NCBI GenBank assembly: GCA_964529935.1
Contig: CAZGXS010000001.1
Location: forward strand, 1 to 33,027
Direction: 5' to 3'
Origin: an uncultured bacterium
GTDB lineage: Bacteria; NPL-UPA2; JAADIA01
DNA length: 33,027 nt
Part shown: positions 1-33,027 of the stretch, in pieces
How the letters are laid out: every line of letters begins with the position of its first letter
How positions within the stretch are numbered: position 1 is the first letter of the stretch
Notes under the pieces: model-generated
Told to the model about the DNA's origin: nothing
Database searches by the model: none
What the model saw: only the letters and a program-made list of their open reading frames with translations
Program-made: the position numbers and the translations under genes

Positions 1-2
1 AT

Positions 3-605
3 TATATTAACTACACGGCTATATCCGGGGACGGGTGGGCCACATCGTTGTGTACCACGCCGGATTTCCAATCCGTTTCCAGGAAGGGTATTATCTTCTA
101 CCCGCCTAATAAGGATATTTGCCTCTTTCCGGAAAAAATCCAGGGGAGATACTGGGCGCTTCACCGACCCCATAATGAGGGTTTTGGCAAGCCGTCAATC
201 TGGATTTCATCATCACCTAATTTGCTTGATTGGGGAGAGCATCAGTGTCTTATTCGTCCCCGTGACAACAAATGGGAACGGATAAAGATCGGGGGAGGGG
301 CACCGCCGCTGAAGACTAATCAGGGCTGGCTGGAGGTATATCATGGCAAAGGGGACGATTCTATCTATTACTTGTTTGTGCTCCTCCTGGATTTGGAAGA
401 TCCCACCCGGGTTATCGCCAGAGGTAAAAAGCCGTTTTTAGCACCGAAAGAAGATTATGAAACTAACGGGTTTTTCCCCAATGTAGTTTTCTCCAATGGC
501 ATGGTTGAGCGTCCAAATGGAGAGGTTTACCTTTACTACGGAGCTAGCGATGAAAGCACAAATCTGGTTATCACCAGCGTTCGTGAGCTCTTGACTGATT
601 TGTAA
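3..605 (+). CDS. GH130-family glycosidase / beta-mannoside phosphorylase-like protein, 5' end outside window
   Basis: The frame is open from the window edge, so the TTG at 48 is only an ORF-caller start. The C-terminal half is paralogous to the CDSs at 1967 and 2912 (GRYWALHRP, GWLEVYHG, PKEDYE..GFFPNVVFSNG, YLYYGASD). Confidence 0.8.
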   Translation, partial: YINYTAISGDGWATSLCTTPDFQSVSRKGIIFYPPNKDICLFPEKIQGRYWALHRPHNEGFGKPSIWISSSPNLLDWGEHQCLIRPRDNKWERIKIGGGAPPLKTNQGWLEVYHGKGDDSIYYLFVLLLDLEDPTRVIARGKKPFLAPKEDYETNGFFPNVVFSNGMVERPNGEVYLYYGASDESTNLVITSVRELLTDL

Positions 606-617
606 CGGAGGTGGGAG

Positions 618-1745
618 ATGAGAATAGGAATTGTATCTACATATCCGCCCATTGAATGCGGGATAGCTACTTATACCTACTATTTGAGGGATGCTTTGGA
701 GCAAAAGGGAAACGAAGTATATATTTTTAGTCAATACGGGGCTAAGGGTGATTATGTCTTTGGCACCTATTCAGCGCAGGAGAAAAGCATCGCGGCCAAT
801 ATTTTTGAGATGGTTTCTAAAATGACTCCGGATATGCTTCATATTCAACATGAATTTGGTCTTTACGGCCACTCGTCCGGGAAACAGGTGCTGGAATTAG
901 TTTTTAAATGTCAGCGCCTATCCGGTCTCCCGGTAGTGGTAACATTTCATACCGTACAGGAGAAGTTCTTGCCTGAGCAGGAGTACATCGTTAGTTCACT
1001 GATTCAGGAAAGCAGGGCTATTATTGTTCACGAAGCCTATCATCAGAAAATACTGACGGAACATTTTGGACAAGCTGATAAAATTTATGTTATTCCCCAT
1101 GGAGTGCGTGAAGTAGAAGAAGTTCCTGAGGCGCGCCGGAAAATAGGCGTGGAAGGAAAAAAGGTTATCCTTCTCTGCGGGTATCTGCGGGAGACCAAAC
1201 GGTTTGACCGGATAGTGAAGATTTTTCCTGAGGTAGCTAAAGCTGTAGATGATGTCGTTTTAGTAGTAGCGTCAAAATCGCGTAGCGTGGATCATCCGGA
1301 ATATCAGAGGAAGTTCTATCGGATGATTGAAGAATCACCCGCAACGGACCGGATTATAGTTCTCCACGGGCAGTTTCCCCAGCCTATTTTTGATACCATC
1401 GTATCTGCGGCCGATGTAGTCCCTTTCCCTTATGAAATAGGCGGGCAAAGCGGTATTATGGCACATTGTTTTGCTTTTAGCAAACCGGTGGTTACCTCCG
1501 GACTTAGCTCTTTTCGGAGCTGGGTCGAGGCCTCGGGAGGCGGCCTGGTGGCTAATTCTGATGAGGAATTTGCCGAGCATCTCATCAAGATATTGACAGA
1601 CGATAAGTTGAGGGCGCGGCTGCGCCAAAATATTGCCAAATTTGTCAGCGAGAAAGTTTCCTGGAAAGTTGTGGCGGATCAGCATCTAAATATTTACCGG
1701 AAATATGCCTGGCAGCCCACGCCCAGGTCAAGGCATTTTGGATAA
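618..1745 (+). CDS. GT4-family (GT-B fold) glycosyltransferase
   Basis: 375 aa. The N-terminus MRIGIVSTYPP..CGIATY is typical of GT4 enzymes, and the C-terminal half carries an E-x7-E-like region (PYEIGGQSGIMAHCFAFSKPVVTS). GGAGGTGGG SD lies just upstream of ATG 618. Confidence 0.8.
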   Translation: MRIGIVSTYPPIECGIATYTYYLRDALEQKGNEVYIFSQYGAKGDYVFGTYSAQEKSIAANIFEMVSKMTPDMLHIQHEFGLYGHSSGKQVLELVFKCQRLSGLPVVVTFHTVQEKFLPEQEYIVSSLIQESRAIIVHEAYHQKILTEHFGQADKIYVIPHGVREVEEVPEARRKIGVEGKKVILLCGYLRETKRFDRIVKIFPEVAKAVDDVVLVVASKSRSVDHPEYQRKFYRMIEESPATDRIIVLHGQFPQPIFDTIVSAADVVPFPYEIGGQSGIMAHCFAFSKPVVTSGLSSFRSWVEASGGGLVANSDEEFAEHLIKILTDDKLRARLRQNIAKFVSEKVSWKVVADQHLNIYRKYAWQPTPRSRHFG

Positions 1746-1760
1746 GCAACTACTTAGGTT

Positions 1761-1950
1761 ATCCGGTTCACGGTTCACGGTTCACGGTTAAAAAACGAAC
1801 ATAATCCAACCAACTGTAAACTGTAAACTAACTGTGAACCTTTGAACTGTGAACCTTTAAGCCCTGTGAACGGTTACTAAATCATAGTGGCTTAGCTTCA
1901 CTGTTTTGTAACCTTGAACGGTGAACCCTTGAACCCTTGAACCCTTTACC
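1761..1950. repeat. Composite tandem-word array: (GGTTCAC)x3, (CTGTAAA)x2, (CTGTGAACCTTTGAA)x2, (GAACCCTT)x3
   Basis: Read directly: GGTTCAC x3 at about 1765-1785; its complement GTGAACC at about 1834, 1848 and 1921; GAACCCTT x3 at about 1923-1946. It fills the 220-nt GT4/GH130 spacer. Confidence 0.9.
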
Positions 1951-1966
1951 GAACGAAGTGAGGCAT

Positions 1967-2911
1967 ATGTTCAGAAGAAAAACGATAGCTAGAGATGTTG
2001 TACACCGCTGGGAGGGTAATCCTCTGATTAGACTTGAAGATTTAGGTTTTCAGTGTGCTGATCTGCGCTCGGCGGGGGTGGCATCCTACCAGGATAATAT
2101 CATTCTTCTCGTTACCATTGAACATCTGGCCGGGTTTCAATCCATACATCTGGCCAGGCGTGATGAGAAGGGCAGTTTTCATATTGAGAAAGAACCCTTC
2201 CTTGGCCCTCGCCGGGATCCTTTAGAGTTCGGACAGCACGAGTCACATGGGGTTATGGATGCCAGAGTAACTTTAATGGAAGGAGTTTATTATATTGTCT
2301 ATCTGGCTAGCGGTGAGCATGGTTTCCGGCTGGGACTGGCCACCACGAAAGATTTTGTCAAGGTCGAGCGCCAGGGTTTAATTTCAGAGCCGGATACGAA
2401 AGCCGGGGCACTTTTTCCTGAGAAGTTCAAGGGACGCTATGCCCGGTTAGGCCGTCCGCGGGAGGGGAATAGCATCTGGGTCAGTTATAGCCGTGACCTG
2501 GTCTACTGGGGCGATAGCGAACTTCTTTTATCGCCGAGAGCCGGCTTTTGGGATTCTTCCCGGGTGGGGGCCGGCCCCCCTCCGATGAGAATTCCTGAGG
2601 GGTGGCTGTTAATATATTATGGCGTGAAGAAGACCCAGGCTGGGCCTTTGTTCCGATTGGGGGCAGCTATCCTGGATGGAGCTGATCCTACCAGGATTAT
2701 CAGTCGGTCGAATATCCCCATCCTCTCACCGCGCGAAGATTATGAGCGGGTTGGCGACTTGAGCAATATCGTATTTTCTACGGGCGTATTGGTCAAGAAT
2801 AACCAGGAGATGGATATCATTTACAGCGGAGCCGACAGTTGCCTTTGTCTGGGAAGCACAACCGTTGAGGAAATTGTGGAAACCTGCTCTCGGAGCAAGG
2901 AGGAATTTTAA
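1967..2911 (+). CDS. GH130-family glycosidase / beta-mannoside phosphorylase-like protein
   Basis: Motifs RWEGNP, GRYARLGRP, GWLLIYYG, PREDYE..G...NIVFSTG, IIYSGADS. ATG 1967 places RWEGNP 13 aa from the N-terminus, the same spacing as the paralog at 2912. The ORF-track start at 1937 lies inside the tandem repeat. Confidence 0.85.
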   Translation: MFRRKTIARDVVHRWEGNPLIRLEDLGFQCADLRSAGVASYQDNIILLVTIEHLAGFQSIHLARRDEKGSFHIEKEPFLGPRRDPLEFGQHESHGVMDARVTLMEGVYYIVYLASGEHGFRLGLATTKDFVKVERQGLISEPDTKAGALFPEKFKGRYARLGRPREGNSIWVSYSRDLVYWGDSELLLSPRAGFWDSSRVGAGPPPMRIPEGWLLIYYGVKKTQAGPLFRLGAAILDGADPTRIISRSNIPILSPREDYERVGDLSNIVFSTGVLVKNNQEMDIIYSGADSCLCLGSTTVEEIVETCSRSKEEF

Positions 2912-3844
2912 GTGGTGTCACGACAGCCTCTAGATAAAGATTTACTGCAGCGCTGGGAGGGTAATCCGGCCATTACTATGGAGGATATTCCTTTCCGGGC
3001 CAACACGGTGTTTAATGGCACGCCCATAGTTACCGAGGAAGGGGTGTTGCTTCTGTTGAGGGTTGAGGGACAGCAGGGATACTCCATGTTTGCCCTGGCC
3101 CGAAGTCGGGATGGATTGCGCTTCCAGGTTGATGAGAAGCCGGTGATGATGCCGGAAAGAAGCGGACCTTTTGCCAAGTATGAATCTAGAGGTATAGAAG
3201 ATCCCCGGGCCACATTCATAGAAGATACTTGTTATGTAGTCTATACGGCTGTAGGCAAACGTGGCCCCCGGATTGCTCTTGCTAAAACCAAGGATTATGT
3301 TAACTACGAACGCCTGGGGCTTATTTCTGAGCCTGGGAATAAAGATGGGGTCCTTTTTCCCAGGAAGATTAAGGGCCGCTATGCCCGGCTTGACCGACCT
3401 CTAGGCGGGGGCCGCGGTAGTATCTGGATATCGTATTCACCCGACCTGCTCAATTGGGGCGATTCGGAGGTGATTATGACACCCCGGAGCGGTTATTGGG
3501 ATGATTTTCGTATTGGGGCTTCTGTACCCCCCATAGAGACTGATGAGGGCTGGTTGGAGATTTATCATGGGATTAAATTGACCTCATCCGGGGCGATTTA
3601 CCGTGTCGGAACGGTTCTGCTTGATCTTGATGACCCGGCGAGGGTTATCAAGCGCAGTTCCTCACCTATCTTATCGCCGCGTGAAAATTATGAGCGCATT
3701 GGTGATGTTCCCAATGTGTGTTTTGCCTGCGGCGCGGTAATTGATCCTGATGGCAAGATAAAAATTTACTATGGAGCGGCGGATACATCCATTTGTGTGG
3801 CCCTGGGCACGCTGGAGCAGATTCTCAGGGAGAGTTTTAATTAA
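2912..3844 (+). CDS. GH130-family glycosidase / beta-mannoside phosphorylase-like protein (tandem paralog)
   Basis: Motifs RWEGNP, GRYARLDRP, GWLEIYHG, PRENYE..GDVPNVCFACG, IYYGAADT. The GTG start sits immediately after the upstream TAA, with AAGGAGG 7 nt upstream. Confidence 0.85.
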   Translation: MVSRQPLDKDLLQRWEGNPAITMEDIPFRANTVFNGTPIVTEEGVLLLLRVEGQQGYSMFALARSRDGLRFQVDEKPVMMPERSGPFAKYESRGIEDPRATFIEDTCYVVYTAVGKRGPRIALAKTKDYVNYERLGLISEPGNKDGVLFPRKIKGRYARLDRPLGGGRGSIWISYSPDLLNWGDSEVIMTPRSGYWDDFRIGASVPPIETDEGWLEIYHGIKLTSSGAIYRVGTVLLDLDDPARVIKRSSSPILSPRENYERIGDVPNVCFACGAVIDPDGKIKIYYGAADTSICVALGTLEQILRESFN

Positions 3845-3850
3845 CTGCTC

Positions 3851-3932
3851 AGGTTATCAGGTTCACAGTTCAAAGGTTCACGGTTAGTTGGGTCATGTTC
3901 ATTTTTTAACCGTGAACCGTGAACCGCGGAAC
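3851..3932. repeat. GGTTCAC/GTGAACC hairpin element (same word family as 1761-1950)
   Basis: GGTTCACGGTTA (about 3875-3886) is perfectly complementary to TAACCGTGAACC (about 3907-3918), with a 20-nt loop. It shares the 5' boundary AGGTTATC.GGTTCAC with the array at about 1755. Confidence 0.9.
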
Positions 3933-3963
3933 TTTAAACCTAAGTAATTAACCAAGGGGTTAC

Positions 3964-5340
3964 ATGCTAACGGGAATAAAAAAAGTTCATTTCATTGGTA
4001 TTGGAGGAGCGGGAATGAATGGCCTGGCCGCAATTCTCCGGGAACAAGGCTTGGAGGTGAGCGGTTCGGATATAAAAGAAAGTCATATTACGGAACGGCT
4101 TAAGTCCCGGGGAGCGGTAATTTATTCTAGCCATAAAGAGGAGCATTTGCAAGAGGCTGACCTCGTAGTTTTTTCTTCAGCTATCCCTTCGGGCAATGCG
4201 GAGCTTAAAGCCGCCCGGAGGCGAGGGATTTCTCTTCTTTCCCGGGGAGAAATGTTAGCGAAGCTAATGAAGGAAAAAAAAGGAATTGCTGTTGCCGGCA
4301 CTCATGGAAAGACAACTACTACTTCTATGGCGGCCTTGATTCTGGAAGAAGCGGGACTATCTCCGACGATAATTATTGGCGGGGAGGTAAACGACAAAGG
4401 AGGAAATGCTCAGTTGGGTCAGGGAGAATATCTGTTAGCTGAGGCTGATGAGAGTGATGGTTCCTTCTTAAAGCTATCTCCCAAGCTGGCGGTAATCACC
4501 AATATCGAGGCAGATCATCTGGACTATTACTCCAGCCTGGAAATGGTAATCGCCGCTTTCGAGAAGTTTGTGGAGAATATTTTCCCGGGAGGTATCCTCA
4601 TTTTTTGTTCCGATTGTCCGAATGCAGGGAAGATGCGGAAGCGAATCCGGTCCGGAATAGAGATCTTAACTTATGGTTTGGGGAAAGAAGCTGACCTCAG
4701 AGTTGAGCATCTCTGCCAGGAGGAGTTAGGATCAAGATACGAGGTTTTCTACTATGGATCCCGGTTGGGGGAAGTGAGACTTCCGTTACCGGGGAAGCAT
4801 AATGTTCGCAATTCGCTGGCTGCCCTGGGGATAGGGCTGAAAGTGGGAGCGAATTTCTCCGGGATGTGCTCCTGTCTGGAAAAATTTCCCGGAGTAAAAA
4901 GAAGATTTGAAATAAAAGGAAATTTTAAAAATATTATGATAGTAGATGACTATGCTCATCATCCCACTGAGATCAGGGCTATTCTTGAGGCCGCTAGAGC
5001 TAAGAAAAGAGAAAGAATTATTACCGTATTTCAACCTCATCGTTATAGCAGAACCAAATTTATAAAAGAGGAGTTTGCTTCTGCTTTTCAGGGAACCGAT
5101 GTTTTGGTGCTCACTGAAATCTATGCAGCGGGAGAGGAACCTCTGCCGGGAGTAAGCGGTCGGGCTCTTTTTGAAGCTGTTTGGAAAAAGAGGCAAAAAG
5201 CAGTTGAGTTTATCCCTGATAAGTCTCAGATCGCTGATTATTTAATGTCTATTCTCCGGCCTGGGGATCTGGTCATTACTATGGGAGCAGGAGATATCGG
5301 AACGGTGGCTGAGGAGATAGTTGAGAAGTTGAAAAAATAG
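3964..5340 (+). CDS. murC: UDP-N-acetylmuramate--L-alanine ligase
   Basis: 458 aa. N-terminal fold GIGGAGMNGLA, Mur-ligase P-loop GTHGKTTTTSM, DHLDYY. It heads the murC-murB-ddl-ftsQAZ order. Confidence 0.95.
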   Translation: MLTGIKKVHFIGIGGAGMNGLAAILREQGLEVSGSDIKESHITERLKSRGAVIYSSHKEEHLQEADLVVFSSAIPSGNAELKAARRRGISLLSRGEMLAKLMKEKKGIAVAGTHGKTTTTSMAALILEEAGLSPTIIIGGEVNDKGGNAQLGQGEYLLAEADESDGSFLKLSPKLAVITNIEADHLDYYSSLEMVIAAFEKFVENIFPGGILIFCSDCPNAGKMRKRIRSGIEILTYGLGKEADLRVEHLCQEELGSRYEVFYYGSRLGEVRLPLPGKHNVRNSLAALGIGLKVGANFSGMCSCLEKFPGVKRRFEIKGNFKNIMIVDDYAHHPTEIRAILEAARAKKRERIITVFQPHRYSRTKFIKEEFASAFQGTDVLVLTEIYAAGEEPLPGVSGRALFEAVWKKRQKAVEFIPDKSQIADYLMSILRPGDLVITMGAGDIGTVAEEIVEKLKK

Positions 5341-5380
5341 TGAATAGTAGTTAGTGAATAGTAGTTAGTAACCATTCACT
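5339..5380. repeat. (AGTGAATAGTAGTT)x2 followed by inverted ATTCACT
   Basis: A 14-nt unit is repeated twice, starting inside the murC stop codon. AGTGAAT and ATTCACT can form a 7-bp stem. Confidence 0.85.
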
Positions 5381-5395
5381 GGTAATTGAATATCG

Positions 5396-6295
5396 ATGAA
5401 TCTGTATAAAAACATTTTCAGATTAGTGAAAGGGCGAGTGCTCTTTGATGAGCCCCTGAGTCGGCATACCTCTTTTCGTATCGGCGGTCCGGCCGATTAC
5501 TGGGTGGAGGCTGAGGATTTAGAGGATTTAAAGGGGATTGTGAAATTTGCTTCGGATAACCGTCTTCCCTGGAAAGCGCTCGGTCGGGGTGCAAATATCT
5601 TGGTCCGGGATGAAGGATTTCCCGGGATAATCGTCAGCTTAAGGGGAGATTATTTCCAGAAGCTTGAATTTCGTCAGGAGAAAGTTATTGTTGGAGCAGG
5701 AGTTCTCTTATCCCGGTTGGTTTCAGAAGTAGCTGGGCGGTGCCTGAGAGGATTAGAATTCGCTAGCGGTATTCCGGGAACATTAGGAGGAGCCGTAGCG
5801 ATGAATGCCGGGGCGCAGGGGAGCTCTTTGGCGGAAGTAGTGAGTAGAATCGAGGTTCTGAACGGAGAGAGAAAAGTTTTAACTCTAAGAAAAGAGGAGA
5901 TCGGTTTCCGCTATCGGGGAAGCAATCTAAACCCCGACCGGGTAATCTTGAAAGTGGAGATAGAGTTAAAAAGAGGGGATAAGCAAGAGAGTGAAAATTT
6001 AATGAATAAGTTTAGGGAGCGAAGAAATATGACTCAGCCTTTAGAGGAACCCAATGCCGGATGTATCTTTAAAAATCCTCCCGGGGGGATTTCAGCCGCG
6101 GAGTTGATAGAGGAAGCCGGTCTCAAAGGGACTCGTTTGGGTGATGCTCAGGTCTCTCTCCGACATGCCAACTTTATCGTCAATCGGGGGAAAGCCAGGG
6201 CTAAGGATGTCCTTATCCTGGTGGAAAAGATCCGGAAGGTCATCCGGGAGAGAAGGGGGATTGAGTTGGAATTGGAAATAGAGGTTATTGGATAG
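5396..6295 (+). CDS. murB: UDP-N-acetylenolpyruvoylglucosamine reductase
   Basis: 299 aa. FAD-binding N-terminal domain (HTSFRIGGPADY, GRGANILV), plus its position between murC and ddl. Confidence 0.93.
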   Translation: MNLYKNIFRLVKGRVLFDEPLSRHTSFRIGGPADYWVEAEDLEDLKGIVKFASDNRLPWKALGRGANILVRDEGFPGIIVSLRGDYFQKLEFRQEKVIVGAGVLLSRLVSEVAGRCLRGLEFASGIPGTLGGAVAMNAGAQGSSLAEVVSRIEVLNGERKVLTLRKEEIGFRYRGSNLNPDRVILKVEIELKRGDKQESENLMNKFRERRNMTQPLEEPNAGCIFKNPPGGISAAELIEEAGLKGTRLGDAQVSLRHANFIVNRGKARAKDVLILVEKIRKVIRERRGIELELEIEVIG

Positions 6296-6299
6296 CGAT

Positions 6300-6344
6300 T
6301 TAGTGAATAGTGAATGGTGAATAGTGAATGGTGAATAGTGAATG
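6300..6344. repeat. (GTGAATR)x6, equivalent to (GTGAATAGTGAATG)x3
   Basis: Six perfect heptamers alternating A/G at about 6303-6344. The last unit contains the ddl GTG start codon. Confidence 0.95.
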
Positions 6345-7354
6345 AAGTAATCCGGGATGCGAAAATAGCCGTCTTGATGGGAGGACCATCCAGTGAGAGG
6401 GATATTTCCCTGAAGTCGGGGAAGGCGGTGGAGGAAGCTCTCCAAAAAGTCGGTTTAAAGGTTGTGCCTATTGTTGTGGATGAAGATATGGAGGAAAGAT
6501 TAAAGGAAGAGAGGGTAGGGGTAGCTTTTATTGCCCTTCACGGAAGGTTCGGTGAAGATGGCACTGTCCAGGAGATACTGGAACGATTAAGTATTGCCTA
6601 TACAGGCTCAGGAGTAGAAGCCAGTAGAATAGCTTTTGATAAGGCGGTTTCCAAGAAAATTTTCCTCAAGGAAGATATAGCTACTCCCGCTTTTTATGTT
6701 TTGGAAAAGGGGGATAAGAAAGAGAAGATGGTCTCTCAGTTTCCTTTCCATCCAGTTATAAGAAATCCGCTCGTTGTTAAACCGGCCCGGGAGGGTTCTA
6801 CCCTAGGTGTATCCATTATTAGAGGGGAAGAAGAATATTTAACTGCCCTTGACAGAGCTTTTCAGTATGATAGGAAAATATTGGTAGAAGAGTATCTAGA
6901 TGGTCGGGAAGTCACCGTGGGCATCTTAAATGGTTCTCCTCTGCCGGTTATCGAGATCCTTCCCCAGAGAGAATTTTTCGATTTCCAGGCCAAGTATACG
7001 GAGGGTTTAACTAATTTTAAGGTTCCTGCTCCTCTACCCCCGGATATTTACGAGGAGACTCAGGCTCTGGCTCTTCAGGCTCACCGGGCGCTGGATTGTC
7101 AAGGTATGTCCCGGGTAGATATAAAAGTGAATAGCTCCGGAAAACCCTATGTCCTGGAGGTGAATACTATCCCCGGAATGACTTCCTTAAGCCTCTTGCC
7201 GAGGGCAGCCCGGGCAGCGGGGATAAGTTTCCCGCAGTTATGTTGTAAATTAATTGAAATTGCCTTAAGAGATAAGGCACAGAGGCACAAAGGCACAGAG
7301 GCACAAAGGAAGAAAAGGCACAAAGGGAAAAAGGCACAAAGGGGAAAACAATAG
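6338..7354 (+). CDS. ddl: D-alanine--D-alanine ligase with repeat-encoded basic C-terminal tail
   Basis: ATP-grasp enzyme: KIAVLMGGPSSERDISLKSG, HGRFGEDGTVQ, EVNTIPGMT. GTG 6338 is the only start upstream of the conserved N-terminus (in-frame TGA at 6332-6334). The last ~26 aa are translated from AGGCACAR repeats. Confidence 0.93.
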   Translation: MNEVIRDAKIAVLMGGPSSERDISLKSGKAVEEALQKVGLKVVPIVVDEDMEERLKEERVGVAFIALHGRFGEDGTVQEILERLSIAYTGSGVEASRIAFDKAVSKKIFLKEDIATPAFYVLEKGDKKEKMVSQFPFHPVIRNPLVVKPAREGSTLGVSIIRGEEEYLTALDRAFQYDRKILVEEYLDGREVTVGILNGSPLPVIEILPQREFFDFQAKYTEGLTNFKVPAPLPPDIYEETQALALQAHRALDCQGMSRVDIKVNSSGKPYVLEVNTIPGMTSLSLLPRAARAAGISFPQLCCKLIEIALRDKAQRHKGTEAQRKKRHKGKKAQRGKQ

Positions 7355-7418
7355 CCAATACTTACAGTTTTTTAAGTTTTTTAACTCTGTGCCTCTGTGC
7401 CTAATTTGCATGTGCCTT
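7271..7418. repeat. AGGCACAR hairpin element, full copy 1
   Basis: (AGGCACAR)x4 plus two spaced AAGGCACAAAGG units at about 7275-7342. Loop core AATACTTACAGTTTTTTAAGTTTTTTAACT. Inverted arm CTCTGTGCCTCTGTGCCT (about 7385-7402) plus TGTGCCTT. Confidence 0.9.
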
Positions 7419-7443
7419 CTCGCACCGGAGGTGCGTTAGTTTA

Positions 7444-8259
7444 ATGTCCAAAAGCAGGATTAAAAAAAATACTAGCATTAAGCAGAGAGAGAGAGTCAAA
7501 AGAAGAAAAAAGGCAAAAGCGAAGAAGGTTCTCAAAGGGATAGGAAAATTATCTCTGGTCTTTCTGATGGTAGCTGTGGTGGCGGTGGCTGGAAAAAAAG
7601 TAGAGGATTTCCTGCTTACTTCTCCTCATTTTCGTATAAGTGAGGTGAATTTTGAGGGGCTTAATTCTCTGGAAAGGAAGACATTGGAGAGTTTAGCTAA
7701 GATCGAGTTGGGAAAGAATATATTCCAGGTTGATCTGGGGGAAATCAGGAGACGTTTACAAAGCCATCCTCAGGTAAGGGAGGCTATTATCTCCCGACAA
7801 TTTCCCCGGCGGGTAGAAGTGAAAGTTAAGGAGAGAGAAGCTGTGGCTCTTGTTCAGGATGAGGGCCAGGTATATCCGCTGGACAAGGAAGGATTCATTT
7901 TGCCCGAGGGTTCCCTTTCCCGGCCTCTTCCTCTGATTAGGGGTCTTGGCCGGAGAGGAATAAAAGTGGGAGAGAGGCTGGAGGGGACAAAATTAGTCAT
8001 AGTCCTGGAGATCTTAGAGATTTTTTCCTCATTTGGTTTACCCATTTCCAGGATAGATCTGGAAGAGCCGGGTCTCCTTGTCAGGATAGGAGAAGTAAAA
8101 GTATTTTTAGGAAAAGAAAGCGAGAGAGAAAGGCAAGTGAAGGAACTGAAGGCTATCTTGAACGATCTCAAAGAAAGGCAGGAGAAAGCGGAATACATAG
8201 ATTTGCGATTTCACAACCCTGTGGTTAAACTTCGACAGGAAAATATAAATCTCAGGTGA
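7444..8259 (+). CDS. ftsQ: Cell division protein FtsQ (POTRA domain)
   Basis: 271 aa. Basic N-terminus, a single TM segment (LSLVFLMVAVVAVAG), then a POTRA-like region. Located between ddl and ftsA, with GGAGG 11 nt upstream. Confidence 0.85.
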   Translation: MSKSRIKKNTSIKQRERVKRRKKAKAKKVLKGIGKLSLVFLMVAVVAVAGKKVEDFLLTSPHFRISEVNFEGLNSLERKTLESLAKIELGKNIFQVDLGEIRRRLQSHPQVREAIISRQFPRRVEVKVKEREAVALVQDEGQVYPLDKEGFILPEGSLSRPLPLIRGLGRRGIKVGERLEGTKLVIVLEILEIFSSFGLPISRIDLEEPGLLVRIGEVKVFLGKESERERQVKELKAILNDLKERQEKAEYIDLRFHNPVVKLRQENINLR

Positions 8260-8270
8260 ACATAGATGGA

Positions 8271-8378
8271 CACAGAGTTTCTCAGGATTCAAGGATTCAA
8301 GGATTTGAGGGTTTTTTTAAAGATTTTCCCTTGACCCCTTGAATCCTGGACCCCTTGAACCCTTATTCTTTCTCTGTG
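8271..8378. repeat. AGGATTCA / CCTTGAA hairpin element
   Basis: CAGGATTCAAGG (about 8283-8294) is perfectly complementary to CCTTGAATCCTG (about 8337-8348). There is a tandem 8-mer on the left arm, a T7 run in the loop, and an outer CACAGAG/CTCTGTG pair. Confidence 0.9.
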
Positions 8379-8404
8379 GTTACCGGGTTTCTGAGGATAA
8401 AGGA

Positions 8405-9643
8405 ATGAAGAAGCAGGAATTTGTCGTCGGGCTGGATATTGGCACCACCAAGATCTGTGCTATGGTGGGCCGCCAGGGTGAAGCTGGTGAGGTGGAGATA
8501 ATCGGGGTGGGAGTCAGCCCTTCCAGGGGTTTAAGAAAGGGAGTGGTAGTTAATTTAGAGAGCACTATTGATTCTATAGGGAGGGCTATTGAGAAAGCGG
8601 AGAGTTCCGCTGGTCTTGAGGTATCCCAGGTCTTCACCGGAATAGCTGGAGGGCATATCAAGGGTTTGAATAGTCGGGGGGTGATAGTCATTTCCCGGGG
8701 TTTTCGAGAGATTACCAGAAAAGATATGGATCGGGTCATTGATGCTGCCAAGGCGTTAGCTATCCCTCTCGATCGGGAGGTTCTTCATGTCATTACCCAG
8801 GAATTTATTGTTGATGACCAGGAAGGAGTGAAGGATCCTTTGGGAATGTCAGCCACTCGTTTAGAGGCTGAGGTGCATATTGTTACCGGTGCGGTTACCT
8901 CAGCTCAGAATATAGCTAAGTCTATAAACCAAGCTGGCTTTGAGGTGGAGGATATGGTCCTGGGTCCCCTGGCTTCCGGAGAAGCCGTTTTGACGGCTGA
9001 GGAAAAGCGCTCCGGGGTGATTCTCATCGATATGGGCGGAGGAACCACCGACATCGTTATCTTCGTTGAGGGCAGTATTCGTCATAGCGAAGTTCTGGCT
9101 TTAGGAGGGGACCATGTGACCAATGACATCGCTATTGGGCTACGCACCTCTTCCCTTCATGCCGAAGAGGTGAAGAAGGCTTATGGCTGTGCTCTTCCTT
9201 CCTTAATCAGACGGGAAGAGTCTATTGACTATCCGGGAGTGGAGGGGAGACGGAAAGGCCGAATCTCTCGCACTCAGCTGGCGGAAATCATTGAACCGAG
9301 GATTGAAGAGCTCCTTACTCTCGTTAACGCGGAAGTGGAAAGGACTGGTCTCTCGCACCTGATCTCTGCCGGGGTGGTTTTAACCGGAGGAGCTTCTCTC
9401 CTTACCGGTCTCCCGCAGATGGCGGAACGGATATTTGAGTTACCGGTAAGAATGGGCCGGCCTAATGGAAGAACTAAGGGTTTGGAAAGGATAGGAGATA
9501 GTCCCATCTATGCTACCGGAGTGGGATTAGTTCATTACGGCTTAGATTGTCGGCAGGGAAAAAGAATGGCTCATTTTAAGGGAAGGAACTTGTTCAGTCA
9601 GGTAGCCCTGAGGATGAAGGAATGGTTAGGGGAATTTTTTTAG
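8405..9643 (+). CDS. ftsA: Cell division protein FtsA
   Basis: Actin-fold motifs VVGLDIGTTKICAMV, ILIDMGGGTTDIVIF, GVVLTGGASLL. ATG 8405 has a GAGGA SD. The ORF-track start at 8339 lies inside the repeat element. Confidence 0.93.
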   Translation: MKKQEFVVGLDIGTTKICAMVGRQGEAGEVEIIGVGVSPSRGLRKGVVVNLESTIDSIGRAIEKAESSAGLEVSQVFTGIAGGHIKGLNSRGVIVISRGFREITRKDMDRVIDAAKALAIPLDREVLHVITQEFIVDDQEGVKDPLGMSATRLEAEVHIVTGAVTSAQNIAKSINQAGFEVEDMVLGPLASGEAVLTAEEKRSGVILIDMGGGTTDIVIFVEGSIRHSEVLALGGDHVTNDIAIGLRTSSLHAEEVKKAYGCALPSLIRREESIDYPGVEGRRKGRISRTQLAEIIEPRIEELLTLVNAEVERTGLSHLISAGVVLTGGASLLTGLPQMAERIFELPVRMGRPNGRTKGLERIGDSPIYATGVGLVHYGLDCRQGKRMAHFKGRNLFSQVALRMKEWLGEFF

Positions 9644-9677
9644 CCAACAAGTAATTACTCAGGTATGGCCACAAAGA

Positions 9678-9733
9678 CACGCCTCACGCCTCACGCTACA
9701 GACTACAGGCTTTCAAGCGTGAAGCGTGAAGCC
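9678..9733. repeat. CACGCCT / AGCGTGA hairpin element, copy 1
   Basis: (CACGCCT)x2 plus CACGCTA, loop ACAGACTACAGGCTTTCA, then (AGCGTGA)x2 AGCC. The arms pair over about 17 bp with two C-A mismatches. Confidence 0.9.
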
Positions 9734-9770
9734 TATCTGGTGCCCTGGTGCTCATTAAGGAGGAGAGAAA

Positions 9771-10952
9771 ATGTTAGAATTTAAGGATGAGTTTGATTGT
9801 GAAGTCGATATAAAGATTATCGGAGTAGGAGGCGGAGGAAGCAACGCTGTTGACCATATGGCTGAGGCAGCTCTTTGCGGTATAGACTTTATTGCCGTCA
9901 ATACCGATGCCCAGGCTTTGAGGATGTCTTCTTCGCCTCAGAAGATTCAAATCGGGACAGAATTAACAAAAGGACTAGGTTCGGGAGCCAATCCGGAGAT
10001 TGGGCGAAAGGCGGCCTTCGAAGATCGAGAGAGGATTGCTGAGGCCTTGAAGGGAGCGGATATTGTTTTTATCATCGCTGGATTGGGAGGAGGAACAGGG
10101 ACTGGGGCCAGTCCGGTAATTGCCGAGGTAGCCAAAGAGGCAGGAGCTTTGACGATGGCTGTGGTTACTAAGCCCTTCCTTTTTGAAGGAAGAAAGAGAA
10201 GCCTCCAAGCAGAATCTGGACTGAAAGAGTTGGAGGGTAAGGTGGATACCTTGCTCTGTATTTCTAACCAGAAACTCTTTGCCTCAGCGGAAGAGGAGGC
10301 CTCTTTCCTCGATGCCTTCAAGATGGCTGACGATGTCCTTCTTCAGGGGATAAAGGCTATCTCTGATCTGATTACTGTCCCGGGGCTTATAAACTTAGAT
10401 CTGGCCGATGTGAGAACAATTATTTCTGAGGCGGGGGGAGCTCTCCTGGGAGTTGGTTTCGGCCGGGGAGTGGATCGGGCCAAGAGGGCGGCGGAGGGAG
10501 CGATCACCTGCCCCTTGTTAGAAAAAGCGGATATAAGTGGAGCCCGGGGAGTATTAGTTAATATTACGGGAGGTCCGGACTTAAGCCTGCGGGAAGTGGA
10601 GGAGGCTACTATCACTATCTATGAGACGGTAGATGTAAATGCCCATATTATTTTCGGGGCGGTCTTCGATAAATCTTTAAAAGGAGAAATGAAGGTGACC
10701 GTCCTGGCTACGGGACTGAAGAATGAAAGGGAAGAGGAACAACTCAATCTGGCGCTGGACAGTTTTTCTCAATTCCCGGTCGCCGAGGTGACGACCTCGG
10801 ACAAAAGAGGCTTTTTTGGGAGAAAAAGGAAAAAGAAGGTCGCTATTCCAGAAGGATTTATCAAAGAGACAGCCTTGAATAGTAACCTGGATATACCTGC
10901 TTTTCTCAGACGGGGGAAGGGAGGGGGCGCAATGATGATAGATGGACATTAG
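9771..10952 (+). CDS. ftsZ: Cell division GTPase FtsZ
   Basis: GVGGGGSNAV, tubulin signature GGGTGTGASPVIA, C-terminal peptide DIPAFLRR. AAGGAGG SD upstream. Confidence 0.97.
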   Translation: MLEFKDEFDCEVDIKIIGVGGGGSNAVDHMAEAALCGIDFIAVNTDAQALRMSSSPQKIQIGTELTKGLGSGANPEIGRKAAFEDRERIAEALKGADIVFIIAGLGGGTGTGASPVIAEVAKEAGALTMAVVTKPFLFEGRKRSLQAESGLKELEGKVDTLLCISNQKLFASAEEEASFLDAFKMADDVLLQGIKAISDLITVPGLINLDLADVRTIISEAGGALLGVGFGRGVDRAKRAAEGAITCPLLEKADISGARGVLVNITGGPDLSLREVEEATITIYETVDVNAHIIFGAVFDKSLKGEMKVTVLATGLKNEREEEQLNLALDSFSQFPVAEVTTSDKRGFFGRKRKKKVAIPEGFIKETALNSNLDIPAFLRRGKGGGAMMIDGH

Positions 10953-12513
10953 GAAGCAATTATTAGCGGGGGAGATAGGGACTTGTTACAAGAAAGAAGC
11001 GGAGGTTTCGGTGCTCCTTGTCTATCCTAATAGCTACTTTGTGGGGATGTCCAGTTTAGGATTTCAGACGATCTATTATCAGTTGAACCAGCGTTCGGAT
11101 ACCTACTGCCAGCGGCTGTTCCTTGACTCTTCTCCTCCCCTATCGCTGGAGAAAGGATGGCCGGTAAGCAATTTTGATATCATCGCTTTCTCTGTATCCT
11201 TTGAGCTGGATTATCTGAATATCTTGAAAATATTAGATGTAGTTGCCATTCCTTTAAAAGGAGGAGAAAGGAGCGATGGCCATCCTTTGATTATAGCCGG
11301 AGGGATAGCCGTTTCGGCCAATCCGGAGCCTCTCGTGGAATTCATTGATCTTTTTGTCATCGGGGAAGGGGAAGAGGTTATTCATGAGGTTATTGATGCA
11401 TATAAGACAGTCGCTAATCAACGTCCCCTCCTCAGCAGAAAAGAAATTCTTAAAAAGCTAGCTGAAATTGAGGGTATTTATATCCCCGGATTTTATCAAG
11501 TCTCTTATAATGAAGATGGAACAGTAAAAGCCGTTGAGGCCAGAGACGTTCCCGGAAAGATTAAGAGAAGATGGATAAGGGATATTGACAACTATCCAAC
11601 TGTTTCCCGCATCTTGACCAAAAATACGGAGTTTGGGGATATGTATTTGCTGGAGATCAGTCGGGGATGTCCGGAAAATTGTTATTTTTGTTTGGCCAGC
11701 CATATTTATCGCCCCTGGCGAGTGAGAAGTTTAGAAAAGATATTAGAACAAGCGGAAGAAGGACGGAAACACCGAGAGAGGATAGGACTTATTTCGAATC
11801 TTGCCTCCCGCCATCCCCGGGTGGAAGAGATTTGTTCGCAGGTGTTAAAAATGAAAGGGAGGATCTCCCTATCCTCTCTCCGACCAGGAACTTTGAGCAA
11901 GACTTTGATTCGGTCCCTGGAGGAGAGCGGACAACGGACGATTACCTTGGCTCCGGAAACGGGGTCGGAGACCTTAAGGAAAACTCTTAATAAAGACATC
12001 AGCAACGAAGATATTCTGAGGTCAGTGGAATTGATAGCTAACTTCGCCGTTCCCAACCTTAAGCTCTATTTCATGATTGGTTTCCCCGAGGAAAAAGACG
12101 GAGACATGGCAGCTATTATCGATTTAGTGACTAAGGTAAAAAAGATATTGATGAGGGCAAAAAAGTCAGGTAGAATTACTGTTAGCGTCAATCCTTTCGT
12201 TCCCAAAGCTTCTACTCCTTTCCAGAGGGTAAGGATGGAGGAGGGAAAGACGCTTTCCCGGCGCCTCAAAATCCTGAAAAAGGGACTCCGGGGTTTAGGG
12301 AATGTCAAATTGATTCACGAAAGTATTAAGTGGAGCCTTTGGCAGGGGCTCCTTTCCCGGGGCGACCGACGGTTAGGAAATGTTCTCCTCTCAACCTATA
12401 GATGGGAAGGAGATTGGAAGAAGGCTTTAAGGGAAGAAGGGCTGGATAAGTTTTTCTATCTGCATCGGGAAAGAGGAAAAGAGGAAATATTGCCCTGGGA
12501 TCACCTAATTTAA
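10942..12513 (+). CDS. B12-binding-domain radical SAM protein of unknown function (resembles the TIGR03960-type uncharacterised family)
   Basis: 523 aa. CX3CX2C motif in SRGCPENCYFC. The N-terminal LLVYPNSYFVGMSSLGFQTIYYQLN is typical of this family. ATG 10942 overlaps the last 11 nt of ftsZ. Confidence 0.8.
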   Translation: MDIRKQLLAGEIGTCYKKEAEVSVLLVYPNSYFVGMSSLGFQTIYYQLNQRSDTYCQRLFLDSSPPLSLEKGWPVSNFDIIAFSVSFELDYLNILKILDVVAIPLKGGERSDGHPLIIAGGIAVSANPEPLVEFIDLFVIGEGEEVIHEVIDAYKTVANQRPLLSRKEILKKLAEIEGIYIPGFYQVSYNEDGTVKAVEARDVPGKIKRRWIRDIDNYPTVSRILTKNTEFGDMYLLEISRGCPENCYFCLASHIYRPWRVRSLEKILEQAEEGRKHRERIGLISNLASRHPRVEEICSQVLKMKGRISLSSLRPGTLSKTLIRSLEESGQRTITLAPETGSETLRKTLNKDISNEDILRSVELIANFAVPNLKLYFMIGFPEEKDGDMAAIIDLVTKVKKILMRAKKSGRITVSVNPFVPKASTPFQRVRMEEGKTLSRRLKILKKGLRGLGNVKLIHESIKWSLWQGLLSRGDRRLGNVLLSTYRWEGDWKKALREEGLDKFFYLHRERGKEEILPWDHLI

Positions 12514-12514
12514 G

Positions 12515-12632
12515 GATAAGGCACAAAGTGACAGAGGCACAAAGGCACAAAGGAAAAGATAAAAGCTAATACTTGCAGTTTTTTTAGTTTTTTTTAACTT
12601 TGTGCCTATGTGCCTTAGTGCCTCTGTGCCTG
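12515..12632. repeat. AGGCACAR hairpin element, full copy 2
   Basis: Starts GATAAGGCACA as in copy 1. The loop core AATACTTGCAGTTTTTTTAGTTTTTTTTAACT is about 90% identical to copy 1. Inverted arm CTTTGTGCCTATGTGCCTTAGTGCCTCTGTGCCT. Confidence 0.9.
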
Positions 12633-12690
12633 TCCGTACCAGGGCTTGCCAGAACCTGCAAATCAGGGATAGAGAAGGAGGGATATTTGT

Positions 12691-13506
12691 ATGGTTACCA
12701 CATTGGAAAACAAAACAAACAACGGAAGAATGGCCTGGAGGGAAGAGCAGGGAATAAGACATCTTATCTTTCCCCGTTTTGGGGAAGCTGGTCTTTCTCT
12801 CCATGCTTTTACCTCTCGTCCCTTTGATCTTGGATTTGGAAGGAGGGAAAGAGAGGATGTTCTCAAAGACAGGAGAAAAGTATGCCGGGTTTTGGGGATA
12901 AACTTTCTTCTGCTGACGGCGGGAGAACAGGTTCATGGGGCCAGGATAGTCAAAGCTGGTGAAGAGGAGAGGGGAAGGGGAACACTCAGCTCGGAAGGAG
13001 CTATTCGCCAGGCAGATGGTTTTATTAGTAATGTCCCCGGCGTTCCCTTAACTATTCTTACTGCTGACTGTATTCCTATCTTTGTCCTGGACCCGGTCAG
13101 AAAAGCTATCGGTTTGGTTCACGCGGGATGGAGAGGAACATTATGTCGAGTGACGGAGAGCGTGGTGATGATGATGGGGGAAGAATATGGAAGCCGGCCG
13201 GAGGAACTGATAGTAGCTCTGGGCCCATCCATCGGACCCTGCTGTTATGAGGTGGGGGAGGAGGTAGTTAGTGCTTTTCAGGAGCAGTTTACGGATTGGC
13301 CATCGTTTATCTCTTCTAAGCTTGCCGGAGAAAGGTGGATTTTAGACCTCTGGGAGGCTACTCGTCTTCAATTGATAAGAGTTAAGGTTAAAGATGATAA
13401 TATCATCAACATCCGCATGTGCACCAGCTGCCACAATGATGTCTTCTTCTCCCGGCGACGCGATGGTTCTCCTGCCGGCCGCATGATGTCCCTCATGATG
13501 CTTTAA
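12691..13506 (+). CDS. pgeF: Peptidoglycan editing factor PgeF / YfiH (DUF152, laccase-domain) protein
   Basis: 271 aa. HAGWRG motif, a conserved Cys/His set (TADCIP, CTSCH), GAAGGAGGG SD, and the typical location downstream of ftsZ. Confidence 0.88.
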   Translation: MVTTLENKTNNGRMAWREEQGIRHLIFPRFGEAGLSLHAFTSRPFDLGFGRREREDVLKDRRKVCRVLGINFLLLTAGEQVHGARIVKAGEEERGRGTLSSEGAIRQADGFISNVPGVPLTILTADCIPIFVLDPVRKAIGLVHAGWRGTLCRVTESVVMMMGEEYGSRPEELIVALGPSIGPCCYEVGEEVVSAFQEQFTDWPSFISSKLAGERWILDLWEATRLQLIRVKVKDDNIINIRMCTSCHNDVFFSRRRDGSPAGRMMSLMML

Positions 13507-13565
13507 AAGGGCCCAATCTTTCTACTAATAAAGAGCACAGGAATTTTTGTGTTGGAAAGAAGGAA

Positions 13566-13594
13566 TTGACTTGAGAAAGAAGAAATGATAGAAT
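13566..13594 (+). promoter_or_regulatory. Candidate sigma70-type promoter for lepB: TTGACT-17-TAGAAT
   Basis: Hexamers and 17-nt spacing were read directly, about 50 nt upstream of the lepB ATG. This spacer has no word repeats. Confidence 0.4.
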
Positions 13595-13645
13595 TGCAGA
13601 GTAATTTTTTAAGCGCATTCTATCTAAAGTGAAAGGTGCCCATAG

Positions 13646-14344
13646 ATGAAGAAGCAGGAAACAGCGAGCAAGAAATTGGAGAAGACAGGGGAAGGGGAGA
13701 GGAAATCTCTATTTCGGATATGGATAGTAGAAACATTGCTTCCCGCCGGGATTTGTGCTTTATTTATCATTACTTTCGTTGTTCGAATTTACCACATTCC
13801 CTCCGGCTCCATGAGACCGACATTAGAAGTTGGAGACCGTATCCTGGTGGCCAAATTTATCTATGGAATTCGGGTTCCTTTTACCGGGAGATGGCTCTTC
13901 CAGCGCCAACCTCCGCGAAGGGGAGATAATATCGTCTTCCTTTTCGATGAGGGCCAGGAAGAAGAAAGAGGGTTCGTTGAGAAAATTATCGGTTCCCTTT
14001 TCCGGGGAGAAGCCTGGAGTGAGAGAAAGAATTTTATCAAGAGGATAGTGGCCACCCCGGGGGAGCGAATGGAGATTAACGATGGGAATCTGTATATCAA
14101 TGGGCAACTGATAGATGAATCCCCCGCTTTTCCCCGGGAACGATTTTATTATAACTTACATGGAGAGAATCTATTTTACACTCAAAGAGAGATAGCTATT
14201 CCGGAAAGTAATTTCTTTGTCCTTGGTGATAATAGCGCCCGTAGTCGAGATAGCCGCCACTGGGGATTTGTCCCCTTAGAAAGGGTCAGGGGGAAGGCTA
14301 TCCTTATTATCTGGCCACCAGGAAGGATGGGAATTATTCGTTGA
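13646..14344 (+). CDS. lepB: Signal peptidase I
   Basis: N-terminal TM segment, catalytic Ser box GSMRPTL, Lys box KRIVATPGE, GDNSARSRDSRHWGFVP. Confidence 0.95.
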   Translation: MKKQETASKKLEKTGEGERKSLFRIWIVETLLPAGICALFIITFVVRIYHIPSGSMRPTLEVGDRILVAKFIYGIRVPFTGRWLFQRQPPRRGDNIVFLFDEGQEEERGFVEKIIGSLFRGEAWSERKNFIKRIVATPGERMEINDGNLYINGQLIDESPAFPRERFYYNLHGENLFYTQREIAIPESNFFVLGDNSARSRDSRHWGFVPLERVRGKAILIIWPPGRMGIIR

Positions 14345-14347
14345 CTC

Positions 14348-14376
14348 TTGACAAGAAGTCAGATTAGTAGTATCTT
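14348..14376 (+). promoter_or_regulatory. Candidate sigma70-type promoter for grpE-dnaK-dnaJ: TTGACA-17-TATCTT
   Basis: Perfect -35 hexamer, 17-nt spacer and a weak -10, located 30 nt upstream of the grpE ATG. Confidence 0.3.
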
Positions 14377-14405
14377 TTTGAGGGTCACCGAGGAAAGGGC
14401 AACCT

Positions 14406-15035
14406 ATGTTGGGAAGGAAGGAAAAAATACAATCAAAGCTGGAAGGAGAAGCGGATAAGAAAAAAGTAAAGCCGAAATCGAAAAGAGGAGGAAGGAAGCT
14501 ATCCCTTTCCCAGGAAAAGTGGCAAGAGATAAGTGAGAAAGCGAAATTAGCTGAGGAGCGATTTGACCGTCTCTTGAGACTTCAGGCGGAATTTGAGAAC
14601 TATCGTAAGAGGGTTAACAGGGAGAGAGGCGAGTTCATTCAGTATGCTTTAGAAGATTTCATCTGTGACCTCTTGCCGGTAGTTGATAATTTCGAACGGG
14701 CTATTGCCTCAGCCCACCAGCACGACAATTCTCCGGCTCTGCTTCAGGGAGTAGAGATGATTTATAAGCAGGTGCAGGATGTTTTAGCCAAGAGGGGGCT
14801 GGAGAAGATAGAAGCTCTGGGTAAGAAGTTTGATCCCCGGGAACACGAAGCCGCGATGCAGGTAGAAAGTAAAGAGCATGCGGATAATACGGTTATTGAA
14901 GAGAGCTTAGCTGGGTATAAACTCAAAGATAAGGTGATTCGACCAGCCATGGTTAAAGTTTCTACAAAGAAGGCACAAAGGCACAAAGTAGCAAAGGCAC
15001 AGGGTGAAGAAGTTAAGGACAAGAAAGCCCAATAA
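14406..15035 (+). CDS. grpE: Nucleotide exchange factor GrpE with repeat-encoded C-terminal tail
   Basis: RLQAEFENYRKR, FDPREHEA, and the conserved end RPAMVKVS. This is followed by about 24 extra residues (KKAQRHKVAKAQ...) encoded by AGGCACAA units. Confidence 0.93.
   Translation: MLGRKEKIQSKLEGEADKKKVKPKSKRGGRKLSLSQEKWQEISEKAKLAEERFDRLLRLQAEFENYRKRVNRERGEFIQYALEDFICDLLPVVDNFERAIASAHQHDNSPALLQGVEMIYKQVQDVLAKRGLEKIEALGKKFDPREHEAAMQVESKEHADNTVIEESLAGYKLKDKVIRPAMVKVSTKKAQRHKVAKAQGEEVKDKKAQ
14971..15002. repeat. (AGGCACAA)-type tandem octamers x4 inside the grpE 3' end (left arm only)
   Basis: AGGCACAA AGGCACAA AGTAGCAA AGGCACAG, read directly. No inverted TGTGCCT arm follows. Confidence 0.85.
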
Positions 15036-15040
15036 ATTGG

Positions 15041-15067
15041 GCAACTACAAAGACGAACTGTAGTTGC
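15041..15067 (+). terminator. Stem-loop GCAACTACA-N9-TGTAGTTGC between grpE and dnaK (possible attenuator or processing site)
   Basis: Perfect 9-bp stem followed by TTGATTT. The adjacent palindrome is CTTGAT-TT-ATCAAG. There is no strong U-run, so this is not a canonical terminator. Confidence 0.3.
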
Positions 15068-15159
15068 TTGATTTATCAAGCTAACTAACAGGTGCTTATA
15101 CTTTCCTATACCTTTAAAAAACTTACGACTTACAACTTTAACAAGGAGGTAAATAAAAG

Positions 15160-17097
15160 ATGTCTAAGATAATTGGAATAGATTTGGGTACGACTAACTC
15201 CGTGGTCTCCGTTATGGAGGGAGGAGAACCAACTGTCATCGTTAATGCCGAGGGAGCCAGGACCACCCCTTCCGTGGTTGCTTTTACTAAAAGCGGGGAG
15301 AAGCTAGTGGGGCAACCGGCTAAGCGTCAGGCAGTTACCAATTCGGATAATACTATCTTCAGCATCAAGCGGTTTACGGGAAGGAAACATTCCGAAGTAG
15401 CTGAAGAAGAAAAGATTGTTTCCTACAAAGTAGGTGAAGATGATAAGGGTAATGTCGCGGTATTAGCTCAAGGTAAAAAATATACGCCTCCGGAAATAGC
15501 GGCGGCGATATTGCAGAAATTGAAACAGGCGGCGGAAGATCATTTAGGGGAAAAGGTTGAGGGAGCCGTTATTACTGTTCCTGCCTACTTTAACGATTCT
15601 CAGCGCCAGGCCACTAAAGATGCCGGTGAAATTGCTGGTCTTAAAGTAGAAAGGATTATTAACGAACCGACGGCAGCAAGTTTAGCTTATGGCCTGGGAA
15701 AGAAAAAGGATGAGAAGATAGCAGTATTTGATCTGGGCGGGGGAACGTTTGATGTTTCTATTCTGGATGTAGGAGATGGGGTTTTTGAAGTAAAAGCTAC
15801 TAAAGGGGATACTCATCTGGGAGGAGATAATTTCGACCAGAAGATTATTGATTGGGTGGCGGGAGAATTCAAGAAAGAAAACGGTATTGACCTACGCAAT
15901 GACAAGATGGCCCTCCAGAGGCTGAAGGAAGCGGTAGAGAAAGCTAAATGCGAACTGTCTTCCAATATGCAGACGGAGATCAACCTTCCTTTTATCACTG
16001 CGGATTCTACCGGACCCAAACATCTAACGATGACCTTAACCCGGGCTAAGCTGGAACAGTTAGTAGCAGATCTGGTTGAGAGGACCAAAGGACCGTGTCG
16101 GGATGCTCTTAAAGACGCCGGTTACTCACCTGATAAAATTGACGAAATCGTGCTTGTTGGTGGTCAGACCCGGATGCCGAAGGTGCAGGAAGTTGTCAAG
16201 GAGATATTTGGTAAAGATCCACATCGGGGAGTAAATCCTGATGAAGTTGTCGCCGTAGGTGCTGCTATCCAGGGCGGAGTGCTGAGCGGGGAAGAAGGAC
16301 TCTCTGATGTAGTGCTTCTTGATGTTACCCCTTTATCTCTGGGCATAGAGACTTTGGGGCAAGTAATGACAAGGCTTATCGAGCGTAATACCACCATTCC
16401 TACCAGAAAGAGCCAGATATTTTCCACGGCTGCTGATAACCAGCCCGCAGTTTCCATTCATGTTCTGCAAGGGGAAAGAGATATGGCGATTGATAATAAA
16501 ACCCTGGGCCGGTTTGACCTGGTAGGTATTCCTCCGGCTCCGCGGGGAATTCCTCAAATTGAAGTTACCTTTGATATAGATGCTAACGGCATTGTCCATG
16601 TGTCGGCCAAGGATTCGGGAACCGGCAAGGAACAGAAAATAAGGGTGGAATCATCCAGCGGGATCTCTAAAGAAGATATCGAGCGTATGGTTAAGGAAGC
16701 AGAGCAACATAGTGAGGAGGATAAGAAGAAAAAAGAGCAAGTGGAAATTAGAAATCAGGCGGATACTCTGATATATACAACAGAGAAGTCCTTGAAGGAT
16801 TATGGAGACAAAGTCAGCGAGGAAGAAAAGAAAAAAATCAACGAAGCTTTGGATAAGGTGAAAGAATCTCTTAAAAGCGATGATGCTGAGACAATTAAAA
16901 AAGCTTGTGAGGGGCTCACCCAAGCTTCCCACAAATTAGCCGAGGCGATGTATCAGCAGGCAGCTAAACAGCAGACAGAAGCTCAGGCAAAGACAGAAAC
17001 GCCAAAAGAAGAAACGAATAAGGATGAGAAGAAGAGCGAGGGAGAAGATATCATTGATGCTGAGTATAAGGTAGAGGACGAAGAGAAAAAGGAATAA
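15160..17097 (+). CDS. dnaK: Molecular chaperone DnaK (Hsp70)
   Basis: 645 aa. [39 protein letters not shown] upstream. Confidence 0.98.
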
Positions 17098-17102
17098 GAA
17101 AA

Positions 17103-17215
17103 GTAACTACTTCAGGAGTCAGAAGTCAGGAGTCAGAATCCAGAATAGAAGAAGCACAAGCTTTCCTGTCTGTGTTAATTTCTTTCATTCTGACTCCTGA
17201 CTTCTAAGTAGTTAC
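17103..17215. repeat. Long hairpin element built from (CAGRAGT) heptamers
   Basis: The left arm GTAACTACTT-CAGGAGT-CAGAAGTCAGGAGTCAGAAT pairs with the right arm ATTCTGACTCCTGACTTCTAAGTAGTTAC. That gives about 29 bp with one heptamer bulged out and a loop of about 47 nt. Confidence 0.9.
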
Positions 17216-17248
17216 ATCAGCTTTTAAGCTAAGGATGAACCAAAAACT

Positions 17249-18409
17249 ATGGCCAAGCAAGATTATTATGAAGTGTTGGGCGTCAGTCGGGGTGCCAGCC
17301 AGGAAGAGATAAAAAAAGCTTACCGGAGATTAGCAGTCAAGTACCATCCCGATAAGACCCCTGGCAAGGATTCCGAAGGGAAATTCAAAGAAGCAGCGGA
17401 GGCTTATGAGGTTCTGAGTGATCCTCAAAAGAGGACCCAATACGACCAGTTTGGACATGAAGGGATTCAGGCAGAGAGTAGTCGAGGGGGTAGTTTCGGC
17501 GGCTTTGGCTTCGATTTGGAGGAAGCCCTGCGTATGTTCAACAGTGCTTTTGGCGGTTCCTCAAGAGAAAGGACTGGATCTATATTCGATGATTTTTTTG
17601 GCGGGACCACTGTCGAAGAGGGAAAAGTTAGGCGCGAAGGAGCTAACCTTCGTTACGATTTAGAGATATCCTTAAGCCAGGCAGCTCTGGGGATGGAAAT
17701 TGCTATTCAGGTTCCTCGTTCGGAATCTTGTTCCGTTTGTCAGGGAACAGGAGCCAAGCCGGGAACGACGCCTAAAACCTGTTCTACTTGCAGGGGGAGC
17801 GGGCAGGTAAGGTATTCTCAGGGGTTCTTCAGTGTCAGACAGACCTGTAACCGTTGTCGGGGAGAGGGGAAAGTTATTGAGACTCTCTGTGGGAATTGCC
17901 GCGGGGAAGGGAGTGTCCGCCACCGTCGTAAAATATTGGTGAAAGTGCCTCCTGGCGTAGAGACCGGTTCGCGTCTCCGTATGGCTGGGGAGGGAGAAGC
18001 CGGCCAGAGGGGCGCCCCTTCGGGTGATCTCTATATTATTATTCATGTCAAGGAAAACGAGCTTTTCGAAAGACATGGAAACGATCTCCTTTGTGAAGTA
18101 CCTATCAGTTTCAGCCAGGCAGCTCTGGGAGCGGAGGTATCTGTTCCTACTCTCGACGGCAGCGTGAAGATGAAAATTCCCGCTGCCACTCAGACCGGGA
18201 GGGTATTTCGTCTCAAGGGGAAGGGAATAACCAACTTGCACGGTTATGGCAAAGGCCATCAGTATGTGCGTGTTGTTGTGGAGACTCCGGCCAGATTAAA
18301 CGAAAAGCAGAAGGCAATGCTTCATGAATTCGTCAAATCAGGAGGTGAAAACAACCACCCCTTCAAAAAGAGTTTCCTGGAAAAACTTAAGAGAGCTCTT
18401 AGTGGATAA
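17249..18409 (+). CDS. dnaJ: Co-chaperone DnaJ
   Basis: J domain with HPDK, a G/F-rich linker, and four CxxCxGxG zinc motifs ([32 protein letters not shown]). Confidence 0.97.
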
Positions 18410-18420
18410 ATCAATCTATT

Positions 18421-18458
18421 TTGTAATTTAAAATTTACAATCTTCAATTTACAATTCA
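18421..18458. repeat. AT-rich tandem or palindromic AATTTACAA units
   Basis: TTGTAATTTAAAATTTACAA is an imperfect palindrome, followed by AATTTACAA repeated with a 14-nt period. Confidence 0.7.
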
Positions 18459-18487
18459 AGTTTGCGACCGTAGGGAGCTAACTTGTT

Positions 18488-18562
18488 GTCCCCATCGTCT
18501 AGCCTGGTCTAGGACCCCAGATTTTCGATCTGGTAGCAGGGGTTCAAATCCCCTTGGGGACA
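18488..18562 (+). tRNA. tRNA-Glu (anticodon UUC), CCA not encoded
   Basis: Cloverleaf folded by hand. 7-bp acceptor stem GTCCCCA/TGGGGAC; anticodon stem CCAGA/TCTGG with loop TT-TTC-GA; T arm AGGGG-TTCAAAT-CCCCT; discriminator A. Close to the E. coli tRNA-Glu sequence as recalled from memory. Confidence 0.93.
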
Positions 18563-18703
18563 TCACCTCAAAGAGGACTATCCCAGATTTACGGAGCAAT
18601 AACTCGTAGAATTTGGAATTGACAAGCTTTCTAAGTCATCAACGCGAGATTCAAGGCTATTAGTTTCATTCTCCGTATCCATAATATTCCCCAAGCAATA
18701 TTT

Positions 18704-19792
18704 CTATATCTTATCCATTTCTTCAATCGCTTCACTAACAATATCATCCATTAGCTCTTCTACGGATACAATCTTTTTCACTTTCCAGACATTGCTCCCG
18801 GCAAATACAACCGCCTCGTCCAAATTACCGATTACAGCATTGAATAAGGCTTTGGCTATGCAATAAGGGGCCGTCTTGGGATTACAGGTTTTAATACACC
18901 GGTAATTACATCTAAATGGCACCCCGTCACCATTTATCACCCTGTCAATAAGCTCAGTTTTTATTGCTCTTCCCGGCATGCCAACGGGACTCTTTATAAT
19001 AACAATGTCATCTTCCCCAGCGGTGAGATATAGCTGCTTGAATTCATCTGCTACCGGGCACTCAAAGGTAGCAACAAATCGGGTGGCTATTTGCACGCCC
19101 TTTGCTCCCAACCCAAGAAATTTAGCAACATCTTTCCCGTCAAATATCCCCCCTGCTGCTATGACCGGCATGTTTATACCTAAATCTCTTTCGTATTCTT
19201 TAACCACTTTCAAAACATCTACTACTAAATTCTCTAAGTTATCCCCTTTATGCGATTCCAAATCTTCAAATTTAAAACCTAAATGTCCTCCTGCCAGTGG
19301 ACCTTCCACAACAATTGCGTCTGGCAAGCGATGGTAGCGTTTTTTCCAGGTCCTGATTATAAGAGCAGCCGCCCTCGCTGAGGAAACGATTGGCCACAGC
19401 CCTATTGAGTGGCCCTCGGTAAATTCCGGTAACTTCAAAGGTAAGCCTGCTCCCGAAACGATGAAATCAGCTTTCTCCCTCGCGCTGGTTCGCGCTAAAT
19501 CCTCATAATTGTCCAAAGCCACCATTGCGTTTACACCTACAATGCCCCCGGTCAATTCTTTGGCCTGCCGTATCTCTTTTTCAAGCCCCGCTCTTGAGGC
19601 TTTAATAAAATTCGTTTCATTCTCTTCTGTGCCATAGCCAAGACCTACACTGGCTATAGTTCCTGCTCCACCATAATTTGCAACGGCACTGGCTAAAGGA
19701 GCCGTAGATACTTTAACCCCCATGGCGCCTTGAATAATCGGTATTTTTATCTGTAAATCACCAACTATAAGTGGCTTCAATTTATTAGACAC
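18704..19792 (-). CDS. Nitronate monooxygenase / FabK-like FMN-dependent oxidoreductase with C-terminal Cys cluster
   Basis: 362 aa. IIQGAMG and IAAGGIFDG motifs of the NMO/enoyl-ACP reductase II TIM-barrel family. The extra CX3CX3CX7C motif (CNYRCIKTCNPKTAPYC) suggests an Fe-S site. GTG start with GAGG about 10 nt upstream. Confidence 0.8.
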   Translation of the reverse strand: MSNKLKPLIVGDLQIKIPIIQGAMGVKVSTAPLASAVANYGGAGTIASVGLGYGTEENETNFIKASRAGLEKEIRQAKELTGGIVGVNAMVALDNYEDLARTSAREKADFIVSGAGLPLKLPEFTEGHSIGLWPIVSSARAAALIIRTWKKRYHRLPDAIVVEGPLAGGHLGFKFEDLESHKGDNLENLVVDVLKVVKEYERDLGINMPVIAAGGIFDGKDVAKFLGLGAKGVQIATRFVATFECPVADEFKQLYLTAGEDDIVIIKSPVGMPGRAIKTELIDRVINGDGVPFRCNYRCIKTCNPKTAPYCIAKALFNAVIGNLDEAVVFAGSNVWKVKKIVSVEELMDDIVSEAIEEMDKI

Positions 19793-19797
19793 AATAA

Positions 19798-20007
19798 TTA
19801 TCCTCTGGCAAGCACATCTTCCAGTCCCTCCTCTATAAAAAGCAATATTGTATTTCTTATTCTAACCTCAGGGCCTGATTTTAGCGCCTTCTCGCTAATC
19901 AGAGATCCATTAGCAAAAAGACCGTTTGTGTTATTTAGATAGTAATCTGATATTGATAGTCCTCTTACGCCTGTCATAATAGTAACATTGCTTCCGCTAC
20001 AATTCAA
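19798..20007 (-). CDS. Hypothetical small protein (59-69 aa), possibly not real
   Basis: The ORF ends 5 nt before the NMO start, an operon-like arrangement. No recognisable motif. Both the TTG 20007 and ATG 19977 starts lack a good SD. Confidence 0.25.
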   Translation of the reverse strand: MNCSGSNVTIMTGVRGLSISDYYLNNTNGLFANGSLISEKALKSGPEVRIRNTILLFIEEGLEDVLARG

Positions 20008-20053
20008 GTAGAATTTAAAAGTAATGAATTTAACAACAAGACCTAACTTTTTC

Positions 20054-20082
20054 TTGCTAAATGCGCTTCTTTGTGGTAATAT
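20054..20082 (+). promoter_or_regulatory. Candidate extended -10 promoter TTGCTA-17-(TGg)TAATAT for the zinc-ribbon/lepA pair
   Basis: Hexamers and spacing were read directly, about 55 nt upstream of ATG 20138. Confidence 0.4.
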
Positions 20083-20137
20083 TTTTTTGGCTTTGGATGA
20101 GGTCCTAATTTTAATGCTGTCTACCGTGAGTTAACAG

Positions 20138-20422
20138 ATGCCTACTTATGAATATGAATGTCAATCATGCCAGCATGCCTTTGAGGAGTTTCAGAGTATT
20201 ACCGCTCCTCCCTTGAAGAATTGCCCTGAATGTAATGGTCCTTTGCGCAGACTGATAGGAGGAGGGGGAGCTATAATCTTCAAGGGCTCGGGATTTTATA
20301 CTACTGATTACCGCAGTGCGGAATACAAGAAAAAAGCTAAGGAAGAGTCTGCTTTCAACGAAGGAAAGAAAAAGGAAACGAAGAAGGAAAAGAAAAAAGA
20401 CGCGGAGAAAAAACCTAAATGA
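20138..20422 (+). CDS. FmdB-family zinc-ribbon protein with Lys/Glu-rich tail
   Basis: [16 protein letters not shown]...CPECNG, i.e. two CxxC pairs. The stop overlaps the lepA start (ATGA). Confidence 0.85.
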
Positions 20423-22221
20423 AAAAATCTATCTCTAACCTCAGAAATTTCTGCATTATTGCTCATATTGACCACGGGAAGAGCACCTTGGCCGACAGGA
20501 TGCTGGAATATACTCATACCATTGATAAAAGGGAATTCCGCGACCAGGTGCTTGACGATATGGAGCTTGAGCGGGAGAGGGGTATCACCATAAAGGCGAA
20601 GGCGGTAAGATTGAACTATACGGCCCAGGATGGGAAGCCATATATTTTTAATCTTATAGATACGCCCGGGCATGTAGATTTCAGCTATGAGGTATCCCGG
20701 AGCTTAGCCGCTTGCGAAGGGGTCCTTCTCATTGTGGATGCGGCGCAGGGGGTTCAGGCCCAGACTATCGCTAATGTCTATATGGCCATGGAACATAACT
20801 TGAACATTATCCCCGTGGTTAATAAAATAGATCTGGAAAATGCCGACCCCGAGGCTACCATAGAAGAATTAAGGAACATCCAGGGGCTTGATGCTTCCCA
20901 TTGCCTTCTTGTCAGCGCTAAAGAAGGTACCGGTACGGAAGAGTTATTAGAGGCTATTATCCAGCGCATTCCTCCTCCTTTGGAGGGAAGCGAGGATTCC
21001 TTGAGGGCGCTTATATTTGATTCCTCTTTTGACACCTATAGAGGCGTAGTAACTTATATAAAGGTAGTTTCTGGCTCCATCGGGAAGGGCGCTAAAATTC
21101 TCCTTATGTCCAACGGCAAGGAGTTTGAGGTTGTGGAGGTGGGCATCTTTAAGCCTGGGATGCAGGCGACCGAAATTCTCACGGCCGGTGAAGTCGGCTA
21201 TTTGATGGCTAATATTAAAAGCGTTAGGGAAGCCCGGATAGGAGATACCATCACCTCCGCTCGTCAGCCGGCCAGGGAACCTCTGTCCGGATATAAGCCG
21301 GCTAAGTCTATGGTTTTCTCGGGACTCTACTCCGTGGAAACGGGTGACTATGAGTTATTAAGAGATGCTCTGGGTAAATTGAGCTTGAACGACTCCTCTT
21401 TTATTTATGAACCGGAGACTTCCCCTTCCTTTGGGTTTGGGTTCCGCTGCGGTTTTTTGGGGCTTTTACACATGGAGATTGTTCAGGAGCGCCTGGAGAG
21501 AGAATATAACCTGGATTTGATCTCTTCGGCTCCCAGTGTTCGCTATCGGGTGAAGGTGAAAGGAAAAGACCCTTTCTTCGTAGATAATCCGGCCCGTCTT
21601 CCCTCAGCTCAGGAGATAGAGTATATAGAAGAGCCTTTTGTTAAGATGAGCATAGTCTCTCCCGATAAATATATAGGGGCATTAATGGAGCTATCTCGGG
21701 ATAGAAGGGGTATTTATATTAGCACCAGTTATCTTGACCTCACCCGGGTAGTAATGATTTTTGAATTTCCTCTGGGCGAGATAGTTATAGATTTTCACGA
21801 TAAACTCAAGTCCGTGACCAAAGGTTATGGCTCCCTCGATTACGAGTATATAGGTTATAGAAAACAGAAAGTTGTGAGGCTCGATATTCTTCTCAATGGG
21901 GAAATGGTAGAGGCCCTGGCCAGCATAGTCCATTGGGAGAAGGCTTATAAGAGAGGAAGATCTTTGACTATGAAACTTAAAGAGGTTATTCCGCGGCATC
22001 AATTTCCCACCGCTGTGCAGGCGGTCATTGGCAGCCAGGTTGTGGCCCGAGAGACGATTAGGGCTTTTCGCAAGGATGTTACCGAAAAGCTTTACGGAGG
22101 AGATATAACTAGGAAGAGGAAACTTCTGGAAAAACAGAAGCGGGGCAAGAAACGGATGAAGAGAGTGGGCAAAGTAAATATACCTCAGGAGGCGTTTTTG
22201 GCGGTGGTAAAGACATTCTAA
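20419..22221 (+). CDS. lepA: Elongation factor 4 (LepA)
   Basis: 600 aa. [27 protein letters not shown], and the LepA-specific C-terminal domain. Confidence 0.97.
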
Positions 22222-22838
22222 GCTACCTTCTTCGGTTCTGATGGTTTCCTCAGGTGTTCCCTTTCCTGCGCCAGTTCCTTCCCGGCTTTAAAAGCTTCCT
22301 TTATAGCCAGAGGATGGTTGAGGATAGCCCCCTTTGCATCGATGCGCTCGTAAAGAAGGTTACCACTATACTCCATCTCCAGCACTTCGAAGAAATATTT
22401 CATGGTTACCTTTGCCCCCTCAAATACCTTCTTGCCCTTTGTTCCTCCCACGGCGATGAATAAGCCTTTACGGGGGGGGTGAGGTTTTTTTTCAAAAAGA
22501 GGTCTTTCCAGTACATGCTTTCTTGCCCAGAGCGCCTGGCAGCGGTCAATTACCATCTTAGCTTGAGCACAATGGGCCATAAAGTAGATAGGGGAGGTAA
22601 AGACGAGGCGGTCGGCAGCTATAAACTTCTTATAAAGGACCTGCATACCGTCTTTAATGATGCATTCGCCCTTCTTGAAACAACGGTCGCATTCGAGACA
22701 GGGAGAGATTTTGAGATCCTTGAGAAGAATCTTCTCTACCCTTGCTCCTTTGCTCTTTGCCCCTCTTAAAGCTTCATCAAGAAGAATGTCCGTATTTCCT
22801 CTAACGCGGGGGCTGGTGGAAATACCTAACACCTTCAT
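22218..22838 (-). CDS. Iron-sulfur flavoprotein (Isf-like, NADPH-dependent FMN reductase/flavodoxin fold)
   Basis: 206 aa. [16 protein letters not shown] flavodoxin-like start, and the compact CX2CX2CX5C motif ([13 protein letters not shown]) typical of Isf proteins. GGAGG SD upstream. Confidence 0.8.
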
Positions 22839-22858
22839 CGTTGTCCTCCTTCTGTTCG

Positions 22859-22888
22859 TTCCCTGATAATATCATATTACACAGGGAA
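22859..22888. promoter_or_regulatory. Nested palindrome TTCCCTG-AT-AATAT-C-ATATT-ACA-CAGGGAA in the divergent promoter region
   Basis: 7-bp outer arms and 5-bp inner arms, read directly. It overlaps -10-like hexamers on both strands (GATAAT on +, TATGAT/TATTAT on -). TTCCC/GGGAA half-sites recur at 22936-22946. Confidence 0.45.
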
Positions 22889-22929
22889 ATGCCAAAGCTT
22901 TTTAGTTAGAAAAAACTGGCACTTTTTTG

Positions 22930-22958
22930 TTGTTAGGAAAGTTTCCCTATGATATACT
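22930..22958 (+). promoter_or_regulatory. Candidate promoter TTGTTA-17-TATACT, with GGAAA-G-TTTCC palindrome in the spacer
   Basis: The -10 ends 7 nt before ATG 22966 and no SD is present, which fits a leaderless transcript. Confidence 0.3.
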
Positions 22959-22965
22959 TATGCAT

Positions 22966-24066
22966 ATGAAAATCTCTTTCCCTCATATGGGCAATATAGA
23001 TATCGTTATGAGAACCGTTTTAGAGAAGCTAGGACAGGAGGTAATCGTTCCTCCTCCTATAAGCCGGAGGACTCTCAGCCTGGGTGTGAGGCATTCTCCG
23101 GAATTTGCCTGTCTTCCCTTTAAGGTGAACTTAGGCAATTTCATTGAGGGGTTAGAAAGGGGAGCGGATACTCTCCTCATGATGGGGGATAATGGCCAGG
23201 GGTCCTGCCGACTGGGTTTCTATGCCCGGACACAGGAGGTTATTCTTAGGGAGTTAGGATATGATTTCCGCATGATTACCCTTAACAGCGAAACGAAAAG
23301 CGGATTCGTAAAAATCTTAGTCGATTTTGGCCAGGGTAAGTCCCGGAAAGAGATCATCTCCGCTTTCTGGCTAGGCTGGCGGAAGATGAGGCTTTGCGAG
23401 GGAGCCGAAAAATGGAGTCATCGCATTCGTTCTTATGAAGTGAATCAAGGGGATACGACCCAGGTCTGTCAGCGGGCGATTAAGATGATAAATGAGTCGC
23501 AGAATATCTCTCAACTGAGAGAGGCCCGGGGAGAGAGCCAAACCTTATTCAAGAATATTGAGCGGGACCGGGACCGTCGGCCCCTGAGGATTGCGATCAC
23601 TGGAGAGATCTATGTTGTTTGGGAACCCTTCGTTAATTTGAATATAGAAACCAAGTTGGGTGAGATGGGTGTGGAGGTAATCCGATGCCTCTGGCTAAGT
23701 GAGAATATTTTGCACCGCGTCCATCTAGACTTCTGGAGCTGGAGGTCAAAGAGCCGGGCCCTCAAGGCGGCGGAACCTTATTTAGGATATAACGTGGGAG
23801 CAGAGTGTAATATCTCAGTGGGGAATGTCGTTATCTCCAAGCGGCGGGGTTACGATGGCCTTATTCATCTCATGCCTTTTACCTGCATGCCGGAGATTGT
23901 CGCCCAAAGCATTATACCCAAGGTGAGCCGCCATTATGATATGCCTGTCCTCACCTTCATTCTCGACGAACATACGGGAGAGGCGGGGATGGTAACCCGT
24001 CTGGAGGCTTTTGTGGATTTGTTAGCAAGGAGGCGGGAGAAGATAAAAAGGAAAGACTTTAATTGA
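22966..24066 (+). CDS. Acyl-CoA dehydratase activase-related protein (DUF2229/COG3580-like)
   Basis: The N-terminus MKISFPHMGN....L..LG.EVIVPPP.S..TL.LG...SPEFACLPFK matches my recollection of this family. The start is moved from the ORF-track 22927 to ATG 22966. Confidence 0.6.
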   Translation: MKISFPHMGNIDIVMRTVLEKLGQEVIVPPPISRRTLSLGVRHSPEFACLPFKVNLGNFIEGLERGADTLLMMGDNGQGSCRLGFYARTQEVILRELGYDFRMITLNSETKSGFVKILVDFGQGKSRKEIISAFWLGWRKMRLCEGAEKWSHRIRSYEVNQGDTTQVCQRAIKMINESQNISQLREARGESQTLFKNIERDRDRRPLRIAITGEIYVVWEPFVNLNIETKLGEMGVEVIRCLWLSENILHRVHLDFWSWRSKSRALKAAEPYLGYNVGAECNISVGNVVISKRRGYDGLIHLMPFTCMPEIVAQSIIPKVSRHYDMPVLTFILDEHTGEAGMVTRLEAFVDLLARRREKIKRKDFN

Positions 24067-25574
24067 ACTCGCTAATGGATTATCATCCCAGCCGGGAGGA
24101 ATTTCGACGCCTGACCAAAAAAGGAAATTTGATTCCCGTTTACAAAGAGATACTGGCGGATATGGAGACGCCGGTCTCGGCCTTCCGAAAGATTTCTGAT
24201 GATGGGTATTCTTATCTTTTGGAAAGCGTGGAGGGAGGGGAGAAATTAGGACGGTATTCCTTTCTGAGCAGTGGTTCGGAGCTCATCTTTAAAAGCAAGG
24301 GAAGAAGGGTAGAAATTAGGCAGGGCCGGAAGAAAAAGACCCTGGTCGTTAAGGGTGATCCCCTGCAAGCGTTAAAAGAGGTTATGTCGAGATATAGGCC
24401 CGTTATCCTCAAGGGATTGCCTCGCTTCCCGGGAGGAGCGGTGGGCTATATCGGTTACGATATGGTTCGCTTTTTTGAAAAACTTCCCCAAGAGAACATT
24501 GATGACCTAAATTTACCTGATTGTATTTTTATTTTTAGCTCCTGCTTGGTAATATTTGACCACATTAACCATACCATTAAAATCGTTTCCCATGCTTTTA
24601 TCGAAAGCAACGCTTTGCCTTCCAGCCAGCAGGTGGACAGGGCTTATAAGTTAGCCACGGAGAAGATAGATGAGATCGTCCACAGGCTGAGGAAGTCAGT
24701 TAAAACTATCCCCCGGTCTCCAGGGAGGAAGGCCTCCTCCCCGCTCAAATCTAATTTTACCCGGCAGGATTTTATAAGGCAGGTGAGGAAAGCCAAAGAT
24801 TATATAAGAGCCGGGGATGTTATTCAAGTGGTTCTCTCTCAGAGATGGGAGAAGAAGATTAAAGCTCGCCCCTTTGATCTTTATCGGGCTCTGCGTTCGA
24901 TCAATCCCTCACCCTATATGTATTTTCTGAAATTCGGGGATTTAAAGATTGTAGGTTCCTCCCCGGAGATTTTGGTTCGGGCCGAAAAGGGCAAGGTTAC
25001 CTTGAGGCCCATTGCCGGGACCCGACCCCGAGGAGAGGATGAAGAAGGAGATGAAACCCTAAAGAAGGAACTATTAGCTGATCCCAAGGAGAGAGCCGAG
25101 CACATCATGCTCGTTGATCTGGGAAGGAACGATGTGGGGAGGGTATGTTATTACGGCAGTGTCCGGGTTGATGAGTTGATGACCATCGAAAAATATTCTC
25201 ATGTTATGCATATTGTCTCCAACGTGGTGGGCAAGCTAAAGAGGGGAAAGGACCAGTTTGATCTCCTACAAGCTTGTTTCCCGGCCGGGACGGTAACTGG
25301 GGCTCCCAAGGTGAGAGCTATGGAGATAATTGAGGAGCTGGAGCCAACGAGAAGGGGCCCTTATGCCGGAGCGGTGGGCTATTTTAGCTTCTCCGGGAAC
25401 ATGGACAGTTGCATCACCATCAGAACTATAGTTGTCAAGGGAGATACTGCCTATATCCAGGCGGGAGCGGGCATTGTCGCCGATTCCCATCCGGAGAGGG
25501 AATATCAGGAAACGAAAAATAAGGCCCAGGCCCTCCTCAAGGCCCTGGAAATGGCTGAACGGGGGTTAGAATAA
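24063..25574 (+). CDS. trpE: Anthranilate synthase component I
   Basis: LLESVEGGEKLGRYSF, GTRPRG, GAVGYFS, IRT..V. TTG 24063 overlaps the upstream stop (TTGA) with AGGAAAG about 10 nt upstream. ATG 24075 is an alternative start. Confidence 0.93.
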   Translation: MNSLMDYHPSREEFRRLTKKGNLIPVYKEILADMETPVSAFRKISDDGYSYLLESVEGGEKLGRYSFLSSGSELIFKSKGRRVEIRQGRKKKTLVVKGDPLQALKEVMSRYRPVILKGLPRFPGGAVGYIGYDMVRFFEKLPQENIDDLNLPDCIFIFSSCLVIFDHINHTIKIVSHAFIESNALPSSQQVDRAYKLATEKIDEIVHRLRKSVKTIPRSPGRKASSPLKSNFTRQDFIRQVRKAKDYIRAGDVIQVVLSQRWEKKIKARPFDLYRALRSINPSPYMYFLKFGDLKIVGSSPEILVRAEKGKVTLRPIAGTRPRGEDEEGDETLKKELLADPKERAEHIMLVDLGRNDVGRVCYYGSVRVDELMTIEKYSHVMHIVSNVVGKLKRGKDQFDLLQACFPAGTVTGAPKVRAMEIIEELEPTRRGPYAGAVGYFSFSGNMDSCITIRTIVVKGDTAYIQAGAGIVADSHPEREYQETKNKAQALLKALEMAERGLE

Positions 25575-25603
25575 TCATTACGACCGTAAAAAAAGCTTCT
25601 TCA

Positions 25604-26386
25604 ATGCTCAATAAGATAATTAAAAATAAGAAGATTGAAATTGAGGATAAGAAACAAAAAGTTAGTTTAAGTGTACTCAAAGCCAGACTTATGGAGGTCG
25701 GGAGGACCCATCCCTTTAAAGAGGCGATATCTAAACCGGGGGGCATTAACCTTATTGCCGAGATTAAGAAGGCTTCTCCCTCTCGGGGAGTGCTCAGGGG
25801 CGATTTTAACCCCGTAGAGATAGCTAAGATCTATGAGGAAAATGGAGCCAGAGCTATTTCCGTACTGACCGATGAAAAGTTTTTTCAGGGGAATATAAAT
25901 TTTTTAACTGAAATAAGAAAGGCAACTACTATTCCCCTTCTCCGCAAGGATTTTATTATTGATAAGTATCAAATTTATGAATCTCGAGCCTACGGGGCGG
26001 ATGCTCTCCTTCTCATCGCCGCTATTTTGTCCCGGGAGGAGATGGATGACTTTCTTTCCCTAAGCCGGGACTTAAGTATGAATTGTCTCGTAGAGGTGCA
26101 TACAGAGGAGGAGTTAAGGAAAGTTTTGGATACCCCGGCAGAAATCATTGGGATAAATAACCGCGATCTCAAAACTTTTGAGGTTGACCTTTCCGCCACG
26201 GCGCGCCTGAAGAGATTAATCCCTCCCGGCAGAATAGTCGTTTCCGAAAGCGGTATTCAGAGTCGGGAGGATGTGCAGCTATTGGCTGAGGATAAGATAG
26301 AGGCTATCCTGGTGGGCGAATCTCTCTTGAGGAGCGAGGATATAGGAGAGAAGGTGAGAGAACTACGGGGAGGAAGGGGAAAGTGA
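25604..26386 (+). CDS. trpC: Indole-3-glycerol phosphate synthase
   Basis: 260 aa. IAEIKKASPSRG, FIIDKYQI.ESR..GADA.LLI, INNRDL. Confidence 0.93.
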   Translation: MLNKIIKNKKIEIEDKKQKVSLSVLKARLMEVGRTHPFKEAISKPGGINLIAEIKKASPSRGVLRGDFNPVEIAKIYEENGARAISVLTDEKFFQGNINFLTEIRKATTIPLLRKDFIIDKYQIYESRAYGADALLLIAAILSREEMDDFLSLSRDLSMNCLVEVHTEEELRKVLDTPAEIIGINNRDLKTFEVDLSATARLKRLIPPGRIVVSESGIQSREDVQLLAEDKIEAILVGESLLRSEDIGEKVRELRGGRGK

Positions 26387-26997
26387 CCCGGGTGAAGATA
26401 TGCGGGATAACTAATCTGAAGGACGCTCAGGCGGCCGTGGAGGGGGGTGCGGATGCCCTGGGGTTTGTCTTCGCTGAAAGTCCTCGTCAGATTAATCCGG
26501 AGGTCGCAGTTGGAATTATTCGTTCCCTGCCTCCTTTTCTTACCTGCGTGGGTCTTTTTGTGGATGAATTGCCGCAGGTGGTCAAGGAGATTATAAAGGA
26601 ATGCCGATTGGATGCGCTCCAGTTTCATGGGGGAGAACCTCCTGGCTATTGCCGGCAGTTTATGATCAAAACAATCAAGGCCTTTCGCCTCAGGAACGAG
26701 GATAGCTTAGAGATTATTTCCCATTATCAGGTGGATGCCTATCTTCTGGATACCTATAGGGAGGGAATTCCCGGGGGAACAGGGCAGTCCTTCGACTGGG
26801 ATTTGGCCCTCCGGGCTAAAGAATTTTCCCGCCCGATTATCTTAGCGGGGGGGTTAAGGCCGGATAATGTAGCTGAGGCTATCGGGAGAGTTAGACCTTA
26901 TGGGGTTGATGTGAGCACCGGCGTGGAAGCGAAACCGGGGAAGAAAGACCATAAAAAGATGAAAGAGTTTATAGAAATAGCGAGGAGTGTCAGATAG
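26383..26997 (+). CDS. trpF: Phosphoribosylanthranilate isomerase
   Basis: 204 aa. VKICGIT, LQFHG, LLD....GGTG..FDW. The GTG start overlaps the trpC stop. Confidence 0.92.
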   Translation: MTRVKICGITNLKDAQAAVEGGADALGFVFAESPRQINPEVAVGIIRSLPPFLTCVGLFVDELPQVVKEIIKECRLDALQFHGGEPPGYCRQFMIKTIKAFRLRNEDSLEIISHYQVDAYLLDTYREGIPGGTGQSFDWDLALRAKEFSRPIILAGGLRPDNVAEAIGRVRPYGVDVSTGVEAKPGKKDHKKMKEFIEIARSVR

Positions 26998-27060
26998 GCT
27001 TCACGCTATACGCTGCAGGTTGCAGACTGCAGGCTTTTAAGCGTGAGGCGTGAGGCGTGA
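26997..27060. repeat. CACGCCT / AGCGTGA hairpin element, copy 2
   Basis: GGCTTCACGCTATACGCT, loop GCAGGTTGCAGACTGCAGGCTTTTA, then AGCGTGAGGCGTGAGGCGTGA. The loop core CAGACTRCAGGCTTTYAAGCGTGA is shared with the copy at 9678, in the same orientation. Confidence 0.9.
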
Positions 27061-27075
27061 AAGGAGTGTGGGGAT

Positions 27076-28272
27076 TTGAGTTTTCCGGATAAGAGGGGAT
27101 ATTTTGAGAATTTTGGTGGGAAGTTTATTCCCGAGACCTTGATGTTTGCTCTTTCGGAATTAGAGAAGGCCTATGCGGAGGCGAGGAGGGACAAGACTTT
27201 TCAAAAGGAGCTTGCCTATTACTTGCAGGAGTATGTAGGAAGGCCAACCCCTCTTTACTTTGCAGAGAGGTTAACCAAAAGGCTAAGGGGAGCAAGAATT
27301 TATCTCAAGCGGGAGGATTTGGCCCATACCGGAGCTCATAAGATCAACAATACTTTAGGACAGGCGCTTCTGGCCCGGAGGATGGGCAAGCAAAGAATCA
27401 TTGCCGAGACGGGAGCGGGACAGCACGGGGTGGCTACGGCTACGGCAGCAGCTATGTTTGGATTAAAATGCGAAGTCTATATGGGGGAGGAAGACATTAG
27501 GAGGCAAGCTCTGAATGTTTTTCGCATGGAGTTATTGGGAACGAAAGTTATTCCCGTATCTTCCGGAAGCAAGACTCTGAAGGATGCTATCAACGAAGCT
27601 CTCCGGGACTGGGCAACCAATGTGAGAACTACTCATTATCTTATCGGTTCGGTAGTGGGGCCTCATCCCTATCCCTTATTAGTGCGAGATTTTCAAGCGG
27701 TGATCGGGAAAGAAGCCAGAAAACAGATTCTTAAAGTAGAGGAGAGACTCCCCAATTATCTTATAGCCTGCGTGGGAGGAGGGAGCAATTCTCTGGGACT
27801 CTTCCATCCTTTTTATAAAGACAAGGTTAAGTTTATTGGAGTGGAGGCTGCTGGCTTAGGACTGAAGACAGGGAAACATGCCGCCAGCCTGGTGAAGGGA
27901 AGCGCTGGGGTTCTCCACGGCAGCCGAAGTTTTATCCTCCAAAACAAAGATGGACAAATTCTCTCCACTCATTCTGTCTCCGCCGGCCTGGACTATCCAG
28001 GGGTGGGTCCCGAGCATAGTTTCTATAAGGAGAGCGGCCGGGCAGAATATGTTGCTGTTACCGACAAAGAAGCCCTGAAAGCTTTTCAGTTAACAGCGGA
28101 GTTAGAGGGAATAATCCCGGCTTTGGAATCGGCTCATGCCCTGGCCTATGTGATGAAATTGGCCCCGAAATTAAGTCAGCGCCAAATAATCATCATCTGC
28201 CTTTCCGGGAGAGGCGATAAGGATGTTCAGATGGCGGGGGATGCATTGGAAGAGAGAGGTAGGGGAAAATGA
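27076..28272 (+). CDS. trpB: Tryptophan synthase beta chain
   Basis: 398 aa. [11 protein letters not shown]-lysine box [17 protein letters not shown] start. Confidence 0.96.
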
Positions 28273-29069
28273 GTAGAATCGGGGAGAAGTTTGAGGAATT
28301 GGGGAAGAAGGGCGAGAAAGCTTTCATCGCTTTTATCACTGCCGGCGATCCCAATTTAGAGACTACCAAATCTCTGGTTATAGAGTTAGAAAAAAGGGGA
28401 GTGGACATCGTTGAATTGGGGGTTCCTTTCTCTGACCCCTTGGCTGATGGGCCGACGATCCAAGCCGCCTCTGAGAGAGCCTTAAAAAATAAAGTTAGTT
28501 TGAAAGATATCCTGGAGTTGGTTAAAGGCCTAAGGAGGAGAGTAGAGATTCCCCTCGCTCTGCTCACTTATTACAATCCCATCCATAAATATGGTTTGGA
28601 GAAGTTTTCCCGGGATGCTGTTAGAGTTGGAGTTGACGGAGTAATCGTTCCCGATTTACCCCCGGAAGAGGGGAAAGAGCTAAAAACCTTTGCCGGGAAA
28701 GTGGGATTGGATACTATCTTTTTAGTAACTCCTACCAGCACTTCGGAAAGGATAAAGTTGATTGCCAAAAACTCTACAGGGTTTATCTACTATGTTTCTC
28801 TGATCGGAGTTACCGGAGCCCGGGATAAACTGACGGAAACGATAAAACCGGCCTTGAGAAAAATTCGCCGCTTCACCGAAAAGCCTATTGCTGTAGGTTT
28901 CGGCATCTCCCAACCCCGCCAGGTGAAAGAGATTGTCTCTTTTGCCGATGGGGTAATTGTGGGAAGCGCTATTGTCAAGAGAATCGAGGAGAACCTGAAC
29001 CACAAGAATCTAACCGGGCAGGTAGGAGAGTTTGTAGAGGGGTTAGTTAAGGCGGCCAGGGGAAAATAA
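28269..29069 (+). CDS. trpA: Tryptophan synthase alpha chain
   Basis: 266 aa. [25 protein letters not shown]. The ATG overlaps the trpB stop (ATGA). Confidence 0.95.
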
Positions 29070-29086
29070 GGGAATCATATTCTTTA

Positions 29087-30526
29087 ATGAAAACAATCTC
29101 TAAACAATCTAATCCTCTGGTGGCTATCGTTGGTCGTCCCAATGTGGGCAAATCAACCCTCTTCAATCGCCTTATCGGGGAGCGGAAATCGATAGTGGAA
29201 GCGGAACCGGGAGTCACCCGGGACAGGGTCTATGCTGAGGGGGAATGGGTGGGGAGGCAATTTTCCCTGGTGGATACCGGCGGCTTGATTCCCGATACTT
29301 CCGGGGAAATCATGAGCTTAGTCAGAAAACAGGTAAAGGTAGCTATCGAGGAAGCGGATCTTCTTATCTTCTTAGTGAATGTCCAAGAGAGGCTAACTGC
29401 TATTGATGAAGATATAGCAAAATGGTTTCGCCGGATAGATAAGCCTGTTATCCTGGTTGCTAATAAGGCTGATAATCCTCGCTTAGAAGAAGACGCGCTC
29501 TCTTTTTATCGATTGGGCTTATCTCATCCTATTCCTATTTCAGCTATGCATGGGCTTAATATTAACGAGCTCCTCGATAAGATGCTCGAGTCTTTACCTT
29601 TAAAGGGGCAAAAAGGGGAGCAGAAAGAAGGAATTAAAGTTGCCGTTGTCGGACGGCCCAATGTAGGGAAATCATCCTTCATCAATACTCTTCTTCGGGA
29701 GGAAAGGCTCATCGTTAGCGATAAGCCGGGAACAACCCGGGATGCCATAGACACTGTCTTTTATATAGGCGAGGAGAAGTTCATTTTCGTGGATACGGCA
29801 GGAATGCGGCCGAAGAGCCGGGTGAAGAAAAAGGTGGAAAGTTATAGTATAATCCGGTCCCGAAGAAGCATAGAACGCGCTGATATCGTTCTCCTTCTCA
29901 CCGATGCTCAGGAAGGGGTAACTTCCCAGGATAGCAAAATAGCCAGCTACATTTGTGAGGAGGGAAGAGGATGCATTATTGTGGTCAATAAGTGGGATCT
30001 AATAGTGGAAAGTTTAAAGTTGAAAGGGAAAAATAAAAGAAAGGGCCAAGCACCTCGGGTTGAAAGTTTAAGGTTGAAAGTTGAAAGTCAAAAAAATAAT
30101 CAACTACCCTGGGTGGAGATGAAAAAAGTGAGGGAAGAATATAGCCAAGCATTACGGGATAAGCTGAGGTTTCTGAACTTTGCTCCTTCTACCTTCATTT
30201 CAGCTTTAACTGGGGAGGGCGTATTTAAAATTATCGATTTGATAAGGATGGTAGCTCATCAGCAGACAATTCGTCTATCTTCCGGTATTTTGGGAAAAGT
30301 GTTTGAAGAAGCTAAGGACCATTATAAACCGCCTGGCGGTCAAGCTAAACCAGTTACTCTCCATCGACTCAGTCAAGTGGGGATAAAGCCGCCTACCTTT
30401 GTCCTTTTTGCCAATCATCCTCAGTTTATTGCCGACCCTTATTTGCGTTATCTCAGCAATAGATTACGTCAGGCCTTTGGATTTGAAGGGACTCCCCTCA
30501 AAATTATTCCCCGGAAGGGAAGATGA
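29087..30526 (+). CDS. der: Ribosome-biogenesis GTPase Der (EngA) with in-frame repeat insertion
   Basis: Two G domains (GRPNVGKST..DTGG..NKAD..ISAM and GRPNVGKSS..DTAG..NKWD..ISAL) plus a C-terminal KH-like domain. Confidence 0.95.
   Translation: MKTISKQSNPLVAIVGRPNVGKSTLFNRLIGERKSIVEAEPGVTRDRVYAEGEWVGRQFSLVDTGGLIPDTSGEIMSLVRKQVKVAIEEADLLIFLVNVQERLTAIDEDIAKWFRRIDKPVILVANKADNPRLEEDALSFYRLGLSHPIPISAMHGLNINELLDKMLESLPLKGQKGEQKEGIKVAVVGRPNVGKSSFINTLLREERLIVSDKPGTTRDAIDTVFYIGEEKFIFVDTAGMRPKSRVKKKVESYSIIRSRRSIERADIVLLLTDAQEGVTSQDSKIASYICEEGRGCIIVVNKWDLIVESLKLKGKNKRKGQAPRVESLRLKVESQKNNQLPWVEMKKVREEYSQALRDKLRFLNFAPSTFISALTGEGVFKIIDLIRMVAHQQTIRLSSGILGKVFEEAKDHYKPPGGQAKPVTLHRLSQVGIKPPTFVLFANHPQFIADPYLRYLSNRLRQAFGFEGTPLKIIPRKGR
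30003..30116 (+). repeat. GTTGAAA-word direct repeats inside der (in-frame)
   Basis: GTGGAAAGTTTAAAGTTGAAAGG (about 30006-30028) and GTTGAAAGTTTAAGGTTGAAAGTTGAAAGTC (about 30059-30089) flank an A-rich core. They translate as VESLKLKG...VESLRLKVES. Confidence 0.85.
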
Positions 30527-30730
30527 AAGAGGAGCAAGACATTTTCTCCCTCACAGGTGGTTGCTCGCTGCTACGCTTCGGTCGAAAAGGGCAGCAATTA
30601 AACTCCCCGCCACACTTCTTGGCGGGTCAGACAAAATTTCTGCTTTAACCCTTTTCTTCCTCAGCTACGCGGACGCTGCGCTACCAATGTTCGCTTGAAA
30701 ATACCTTGCTCTATGGTAGGAATGATAGAG

Positions 30731-31387
30731 ATGATAAGATTGATTTTAATTACCATGATAGTTAGTTATCTCATAGGTTCGGTTCCTACCGCCTACCTCT
30801 TGGGGAAGCTGAAAGGAATAGATCTGCGCTGTGAGGGCAGTGGTAATGTGGGGGCAACTAATGCCTTCCGGGTGTTGGGTCCTTGGGCGGGTGCGCTCAG
30901 CCTCTTTCTAGATATAGGAAAAGGATGGTTAGCGGTAACGGTTCTGGCGAATGTTTCTGTTGATCTTGCCGCTCTGTTTGGCGTAGGAGAAGTTCTACCC
31001 TTGGGAGCCGGACCGACAGATTGGCTGAGGGTTATAGCCGGAATTTCTGCCATTGCCGGGCATAACTGGACCATCTTTCTTAAGTTTAAAGGCGGAAAGG
31101 GTGTTGCTACCAGCACAGGCGTCTTTTTGGGTTTAGCTCCGGGAGCGTTAGGATTAAGCCTGCTCCTCTGGTTGATAATAGTTATCCTAAGCGGTTATAT
31201 CTCTCTTGGTTCGATGTTAGCGGCTCTTGGCCTCCCCTTGTTTATCTGGCTTTTGAGGGGAGAAACAGAACTTGTTTTCTTTGGCCTCCTGATAGCTATT
31301 TTAGTCGTCATCCGCCATCGTTCCAATATAGAAAGATTGCTCAAGGGAGAGGAAAATAAAATTTTTTTAGGGAGAAAAAATGTCTAA
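30731..31387 (+). CDS. plsY: Glycerol-3-phosphate acyltransferase PlsY
   Basis: YLIGSVPTAY, GSGNVGATN, HNWTIFLKFKGGKGVAT. ATG 30731 is preferred because AGGA lies 9 nt upstream and the N-terminal length is canonical. ATG 30713/30722 and the ORF-track TTG 30695 remain possible. Confidence 0.9.
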   Translation: MIRLILITMIVSYLIGSVPTAYLLGKLKGIDLRCEGSGNVGATNAFRVLGPWAGALSLFLDIGKGWLAVTVLANVSVDLAALFGVGEVLPLGAGPTDWLRVIAGISAIAGHNWTIFLKFKGGKGVATSTGVFLGLAPGALGLSLLLWLIIVILSGYISLGSMLAALGLPLFIWLLRGETELVFFGLLIAILVVIRHRSNIERLLKGEENKIFLGRKNV

Positions 31388-32366
31388 AACAATAGCCATT
31401 CTGGGAGCAGGAAGCTGGGGATGTGTTCTGGGGGTTCATCTCTTTAAGAAGGGCTCTGAAGTCCGGCTCTGGGACCTTGTCCCTCAAGTGGAACTAATCA
31501 AGGAGAAGCGGGAATGTCTTAAGATCCCGGGGTTGGTTATTCCCCCGGGGATAAAGGTTACTTCCCAAATGGAGGAGGCCCTGGAGAGAGCTCAAATCGT
31601 CGTCGTGGCCATTCCCTCTCAGATAGTGCGAGAGACAATCCAAAAAATGAAGGAGTTGCCTCTTCCTTCTATTATAGTTAGCGCCAGCAAGGGAATTGAG
31701 AATAAGACTTTAAGGACTATGTCGGAAGTTATCCTTGCCGTCCTGGGGGAAAGGCCGGTCGTTGTTCTCTCCGGTCCCAGCCATGCTGAGGAAGTCTGTC
31801 GCGGCATTCCCACAACTATAGTAGCCTCCTCTTCTGATGAAAAAGAGATGAAAGAGGTTCAGCGGGTCTTTATGACAGAGACTTTGCGAGTTTATACCAA
31901 TCCGGATATCCTGGGAGTAGAATTGGGCGGAGCCTTAAAGAATATAATCGCTATTGCGACGGGAATATCCGATGGTCTGGGCTTTGGGGATAATACCAAG
32001 GCGGCTCTCCTTACTCGGGGATTAGCGGAAATCTCTCGTCTGGGAATAGTCCGTGGGGCCAAACCTCTTACCTTTGCCGGGCTCTCGGGGATGGGAGATT
32101 TAATCACTACCTGTATCAGTCGCTACAGTCGGAATCGGAATTTAGGAGAGGCCATTGGCCAAGGTAAAAGCCTGGAAGAGGCTTTAGAAGATATAGGAAT
32201 GGTGGTAGAGGGGATTCCGACGACTAAATCAGCTCATGATTTAGCTAAAAAATATAAAGTGGAAATGCCCATAACCGAAGAAATATATCAGGTTCTTTTT
32301 GAGGGGAAAAATCCCTATCGGGCCGTGACTGATCTCATGCTCCGGGACGCCAAGTCGGAAATCTAA
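31380..32366 (+). CDS. gpsA: NAD(P)H-dependent glycerol-3-phosphate dehydrogenase
   Basis: ILGAGSWG Rossmann start, GALKNIIAIA, and conserved der-plsY-gpsA synteny. Confidence 0.95.
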   Translation: MSKTIAILGAGSWGCVLGVHLFKKGSEVRLWDLVPQVELIKEKRECLKIPGLVIPPGIKVTSQMEEALERAQIVVVAIPSQIVRETIQKMKELPLPSIIVSASKGIENKTLRTMSEVILAVLGERPVVVLSGPSHAEEVCRGIPTTIVASSSDEKEMKEVQRVFMTETLRVYTNPDILGVELGGALKNIIAIATGISDGLGFGDNTKAALLTRGLAEISRLGIVRGAKPLTFAGLSGMGDLITTCISRYSRNRNLGEAIGQGKSLEEALEDIGMVVEGIPTTKSAHDLAKKYKVEMPITEEIYQVLFEGKNPYRAVTDLMLRDAKSEI

Positions 32367-32377
32367 TATTTTCGCTT

Positions 32378-32457
32378 CCCACCTTCATCCCCTCCCCCGG
32401 GGAGAGGGAAGCCCCGTTAGATAAAAAGCTTATCTATCAACGGGATAAAGGTGAGGG
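32378..32457. repeat. Compound imperfect palindrome downstream of gpsA
   Basis: The outer pair CCCACCTTCATC / GATAAAGGTGAGGG encloses a GC-rich imperfect hairpin (TCCCCTCCCCCGGGGAGAGGGA). It also encloses a 12-bp bulged hairpin CCCGTTAGATAA-AAAGC-TTATCTATCAACGGG. Confidence 0.6.
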
Positions 32458-32555
32458 GGGGTAATTTCAGTACCAGGCCAGGAAATCCAAAGAGGGTTTA
32501 TTCTTTTTAAAGAGAAGTTTTTTTATTCTCTATTTTGCTTTGAGACACATTTTTA

Positions 32556-32584
32556 TTGTCATCTTTTGCGGAAGATGATATAGT
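32556..32584 (+). promoter_or_regulatory. Candidate promoter TTGTCA-17-TATAGT, with TCATCTT-N6-AAGATGA palindrome in the spacer
   Basis: Hexamers, 17-nt spacing and a perfect 7-bp inverted repeat (32559-32578) were read directly. The -10 ends 9 nt before the MerR-family ATG. Confidence 0.45.
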
Positions 32585-32593
32585 TTAAAAAGA

Positions 32594-32935
32594 ATGAATT
32601 CAGAAATACCGAATAAATTATACTTTTCCATCGGGGAGGCTAGTCGTATTGCCGGAGTCGAATCCCATGTGCTGCGTTATTGGGAGTCGGAATTTAGTTG
32701 TCTTCGGCCACGCAAGGACAAGTCCGGTCGTCGGAACTATCAGAAGAAAGACCTGGAAACTATTCTCCACATTAAGGATTTGCTCTACTGCCAGCGATAT
32801 AGTATCGCTGGGGCGAAAAGGAAGATGAAGGAAAGAGAAGAAGGAGAGCGGGGAGCAAAGAAAAAAAATTTTGTATCAACTTTGAAGGGGGTAAAGAAAG
32901 ATTTACAGTCAGTTTTAAAGGCTCTCTCTAAGTGA
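32594..32935 (+). CDS. MerR-family transcriptional regulator (small, HTH only)
   Basis: 113 aa. N-terminal HTH YFSIGEASRIAGVESHVLRYWESEF, followed by a basic, coiled-coil-like C-terminus. Confidence 0.85.
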   Translation: MNSEIPNKLYFSIGEASRIAGVESHVLRYWESEFSCLRPRKDKSGRRNYQKKDLETILHIKDLLYCQRYSIAGAKRKMKEREEGERGAKKKNFVSTLKGVKKDLQSVLKALSK

Positions 32936-32938
32936 TGG

Positions 32939-33016
32939 GTTATTAGCTATTAGTTATAACCTTATACCCTTACGGGCACAAGCGGGCACAAGCGAGTTAC
33001 GAGTTACTGTTTTTTT
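32939..33016. repeat. Serial tandem duplications: TTATWRSY units, (CGGGCACAAG)x2, (CGAGTTA)x2, T7
   Basis: Read directly. GGCACAAG resembles the AGGCACAR family. Any inverted arm would lie beyond the window end. Confidence 0.8.
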
Positions 33017-33027
33017 CGTTGTCGGGG

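Follow-up and report, generated by a model that had tools for sequence, protein, structure and literature searches.

Most gaps between co-directional genes in a 33,027-nt contig stretch from candidate division NPL-UPA2 (the whole stretch analysed, hereafter "the window") carry non-coding elements of 65-150 nt, assembled from tandem 7-8 nt words, and several of these fold as long imperfect hairpins. We favor, at slightly better than even odds (probability about 0.55), that they are non-autonomous palindromic repeat elements with slippage-prone arms which, once transcribed, would probably serve as intercistronic RNA hairpins. The closest named relatives of the LepA, FtsQ and Der proteins are each annotated as "candidate division NPL-UPA2 bacterium"; together with the presence of FtsA, this bears out the view of the initial annotation that the source is not a cyanobacterium. 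The elements and arrays within the window, all given on the + strand, are as follows.

1747..1858, + strand: hairpin element (TRF; fold z -7.7; end motif); 5' end motif CAACTACTTAGG at 1747-1758, left arm (CGGTTCA)x3.7 at 1764-1789, right arm of AACTGTA/TGTGAACC words at 1812-1858.
1912..1946, + strand: (TGAACCCT)x3 array directly upstream of the GH130b start (TRF; family D4).
3842..3950, + strand: hairpin with edges TAACTGCTCAGG and CCTAAGTAATTA (TRF; fold z -5.9; end motif); arms of AGGTTCA and AACCGTG words; the GH130c stop codon is supplied by the TAA in the left end.
5336..5385, + strand: (TAGTGAATAGTAGT)x2.3 array with a short stem only, MurC-MurB spacer (TRF; fold z -1.85).
6301..6344, + strand: (TAGTGAA/TGGTGAA)x6 array without inverted partner, MurB-Ddl spacer (TRF; fold z -0.3).
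7271..7421, + strand: family A copy 1 (TRF; fold z -5.4); left arm (RAGGCACA)x8.5, conserved core containing GCCAATACTTACAGTTTTTTAAGTTTTTTAAC, right arm of CTCTGTGC words.
8271..8379, + strand: hairpin with arms (AGGATTCA)x2.8 and (CCCTTGAA)x4.6, FtsQ-FtsA spacer (TRF; fold z -3.9).
9652..9752, + strand: FtsA-FtsZ spacer element with 5' end TAATTACTCAGGTATGGCCACAAAGACAC and arms (CACGCCT)x2.7 and (AAGCGTG)x2.6 (TRF; end motif; fold z -1.8; Logan).
12514..12636, + strand: family A copy 2, complete hairpin, rSAM-YfiH spacer (TRF; fold z -8.5).
14967..15001, + strand: family A left arm alone, (AAGGCACA)x4, forming the GrpE C-terminal tail (TRF).
15120..15138, + strand: weak (AACTTAC)x2.7 array 5' of dnaK (TRF).
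17103..17215, + strand: DnaK-DnaJ spacer hairpin with edges GTAACTACTT and AAGTAGTTAC (TRF; end motif; fold z -9.1); arms of (TCAGRAG)n and of ATTCTGA/CTCCTGA/CTTCTAA words, the latter those of Geobacter metallireducens class 3 (MTYCTGA).
18425..18456, + strand: (AATTTAC)x4.6 array between dnaJ and tRNA-Glu (TRF).
26998..27062, + strand: hairpin filling the TrpF-TrpB spacer, kin of 9652-9752 (CACGCT .. CTGCAGGCTTTTAAGCGTGAGG) (TRF; fold z -4.5).
30004..30092, + strand: GTTGAAA-type heptamer arrays within the Der ORF (TRF).
32954..33007, + strand: arrays of TTATAACC, CGGGCACAAG and CGAGTTA at the contig end (TRF); the contig terminates within an array, and the assembly break has probably truncated this element.

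Tandem arrays and their placement

TRF called period-7 or period-8 arrays at all 14 loci where tandem words had been noticed initially. Eighteen arrays had period 7, 14 had period 8, and 10 had all other periods combined; higher-order periods of 14 and 16 nt were also present, and at least ten unrelated words occurred within this single 33-kb window. The arrays were not equally common in coding DNA: 20 were found in 2,673 nt outside ORFs versus 12 in 30,354 nt of ORF, an approximately 19-fold higher density. The non-coding zones (2,878 nt) held 23 arrays, compared with 0.24 +/- 0.45 (maximum 2) in 100 dinucleotide shuffles, so that tandem units in the 5-11 nt range of Mrazek occur here well beyond chance. 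Array density across the window was 9.7 per 10 kb; the dcw loci of other phyla, 1.24 Mb in all, gave 1.67 per 10 kb.

Arrays occupied 13 of 17 co-directional spacers and none of the three divergent or convergent ones, and elements covered 52% of the co-directional spacer DNA. The elements started 0-10 nt past a stop codon and ended 14-55 nt ahead of the next start codon, leaving the ribosome-binding site free. The intergenic location claimed initially held for most loci, with the exception of 30003, which lies in the Der ORF, and of the arrays at 7274 and 14970, which lie in the 3' tails of Ddl and GrpE. The Ddl ORF reads through the left arm of the family A copy at 7271..7421, giving a 28-aa tail; the Der arrays sit in a lineage-specific expansion segment or loop of variable length (about nt 30008-30128), where three heptamers equal seven codons (VESLKLK); and in the related genome L085 repeat DNA is translated in the TrpB tail. 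The dcw spacer lengths first given (55, 42, 89, 145 and 127 nt) were correct, 145 presuming an FtsA start at 8405. The suggestion that these spacers are unusual fails for the 127-nt FtsA-FtsZ spacer, which is ordinary beside those of 77 other genomes (median 69 nt, range 14-446).

The spacers at 13507-13645 and 14345-14405 and the divergent one before 20138 carry good promoter-like hexamers and, as first reported, lack the words. Avoidance of promoter-bearing and divergent spacers, the usual sites for regulators, bears on the idea that the arrays are iteron-like DNA sites for a nucleoid-associated or global regulator, with inverted pairs bound as a bent or looped complex. Inverted pairs of tandem direct repeats are a classic layout for protein sites, IHF/HU binding was proposed for the matching classes 1-3 of G. 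metallireducens (PMC2700814), and the lack of strand asymmetry in folding (below) suits a role for double-stranded DNA. At least ten unrelated words in 33 kb would however require many proteins or one that is blind to sequence, and the words differ among close relatives whereas the neighboring genes do not; we regard this explanation as improbable.

It could also be asked if assembly or scaffolding generated the arrays, given the contig end inside an array and the N-gaps that fall inside arrays in relatives L082 and L090. The window and an independent Logan assembly had identical sequence across the FtsA-FtsZ element, and orthologous and paralogous copies were present in ENA, JGI and NCBI assemblies of different samples. 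An artefactual origin is rejected for the arrays themselves, its likelihood being close to nil, but exact copy numbers may still shift.

Folding of the elements

Seven loci folded to imperfect hairpins of 25-45 bp (z -3.9 to -9.1), a result reached by none of 200 shuffles, and complementary arms lay 20-70 nt apart at eight window loci. The initial description of inverted arms forming stems thus stood at these seven loci and weakly at 9652 (z -1.8), but not at six of the 14 (5336, 6296, 14965, 18415, 29995 and 32940), where comparison with shuffles gave no significant hairpin and only arrays are present. Since these six lack a partner arm, the hairpin cannot account for every array. We saw no RNA-specific strand signal: the sense strand folded better than the antisense in only 5 of 9 elements, with similar counts of G-U pairs. 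Rfam covariance models at gathering score returned only tRNA from the window and eight related loci; sub-threshold miRNA-precursor matches at 12507-12639 arose because of the long hairpin located there.

Very stable hairpins directly after stop codons, in elements with frequent T-runs, might be taken for intrinsic terminators or attenuators that set read-through between operon genes. The T-runs lie inside the loop, ahead of the right arm, and do not follow the stem; no U-tract followed any word hairpin, and a terminator scan flagged none of them, so they are not canonical terminators. Terminator-like sites were not enriched overall (21 found versus 23.8 expected). The lineage does use canonical terminators elsewhere, since one is carried by the DnaK-DnaJ spacer of L085, and we judge this role for the word hairpins highly improbable.

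Word families and shared ends

The words had been considered specific to each locus, a claim that did not survive, as five word families recur within the window: AAGGCACA at loci 7271, 12515 and 14967; GGTTCAC at 1756 and 3851; TGAACCCT at 1914 and 8324 (8324-8364 at the second); TAGTGAA at 5338 and 6301; and CACGCCT/AAGCGTG at 9678 and 27000. Family A, defined by AAGGCACA, has a 60-nt core that is near-invariant in five copies from four loci and at least three genomes, while its arms range from 2 to 8.5 copies; the purine-rich arm is on the sense strand in 8 of 8 arrays. That the core varies so little could mean that it is selected for a role other than that of a loop.

Several hairpins have the common ends GTAACTACTYAGG/CCTRAGTAGTTAC. 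Six of nine matches to this end motif were at element edges, in two cases as inverted pairs; within the window it bounds two elements fully and two at the 5' end only, and it also bounds elements in L082 and L090. Other families are without these ends. A MITE is recognized by terminal inverted repeats common to many copies, by target-site duplications on its flanks and by a parent insertion sequence with matching ends. No consistent direct repeat indicating a target-site duplication was found at the edges of 3842-3950, 17103-17215 or family A, although a TA or TTAA duplication is possible.

These features invite comparison with REP/REPIN-type repeats, whose mobilization here would depend on a RAYT, an IS200/IS605-like tyrosine transposase with its gene elsewhere in the genome. 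REPs are palindromic and extragenic, lie 3' of ORFs between unidirectional genes and occasionally inside genes, and are tagged at one end by an unpaired GTAG or CGTC (PMC3733652); as doublets they form hairpins (PMC3116915). The window elements share this placement, and the AAGTAGTTAC end (17206-17215), like elements of L090, contains GTAG. However, that GTAG pairs within the stem, unlike the unpaired 5' tag of a REP, and is absent from most families, the elements are tandem-word stems of 65-150 nt rather than units of 20-40 bp, and no transposase, RAYT or Y1 domain was found in about 150 kb of lineage DNA (the 33-kb contig plus about 120 kb from relatives). Mobilization by a RAYT therefore seems doubtful.

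Comparison with related genomes

Syntenic relatives differ from the window in words and in copy number, and in whether a site is filled or empty. Between the window and L090, gene identity is about 85%, yet the spacers are unalignable, and the orthologous DnaK-DnaJ spacers of four relatives carry TCAGRAG, AGGCTGA, ACCCGTA or TGAGGGTA words. Related arrays occupy the position of the dnaJ/tRNA-Glu array (18425..18456) in L087 and L082, and the L091 orthologue of family A copy 1 (7271..7421) has only about two arm copies. Where the TrpB stop and TrpA start overlap in the window, L085 carries about 105 additional nt, including (AGGCACAA)x4; conversely, the TrpF-TrpB spacer, just 24 nt in L085, is longer by 65 nt in the window. 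In L090, hairpins are nested, with elements inside the loops of other elements. Across three assemblies of one strain the arrays were identical (99.9% identity, no indels), from which slippage is not fast on that timescale.

The fast word turnover and unalignable spacers might represent a pure mutational by-product, that is, slippage around existing short inverted repeats that is tolerated in neutral DNA and involves neither function nor mobility. Folding without strand asymmetry and the six loci without partner arms agree with this; in viral contigs scrambled-word octamer arrays were about as common as the real word, and an excess of heptamers is general in bacteria, as summarized in PMC4679880. 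Such slippage leaves unexplained the identical non-repeat cores and ends at unrelated loci of different genomes, the clean 65-105 nt differences between filled and empty sites, the nesting, and the retention of the same word in both arms across at least ten word types. We consider this account unlikely, albeit the most serious competitor. The suggestion of a selfish hairpin element family, made at the outset, gained real support from the dispersed families, conserved core and ends, filled versus empty sites, and nesting.

Proposed model

Palindromic elements with slippage-prone arms, the reading we prefer, would be shaped by two processes. Slipped-strand mispairing in a 7-8 nt register (or in two-unit steps of 14-16 nt) would expand, contract and homogenize each arm, so that words drift and orthologous copies come to differ in copy number. 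The 14- and 16-nt periods, together with a surplus of heptamers like that reported for long simple repeats of bacteria (Mrazek 2007, as relayed in PMC4679880), fit such slippage. Whole elements may in addition be dispersed and replaced by some insertion route; this would account for the conservation of a core in family A and of ends (GTAACTACTYAGG) elsewhere, for sites that are filled in one genome and empty in another, and for nesting, the targets for the last being presumably the AT-rich loops of other elements. Elements would survive only where they do little harm: in stop-to-RBS gaps of co-directional pairs, in ORF tails that can be dispensed with, and in a single protein loop that tolerates them. 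Because they lie between genes of the same direction, the elements would be transcribed within polycistronic mRNAs, in which the 25-45 bp imperfect hairpins most likely serve as intercistronic punctuation. By analogy with REP/BIME, ERIC and Correia elements, a hairpin would stop 3' exonucleases and so guard the upstream cistron, and it would provide RNases with entry sites in the double strand or AU-rich loop.

Comparison with known systems

The likeness to cyanobacterial STRR arrays and to REP/BIME-type hairpins, raised by the initial annotation, is fair as a description of anatomy. The STRR units are CCCCAGT (STRR1), TTGGTCA (STRR2) and CAACAGT (STRR3), none of which occurs even twice in tandem in the window. 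Heptanucleotide tandems (18 period-7 arrays), mostly intergenic, are common to both, whereas nearly half of the window arrays are octameric (14) and the host is not a (heterocystous) cyanobacterium. REP/BIME, ERIC and Correia elements are transcribed together with their neighboring genes, and effects on mRNA stability and processing are known or have been proposed for them. The window elements resemble these and REPINs as small, non-coding, dispersed palindromes 3' of ORFs in unidirectional gene pairs, and differ from them in having tandem-word stems of variable copy number, with no demonstrated tag, target-site duplication or transposase. A REP unit is an imperfect palindrome of 20-40 bp, whereas the elements here are 65-150 nt with stems of 25-45 bp, and their sequences change far more rapidly than those within a REP family.

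Repeat DNA translated in frame inside conserved proteins was reportedly described by Ogata and colleagues in 2000 for the Rickettsia palindromic elements. The Der loop and the tails of Ddl, GrpE and L085 TrpB are likewise translated in frame, although there is no sequence relation, and the coding cases here are a minority made up of arrays only, without complete palindromes.

Long simple sequence repeats have units of 5-11 nt, with heptamers in excess in bacteria (Mrazek 2007, as relayed in PMC4679880). The window arrays share with these, with STRR and with the TAACTGA sets of Beggiatoaceae an intergenic location, heptanucleotide tandems, a patchy distribution across phyla and slippage as the presumed generator (PMC4679880). 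Unlike STRR and TAACTGA repeats, they form complementary arms of dispersed palindromic elements. TAACTGA words are not in tandem in the window, and those of Beggiatoaceae are direct repeats abutting start codons (PMC4679880), whereas the window elements leave the ribosome-binding site free.

Similar architecture was found in other phyla at lower density, and the FtsQ-FtsA element (8271..8379) has an 80%-identical counterpart in the deltaproteobacterial MAG L037. Word-armed hairpins were present in NPL-UPA2, in Geobacter, and in MAGs labelled deltaproteobacterial, Syntrophaceae and Methylomirabilota. It is conceivable, though quite unlikely, that they form a single cross-phylum class with a shared grammar (a left arm, then a variable loop, a T-run plus AA, and the right arm), having spread horizontally without a known transposase or being regenerated by hairpin-templated slippage, and being kept as a generic, sequence-independent signal that separates cistrons at the RNA level.

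PMC6305446 makes no mention of such elements for the NPL-UPA2 lineage. The closest precedent is the set of "predicted global regulator binding sites", classes 1-3, of G. metallireducens (Aklujkar et al. 2009, PMC2700814): three to five tandem hepta- or octanucleotides in opposite-strand pairs, intergenic and separated by 75-115 nt, as between proB and proA, with consensus words GTTGCTYN, TCTCCGTS and MTYCTGA. The binding of IHF/HU proposed by those authors was a guess only. The window likewise pairs tandem words with complementary arms at eight loci, and the ATTCTGA/CTCCTGA/CTTCTGA words of class 3 are those of 17103-17215, where MTYCTGA recurs in tandem (17112-17138 and 17187) and the arms match Gmet_I301-I308 in sequence; the GC-rich palindrome of class 4 is also present (32385-32460). 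Class 1 and class 2 words were not in tandem in the window, the other seven hairpins being built from other words. The window differs in its phylum, its far higher density (13 of 17 co-directional spacers) and its many more word types, and the conserved-core family A and GTAACTACT ends are not described in G. metallireducens. The architecture, and the words of one element, were nonetheless already catalogued in that species in 2009 (PMC2700814).

Results

Arrays of 7-8 nt words within and between genes

The array pattern is real and striking. The initial annotation had described tandem words of 7-8 nt at 14 loci; period-7 or period-8 arrays were returned by TRF at all 14, far above shuffles and coding DNA, and the window contained 18 merged period-7 and 14 merged period-8 arrays versus 10 of every other period together. 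A census of coding versus intergenic DNA, suggested with that annotation, gave 20 arrays in the 2,673 nt outside ORFs and 12 in the 30,354 nt within them (about 19-fold denser outside), with 5 of the 12 ORF arrays in the final 10-20% of the ORF. Non-coding zones (2,878 nt) held 23 arrays, versus 0.24 +/- 0.45 (maximum 2) in 100 dinucleotide shuffles. Array density was 9.7 per 10 kb in the window versus 1.67 in 80 dcw loci (1.24 Mb) of other phyla; these out-group loci came from an FtsA scan of a genome collection, where they are relatives of at most 60% identity among the matches listed. An assembler artefact as the source of the arrays was ruled out by the FtsA-FtsZ element, identical in an independent Logan assembly, and by array copies in ENA, JGI and NCBI assemblies of relatives. 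The arrays do break assemblies, since the window, a complete NCBI contig (33,027 nt), terminates within an array and N-gaps fall within arrays of two relatives.

Gene order of the window (+ strand unless marked)
GH130, GT4, GH130, GH130, MurC, MurB, Ddl, FtsQ, FtsA, FtsZ
radical SAM, YfiH-like, signal peptidase, GrpE, DnaK, DnaJ, tRNA-Glu
NMO (-), Zn-ribbon, LepA, FMN reductase (-), DUF2229
TrpE, TrpC, TrpF, TrpB, TrpA, Der, PlsY, GpsA, MerR

For LepA (90%), FtsQ (80%) and Der of the window, the nearest named relatives carry the annotation "candidate division NPL-UPA2 bacterium", so the first reading was right to argue against a cyanobacterium; one relative among the named protein matches is labeled Nitrospirae, and the best LepA matches below about 67% identity are from Firmicutes. 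A genome paper on the NPL-UPA2 lineage (PMC6305446) makes no mention of repeats.

Arrays lay in 13 of 17 co-directional spacers of the window, and its three divergent or convergent spacers had no arrays. Elements covered 1,066 of 2,062 nt of co-directional spacer DNA (52%), with coverage of 69-100% in every one of the ten fullest spacers. Each element began 0-10 nt 3' of the stop codon of the preceding gene (at 3842 the end motif supplies this stop codon through its TAA) and ended 14-55 nt 5' of the next start codon, leaving the ribosome-binding site unobstructed. Because this position between stop codon and ribosome-binding site is strictly kept in same-direction pairs, the elements are almost certainly part of operon transcripts. 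Consistent with the earlier remark that promoter-like spacers lack the words, no arrays lay in the two co-directional spacers whose promoter hexamers were best. The FtsA-FtsZ spacing, which had been thought unusual, is not: 60-130 nt between these two genes is usual in comparable genomes (median 69 nt, n=77).

Some arrays occur in, or run into, coding sequence. Position 30003, at first taken for a spacer, falls within the ORF of the essential GTPase Der. Compared with its B. subtilis counterpart, the window protein carries about 40 inserted aa here (residues 308-347; nt 30008-30128). An expansion segment specific to the lineage and variable in length (15-40 aa) occurs at this place in all lineage relatives, after the second G domain and before the KH-like domain; in the window it is partly built of heptamer DNA repeats and has an additional VESLKLK-type duplication, the reading frame being kept since 3 x 7 nt equals 7 codons. 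Two AAGGCACA arrays, at 7274 and 14970, have no stop codon in any frame and are translated as Lys/Arg/Gln-rich C-terminal tails of Ddl (28 aa; 7271-7354) and GrpE (14967-15035); TrpB of L085, a contig of a relative, is lengthened by a AAGGCACA array (L085 18165-18229). Gene callers will output all three extended proteins.

Word families and end motifs

Contrary to the first description, the words are not locus-specific. Five direct-repeat families link separate window loci: AAGGCACA (7271, 12515 and 14967), AGGTTATC-GGTTCAC (1756 and 3851), TGAACCCT (1914 and 8324), TAGTGAA (5338 and 6301) and ..CTRCAGGCTTTYAAGCGTGA.. (elements 9652-9752 and 26990-27062). Family A, with AAGGCACA-type arms, has a nearly invariant 60-nt centre, GGAAAGATAAAAGCCAATACTTGCAGTTTTTTTAGWTTTTTTAACTYTGTGCC, with RAGGCACA and TGTGCCTY arms on either side. 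Scanning metagenome contigs with this centre gave two further copies in new gene contexts, both from marine sediment (L092 and L093); aligning all five copies (four loci, at least three genomes) showed an invariant centre and arms that ranged from 2 to 8.5 copies. In the orthologue between Ddl and FtsQ of the relative L091, whose FtsQ is 80% identical, about 2 copies lie beyond the stop codon, versus 8.5 copies read into Ddl in the window. In the eight family A arrays seen, it is always the purine-rich arm that lies on the sense strand.

The end motif GTAACTACTYAGG / CCTRAGTAGTTAC matched nine times in the window versus 3.8 expected; six of the nine matches are at element edges, and it occurs twice as inverted pairs (3842/3939 and 17104/17203). 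It also flanks elements in the relatives L082 and L090, with few occurrences in out-group loci. The sequence at window 9652-9680, a 5' element end, was found again in L090 at another locus (GT4-GH130b). Two other recurring sequences were observed. The hairpin GCCCAATAAATTGGGCAACTACAAAGACGAACTGTAGTTGC lies 3' of grpE (15028-15080) and, in opposite orientation, in the L082 DnaK-DnaJ spacer (6530-6590). A dispersed element of about 55 nt, GGGACTGTCCCAGATTTACGGAGCGATAGCTCGTAGAATYGGGACTGTCCCCGG, follows tRNA-Glu in L085 and L087 and also lies in the L085 rSAM-YfiH spacer (L085 2800-2870 and 8830-8900; L087 9490-9560); its sole window copy is a degenerate remnant (18575-18625).

Folding of the elements

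Whole elements were folded as RNA and z-scores were calculated against 200 shuffles per element.

RNA folding of elements (start; fold z; shuffles as good)
1762; -7.7; 0/200
3842; -5.9; 0/200
7272; -5.4; 0/200
8271; -3.9; 0/200
9652; -1.8; 9/200
12514; -8.5; 0/200
17103; -9.1; 0/200
26990; -4.5; 0/200

Predicted stems were of 25-45 pairs, bulged, with energies of -33 to -57 kcal/mol. Folding against shuffles gave no significant hairpin at 5336, 6296, 14965, 18415, 29995 and 32940, which have arrays only; therefore the description of the words as usually forming inverted arms holds for 8 of 14 loci (counting 9652, at z -1.8) and fails for six. Sense and antisense folding, compared on G-U wobble logic, showed no consistent difference. 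As intrinsic terminators the word hairpins were flagged zero times. T-runs are frequent and lie in the loop, directly 5' of the right arm. In five elements (3842-3950, 7271-7421, 8271-8379, 12514-12636 and 26990-27062) the loop has 4-8 T and then AA at this position; the polarity follows the sense strand across word families, and was also seen at an out-group locus of another phylum (L037 16925-16940).

Comparison with syntenic relatives

Syntenic relatives (L082-L084, L085/L088, L087/L089, L090 and L091) were fetched via exact-protein look-ups. Between the window and L090, genes are about 85% identical in DNA and spacers are unalignable except for the end motif. The DnaK-DnaJ spacer has the word TCAGRAG in the window, GGTTCRAAG/AGGCTGA in L082, ACCCGTA in L085 and CCGCCTGTGC/TGAGGGTA in L087. 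Three assemblies of one strain were 99.9% identical with zero indels in arrays, thus no copy-number polymorphism; set against the unalignable interspecies spacers, this indicates that arrays change fast between species but not between near-clones. TrpB and TrpA overlap at ATGA in the window, whereas L085 has about 105 extra nt there, (AGGCACAA)x4 plus a GC-rich palindrome; the TrpF-TrpB spacer measures 24 nt in L085 and 78 nt in the window, where the hairpin takes up 65 nt. Both junctions are filled versus empty element sites. Nesting was also found: in L090 and L091 an outer ACGCAGAT-word hairpin has word hairpins in its AT-rich loops, and in L088 this outer hairpin is uninterrupted.

Some spacers of relatives differ in kind. 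In the DnaK-DnaJ spacers of L085 (7260-7330) and L087 (7950-8020) a canonical terminator, GACCCGAGA..TCTCGGGTCTTTATTTT, precedes a TTGACA..GATAAAAT promoter; in the window both have given way to the word hairpin alone. Spacers of about 200 nt at FtsZ-rSAM (L085 969-1181, L087 1167-1452) and FtsA-FtsZ (L088 5862-6066, L091 3511-3719) match or exceed the flanking genes in conservation between relatives, share CCTCGCTTGGC-type motifs and had no Rfam match; they are missing in the window, where the FtsZ and radical SAM genes overlap. They could be a structured RNA, or could represent another element family.

Arrays in other phyla

The architecture extends beyond NPL-UPA2. The out-group dcw loci contained 35 period-7/8 arrays with an inverted partner within 150 nt, or 2.8 per 100 kb versus 33 in the window. 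Such arrays were in 14 of 65 out-group FtsA-FtsZ spacers of at least 40 nt, in MAGs labeled Methylomirabilota, Syntrophaceae, Desulfobacteraceae and others. Window words are used in some out-group elements; that of L037 shares 80% identity with window 8262-8385. After ftsA, L034 (446-nt FtsA-FtsZ spacer) and L051 (259 nt), from MAGs labeled Desulfobacterales and Desulfobacteraceae, have direct arrays of heptamers that are very long, e.g. (AGAGGGC)x24. Exact canonical words common to different genomes numbered 25 of 134, modestly above a rough expectation, and single-linkage clustering of words chained without meaningful groups. A privileged cross-phylum vocabulary was rejected: the real AAGGCACA-type pattern matched 17 viral contigs and two scrambled octamers matched 16 and 3, so this test gave no support for a privileged word.

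Discussion

A two-layer account is the most economical. In the first layer, the elements would be dispersed, non-autonomous palindromes that are inserted, replaced and nested; in the second, their arms would be simple repeats altered by slippage, which accounts for word drift, higher-order periods of 14/16 nt, differing copy numbers and partnerless arrays. REP/BIME, ERIC and Correia elements have an established role as exonuclease barriers and RNase substrates. Hairpins of -33 to -57 kcal/mol may likewise act as exonuclease barriers and as substrates for double-strand-specific RNases; we infer this RNA function by analogy, and the strand-folding test lent it no support. We give palindromic repeat elements with slippage-prone arms, probably acting as intercistronic RNA hairpins, a probability of roughly 0.55. 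That the arrays arose by purely neutral means is less likely. Heptanucleotides were reported as the most frequent long simple repeat in most prokaryotic genomes, with polymerase slippage the proposed cause (Mrazek et al. 2007, as cited in PMC4679880).

The composition of about half of the same-direction intergenic DNA in an uncultured candidate phylum is now explained. The arrays are also a warning of artefacts, namely contig breaks and N-gaps, ORFs prolonged through stop-free arrays (Ddl, GrpE and L085 TrpB), and false upstream start codons (FtsA and GH130b). If the hairpins set intra-operon mRNA stoichiometry, they would form a layer of expression control, widespread and rapidly evolvable, in anaerobic sediment and subsurface bacteria.

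Among known systems, no STRR, TAACTGA or HIP1 words occur in tandem in the window, and Rfam gave zero matches at gathering or E-value thresholds. REPs lie downstream of ORFs and are sometimes intragenic (PMC3733652), as are the window elements; a RAYT-driven REP-like system has a low probability. No transposase or RAYT domain was found in about 150 kb of DNA from the window and relatives (unannotated ORFs of relatives included). Element edges showed no consistent or convincing target-site duplications. The closest likeness is in G. metallireducens, whose paired intergenic sites on opposite strands (24 pairs of class 1, 21 locations of class 2 and 8 pairs of class 3) each have 3-5 tandem octa- or heptanucleotides (Aklujkar et al. 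2009, PMC2700814). Binding of IHF/HU was those authors' guess; protein binding at the DNA level has a low probability for the window arrays. Class 3 arms (ATTCTGA/CTCCTGA/CTTCTGA, pair spacing 75-115 nt; PMC2700814 supplement) have the same words and size as window 17103-17215. The GC-rich nested palindrome CCCTCACC..CCTCTCCCC NNN GGGGAGAGG..GGTGAGGG, present in the window (32385-32460) and the L085 insertion (18215-18270), belongs to the family of the class 4 palindrome, CCCTCACC..CCCTCTCCC NNN GGGAGAGGG, which resembles multicopy sequences of many genomes (PMC2700814). This links the window to sequence families uncharacterised since 2009, and since G. metallireducens is cultured and genetically tractable, element function is testable there. 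The elements are related to STRR-type and REP-type repeats and are no new category, being a high-density, multi-family variant of a kind already glimpsed in Geobacter.

Follow-up and report, generated by a model that had tools for sequence, protein, structure and literature searches.

Results

Gene context and anatomy of the element

The window analysed here, a stretch of 33,027 nt from an uncultivated bacterium, carries co-directional genes in the order murC-murB-ddl, copy 1 of the element, ftsQ-ftsA-ftsZ-radical-SAM, copy 2, and pgeF-lepB-grpE-dnaK. Both copies lie between housekeeping genes and occupy most of their spacers (Table 1). The NCBI contig is the window in its entirety, and its sole other record is a 1.8-kb Logan contig with 100% identity; SRR9822617 also contains the organism.

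Table 1. Repeat-built features of the window (positions in nt; outer limits of the two copies are approximate)
Feature	Position	Strand	Remarks
Copy 1	7263-7435	+	ddl-ftsQ spacer
Copy 1 left arm, AGGCACAR array	7274-7342	+	Translated as the last ~27 Ddl residues
Ddl stop codon TAG	7352-7354		Within copy 1
Copy 1 core	7340-7386		
Copy 1 right arm, YTGTGCCT units	7385-7418		
Small SD-containing hairpin	7421-7435		After copy 1 right arm
Copy 2	12508-12648	+	Between radical-SAM gene and pgeF/yfiH
Copy 2 predicted hairpin	12519-12631		Left arm 12519-12565, right arm 12585-12631
Four AAGGCACA-type units	14970-15002	+	3′ end of grpE; no inverted partner nearby
GGTTCAC/CGGTTCA and other heptamer/octamer arrays	1746-1936		Spacer
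GGTTCAC-family hairpin	3845-3963		Upstream of murC; partner of 1746-1936
TAGTGAA-type heptamer array	5336-5383		murC-murB spacer
AGGATTCA / CCCTTGAA octamer hairpin	8284-8364		ftsQ-ftsA spacer
CACGCCT / AAGCGTG heptamer hairpin	9678-9739		ftsA-ftsZ spacer; paralogue of 26998-27060
GAGTCAG/AAGTCAG heptamer hairpin	17112-17205		After dnaK; 19-nt arms, 100% complementary
CACGCT / GCGTGAG heptamer hairpin	26998-27060		trpF-trpB spacer
CGGGCACAAG decamer, 2.2 copies	32973-32994	+	Contig end; shares only GGCACAAG with the element

Seventeen exact matches to AGGCACAR were counted in the window, against 1.35 ± 1.21 in shuffled sequences, and none of the 100 shuffles reached 17. The matches clustered at 7275-7339 (+) and 7387-7402 (−), at 12519-12550 (+) and 12600-12631 (−), and at 14971-15002 (+). 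TRF reported a period of 8, with 8.5 copies at 7274-7342, 4.5 at 12518-12553 and 3.9 at 12601-12631, so that by TRF and by the octamer count the arms of both elements consist of 7-9-nt tandem units in at least two to three copies. The inverted pairs I3, I9, I11 and I12, together with the folds, showed the octamer in inverted orientation at variable distance. Copies 1 and 2 are paralogues, each a long imperfect hairpin with AGGCACAR units in the 5′ arm and YTGTGCCT units in the 3′ arm, as the earlier note on this DNA had described, and the hairpin-forming stretches measure 110-170 bp.

When the two copies were aligned, the core and the first right-arm units were 89% identical (47/53), in agreement with the figure of about 90% given before for the loop core, and the whole element was 76% identical (86/113); arm length and register differed. 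The flanks reached 54% and 44% identity in a gapped alignment, which is background, so a local duplication that includes flanking sequence, part of the case named in advance as refuting the element, does not apply. With a non-repetitive core in common between unrelated flanks, the two copies, 5.2 kb apart, have a common source. Neither independent slippage nor a segmental duplication carrying genes accounts for them. The conserved loop had been read as a sign of common descent or mobilisation; core and flanks bear out common descent, whereas mobilisation was not shown: the copies have no target-site duplications (TSDs) and the contig has no transposase. Both copies do begin with GATAAGGCACA, as had been observed, but this shared start is partly pre-existing sequence: in copy 1 its GAT-AAG represents the conserved Ddl codons Asp-Lys, and at the copy 2 site GGATAA is found in the relative L124, which itself lacks the element.

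Three wider claims of the earlier note had to be revised. What had been taken as a left-arm-only fragment at 14971-15002 is four units within the grpE reading frame, not a broken element; the C-terminal tail that they encode (KKAQRHKVAKAQ) is variable and lies beyond the GrpE domain, whose last residue is 186 of 209. The units said to recur at about 32973 belong to a separate repeat, a decamer. The description "dispersed" is unproven, as no further copy of the core beyond the two was found in 1.4 Mb of compared sequence. A metagenome scan with the loop core, in a collection that does not hold the window itself, returned two chance matches only, both in AT-rich coding DNA on contigs of 23% and 33% GC.

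Predicted folding of the two copies

The RNA of copy 1 was predicted to fold at −62.3 kcal/mol (z −5.0) and that of copy 2 at −56.8 kcal/mol (z −6.3); in each case 0 of 200 shuffles folded as well. The loop of copy 2 comprises about 14 nt (ACTTGCAGTTTTTT) in the predicted fold. The T-runs, previously placed inside the loop, are mostly paired with the A-rich inner left arm, in copy 2 with AAAGGAAAAGATAAAAGCTAAT. The last position of the main stem is 7418 in copy 1 and 12631 in copy 2, and the sequences that come next are TCTCGCACC and GTCCGTACC, respectively. As there is no U-tract 3′ of either stem, the view that these are not classical intrinsic terminators was upheld. The proposed check for compensatory changes between the arms failed and was uninformative, with 1 compensatory against 13-21 broken pairs, because the arms of the two copies pair in different registers.

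A promoter scan of both copies found no sigma-70-like promoter. In the Rfam comparison only tRNA-Glu passed its threshold, and the element stayed below the gathering threshold of every family; its scores of 25-28 bits were obtained with miRNA-precursor models whose thresholds are 52-85 bits, and these matches, seen at a permissive threshold, were discarded as generic hairpin noise. A CRISPR array, with 23-50-nt direct repeats and unique spacers, was ruled out, as the units here are 8 nt long, contiguous and inverted. The sense strand folded better than the antisense strand by 4 kcal/mol (23 of 30 spacers, p 0.002), an advantage that base composition fully explains, since shuffled spacers gave −3.5 and coding DNA −12.6 per 200 nt. 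The sense-strand G-U asymmetry was thus rejected as a sign of RNA-level selection and regarded as a compositional effect.

Other repeat-built hairpins in the contig

Nearly every nearby spacer carries an analogous hairpin built from a differing 7-8-nt unit, a feature absent from the earlier note that changed our view of what the element is. By our own count, at least 11 of the 19 spacers longer than 30 nt in the 33-kb contig contain other 7-8-nt units, arranged as arrays or as hairpins; two further unit families are also present as local pairs. The arrays at 1746-1936 are an inverted paralogue of those at 3845-3963 (74 nt, 81% complementary); the loop at 26998-27060 resembles, by our own reading of the sequences, that at 9678-9739 in direct orientation; and the TAGTGAA-type unit of the murC-murB spacer occurs again at 6301-6344, in the murB-ddl spacer. 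Repeat-built hairpins of many families thus occupy the spacers here and in the relatives of this contig, and the AGGCACAR element is one such family.

Comparison with relatives

In relatives whose Ddl is 77-81% identical, the copy 1 site holds a AGGCACAA-type or degenerate array or hairpin: L124 has AAGGCACAAAGGCACAAAGCCACAGAGC at the 3′ end of ddl and CTCTGTGCCCTCTGTGG before ftsQ, and the version in L126 is degenerate. In the window, the left arm of copy 1 is entered by the Ddl reading frame, and P0002, P0005 and P0015 have Ddl with an AQRHK-like tail. Each of the four orthologous ddl-ftsQ spacers was predicted to form a spacer-spanning hairpin despite their differing sequence (z −5.0, −6.0, −3.3 and −3.6). 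The comparison shows that copy 1 is old and ancestral to the clade and is no recent insertion. At the copy 2 site the element is absent from L124, L127 and L129, and copy 2 is specific to this lineage. Copy 2 was accordingly copied from a copy-1-like source; its odd unit AGTGACAG resembles the ancestral AAGTGAAGACA.

In L126 the same nested insert of about 150 nt is present in the ddl-ftsQ and the ftsQ-ftsA copies, whereas both L124 copies lack it; neighbouring spacer copies evolve in concert. Hairpin-in-hairpin arrangements were seen in both L124 and L126. Units turn over rapidly at orthologous spacers, and the operon is compact except for its spacers, which have grown to 80-480 nt. L176, a relative at 69% identity, and NPL-UPA2 Unc8 have compact ddl-ftsQ-ftsA-ftsZ spacers free of hairpins, showing that the hairpin is dispensable. 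The unit vocabulary in common with Unc8 (GGTTCAC, CTGACTC) was not significant, since by our own estimate about 0.4 shared units are expected by chance for ~25 × 20 arrays.

AGGCACAR arrays across phyla

Tandem AGGCACAR arrays occur in at least 120 loci of many phyla, frequently in inverted pairs that enclose a variable spacer, with unit number and spacing varying freely. Among the 120 GTDB loci, the purine strand of one-directional arrays coincided with the sense strand of their flanking genes, where these were co-directional, in 20 cases versus 2, and hairpins had the purine arm first in 38 versus 11. Divergent and convergent gene contexts were equal in number (18 and 18), so a purely 3′-end or intercistronic role does not fit, and a terminator-like gene context across phyla was rejected. 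The octamer ended in R at position 8 in 80 loci versus 3, a preference that is not distinctive because control octamers also have a dominant base there. Viral contigs held 22 tandem AGGCACAR stretches against 5, 16 and 2 of same-composition control octamers, which are thus 1.4 to 11 times rarer; AGGCACAR is enriched but no outlier. The terminal unit NCCACAGAGG was present on both arms in several phyla, and in Opitutales array-linked sequences were multi-copy within and between genomes. A literature search by exact array sequence retrieved no paper, and one by the single octamer only primer noise.

We consider it improbable that AGGCACAR/YTGTGCCT-armed hairpins form a single pan-bacterial element class of a dozen or more phyla, defined by the octamer with a position-8 purine, purine-arm-first handedness, sense-strand bias, the NCCACAGAGG terminal unit and a placement that encloses the entire spacer between stop codon and ribosome-binding site. 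The purine keeps each 5′-arm unit SD-like (RAGG) and the 3′ arm anti-SD-like (CCUY), so such a class could act on translation. If real, the class would imply either a conserved trans-acting factor not yet described, for instance a nuclease or a protein that binds RNA or DNA, or a horizontally spreading element; recurrent slippage would be the explanation in neither case.

Discussion

Likeness to known repeat systems

The element has its closest precedents in the STRR (short tandemly repeated repetitive) hairpins of cyanobacteria and in the paired sites built of tandem octamers in Geobacter metallireducens. STRR hairpins, which include those between hupS and hupL in Nostoc, Anabaena and Lyngbya, have been proposed to act in transcript stability, translational coupling and pausing or termination (PMC2670836). 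They share with the element short tandem units, foldability and a place between genes that are, or here would be, co-transcribed, in spacers that are highly variable yet structured (PMC2670836). STRR units are usually 7 nt long, have other sequences and belong to heterocystous cyanobacteria, whereas the element is built of octamers, has two copies with a common non-repetitive core, and resides in a lineage outside the cyanobacteria whose relatives include MAGs labelled Nitrospirae and NPL-UPA2. The "global regulator sites" of G. metallireducens comprise class 1 (GTTGCTYN × 4, 24 pairs), class 2 (TCTCCGTS[Y] × 3) and class 3 (MTYCTGA × 5) (PMC2700814). Like the element, they are intergenic sets of three to five tandem 7-9-mers on opposite strands at variable distance, but their unit sequences differ, they are multi-copy and number dozens against two countable copies in the 33,027-nt contig, and they have been read, as a proposal, as IHF/HU-type DNA sites (PMC2700814).

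A further parallel, together with long simple sequence repeats in general, is the TAACTGA heptamer, found as direct repeats in Beggiatoaceae, Cyanobacteria and Bacteroidetes (MacGregor 2015, citing Mrazek 2007; PMC4679880). A role after transcription has been proposed for it, and slippage is suggested to favour unit lengths near 7 nt (PMC4679880). Both are abundant intergenic tandem repeats of the 7-nt class with a patchy distribution across phyla; TAACTGA forms 169 direct sets versus 1 indirect set, just upstream of start codons (PMC4679880), unlike the element, which is an inverted pair forming a hairpin whose start lies at the upstream stop codon or ahead of it. REP/REPIN sequences and MITEs such as Correia/NEMIS also resemble the element in being intergenic, able to form hairpins and 100-200 bp long; they are co-transcribed with their neighbours, as the element would be. 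Correia stems are substrates of RNase III. REP sequences have a fixed 20-40-nt palindromic unit with a GTAG-type 5′ end, occur as inverted doublets and are accompanied by a RAYT gene in the genome. Here the arms are variable tandem octamers without a GTAG-type head, and none of the other marks of REPINs and MITEs was found in the contig or, for the core, in 1.4 Mb of compared sequence, namely fixed non-tandem termini, high copy number, TSDs (MITEs) and a cognate RAYT (REPINs).

Alternative explanations

Should the element be non-autonomous and mobile, MITE- or REPIN-like, its arrays would serve as terminal inverted repeats, a transposase would be encoded elsewhere and copy 2 would have transposed. 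The inverted termini around a conserved core, the unrelated flanks and the absence of copy 2 from the same site in relatives speak for this, as do the nested hairpins of L124 and L126, which look like nested insertions, and, across phyla, the preferred handedness, the NCCACAGAGG terminal unit on both arms and the multi-copy sequences of Opitutales. However, no direct repeat marks either copy (copy 1, ...GAGATA| and |AATTTG; copy 2, ...GGATA| and |GTCCGT), the 33-kb contig contains no transposase, integrase, RAYT or Y1-transposase gene, and the core is known only from two copies 5.2 kb apart. Copy 1 is orthologous with the hairpins of relatives and joined to the ddl frame, the variation in arm length and register is that predicted by slippage, and the copies of each family in the window form a local pair instead of being scattered; we judge mobility improbable. 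Unlikely, too, is a neutral by-product, in which slippage-prone 7-8-mers and template switching at palindromes would keep generating and homogenising, in non-essential spacer DNA, hairpins that have no function and are merely tolerated. The rapid unit turnover, the compact hairpin-free spacers of some relatives, the lack of covariation, the compositional strand asymmetry and the tandem arrays of control octamers in viral contigs agree with it, and so do arrays that spill into reading frames and give variable Ddl and GrpE tails. Against it stand the persistence of the ddl-ftsQ hairpin in three lineages (Ddl 77-79% identical) despite sequence change, the sense-strand and handedness biases, and the 80-480-nt spacers within a compact operon.

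We regard it as very unlikely that the inverted tandem octamers are DNA-level sites for an oligomeric regulator or nucleoid protein that would loop the spacer. The architecture, with three to five tandem octamers on opposite strands at variable intergenic distance, is that of the G. metallireducens sites, although this precedent is itself only a proposal (PMC2700814). Recurrence of the octamer with its R at position 8 in many phyla and the handedness bias would also suit binding, but the R preference is shared by the controls. The 8-bp period does not match the helical repeat of B-DNA, unit number and spacing vary freely, and with a different unit in each spacer of the contig many different proteins would be required. 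An extremely unlikely reading is that the hairpins are factor-independent terminators closing the ddl and radical-SAM transcription units. Each stable hairpin does directly follow a stop codon, and a terminator scan flagged as terminator-like the small hairpin at 7421-7435, which is GC-rich and precedes TTAGTTTAAT. The main stems are nonetheless far longer than canonical ones and lack a following U-tract, their T-runs lying 5′ of the right arm and being largely paired; moreover, they stand inside a conserved co-directional operon upstream of the essential ftsQAZ, and arrays are as common between divergent genes in other genomes.

Proposed origin and function

The explanation that we favour is that copies 1 and 2 are paralogous hairpins which arose by slippage and local copying and have a putative function as mRNA structures; taken jointly, slippage, copying and the role of the stem have about an even chance of being correct. 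The arms would lengthen and shorten through replication slippage, and whole hairpins would be copied to nearby spacers by homology-assisted copying, either gene conversion or template switching, for which a dedicated transposase would be unnecessary. For copy 2, copying may have used short pre-existing matches, with GGATAA as the left-hand one and perhaps CTGTCC as the right-hand one; this mechanism is drawn from 6-nt matches in proxy "empty" sites. The hairpins would be transcribed within the dcw-cluster mRNA, each as a predicted double-stranded stem of at least 25 bp, and would bracket the ftsQ-ftsA-ftsZ-radical-SAM block. Such a stem would most likely be a determinant of processing or stability, as an RNase III-type substrate, or else a pause or partial stop. 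Translation of ddl may be coupled to the structure in front of ftsQ, because a ribosome has to open the left arm before it can complete ddl. Stability of the transcript, coupling and pausing or termination are likewise the roles put forward for STRR hairpins (PMC2670836). Counted against a role in the mRNA is the lack of compensatory covariation between the two copies, whose pairing registers differ.

Significance

To our knowledge, repeat-built spacer hairpins have been noted in cyanobacteria, Geobacter and giant sulfur bacteria and have never been explained. The element is a case of this little-studied habit of some bacteria of building hairpins from repeats in gene spacers, and not a proven mobile element. 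Reading frames are lengthened by such repeats, as the tails of Ddl and GrpE show, and metagenome assemblies are probably broken by them. The contig and its syntenic relatives provide a clean comparative series inside the essential dcw operon, in which a hairpin is kept in one spacer across lineages while its units are swapped, new hairpins are nested in old ones and neighbours are homogenised. It thereby becomes testable whether such hairpins are selected mRNA structures that segment operons, how they are copied without a transposase, and why one octamer recurs across phyla.

Structure of the AGGCACAR element and its two copies

The AGGCACAR element picked out in the earlier note proved to be real. 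The 33,027-nt window contained 17 matches in three clusters, against 1.35 expected from shuffles, and two copies folded into hairpins, copy 1 between ddl and ftsQ and copy 2 between the radical-SAM gene and pgeF, which bracket ftsQ-ftsA-ftsZ and the radical-SAM gene. The opposite strands folded about equally well, and better sense-strand folding was rejected as a signal because base composition accounts for the difference. The core together with the first right-arm units was 89% identical (47/53) between the aligned copies, close to the 90% claimed, and the full elements were 76% identical. As similarity was lost in the flanks, a segmental duplication including the genes was excluded. When copy 2 was folded, the T-runs, previously placed inside the loop, paired with the A-rich inner part of the left arm, leaving a loop of about 14 nt. 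The supposed units at about 32973 belong to a different repeat, a decamer.

Coordinates of repeat features in the window and in loci of other genomes
Feature	Source	Position	Details
Copy 1 left arm	window	7274-7342	8.5 units, period 8 (TRF)
Copy 1 right arm	window	7385-7418	inverted YTGTGCCT units
Copy 1 RNA fold	window	7262-7440	-62.3 kcal/mol, z -5.0
Copy 2 left arm	window	12518-12553	4.5 units (TRF)
Copy 2 right arm	window	12598-12631	3.9 inverted units (TRF)
Copy 2 RNA fold	window	12505-12650	-56.8 kcal/mol, z -6.3
grpE array	window	14970-15001 (14971-15002 in the earlier note)	four units, no inverted partner (TRF)
ddl; grpE genes	window	6338-7354; 14406-15035	
Paired family 1	window	1748-1821; 3876-3949	inverted, 74 nt, 81%, similar inner sequence
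Paired family 2	window	9678-9739; 26991-27059	similar inner sequence
T-run-AA(C) sites	window	7368-7386, 12577-12597, 3897-3908, 8313-8320, 27036-27042, 9711-9716	
GH130/GT4 genes	window	48-3844	tandem paralogues 1937-2911 and 2912-3844
der/engA	window	29087-30526	tandem duplication at 30005-30112
Composite element	L126	8509-8805, 9619-9946	
Composite element	L124	3466-3626, 4389-4625	
N run	L126	4311-4788	
Heptamer spacer	Unc8 (L175)	10121-10417	297 nt, after ftsZ
TTGCCAAACGATCAAATYTCGATATGTTCTGAC module	L030; L046; L061; L112	2232; 6481 (- strand); 2797; 5353, 6941	
NCCACAGAGG-terminated arrays	L008, L035, L039, L067, L077, L078, L096, L097 (GTDB); L124, L126		

AGGCACAR with A or G as its last base is stop-free in all frames on both strands. 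The C-terminal tail of Ddl, about 27 residues ending in RDKAQRHKGTEAQRKKRHKGKKAQRGKQ before the stop, and that of GrpE, beginning KKAQRHKVAKAQ, are translated AGGCACAR arrays, and these tails are different or absent in relatives. The grpE array, earlier read as a left-arm fragment, sits within the gene, where it codes for a variable tail beyond the GrpE domain.

Gene context and neighboring spacers

The window, a full NCBI contig, carries housekeeping genes only (three GH130 genes, glycosyltransferase, murC, murB, ddl, ftsQ, ftsA, ftsZ, radical-SAM gene, pgeF/yfiH, lepB, grpE, dnaK, dnaJ, tRNA-Glu, lepA, trpE/C/F/B/A, der, plsY, gpsA, MerR-family gene), with no transposase or integrase among them. 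The GH130 (mannoside phosphorylase-like) genes and the GT4 glycosyltransferase immediately precede murC, a place usually taken by murG or ftsW in dcw clusters; the arrangement is kept in the relatives L126 and L176. In der, an in-frame tandem duplication (54 nt, with GTTGAAA heptamers) adds two 18-residue repeats (VESLKLKGKNKRKGQAPR and VESLRLKVESQKNNQLPW) just past NKWD in the second GTPase domain.

Of the 19 spacers above 30 nt, at least 11 consist, by our own count, of tandem 7-8-mers, mostly as inverted arms, with units that include GGTTCAC, TAGTGAA, AGGATTCA/CCCTTGAA, CACGCCT, GAGTCAG, AACTTAC and AATTTAC. Given these arrays and two further paired families, the AGGCACAR element is one family in a local population of repeat-armed hairpins. 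Hairpins built from unlike units have in common a T-run and then AA(C) directly 5′ of the right arm (TTTTTTAACT before CTGTGCC, TTTTTTAACC before GTGAACC, GCTTTTAAGC before GTGAGG), which shared descent of the arms does not explain.

Relatives and history of the two copies

Syntenic loci were reached via Ddl homologues 79% (L124), 77% (L126, L127, L128, and L129 from a MAG labelled Nitrospirae), 69% (L176) and 54% (NPL-UPA2 Unc8) identical. The relatives' orthologous spacers carry different hairpins, with units ACGCAGAT, CCACAGAG, GGATTAA, ACTTAC and AAGGCGCA, nested one inside another in L126. At the ddl-ftsQ site of L124, AAGGCACAAAGGCACAAAGCCACAGAGC marks the ddl 3′ end and CTCTGTGCCCTCTGTGG lies ahead of ftsQ, while the loop holds another, nested hairpin; the L126 site is a degenerate version. 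Spacer-spanning hairpins folded in 4/4 ddl-ftsQ spacers, and the site is conserved as a hairpin. These hairpins, together with the AQRHK-like Ddl tails (translated array) in the window and in three relatives' proteins (P0002, P0005, P0015), show that copy 1 is old and vertically inherited; the native Ddl stop (after IEIALRDKA) is kept only in L129. The compact ddl-ftsQAZ spacers of L176 and Unc8 imply that the hairpins are dispensable.

L124, L127 and L129 lack any counterpart of copy 2, which implies copying from a copy-1-like source within the window's lineage. The earlier note had called the element dispersed and read its conserved loop as a sign of common descent or mobilization, but neither copy is flanked by a target-site duplication and no third core occurs in the 1.4 Mb searched. 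A metagenome scan with the core, in a collection that does not hold the window itself, gave just two chance hits, both in AT-rich coding DNA. The common start GATAAGGCACA is indeed present, but is partly pre-existing sequence, since GAT-AAG are Ddl codons at copy 1 and L124 already has GGATAA after its radical-SAM stop codon. We favor local homology-assisted copying, by which a hairpin would spread to a nearby spacer, over transposition. A composite of CCACAGAG-type outer and ACGCAGAT inner hairpin occupies the ddl-ftsQ and ftsQ-ftsA spacers of L124 and L126. Both L126 copies share a nested insert, a hairpin of about 150 nt, and both L124 copies are without it; neighboring copies thus homogenize each other, which indicates concerted evolution of direct repeats flanking the essential ftsQ.

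The Unc8 spacer after ftsZ consists almost wholly of stacked heptamer arrays, including GGTTCACGGTTCA and TTCTGACTCCTGACT, heptamers of window positions 1764-1789 and 17187-17205, an overlap that is statistically unconvincing. N runs (scaffold gaps) lie in or beside repeat-rich spacers in L126 and at several L176 sites; hairpins probably break short-read assemblies and are under-counted in MAGs.

Regarding function, copies 1 and 2 showed no covariation, with 1 compensatory change between arms against 13-21 broken pairs, and the element matched no Rfam family. Scans of both copies revealed neither a sigma-70-like promoter nor a canonical terminator, in agreement with the earlier denial of a classical intrinsic terminator. 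As these tests were null, function is judged from position: the hairpins lie within a co-directional operon, start no later than the upstream stop codon and stop 40-60 nt short of the next start codon. We favor a stem co-transcribed with the operon mRNA, which would act in processing, stability, pausing or translational coupling.

AGGCACAR arrays beyond this lineage

Scanning one genome per GTDB species, with three tandem units required, yielded at least 120 loci in many phyla, at 36%-73% GC; the matches listed came from Opitutales, Desulfobacterales, Planctomycetota, Nitrospirota, Acidobacteriota, Spirochaetes, Bacillota, Myxococcota, Hydrogenedentota and others. Among these listed matches, the eighth base was A/G in 80 loci against T/C in 3, and many shared the layout stop codon, (AGGCACAR)n, 7-290 variable nt, (YTGTGCCT)n, ribosome-binding site. 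Paired arms were purine-arm-first in 38 against 11 reversed, and one-directional arrays had the purine strand as sense in 20 against 2 (binomial p ~1e-4 each, our own arithmetic), although both biases rest on crude gene calls and non-independent loci. On viral contigs, the target gave 22 tandem stretches against 5, 16 and 2 for same-composition control octamers, each with its own dominant eighth base. The unit is thus common rather than demonstrably unique.

In many AGGCACAG arrays the outermost unit is NCCACAGAGG, which differs by G to C at one position. Among the matches listed, 14/69 G-type arrays end in it, often at both arms, and such termini were seen in Spirochaetes, Acidobacteriota, Myxococcota and Alpha-, Beta- and Gammaproteobacteria. 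A conserved module, TTGCCAAACGATCAAATYTCGATATGTTCTGAC, which the window lacks, precedes (TGTGCCTT)n arrays by about 15 nt in three Opitutales MAGs and is directed into them. The module looks promoter-like (-35-like TTGCCA, about 16 nt, -10-like TATGTT) and suggests a multi-copy transcribed unit in that lineage.

Comparable repeats include cyanobacterial STRR heptamers, which fold into hairpins in the hupS-hupL spacer, among other places, with suggested roles in stability, coupling and pausing or termination (PMC2670836). In Geobacter metallireducens, runs of four tandem GTTGCTYN octamers form 24 pairs, with the partners on opposite strands and a variable distance apart; there are two further repeat classes, and the sites were proposed to be of IHF/HU type (PMC2700814). 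TAACTGA direct repeats occur in abundance, with a patchy distribution (PMC4679880). Our literature search found no paper containing the exact AGGCACAR array sequence. The feature is best filed under repeat-armed intergenic hairpins, a poorly understood class, rather than labelled a demonstrated dispersed mobile element, and the dcw-operon comparative series and the recurrence of the octamer across phyla are worth following.

Follow-up and report, generated by a model that had tools for sequence, protein, structure and literature searches.

Rickettsia palindromic elements (RPEs) and other intragenic MITEs are known to form in-frame fusions with the ORFs of their hosts (PMC10969869). REPINs are doublets of REP sequences that occur as hairpins and are found with REP-associated tyrosine transposases (PMC3116915, PMC3337134, PMC3733652), and in Pseudomonas the commonest REP 16-mers total 1,067 copies, of which 14 overlap genes (PMC3116915). 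Intergenic arrays of heptanucleotides have been described in heterocystous cyanobacteria (STRR) and in Beggiatoaceae, where they consist of TAACTGA direct repeats (PMC4679880).

The window analysed here is a stretch of 33,027 nt from an uncultured bacterium, in which the D-Ala-D-Ala ligase gene ddl reads into an array of AGGCACAR octamers ahead of ftsQ. The C-terminal tail of Ddl most probably arises as a by-product of a REPIN/MITE-like palindromic element, dispersed in the genome, which fills the spacer between ddl and ftsQ; the tail is a further case of a known type of event, in which a repeat is read into a host protein. The closest counterparts are RPEs for the tail, REPINs for the architecture and the STRR and TAACTGA arrays for the size of the unit. 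At the level of sequence, the element lies within the ORF, in frame, and adds residues to an intact protein, as RPEs do. The likeness to RPEs extends to a palindromic repeat of ~100-150 nt in a small genome, to many copies translated in unrelated housekeeping proteins, and to an added peptide that is hydrophilic and evidently compatible with the fold. Unlike in RPEs, the arms are made of tandem 8-nt words, with a peptide period of eight residues and slippage of units, and the residues are added by C-terminal read-through at the stop codon, not by internal insertion; a relation to RPEs in sequence is not expected.

The architecture is that of a REPIN, in that the element is repetitive and mostly extragenic and is predicted to form a hairpin of inverted arms around a spacer. 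Conserved inverted arms, tens of copies that are overwhelmingly extragenic and a word kept across deep lineages are shared with REPINs, and a candidate RAYT-like Y1 gene is present, whereas REPs are single imperfect palindromes of 20-60 nt and not tandem octamers, and, unlike Pseudomonas REPs, nine of 26 gene-adjacent arms overlap genes here. The STRR and TAACTGA arrays resemble the present ones in their 7-8-nt units, in having from a few to about ten copies, in their intergenic enrichment and in their numbers of hundreds per genome, but those are described as direct repeats, whereas the arrays here form dispersed inverted pairs with a loop core and enter coding ends. A last comparison concerns E. 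coli, in which a REP within ~15 nt of a stop codon reportedly stalls terminating ribosomes, as Liang, Rudd and Deutscher are said to have found in 2015. The stable palindrome just after or over the stop of an upstream operon gene is similar, but here the stop lies in the hairpin loop and the arm is translated.

The Ddl C-terminus and the ddl-ftsQ hairpin

The ddl ORF occupies positions 6338-7354 of the forward strand, on which all window features described here lie, and encodes 338 aa ending in CCKLIEIALRDKAQRHKGTEAQRKKRHKGKKAQRGKQ according to the ORF listing. The conserved D-Ala-D-Ala ligase body, as delimited by Pfam, PDB alignments, an AlphaFold2 model and orthologues, comprises residues 1-312 (6338-7273) and ends in LIEIALRD, and the tail comprises residues 313-338, KAQRHKGTEAQRKKRHKGKKAQRGKQ, encoded together with its stop at 7274-7354. 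The codon of D312 lies at 7271-7273, the 26 tail codons at 7274-7351 and the stop codon TAG at 7352-7354. The reading previously made from the sequence alone was right that a tail exists, but placed its start at 7268, which falls in the codon of R311.

The body matches Dala_Dala_lig_N (PF01820) at 75.7 bits (cut-off 34.6) and Dala_Dala_lig_C (PF07478) at 191.1 bits (cut-off 24), the latter domain ending at residue 307, and E. coli DdlB (306 aa; 2dln/1iov) aligns over chain residues 4-305 with residues 9-309 of the query (E = 3e-66). Both domains thus exceed their curated cut-offs and the alignment to solved enzymes is full-length, which places the protein among the Ddl enzymes. Across 30 solved Ddl/VanA chains, the alignment stops at query residues 306-318 and in none does it extend beyond 318. 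A canonical Ddl terminates a few residues past LIEIALR, with seven or fewer residues past ALR in solved structures and in 10 of 18 clade orthologues, whereas the present protein continues for 27 residues past ALR after a complete body. The proposed comparison with orthologues therefore confirms the extension, since the body is shared up to LIEIALR and solved Ddl structures stop by 318.

The tail has a net charge of about +11 and a calculated pI of 12, against 5.4 for the body, and raises the calculated pI of the whole protein from 5.4 to 8.9. In an AlphaFold2 model built from 29 sequences (mean pLDDT 86.9), the tail prolongs the last helix, with pLDDT falling along it from 80 to 71 to 64, and on the basis of this model we read it as a weakly ordered appendage. 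The peptide has a period of eight residues, three units or 24 nt giving AQRHKGT[E/K]. The view that the tail is translated directly from the octamer array is borne out, residues 313-338 coinciding with the array found by Tandem Repeats Finder (TRF), AAGGCACA repeated 8.5 times at 7274-7342 (unit count as assembled). The window contains 17 occurrences of AGGCACAR where 1.35 are expected, and none of 100 shuffles reaches this count.

Rather than a free-standing microsatellite, the array is one arm of a hairpin element that is dispersed in the genome. The left arm, as defined by word counts and TRF, lies at 7275-7342 and consists of four perfect AGGCACAR units followed by degenerate A-rich units. 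It is followed by a loop at 7343-7384 that contains both the stop codon of Ddl and the conserved core of the family, GCCAATACTTACAGTTTTTTAAGTTTTTTAAC, which recurs in ~20 genomic copies and is kept at the orthologous locus L093. The right arm, CTCTGTGCCTCTGTGCCT, lies at 7385-7402 and is the reverse complement of the left-arm word, as indicated by inverted repeats I4, I5 and I10 and by the RNA fold, in which 7282-7306 pairs with 7385-7410 (-62.9 kcal/mol; z = -5.0 against dinucleotide shuffles). The whole element measures roughly 130 nt. Beyond it, at 7421-7435, lies a short hairpin, CGCACC-GGA-GGTGCG, that encloses a Shine-Dalgarno-like GGAGG motif 9 nt before the ftsQ ATG and is also kept in L093. 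The downstream dcw-cluster gene ftsQ itself occupies 7444-8259 in the ORF listing, with POTRA_1 and FtsQ Pfam domains recorded on orthologous genes. The element was rejected as a canonical intrinsic terminator, as its T-runs lie inside the loop and not after the 3' arm, and a terminator scan of the ddl-ftsQ region flags only the small 7421-7435 hairpin. An Rfam search of the element returned no family at threshold; the only matches were sub-threshold ones to plant miRNA precursors, which means a generic long hairpin.

The ddl frame enters the arm as GCC-TTA-AGA-GAT-AAG-GCA, with no in-frame stop ahead of the arm and with the nearby TAA trinucleotides out of frame. The codons available in AGGCACAR are AGG, GGC, GCA, CAC, ACA, CAA/CAG, AAA/AAG, AGA and GAG. 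The residues that they specify, R, G, A, H, T, Q, K and E, match the alphabet of the Ddl tail exactly. Because the sense word contains no T, it can form no stop codon in any frame and encode no hydrophobic residue, and the basic composition of the tail needs no selection, as a word without T is limited to the eight residues just listed.

Orthologous loci and other repeat-coded proteins

Among 18 clade orthologues, the number of residues after LIEIALR is 27, 19, 3, 23, 23, 3, 3, 5, 7, 38, 2, 4, 4, 7, 1, 22, 29 and 20, and no tail sequence is common to these tails of 1-38 residues. The nearest relatives, P0003 and P0006, end three residues past ALR; the tail of P0010 is rich in Pro and Gly, and that of P0021 is not basic. 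In the window, the C-terminus after ALR is DKAQRHKGTEAQRKKRHKGKKAQRGKQ, from 8.5 units and a TAG in the loop. Locus L093 (P0005; Ddl 77% identical), which comes from a separate JGI metagenome, carries this element at the corresponding site with 4.5 units and ends in DKAQSDRGTKAQRKDKNQYLQVF at a loop TAA. Also in common with the window are its loop core, its right arm, its small hairpin downstream and its entry frame GAT-AAG-GCA; its array is ~44 nt shorter. As this difference is not a multiple of three, both the peptide and the stop change in L093. The indel pattern, which had been suggested as a check, shows in L093 an array that differs by a non-multiple of three and a rewritten peptide, and a dN/dS comparison of the tails is not meaningful because orthologous tails differ by frame-changing indels.

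Loci L091 and L092 (P0002; 79% identical), from two ENA assemblies, are entered as GAC-AAG-GCA-CAA-AGG-CAC, the frame used in the window, and end in DKAQRHKATEQERENIGRR, with another palindrome nested in the loop. At L002 (P0004) the tail is long and the words have drifted to GGCAGAG; L094 (P0006) ends in DKA and is followed by a hairpin of GGATTAAG words; L001 ends in RERKG and is followed by a hairpin of GAACACGAAG words; and L003 ends in GR and lacks an element in the ddl-ftsQ spacer. Most relatives carry some word-hairpin in this spacer, of differing word families. No clean empty site was found at ddl-ftsQ, the relatives having either other word-hairpins (L001, L094) or no spacer (L003).

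GrpE, the second protein for which a tail of the same word family had been proposed, does carry one. Its ORF lies at 14406-15035 and ends in RPAMVKVSTKKAQRHKVAKAQGEEVKDKKAQ, and its tail region (14971-15035) contains a left-arm remnant of three AGGCACAR units (14971-15002), translated as KAQRHKVAKAQ and onwards to a TAA at 15033-15035. The Pfam match ends at residue 186 of 209 and the C-terminus reads RPAMVKVS-TKKAQRHKVAKAQGEEVKDKKAQ. Every relative has a body that ends in RPAMVKVS, and among the nine tails compared (3-26 residues) no two are alike. The description of the tails as belonging to two unrelated housekeeping proteins is a large underestimate, as at least nine core proteins (about ten besides Ddl) are affected: AGGCACAR-coded ends are also present on S2, L3, L22, ArgG, PheT, ThrS and PrmC, and in these proteins, as in Ddl and GrpE, the sequence runs from intact Pfam domains into AGGCACAR-coded residues. 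In one case a GmhA-like ORF is joined in frame by the element to an RfaE-II-like ORF. Overall, a period-7/8 array overlaps the last 90 nt of ~40 of 621 genes, and in a further 33 genes an array starts no more than 10 nt past the stop. The number of unrelated proteins affected speaks for a mechanical cause and against a function specific to any one protein.

The element family in the genome

The source genome is a 794-kb MAG of 140 contigs, 86% complete, from a genome of roughly 0.9 Mb, and the closest named relatives of its Ddl are MAGs of candidate division NPL-UPA2. The AGGCACAR octamer forms about 48 clusters in the 794 kb and the hairpin element is found about 40 times, with 57 arms of at least two exact units and ~20 full copies with the conserved loop core, and 7-/8-nt arrays account for 423 of 797 TRF rows. 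A second full copy in the window lies after a radical-SAM gene at 12517-12631, and its loop shares GCYAATACTTRCAGTTTTTTWAGTTTTTTTAAC with the ddl copy. The TAA of the radical-SAM gene (12511-12513) lies 5 nt before the arm, and this copy is therefore untranslated.

The element family is closely associated with stop codons. Twenty-eight arms have an incoming gene no more than 300 nt away; 15 of them begin 4-10 nt past the stop, two begin at 11 nt, nine overlap the gene and two lie further off (~50 nt), so that 17 of the 26 gene-adjacent copies are untranslated. When all word families are considered, 73 of 146 arrays lie no more than 10 nt from a stop codon or overlap it, against 8 of 133 at start codons, from which arrays stay 11-80 nt away. 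The TAA within the element (GATAAGG) was rejected as the usual stop, as the upstream stop lies 4-11 nt before the arm and may be TAA, TAG or TGA; this variety indicates that the stops are part of the genes rather than of the element. The T-rich loop core is on the sense strand of the flanking genes in 17 of 20 full elements (two-sided binomial p ~0.003), and 6 of 17 full copies have, after the right arm, a hairpin with compensated stems that is equivalent to 7421-7435. Translated arms always carry AGGCACA on the sense strand and never TGTGCCT. This orientation was rejected as a sign of selection, since it follows trivially from the polarity of the palindrome: whichever side of 5'-AGGCACA...TGTGCCT-3' a gene enters, it encounters the purine word first.

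Some copies are nested with palindromes of other words, and such nesting (C17:8987-9204; L091) argues for mobility. No direct duplication of a MITE target site is evident at the element flanks, while inverted arms are present. A GTAG/CGTC tag of the kind described for REPs (PMC3733652) was not seen at the palindrome ends, which read ...AAGAYA|AGGCACA and TGTGCCT|GTTCGCACC, and GTAG was found only as a variant inside the loop core. One full Y1_Tnp, RAYT-like gene is present (G000, C6:17805-18470), which scores 63.9 bits with PF01797, over the cut-off, and 73.3 bits with NCBIfam REP_Tyr_transpos, below the cut-off of 80. No AGGCACAR array abuts this gene; its flanks carry AAAGGGGACAGACACCTTTTT and its inverse, as do those of the G004 homologue, and the gene was rejected as the mobiliser of AGGCACAR because this flanking motif is a different one. 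RAYT-like homologues are found in all six genomes with AGGCACAR (in one as fragments) and in two of seven genomes that lack the word, a co-occurrence that is phylogenetically non-independent and suggestive only.

Probable origin of the tails and possible role of the hairpins

The element, with its arms of tandem AGGCACAR octamers, usually sits flush against the stop codon of the upstream gene. At ddl no stop precedes the arm, and the reading frame runs through the entire left arm to the TAG of the loop, as the sequence shows directly. With a unit of 8 nt that rotates the frame, gain or loss of a unit would rewrite the peptide and shift the stop, and the orthologues fit this expectation. The tail is likely to be solvent-exposed, poorly ordered and strongly basic, and would be tolerated by the enzyme rather than kept for its sequence. 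In our reading it is a by-product that is tolerated, and nothing points to selection on the peptide. Between the two possibilities originally raised, neutral read-through and affinity for nucleic acids or membranes, the neutral one is favoured by tail lengths of 1-38 aa, by tail sequences that differ and by an orthologous element that differs by a non-multiple of three; the analysis brought up no evidence for an affinity of either kind.

Two tests for selection, both with weak outcomes, bear on how strictly neutral the tail is. When one or two units are added to or removed from the ddl array in simulation, the tails become 40-57 residues long, traverse the loop and the right arm and have hydrophobic, Cys-rich ends (...FLTLCLCA, ...VPLCLICMCLLAPEVR), and the present frame is the only one of the three that stops before the rest of the loop and the right arm. 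This hints at selection against harmful tails, in which case the tail is not strictly neutral. Of the three tails possible in each of nine read-in genes, the one given by the observed frame is the shortest in five, the middle in two and the longest in two, which is not significantly different from the expectation of one-third (p ~0.15). The long tails in 8 of 18 clade Ddl proteins could also reflect some benefit from any tail.

A basic appendage of about +11 could in principle give Ddl, GrpE and the ribosomal proteins affinity for nucleic acids or anionic membranes, for instance holding Ddl near the divisome. The high pI of the tail and its effect on the whole protein would suit such a role, as would the recurrence of long tails in the clade and the position of ddl in the dcw cluster beside ftsQ, ftsA and ftsZ. 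An adaptive tail is nevertheless very improbable indeed, given that the sequence, length and even the charge of the tails differ (P0010 and P0021), that the orthologous array rewrites its peptide through a difference that is not a multiple of three, that the composition is forced by a word without T, and that P0003 and P0006 make do with three residues after ALR. It is only slightly less improbable that a short-read assembler altered the octamer count or introduced a 1-nt error, so that the real tail differs or a stop lies at the arm boundary. Many of the 140 contigs of the MAG break inside octamer arrays, the exact Ddl protein is on record from one contig only, and a change of one unit shifts the frame. 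Against this, the array, at 69 nt, does not reach the length of a typical read and is embedded in a 33-kb contig, and all frames are open through the arm, so that some tail would result at any unit count. The entry frame GAT-AAG-GCA is, moreover, common to L091, L092 and L093, and its presence at three independently assembled loci makes a frameshift error peculiar to this MAG unlikely.

The remaining alternative, which is unlikely rather than implausible, is that the peptide is irrelevant and that a stop within an intercistronic hairpin is a regulatory device that couples translation of ddl to the fate of the mRNA. Pairing of the left arm would be prevented by translating ribosomes; in their absence, the long hairpin and the Shine-Dalgarno hairpin would jointly limit ftsQ expression or mark a site of processing or stabilisation, much as REP sequences close to stop codons may do in E. 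coli. The strength of the hairpin, the 26 of 28 arms that overlap a stop codon or lie within 11 nt of it, the excess of arrays at stops (73 of 146) over starts (8 of 133), the sense-strand loop core in 17 of 20 copies, the short compensated-stem hairpin ahead of the Shine-Dalgarno motif of the next gene in 6 of 17 copies, and the word-hairpins of differing families in the same spacer of most relatives are all consistent with such a device. The placement and strand bias would, however, be equally expected from an insertion preference, from replication-coupled single-strand (Y1-type) transposition and from genome compaction; L003 dispenses with the spacer element; and most gene-adjacent copies (17 of 26) are untranslated. 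Flush placement at stop codons may have a function of its own, and an insertion preference, replication-coupled single-strand transposition and a role at the RNA level all fit the placement and orientation.

The by-product reading of the tail leaves the element family itself, stacked on stop codons, sense-oriented and built from one word across the phylum, as the matter of more interest. We consider it unlikely, though worth stating, that the flush, sense-oriented placement is functional and that the word-hairpins punctuate operons throughout this phylum. A terminating ribosome, the long intercistronic hairpin and the small compensated hairpin ahead of the next Shine-Dalgarno motif would then jointly set mRNA processing or stability and downstream translation. 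If so, read-through tails of the Ddl type would be its visible cost, and the retention of an 8-nt word between lineages in which GrpE is only ~47% identical would point to a trans-acting reader that is itself conserved. In annotating this lineage, C-terminal extensions are to be taken as repeat read-through and not as new domains, with lengths that depend on an unstable number of units. For the evolution of these proteins, a repeat word without T forces a hydrophilic, basic and stop-free tail on any frame that it invades, and in a genome of ~0.9 Mb tails of this kind are tolerated on essential enzymes, chaperones and ribosomal proteins.

Period-7 and period-8 arrays in the genome and the phylum

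Periods of 7 and 8 are the most common among the tandem repeats of this genome, accounting for 423 of the 797 rows returned by Tandem Repeats Finder for the whole genome. Among arrays with at least 2.5 copies, 246 of 347 are intergenic, and for 146 of the 621 genes one of these arrays lies no further than 150 nt from the gene's 3' end; half of these 3'-end arrays begin no more than 10 nt past the stop codon or overlap the gene end. Start codons are approached less closely, with the arrays keeping a distance of 11-80 nt. Six genomes of the phylum each contain 22-109 occurrences of the dimer of the AGGCACAR octamer, the word that builds the arms of the dispersed hairpin element. The relatives among these six are G001, G002, G004, G006 and G008, and one of the six dimer-rich genomes has a GrpE of only 47% identity. 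The remaining 15 genomes searched hold at most one occurrence of the dimer each, and the reversed pattern, used as a control, gave 0 matches in every genome.

Several contigs of the assembly start or end within AGGCACAR arrays (C21:4-35, C74:47-82, C83:7-130, C100:2455-2470 and C117:5-85), and the elements are probably the cause of much of its break-up into 140 contigs. A gene for a RAYT-like Y1 transposase of 221 aa (C6:17805-18470) is bracketed by AAAGGGGACAGACACCTTTTT and an inverted copy of it. A homologue of 70% identity in the relative G004 (locus L096) is bracketed by the same motif and its inverse, and the motif occurs five times in the genome of the window, in some cases at contig ends.

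Coding sequence and small hairpins at the elements

An array of six GTGAATR heptamers (window 6301-6344) extends from the murB stop codon into the start of ddl. The GTG start codon of ddl at 6338 belongs to the last of these units, so that the N-terminus of Ddl, too, is repeat-defined. The N-termini of Ddl orthologues are not alike. On contig C122 (745-1869), outside the window, a SIS/GmhA-like ORF continues in frame across an arm of AGGCACAR units and a loop core that is reversed, and enters, still in frame, a cytidylyltransferase (RfaE domain II-like) ORF. The reading frame predicts a fusion protein with the element-encoded linker NEGTEAQRHRGTKLKNLKSCKLGKD.

Immediately 3' of the right arm, 6 of 17 full AGGCACAR elements possess a short hairpin, its 5-7-bp stem capped by a tri-loop, located at 7421-7435 in the window and in the right flanks of the copies on contigs C4, C28, C63, C109 and C117. 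The stems vary with compensation (CGCACC/GGTGCG, GCCGCC/GGCGGC, CGTGCC/GGCACG and GTGCACC/GGTGCAC), and the hairpin is followed by YTAAC or TTAG, then by the SD and then by the ATG of the next gene. In the ddl-ftsQ copy, GGAGG lies within the short hairpin.

Nesting and turnover of words

Elements are also found nested: at C17:8987-9204 and C17:3843-4020, an AGGCACAR element encloses a GGTTCAC-word palindrome in its loop. In a relative, the orthologous ddl element is interrupted by a palindrome of the ACGCAGAT word (L091:2400-2640). The ddl-ftsQ spacers of the relatives' loci L001, L094, L002 and L004 hold hairpins built from differing words, GAACACGAAG, GGATTAAG and ACAGAGGACACAG, and a CCCCTCACCC/GGGTGAGGGG palindrome is also present among them. 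Because the spacer hairpins use different words in different relatives, the ddl-ftsQ spacer shows that word families turn over at one locus.

Follow-up and report, generated by a model that had tools for sequence, protein, structure and literature searches.

A length-variable loop in the second G domain of the GTPase Der, probably built in place from a coding heptanucleotide repeat tract

The Der protein encoded in the window (the whole stretch of DNA that was analysed, 33,027 nucleotides) acquired 36 extra residues (V307-W342, nt 30005-30112) directly after the NKWD motif of G domain 2. This segment is probably a lineage-specific, length-variable expansion loop that was built in place from a coding heptanucleotide tandem-repeat tract. 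Four lines of evidence are presented, which are the anatomy of the segment, its periodicity at the DNA level, the changes that it underwent among related genes, and the repeated use of the same site by insertions in other Der proteins.

The ORF at 29087-30526 on the plus strand encodes a canonical Der/EngA protein (der/engA) of 479 aa. Pfam identified two MMR_HSR1 stretches and a KH_dom-like domain (PF14714, residues 396-476, E = 1.7e-22) in this protein. The EngA/YphC protein of B. subtilis (PDB 2hjg) matches it at E = 1e-118, and the top Foldseek matches of its model are Der structures, including 9bsl_W, 2hjg, and 1mky. The protein has two consecutive G domains, each with the G1-G5 motifs, as expected of Der/EngA. 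GRPNVGKS occurs twice, and DTGG and DTAG, NKAD and NKWD, and SAM and SAL were all found. G domain 1 does not have an insert, and its ISAM lies 24 residues after NKAD. The features of the gene are as follows.

29087..30526, plus strand: der (engA) coding sequence with G domain 1, G domain 2, and the KH-like domain (Pfam, PDB, Foldseek).
29462..29473, plus strand: G4 motif NKAD of G domain 1, residues 126-129 (translation, alignment).
29987..29998, plus strand: G4 motif NKWD of G domain 2, residues 301-304 (invariant across homologues).
30005..30058, plus strand: repeat copy 1, 54 nt, encoding VESLKLKGKNKRKGQAPR (direct repeat; the span of the relatives is 18 aa shorter).
30005..30026, plus strand: heptamer array 1, GTGGAAA GTTTAAA GTTGAAA G (TRF period 7, 3.3 copies).
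30059..30112, plus strand: repeat copy 2, 54 nt, encoding VESLRLKVESQKNNQLPW (direct repeat, alignment to clade inserts).
30059..30088, plus strand: heptamer array 2, GTTGAAA GTTTAAG GTTGAAA GTTGAAA GT (TRF period 7, 4.3 copies, score 46).
30113..30163, plus strand: native segment VEMKKVREEYSQALRDK (alignments, AlphaFold2 secondary structure).
30200..30208, plus strand: G5 motif SAL of G domain 2, residues 372-374 (alignment).

The alignment to 2hjg and the secondary structure of the model both place the insert site between G4 (NKxD) and helix alpha4. Residues 307-348 of the window protein lie opposite chain residues 299-306 of B. subtilis Der, which gives the 36 extra residues. The native segment VEMKKVREEYSQALRDK that follows is the counterpart of VEKD... 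and helix alpha4 in ordinary Der (helix 342-359 in the model). The span from the N of NKWD to the S of SAL (G5) is 71 aa in the window Der. The same span is 35 aa in 97 of the best 120 database homologues and in 126 of 127 Firmicute der genes. These Firmicute loci came from scans of genome and metagenome contig collections with the full Der protein, in which gut Firmicutes with conserved peptide patterns took up the matches. They include no clade member and were used as the no-insert baseline. A sequence-only reading of the window had proposed that G domain 2 carries an extra segment, inserted in frame between its G4 and G5 motifs. The alignment to Der orthologs agrees with this. The interval proposed there (30003-30116, about 38 aa) is refined here to 30005-30112 and 36 aa, with boundaries that agree within 4 nt. 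The contrast drawn there between 24 residues in G domain 1 and 66 in G domain 2 is real, but the two counts were made in different ways, and the start-to-start distances are 24 and 70.

The insert is a tandem direct repeat of two 54-nt copies (30005-30058 and 30059-30112) that share 70% identity. The reading frame is intact through both copies, as the sequence-only reading had described when it called the copies direct rather than inverted. The similarity of the copies extends beyond the heptamers, as their non-heptamer tails, each 32 nt long, still agree at 18 positions (P = 0.00075 in comparison with shuffles). A 22-nt word of the insert has a single location in the window, with 0 matches expected in shuffles. 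Array 2 is the strongest period-7 tract among all 26 coding sequences of the window. Both arrays are now imperfect, with two or fewer identical units in succession, and the in-frame TGA of a perfect array is replaced by TTA and CAA in array 2.

The period-7 autocorrelation exceeds that obtained by synonymous-codon resampling of the same peptide (P = 5e-5 for arm 2 and P = 0.008 for arm 1). An excess of period 7 was also found in four of the six relatives tested (P = 5e-5 to 1e-3, with the peptides picked by eye). The window gene has head-to-tail DNA units with a periodicity beyond what the peptide needs, as in heptanucleotide SSR expansion, and the origin of the segment from repeats at the DNA level is supported. 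A purely protein-level origin, in which an amphipathic or coiled-coil heptad (VESLKLK) was selected and DNA repeats played no part, is very improbable. This heptad is hydrophobic at positions a and d, and residues 303-319 are helical in the model. However, the codon resampling rejects this explanation (P = 5e-5 in the window and P <= 1e-3 in four relatives), and such a peptide needs a periodicity of 21 nt rather than 7 nt.

Copy 1, copy 2, and the native segment each open with GT(G/T)GA(A/G), a pattern that tandem duplication yields. The first codons of the repeat unit are the native V-E pair found after NKWD-L-[IV] in ordinary Der, which suits local duplication better than foreign DNA.

Two other origins of the insert DNA were considered and rejected. 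A MITE-like insertion lacks terminal inverted repeats, and the starts fit tandem duplication instead. The native VEMKK... segment is not a third 54-nt copy, with only 23/54 and 19/54 matches to copies 1 and 2, and these poor matches give no evidence for the insert as a duplication of alpha4.

The nearest database relative of the window Der is 74-76% identical. An insert of 14-26 residues is present here in every one of the 13 clade members (57-76% identical), and heptamer words occur in the DNA that encodes it. The range is 14 to 36 when the window is included. The sequence-only reading had suggested that Der absorbed a repeat element, and one recent capture is at odds with the residues that these 13 members already carry. 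Half of the window insert (18 aa) is old and common to the clade, and one 54-nt copy is specific to the window. Copy 2 is collinear with and equal in length to the 18-aa clade-level insert (for example VEGLKSEVESKINDRALR in P0014). Copy 1 is the window-specific addition and is missing from all relatives. The span from NKWD to FL increases from 27 aa in the Firmicute relative P0021 (hand count in the alignment) and 30 aa in the sister lineage P0017 to 45 aa in P0004, P0007, and P0014, 52 aa in P0006, and 63 aa in the window. The window der is 54 nt longer than those of P0004, P0007, and P0014.

The closest comparison is between the der genes of P0006 and P0007 (loci L081 and L082), which share 93.4% DNA identity over 1371 nt. 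The sole indel between them is 21 nt, consists of three heptamers, and lies within the tract. Copy number in these close relatives differs in a frame-preserving step that is confined to the tract, and the presence/absence polymorphism for which the sequence-only reading had advised a search among relatives is found here. A two-unit tract would not gain three units in a simple slip, and this difference may therefore be a loss instead of a gain. The NPL-UPA2 relative P0013 (58% identical) has an array of another heptamer (AAAAATC x4.9) at this position in der, which points to a hotspot and less to one particular element. The 615-aa protein P0011 was examined as a possible larger insert at this site and was rejected, as its Der-like sequence comprises three G domains and lacks an insert.

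An assembly or chimera artefact would be conceivable for an assembly of the metagenome type, where repeats are prone to mis-assembly. Such an origin of the extra segment is the least probable of all the explanations considered. Against it stand the intact frame and the conservation of both flanks. With only 70% identity, the copies would neither collapse nor expand in assembly, and 11 independent assemblies (JGI, Logan, ENA, NCBI) have homologous inserts at the same codon position.

Insertions at the Der G4-alpha4 loop recur in other lineages, and their sequences indicate independent acquisition. Six of 91 diverse Der representatives exhibit G4-to-G5 spans of 49-65 aa with unrelated sequences. 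No insert of matching sequence was found in unrelated lineages among the 120 best homologues and the 91 representatives. Such an insert would have counted against the sequence-only reading.

The AlphaFold2 model keeps the G fold, with a helix at residues 303-319, pLDDT below 50 at residues 321-337, and native alpha4 beginning at residue 342. The insert peptide is rich in Lys and Glu and is predicted to be partly helical and otherwise disordered. The G4-to-alpha4 loop would lie on the surface of the G fold and be exposed in the ribosome-bound state. The insert sequence as a whole is without conservation, even inside the clade. Within the clade-level insert, however, the C-terminal half (..LRxEIxR..) shows moderate conservation, a hint of constraint and possibly of a function.

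These properties bear on the proposal that the segment is an adaptive module, that is, a selected Lys/Arg-rich arm for rRNA binding or regulation at a position like that of the Rho insert, with the repeats secondary. Copy 1 has a net charge of +6, G domain 2 of E. coli EngA contacts rRNA H68, H75, and H88 in the complex with the 50S subunit (PMC4245960), and the moderately conserved C-terminal half, together with the insertions that other lineages have here, would also suit such a module. However, charge and sequence vary among relatives (net charge is about 0 to -2 in the 18-aa inserts of P0014 and P0007), and so does length, from 14 to 36 extra residues. The confidence of the model is low at residues 321-337, and the 7-nt periodicity resides in the DNA and is not demanded by the peptide. 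We consider an adaptive module improbable. Judged from these sequences, the insert is probably neutral or nearly so, and the basic copy 1 would add, at most, non-specific rRNA contacts.

Short tandem arrays are abundant elsewhere in the window. TRF reported 33 rows of period 7 or 8, compared to 1.7 in shuffles, and TGAA occurs in 9 of 23 non-Der array units, compared to about 7% in the background. The dispersed family AAGGCACA is located at 7274-7402 and 12518-12631, and the dispersed family AAGCGTGA is located at 9678-9732 and 27000-27060. The C-termini of Ddl and GrpE in the window run into AAGGCACA arrays. Arrays also adjoin der in relatives. In the sister lineage L171, both termini of Der are extended by arrays, and a perfect (GACTGCC)x5.9 array is present in frame within MoeA. 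Rfam returned a single tRNA match in the window and nothing else, and the NPL-UPA2 genome paper makes no mention of repeats.

The Der arrays resemble the intergenic elements in having tandem units of 7-8 nt with a TGAA core. The sequence-only reading had considered them to be of the same style, and this is correct for the 7-nt unit and the core but not for the arms. In seven intergenic elements of the window, one arm is the reverse complement of the other and the fold is strong (z = -4.3 to -8.3), whereas the arms of the Der segment are direct and its folding z-scores of 0.09 and 0.31 indicate no mRNA or hairpin structure in the insert. The best inverted partner of the Der arms is a 73% match over 22 nt that lies 93 nt downstream, outside the insert, and was judged to be due to chance.

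A pre-formed intergenic repeat element could have been captured into der and kept since the frame happened to hold. The dispersed families share units and spacers, which suggests spread, and the Der unit matches them in its 7-nt period and in the over-represented TGAA core. The different heptamers at one der site among relatives could be repeated insertions, and arrays do enter coding regions at gene ends. Nevertheless, the Der arms are direct and form no hairpin, the 33-kb window has no second copy of the GTTGAAA unit outside der, and the tract starts on native V-E codons. The stepwise growth (18 aa and then 18 aa more), the 7-aa polymorphism in relatives, and the in-frame TGA that any perfect GTTGAAA array would bring also stand against capture. 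We regard such a capture as unlikely, although less so than the other rivals to local expansion. The simpler and most likely reading is that a heptamer tract within the coding sequence expanded in place, by slippage or duplication.

Expansion in place may have proceeded as follows. Arrays of 7-8 nt would be generated and tolerated genome-wide in this lineage, and a GTTGAAA-consensus tract would have arisen on and after the native Val-Glu codons behind NKWD of G domain 2. Slippage is the mechanism that we infer for the changes in tract length. In an essential protein such as Der, and with a 7-nt unit, which three does not divide, only frame-keeping changes would survive. These would be changes by 21 nt (three heptamers, 7 aa) or longer duplications that keep the frame, as with the 54-nt unit. 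The in-frame TGA positions of the perfect array would have been swapped to TTA or CAA. The outcome would be the 18-aa clade-level insert, followed by one more 54-nt tandem duplication in this genome. The location of the G4-alpha4 loop on the surface of the G fold may account for tolerance of the insert, and other Der lineages have taken unrelated insertions there.

The TGAA core that the arrays share could stem from an element common to them or from a factor that binds it, and not from undirected slippage. It is doubtful, but conceivable, that an active and possibly factor-directed process seeds TGAA-preferring arrays of 7-8 nt and repeatedly hits one codon position of der across the clade of the window, the NPL-UPA2 relatives, and the L171 sister group. 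If this is true, the process hits der with different units (GTTGAAA and AAAAATC) as well as further essential genes (MoeA, and Ddl and GrpE at their termini), and core machinery would routinely gain new protein segments from repeat arrays. In that event, the Der loop may be a basic arm that is under selection and touches rRNA in 50S maturation.

The insert is unusual for a core G domain, but this kind of event is already known. Cyanobacterial STRR heptamers represent another 7-nt repeat system. Heptanucleotide LSSRs in bacterial genomes have been described (Mrazek et al. 2007, as summarised in PMC4679880). TAACTGA repeats have been reported in Beggiatoaceae, Cyanobacteria, and Bacteroidetes, where they are read through in ORFs into the 7-aa periodic peptide LSVISYQ (MacGregor 2015, PMC4679880). 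The repeats inside ORFs are mostly at protein ends, with one inside an RpoC-like ORF (MacGregor, PMC4679880). Polymerase slippage is a proposed cause of such 7-nt repeats. The arrays described here are similar to these LSSRs as head-to-tail units that are abundant in the intergenic DNA of certain lineages and occasionally present in ORFs. In contrast to the LSSRs, the unit changes from locus to locus with no single dominant heptamer, and many intergenic arrays are inverted pairs that form hairpins. The coding array is also deep in the catalytic G domain of the essential and universally conserved Der, persists with turnover across a clade whose Der identity goes down to about 57-60%, and has been further amplified as a 54-nt unit.

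The Rho insert is a helical segment of about 13 residues between strand beta5/G4 and alpha4 in Rho-family GTPases. The Der insert has the same topological position after NKxD and before alpha4 and is likewise predicted to be partly helical and on the surface. However, Der belongs to another GTPase family, and the two inserts are not homologous in sequence. The Rho insert is a conserved element with a function, whereas that of Der is variable in length and sequence. In Borg extrachromosomal elements, tandem repeats are reported to create intrinsically disordered protein regions (PMC9879509). The Der tract is similar in its likely local origin, its preserved frame, and its addition of low-complexity or disordered segments, and differs in its location in an essential gene of a bacterial chromosome. 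Its unit is 7 nt, for which only every third copy number is viable. Another basic addition that is specific to one species is the C-terminal extension of E. coli EngA, which is required for 50S binding (PMC4245960). It lies at the end of the protein and does not derive from repeats, whereas the insert described here is repeat-derived and internal to G domain 2.

The Der insert alone reveals no new mechanism or function. It provides a clean, datable case of a non-triplet 7-nt tract within the catalytic domain of an essential universal protein, where all changes in the length of the tract, by 21 nt and 54 nt, keep the frame. It also ties the many intergenic repeats of a poorly known lineage to innovation, or at the least to bloat, in the proteins of core genes. 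The G4-alpha4 loop of Der G domain 2 is a recurrent insertion site, which is useful for alignment, annotation, and engineering or tagging of this protein family.

The der gene encodes a Der/EngA protein that consists of two MMR_HSR1 G domains and a C-terminal KH_dom-like domain (Pfam). The closest solved structure identified by HMMER is B. subtilis EngA/YphC (E = 1e-118), and Der structures also rank first when the model of this protein is searched with Foldseek. The HMMER alignment with B. subtilis Der is interrupted just past G4 in G domain 2, where query residues 307-348 lie opposite chain residues 299-306, leaving about 36 extra residues.

Features of der and its insert
29087-30526, plus strand: der (Der/EngA), 479 aa, from the ORF translation
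29987-29998, plus strand: NKWD, G4 motif of G domain 2, from the translation
30005-30112, plus strand: insert V307-W342, from the alignment to B. subtilis Der
30200-30208, plus strand: SAL, G5 motif of G domain 2, from the translation

The span from N of NKWD to S of SAL is 71 residues in the window Der, compared with 35 residues in all but one of 127 Firmicute der genes and in 97 homologues among the best 120 from the database. The sequence-only reading was correct that an extra segment lies between G4 and G5 of G domain 2. Its position for this segment (30003-30116) agrees within a 2-4-nt offset, but its two interval lengths were counted inconsistently.

The insert DNA consists of a 54-nt tandem direct repeat, copy 1 (30005-30058) and copy 2 (30059-30112), with 70% identity between the copies. 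TRF identified period-7 arrays that open copy 1 (arm 1, GTGGAAA GTTTAAA GTTGAAA) and copy 2 (arm 2, GTTGAAA GTTTAAG GTTGAAA GTTGAAA). The remaining 32 nt of the copies are identical at 18/32 positions (P = 0.00075), so the entire 54-nt unit was duplicated and not the heptamers alone. The 22-nt repeat word has no further occurrence within the window (0 matches expected by chance). Synonymous codons were redrawn for the same peptide with the codon usage of the window, and period-7 autocorrelation was used as the statistic. The fraction of trials that reached the observed value was 5e-5 for arm 2 and 0.008 for arm 1. The repeat thus belongs to the DNA itself and is not explained by an amphipathic heptad peptide. 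The Der tract is the strongest period-7 tract among the 26 coding sequences of the window. A perfect (GTTGAAA)3 in the Der frame would put TGA at codon four; inspection of the sequence found TTA or CAA at this codon in every period. The TRF arrays, the direct repeat, and the codon redraws together bear out the earlier claim that GTTGAAA-type direct repeats encode the extra segment.

The 13 closest Der proteins are metagenome-derived and 57-76% identical, with labels that include one 'Nitrospirae bacterium' and one 'candidate division NPL-UPA2'. All 13 have an insertion at the same codon position, and in the alignments of database homologues the more distant Firmicute-type Ders have none at the Der G4 site.

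NKWD-to-FL spans of the window Der and of Der proteins from relatives (P-numbers)
P0021, Firmicute relative: 27 aa (hand count in alignment)
P0017, sister lineage: 30 aa
P0008: 41 aa
P0004, P0007, P0014: 45 aa
P0003, P0009: 51 aa
P0002, P0006: 52 aa
Window Der: 63 aa

Copy 2 and the segment that follows it (VESLRLKVESQKNNQLPW-VEMKKVREEY) are collinear with and equal in length to VEGLKSEVESKINDRALR-AEIKRVGEEY of P0014. The clade-level insert is therefore 18 aa, and the window-specific part is exactly copy 1 (54 nt). Heptamer words also occur at the same place in the DNA of relatives, such as GTTGAAA GGTTAAA GTTTAAA GTTGAAA GTTTAAA at locus L081, and the period-7 signal is significant in 4/6 relatives tested. 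The DNA of P0006 and P0007, which come from one sample, is 93.4% identical over 1371 nt, and they differ by one indel alone, of 21 nt (three heptamers), which lies within the tract; presence/absence polymorphism thus exists among relatives. At locus L169 of an NPL-UPA2 relative (58% identical), der lies in the same trp-pgsA-der synteny, and a different heptamer array (AAAAATC x4.9, 5396-5429) encodes IKNQISKIKNQK at the same G4-alpha4 site.

The pgsA gene (CDP-alcohol phosphatidyltransferase) sits between trpA and der in L087, L169, L172, and L085. The window has trpA followed directly by der across a 17-nt gap (29070-29086), with no pgsA between them. The der-plsY spacer (30527-30721) is 195 nt, compared with 8 nt in L087 and an overlap in L088. 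It has a long, paired fold (z = -3.6), holds no heptamer arrays, and has no Rfam match. A structured RNA, or an inserted element of another type, may account for it. The Der-like protein P0011 (615 aa) has three consecutive G domains and then a KH-like domain. Another Der-like protein, P0160, has QKTEVRC-QKTEDRG-QKTEDRA immediately after NKWDLVG, a peptide repeat that would fit a (CAGAAGA)n heptamer array, and runs on into a SPOR-like domain in place of the rest of Der; judged from its protein sequence, P0160 probably stems from a chimeric assembly or from a rearrangement at an array.

The window contains 33 TRF rows of period 7-8, compared with 1.7 (maximum 3) in dinucleotide shuffles, and almost all are intergenic or at gene ends. 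Many arrays occur as inverted pairs that flank a spacer rich in T or A, and seven such elements fold as strong hairpins (z = -4.3 to -8.3). Most intergenic regions hold these elements, with a unit that varies by locus.

Hairpin-like elements with arms of 7-8-nt unit arrays and their reverse complement; some loci form dispersed families, each with its own common unit and spacer, and two of these are marked
1764-1946
3850-3926
7274-7402: AAGGCACA family
8284-8364
9678-9732: AAGCGTGA family
12518-12631: AAGGCACA family
17112-17205
27000-27060: AAGCGTGA family
32954-33007: partial element

The intergenic elements have no Rfam match, and because the stem is not followed by a run of T they do not resemble intrinsic terminators. 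An AATTTAC x4.6 array (18425-18456) lies 30 nt upstream of tRNA-Glu (UUC; 18487-18564), the sole tRNA gene of the window. Arrays of the AAGGCACA octamer encode the C-terminal tails of Ddl (D-Ala-D-Ala ligase, 6338-7354; ...KAQRHKGTEAQRKKRHKGKKAQRGKQ, array 7274-7354) and GrpE (14406-15035; ...KKAQRHKVAKAQ..., array 14970-15035), two unrelated proteins with similar KAQRHK-type basic tails. The sister lineage L171 (GCA_002581605.1) has no Der insert and is equally rich in heptamer arrays. Its heptamer/octamer arrays extend Der at both the N- and C-terminal ends (10006-10024 and 11349-11409), and its MoeA (13170-14435, minus strand) has a perfect in-frame (GACTGCC)x5.9 array (14052-14092) that encodes SSRQSAVGSRQSAV. 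In non-Der array units, the commonest 4-mer is TGAA/TTCA, also the core of the Der unit (9/23 versus about 7% of random 7-8-mers); a common origin or a binding motif may explain this.

The proposal that Der absorbed an intergenic element was not borne out. The Der arms are direct, unlike the inverted arms of the intergenic elements, and the segment does not fold more strongly than expected (z = 0.09 at 30003-30116, z = 0.31 at 29990-30210). No second copy of the Der unit occurs within the window, the unit starts on codons for Val-Glu that are also present in ordinary Ders, next to NKWD-[LA]-[IV] (...[IV]EKD), and the insert has been enlarged stepwise across relatives. Overall, the observation of an insertion stands and the interpretation that came with it is partly supported. 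A coding heptamer tract that slipped or was duplicated in place gives the simplest account, in which slippage itself is what we infer.

The AlphaFold2 model of the window Der was built from 82 homologues (mean pLDDT 79.7) and preserves G domain 2 as a Ras-like fold. A helix covers residues 303-319 (pLDDT about 72-90), pLDDT falls below 50 over residues 321-337, and native alpha4 begins at residue 342. The site lies between beta5/G4 and alpha4, which would correspond topologically to the place where Rho-family GTPases carry the Rho insert. Of the 91 representatives that could be parsed from diverse Der clusters, six show spans of 49-65 aa whose sequences are unrelated, and all stay below 71 aa. 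For the refuting condition set by the sequence-only reading, other Ders thus offer insertions of similar length and none of similar sequence. The G4-alpha4 position is a recurrent insertion point in Der. The insert is most likely a near-neutral expansion loop. The main functional alternative would be a basic arm under weak selection. Copy 1 carries a strongly basic charge (+6), whereas the inserts of relatives are neutral or acidic. G domain 2 contacts H68, H75, and H88 in the E. coli 50S-EngA complex (PMC4245960).

Heptanucleotide tandem repeats have been described as the most abundant long simple-repeat class in many bacteria, and slippage has been suggested to generate them (Mrazek 2007, as cited in PMC4679880). 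TAACTGA repeats of Beggiatoaceae and Cyanobacteria are mostly intergenic, and those in ORFs, most of them at protein termini, encode peptides with a 7-aa period (PMC4679880). Borg tandem repeats generate disordered protein regions (PMC9879509). The Der insert is a case of the same kind. The Der tract is distinguished by its location within a catalytic G domain, in a protein that is essential and universal, by its persistence and turnover throughout a clade, and by its further amplification as a 54-nt unit. Local slippage or duplication of the coding heptamer tract would lengthen the insert, and the need to keep the essential der in frame would filter changes in tract length. The mutational tendency would be the one that fills the intergenic DNA, without insertion of those elements.
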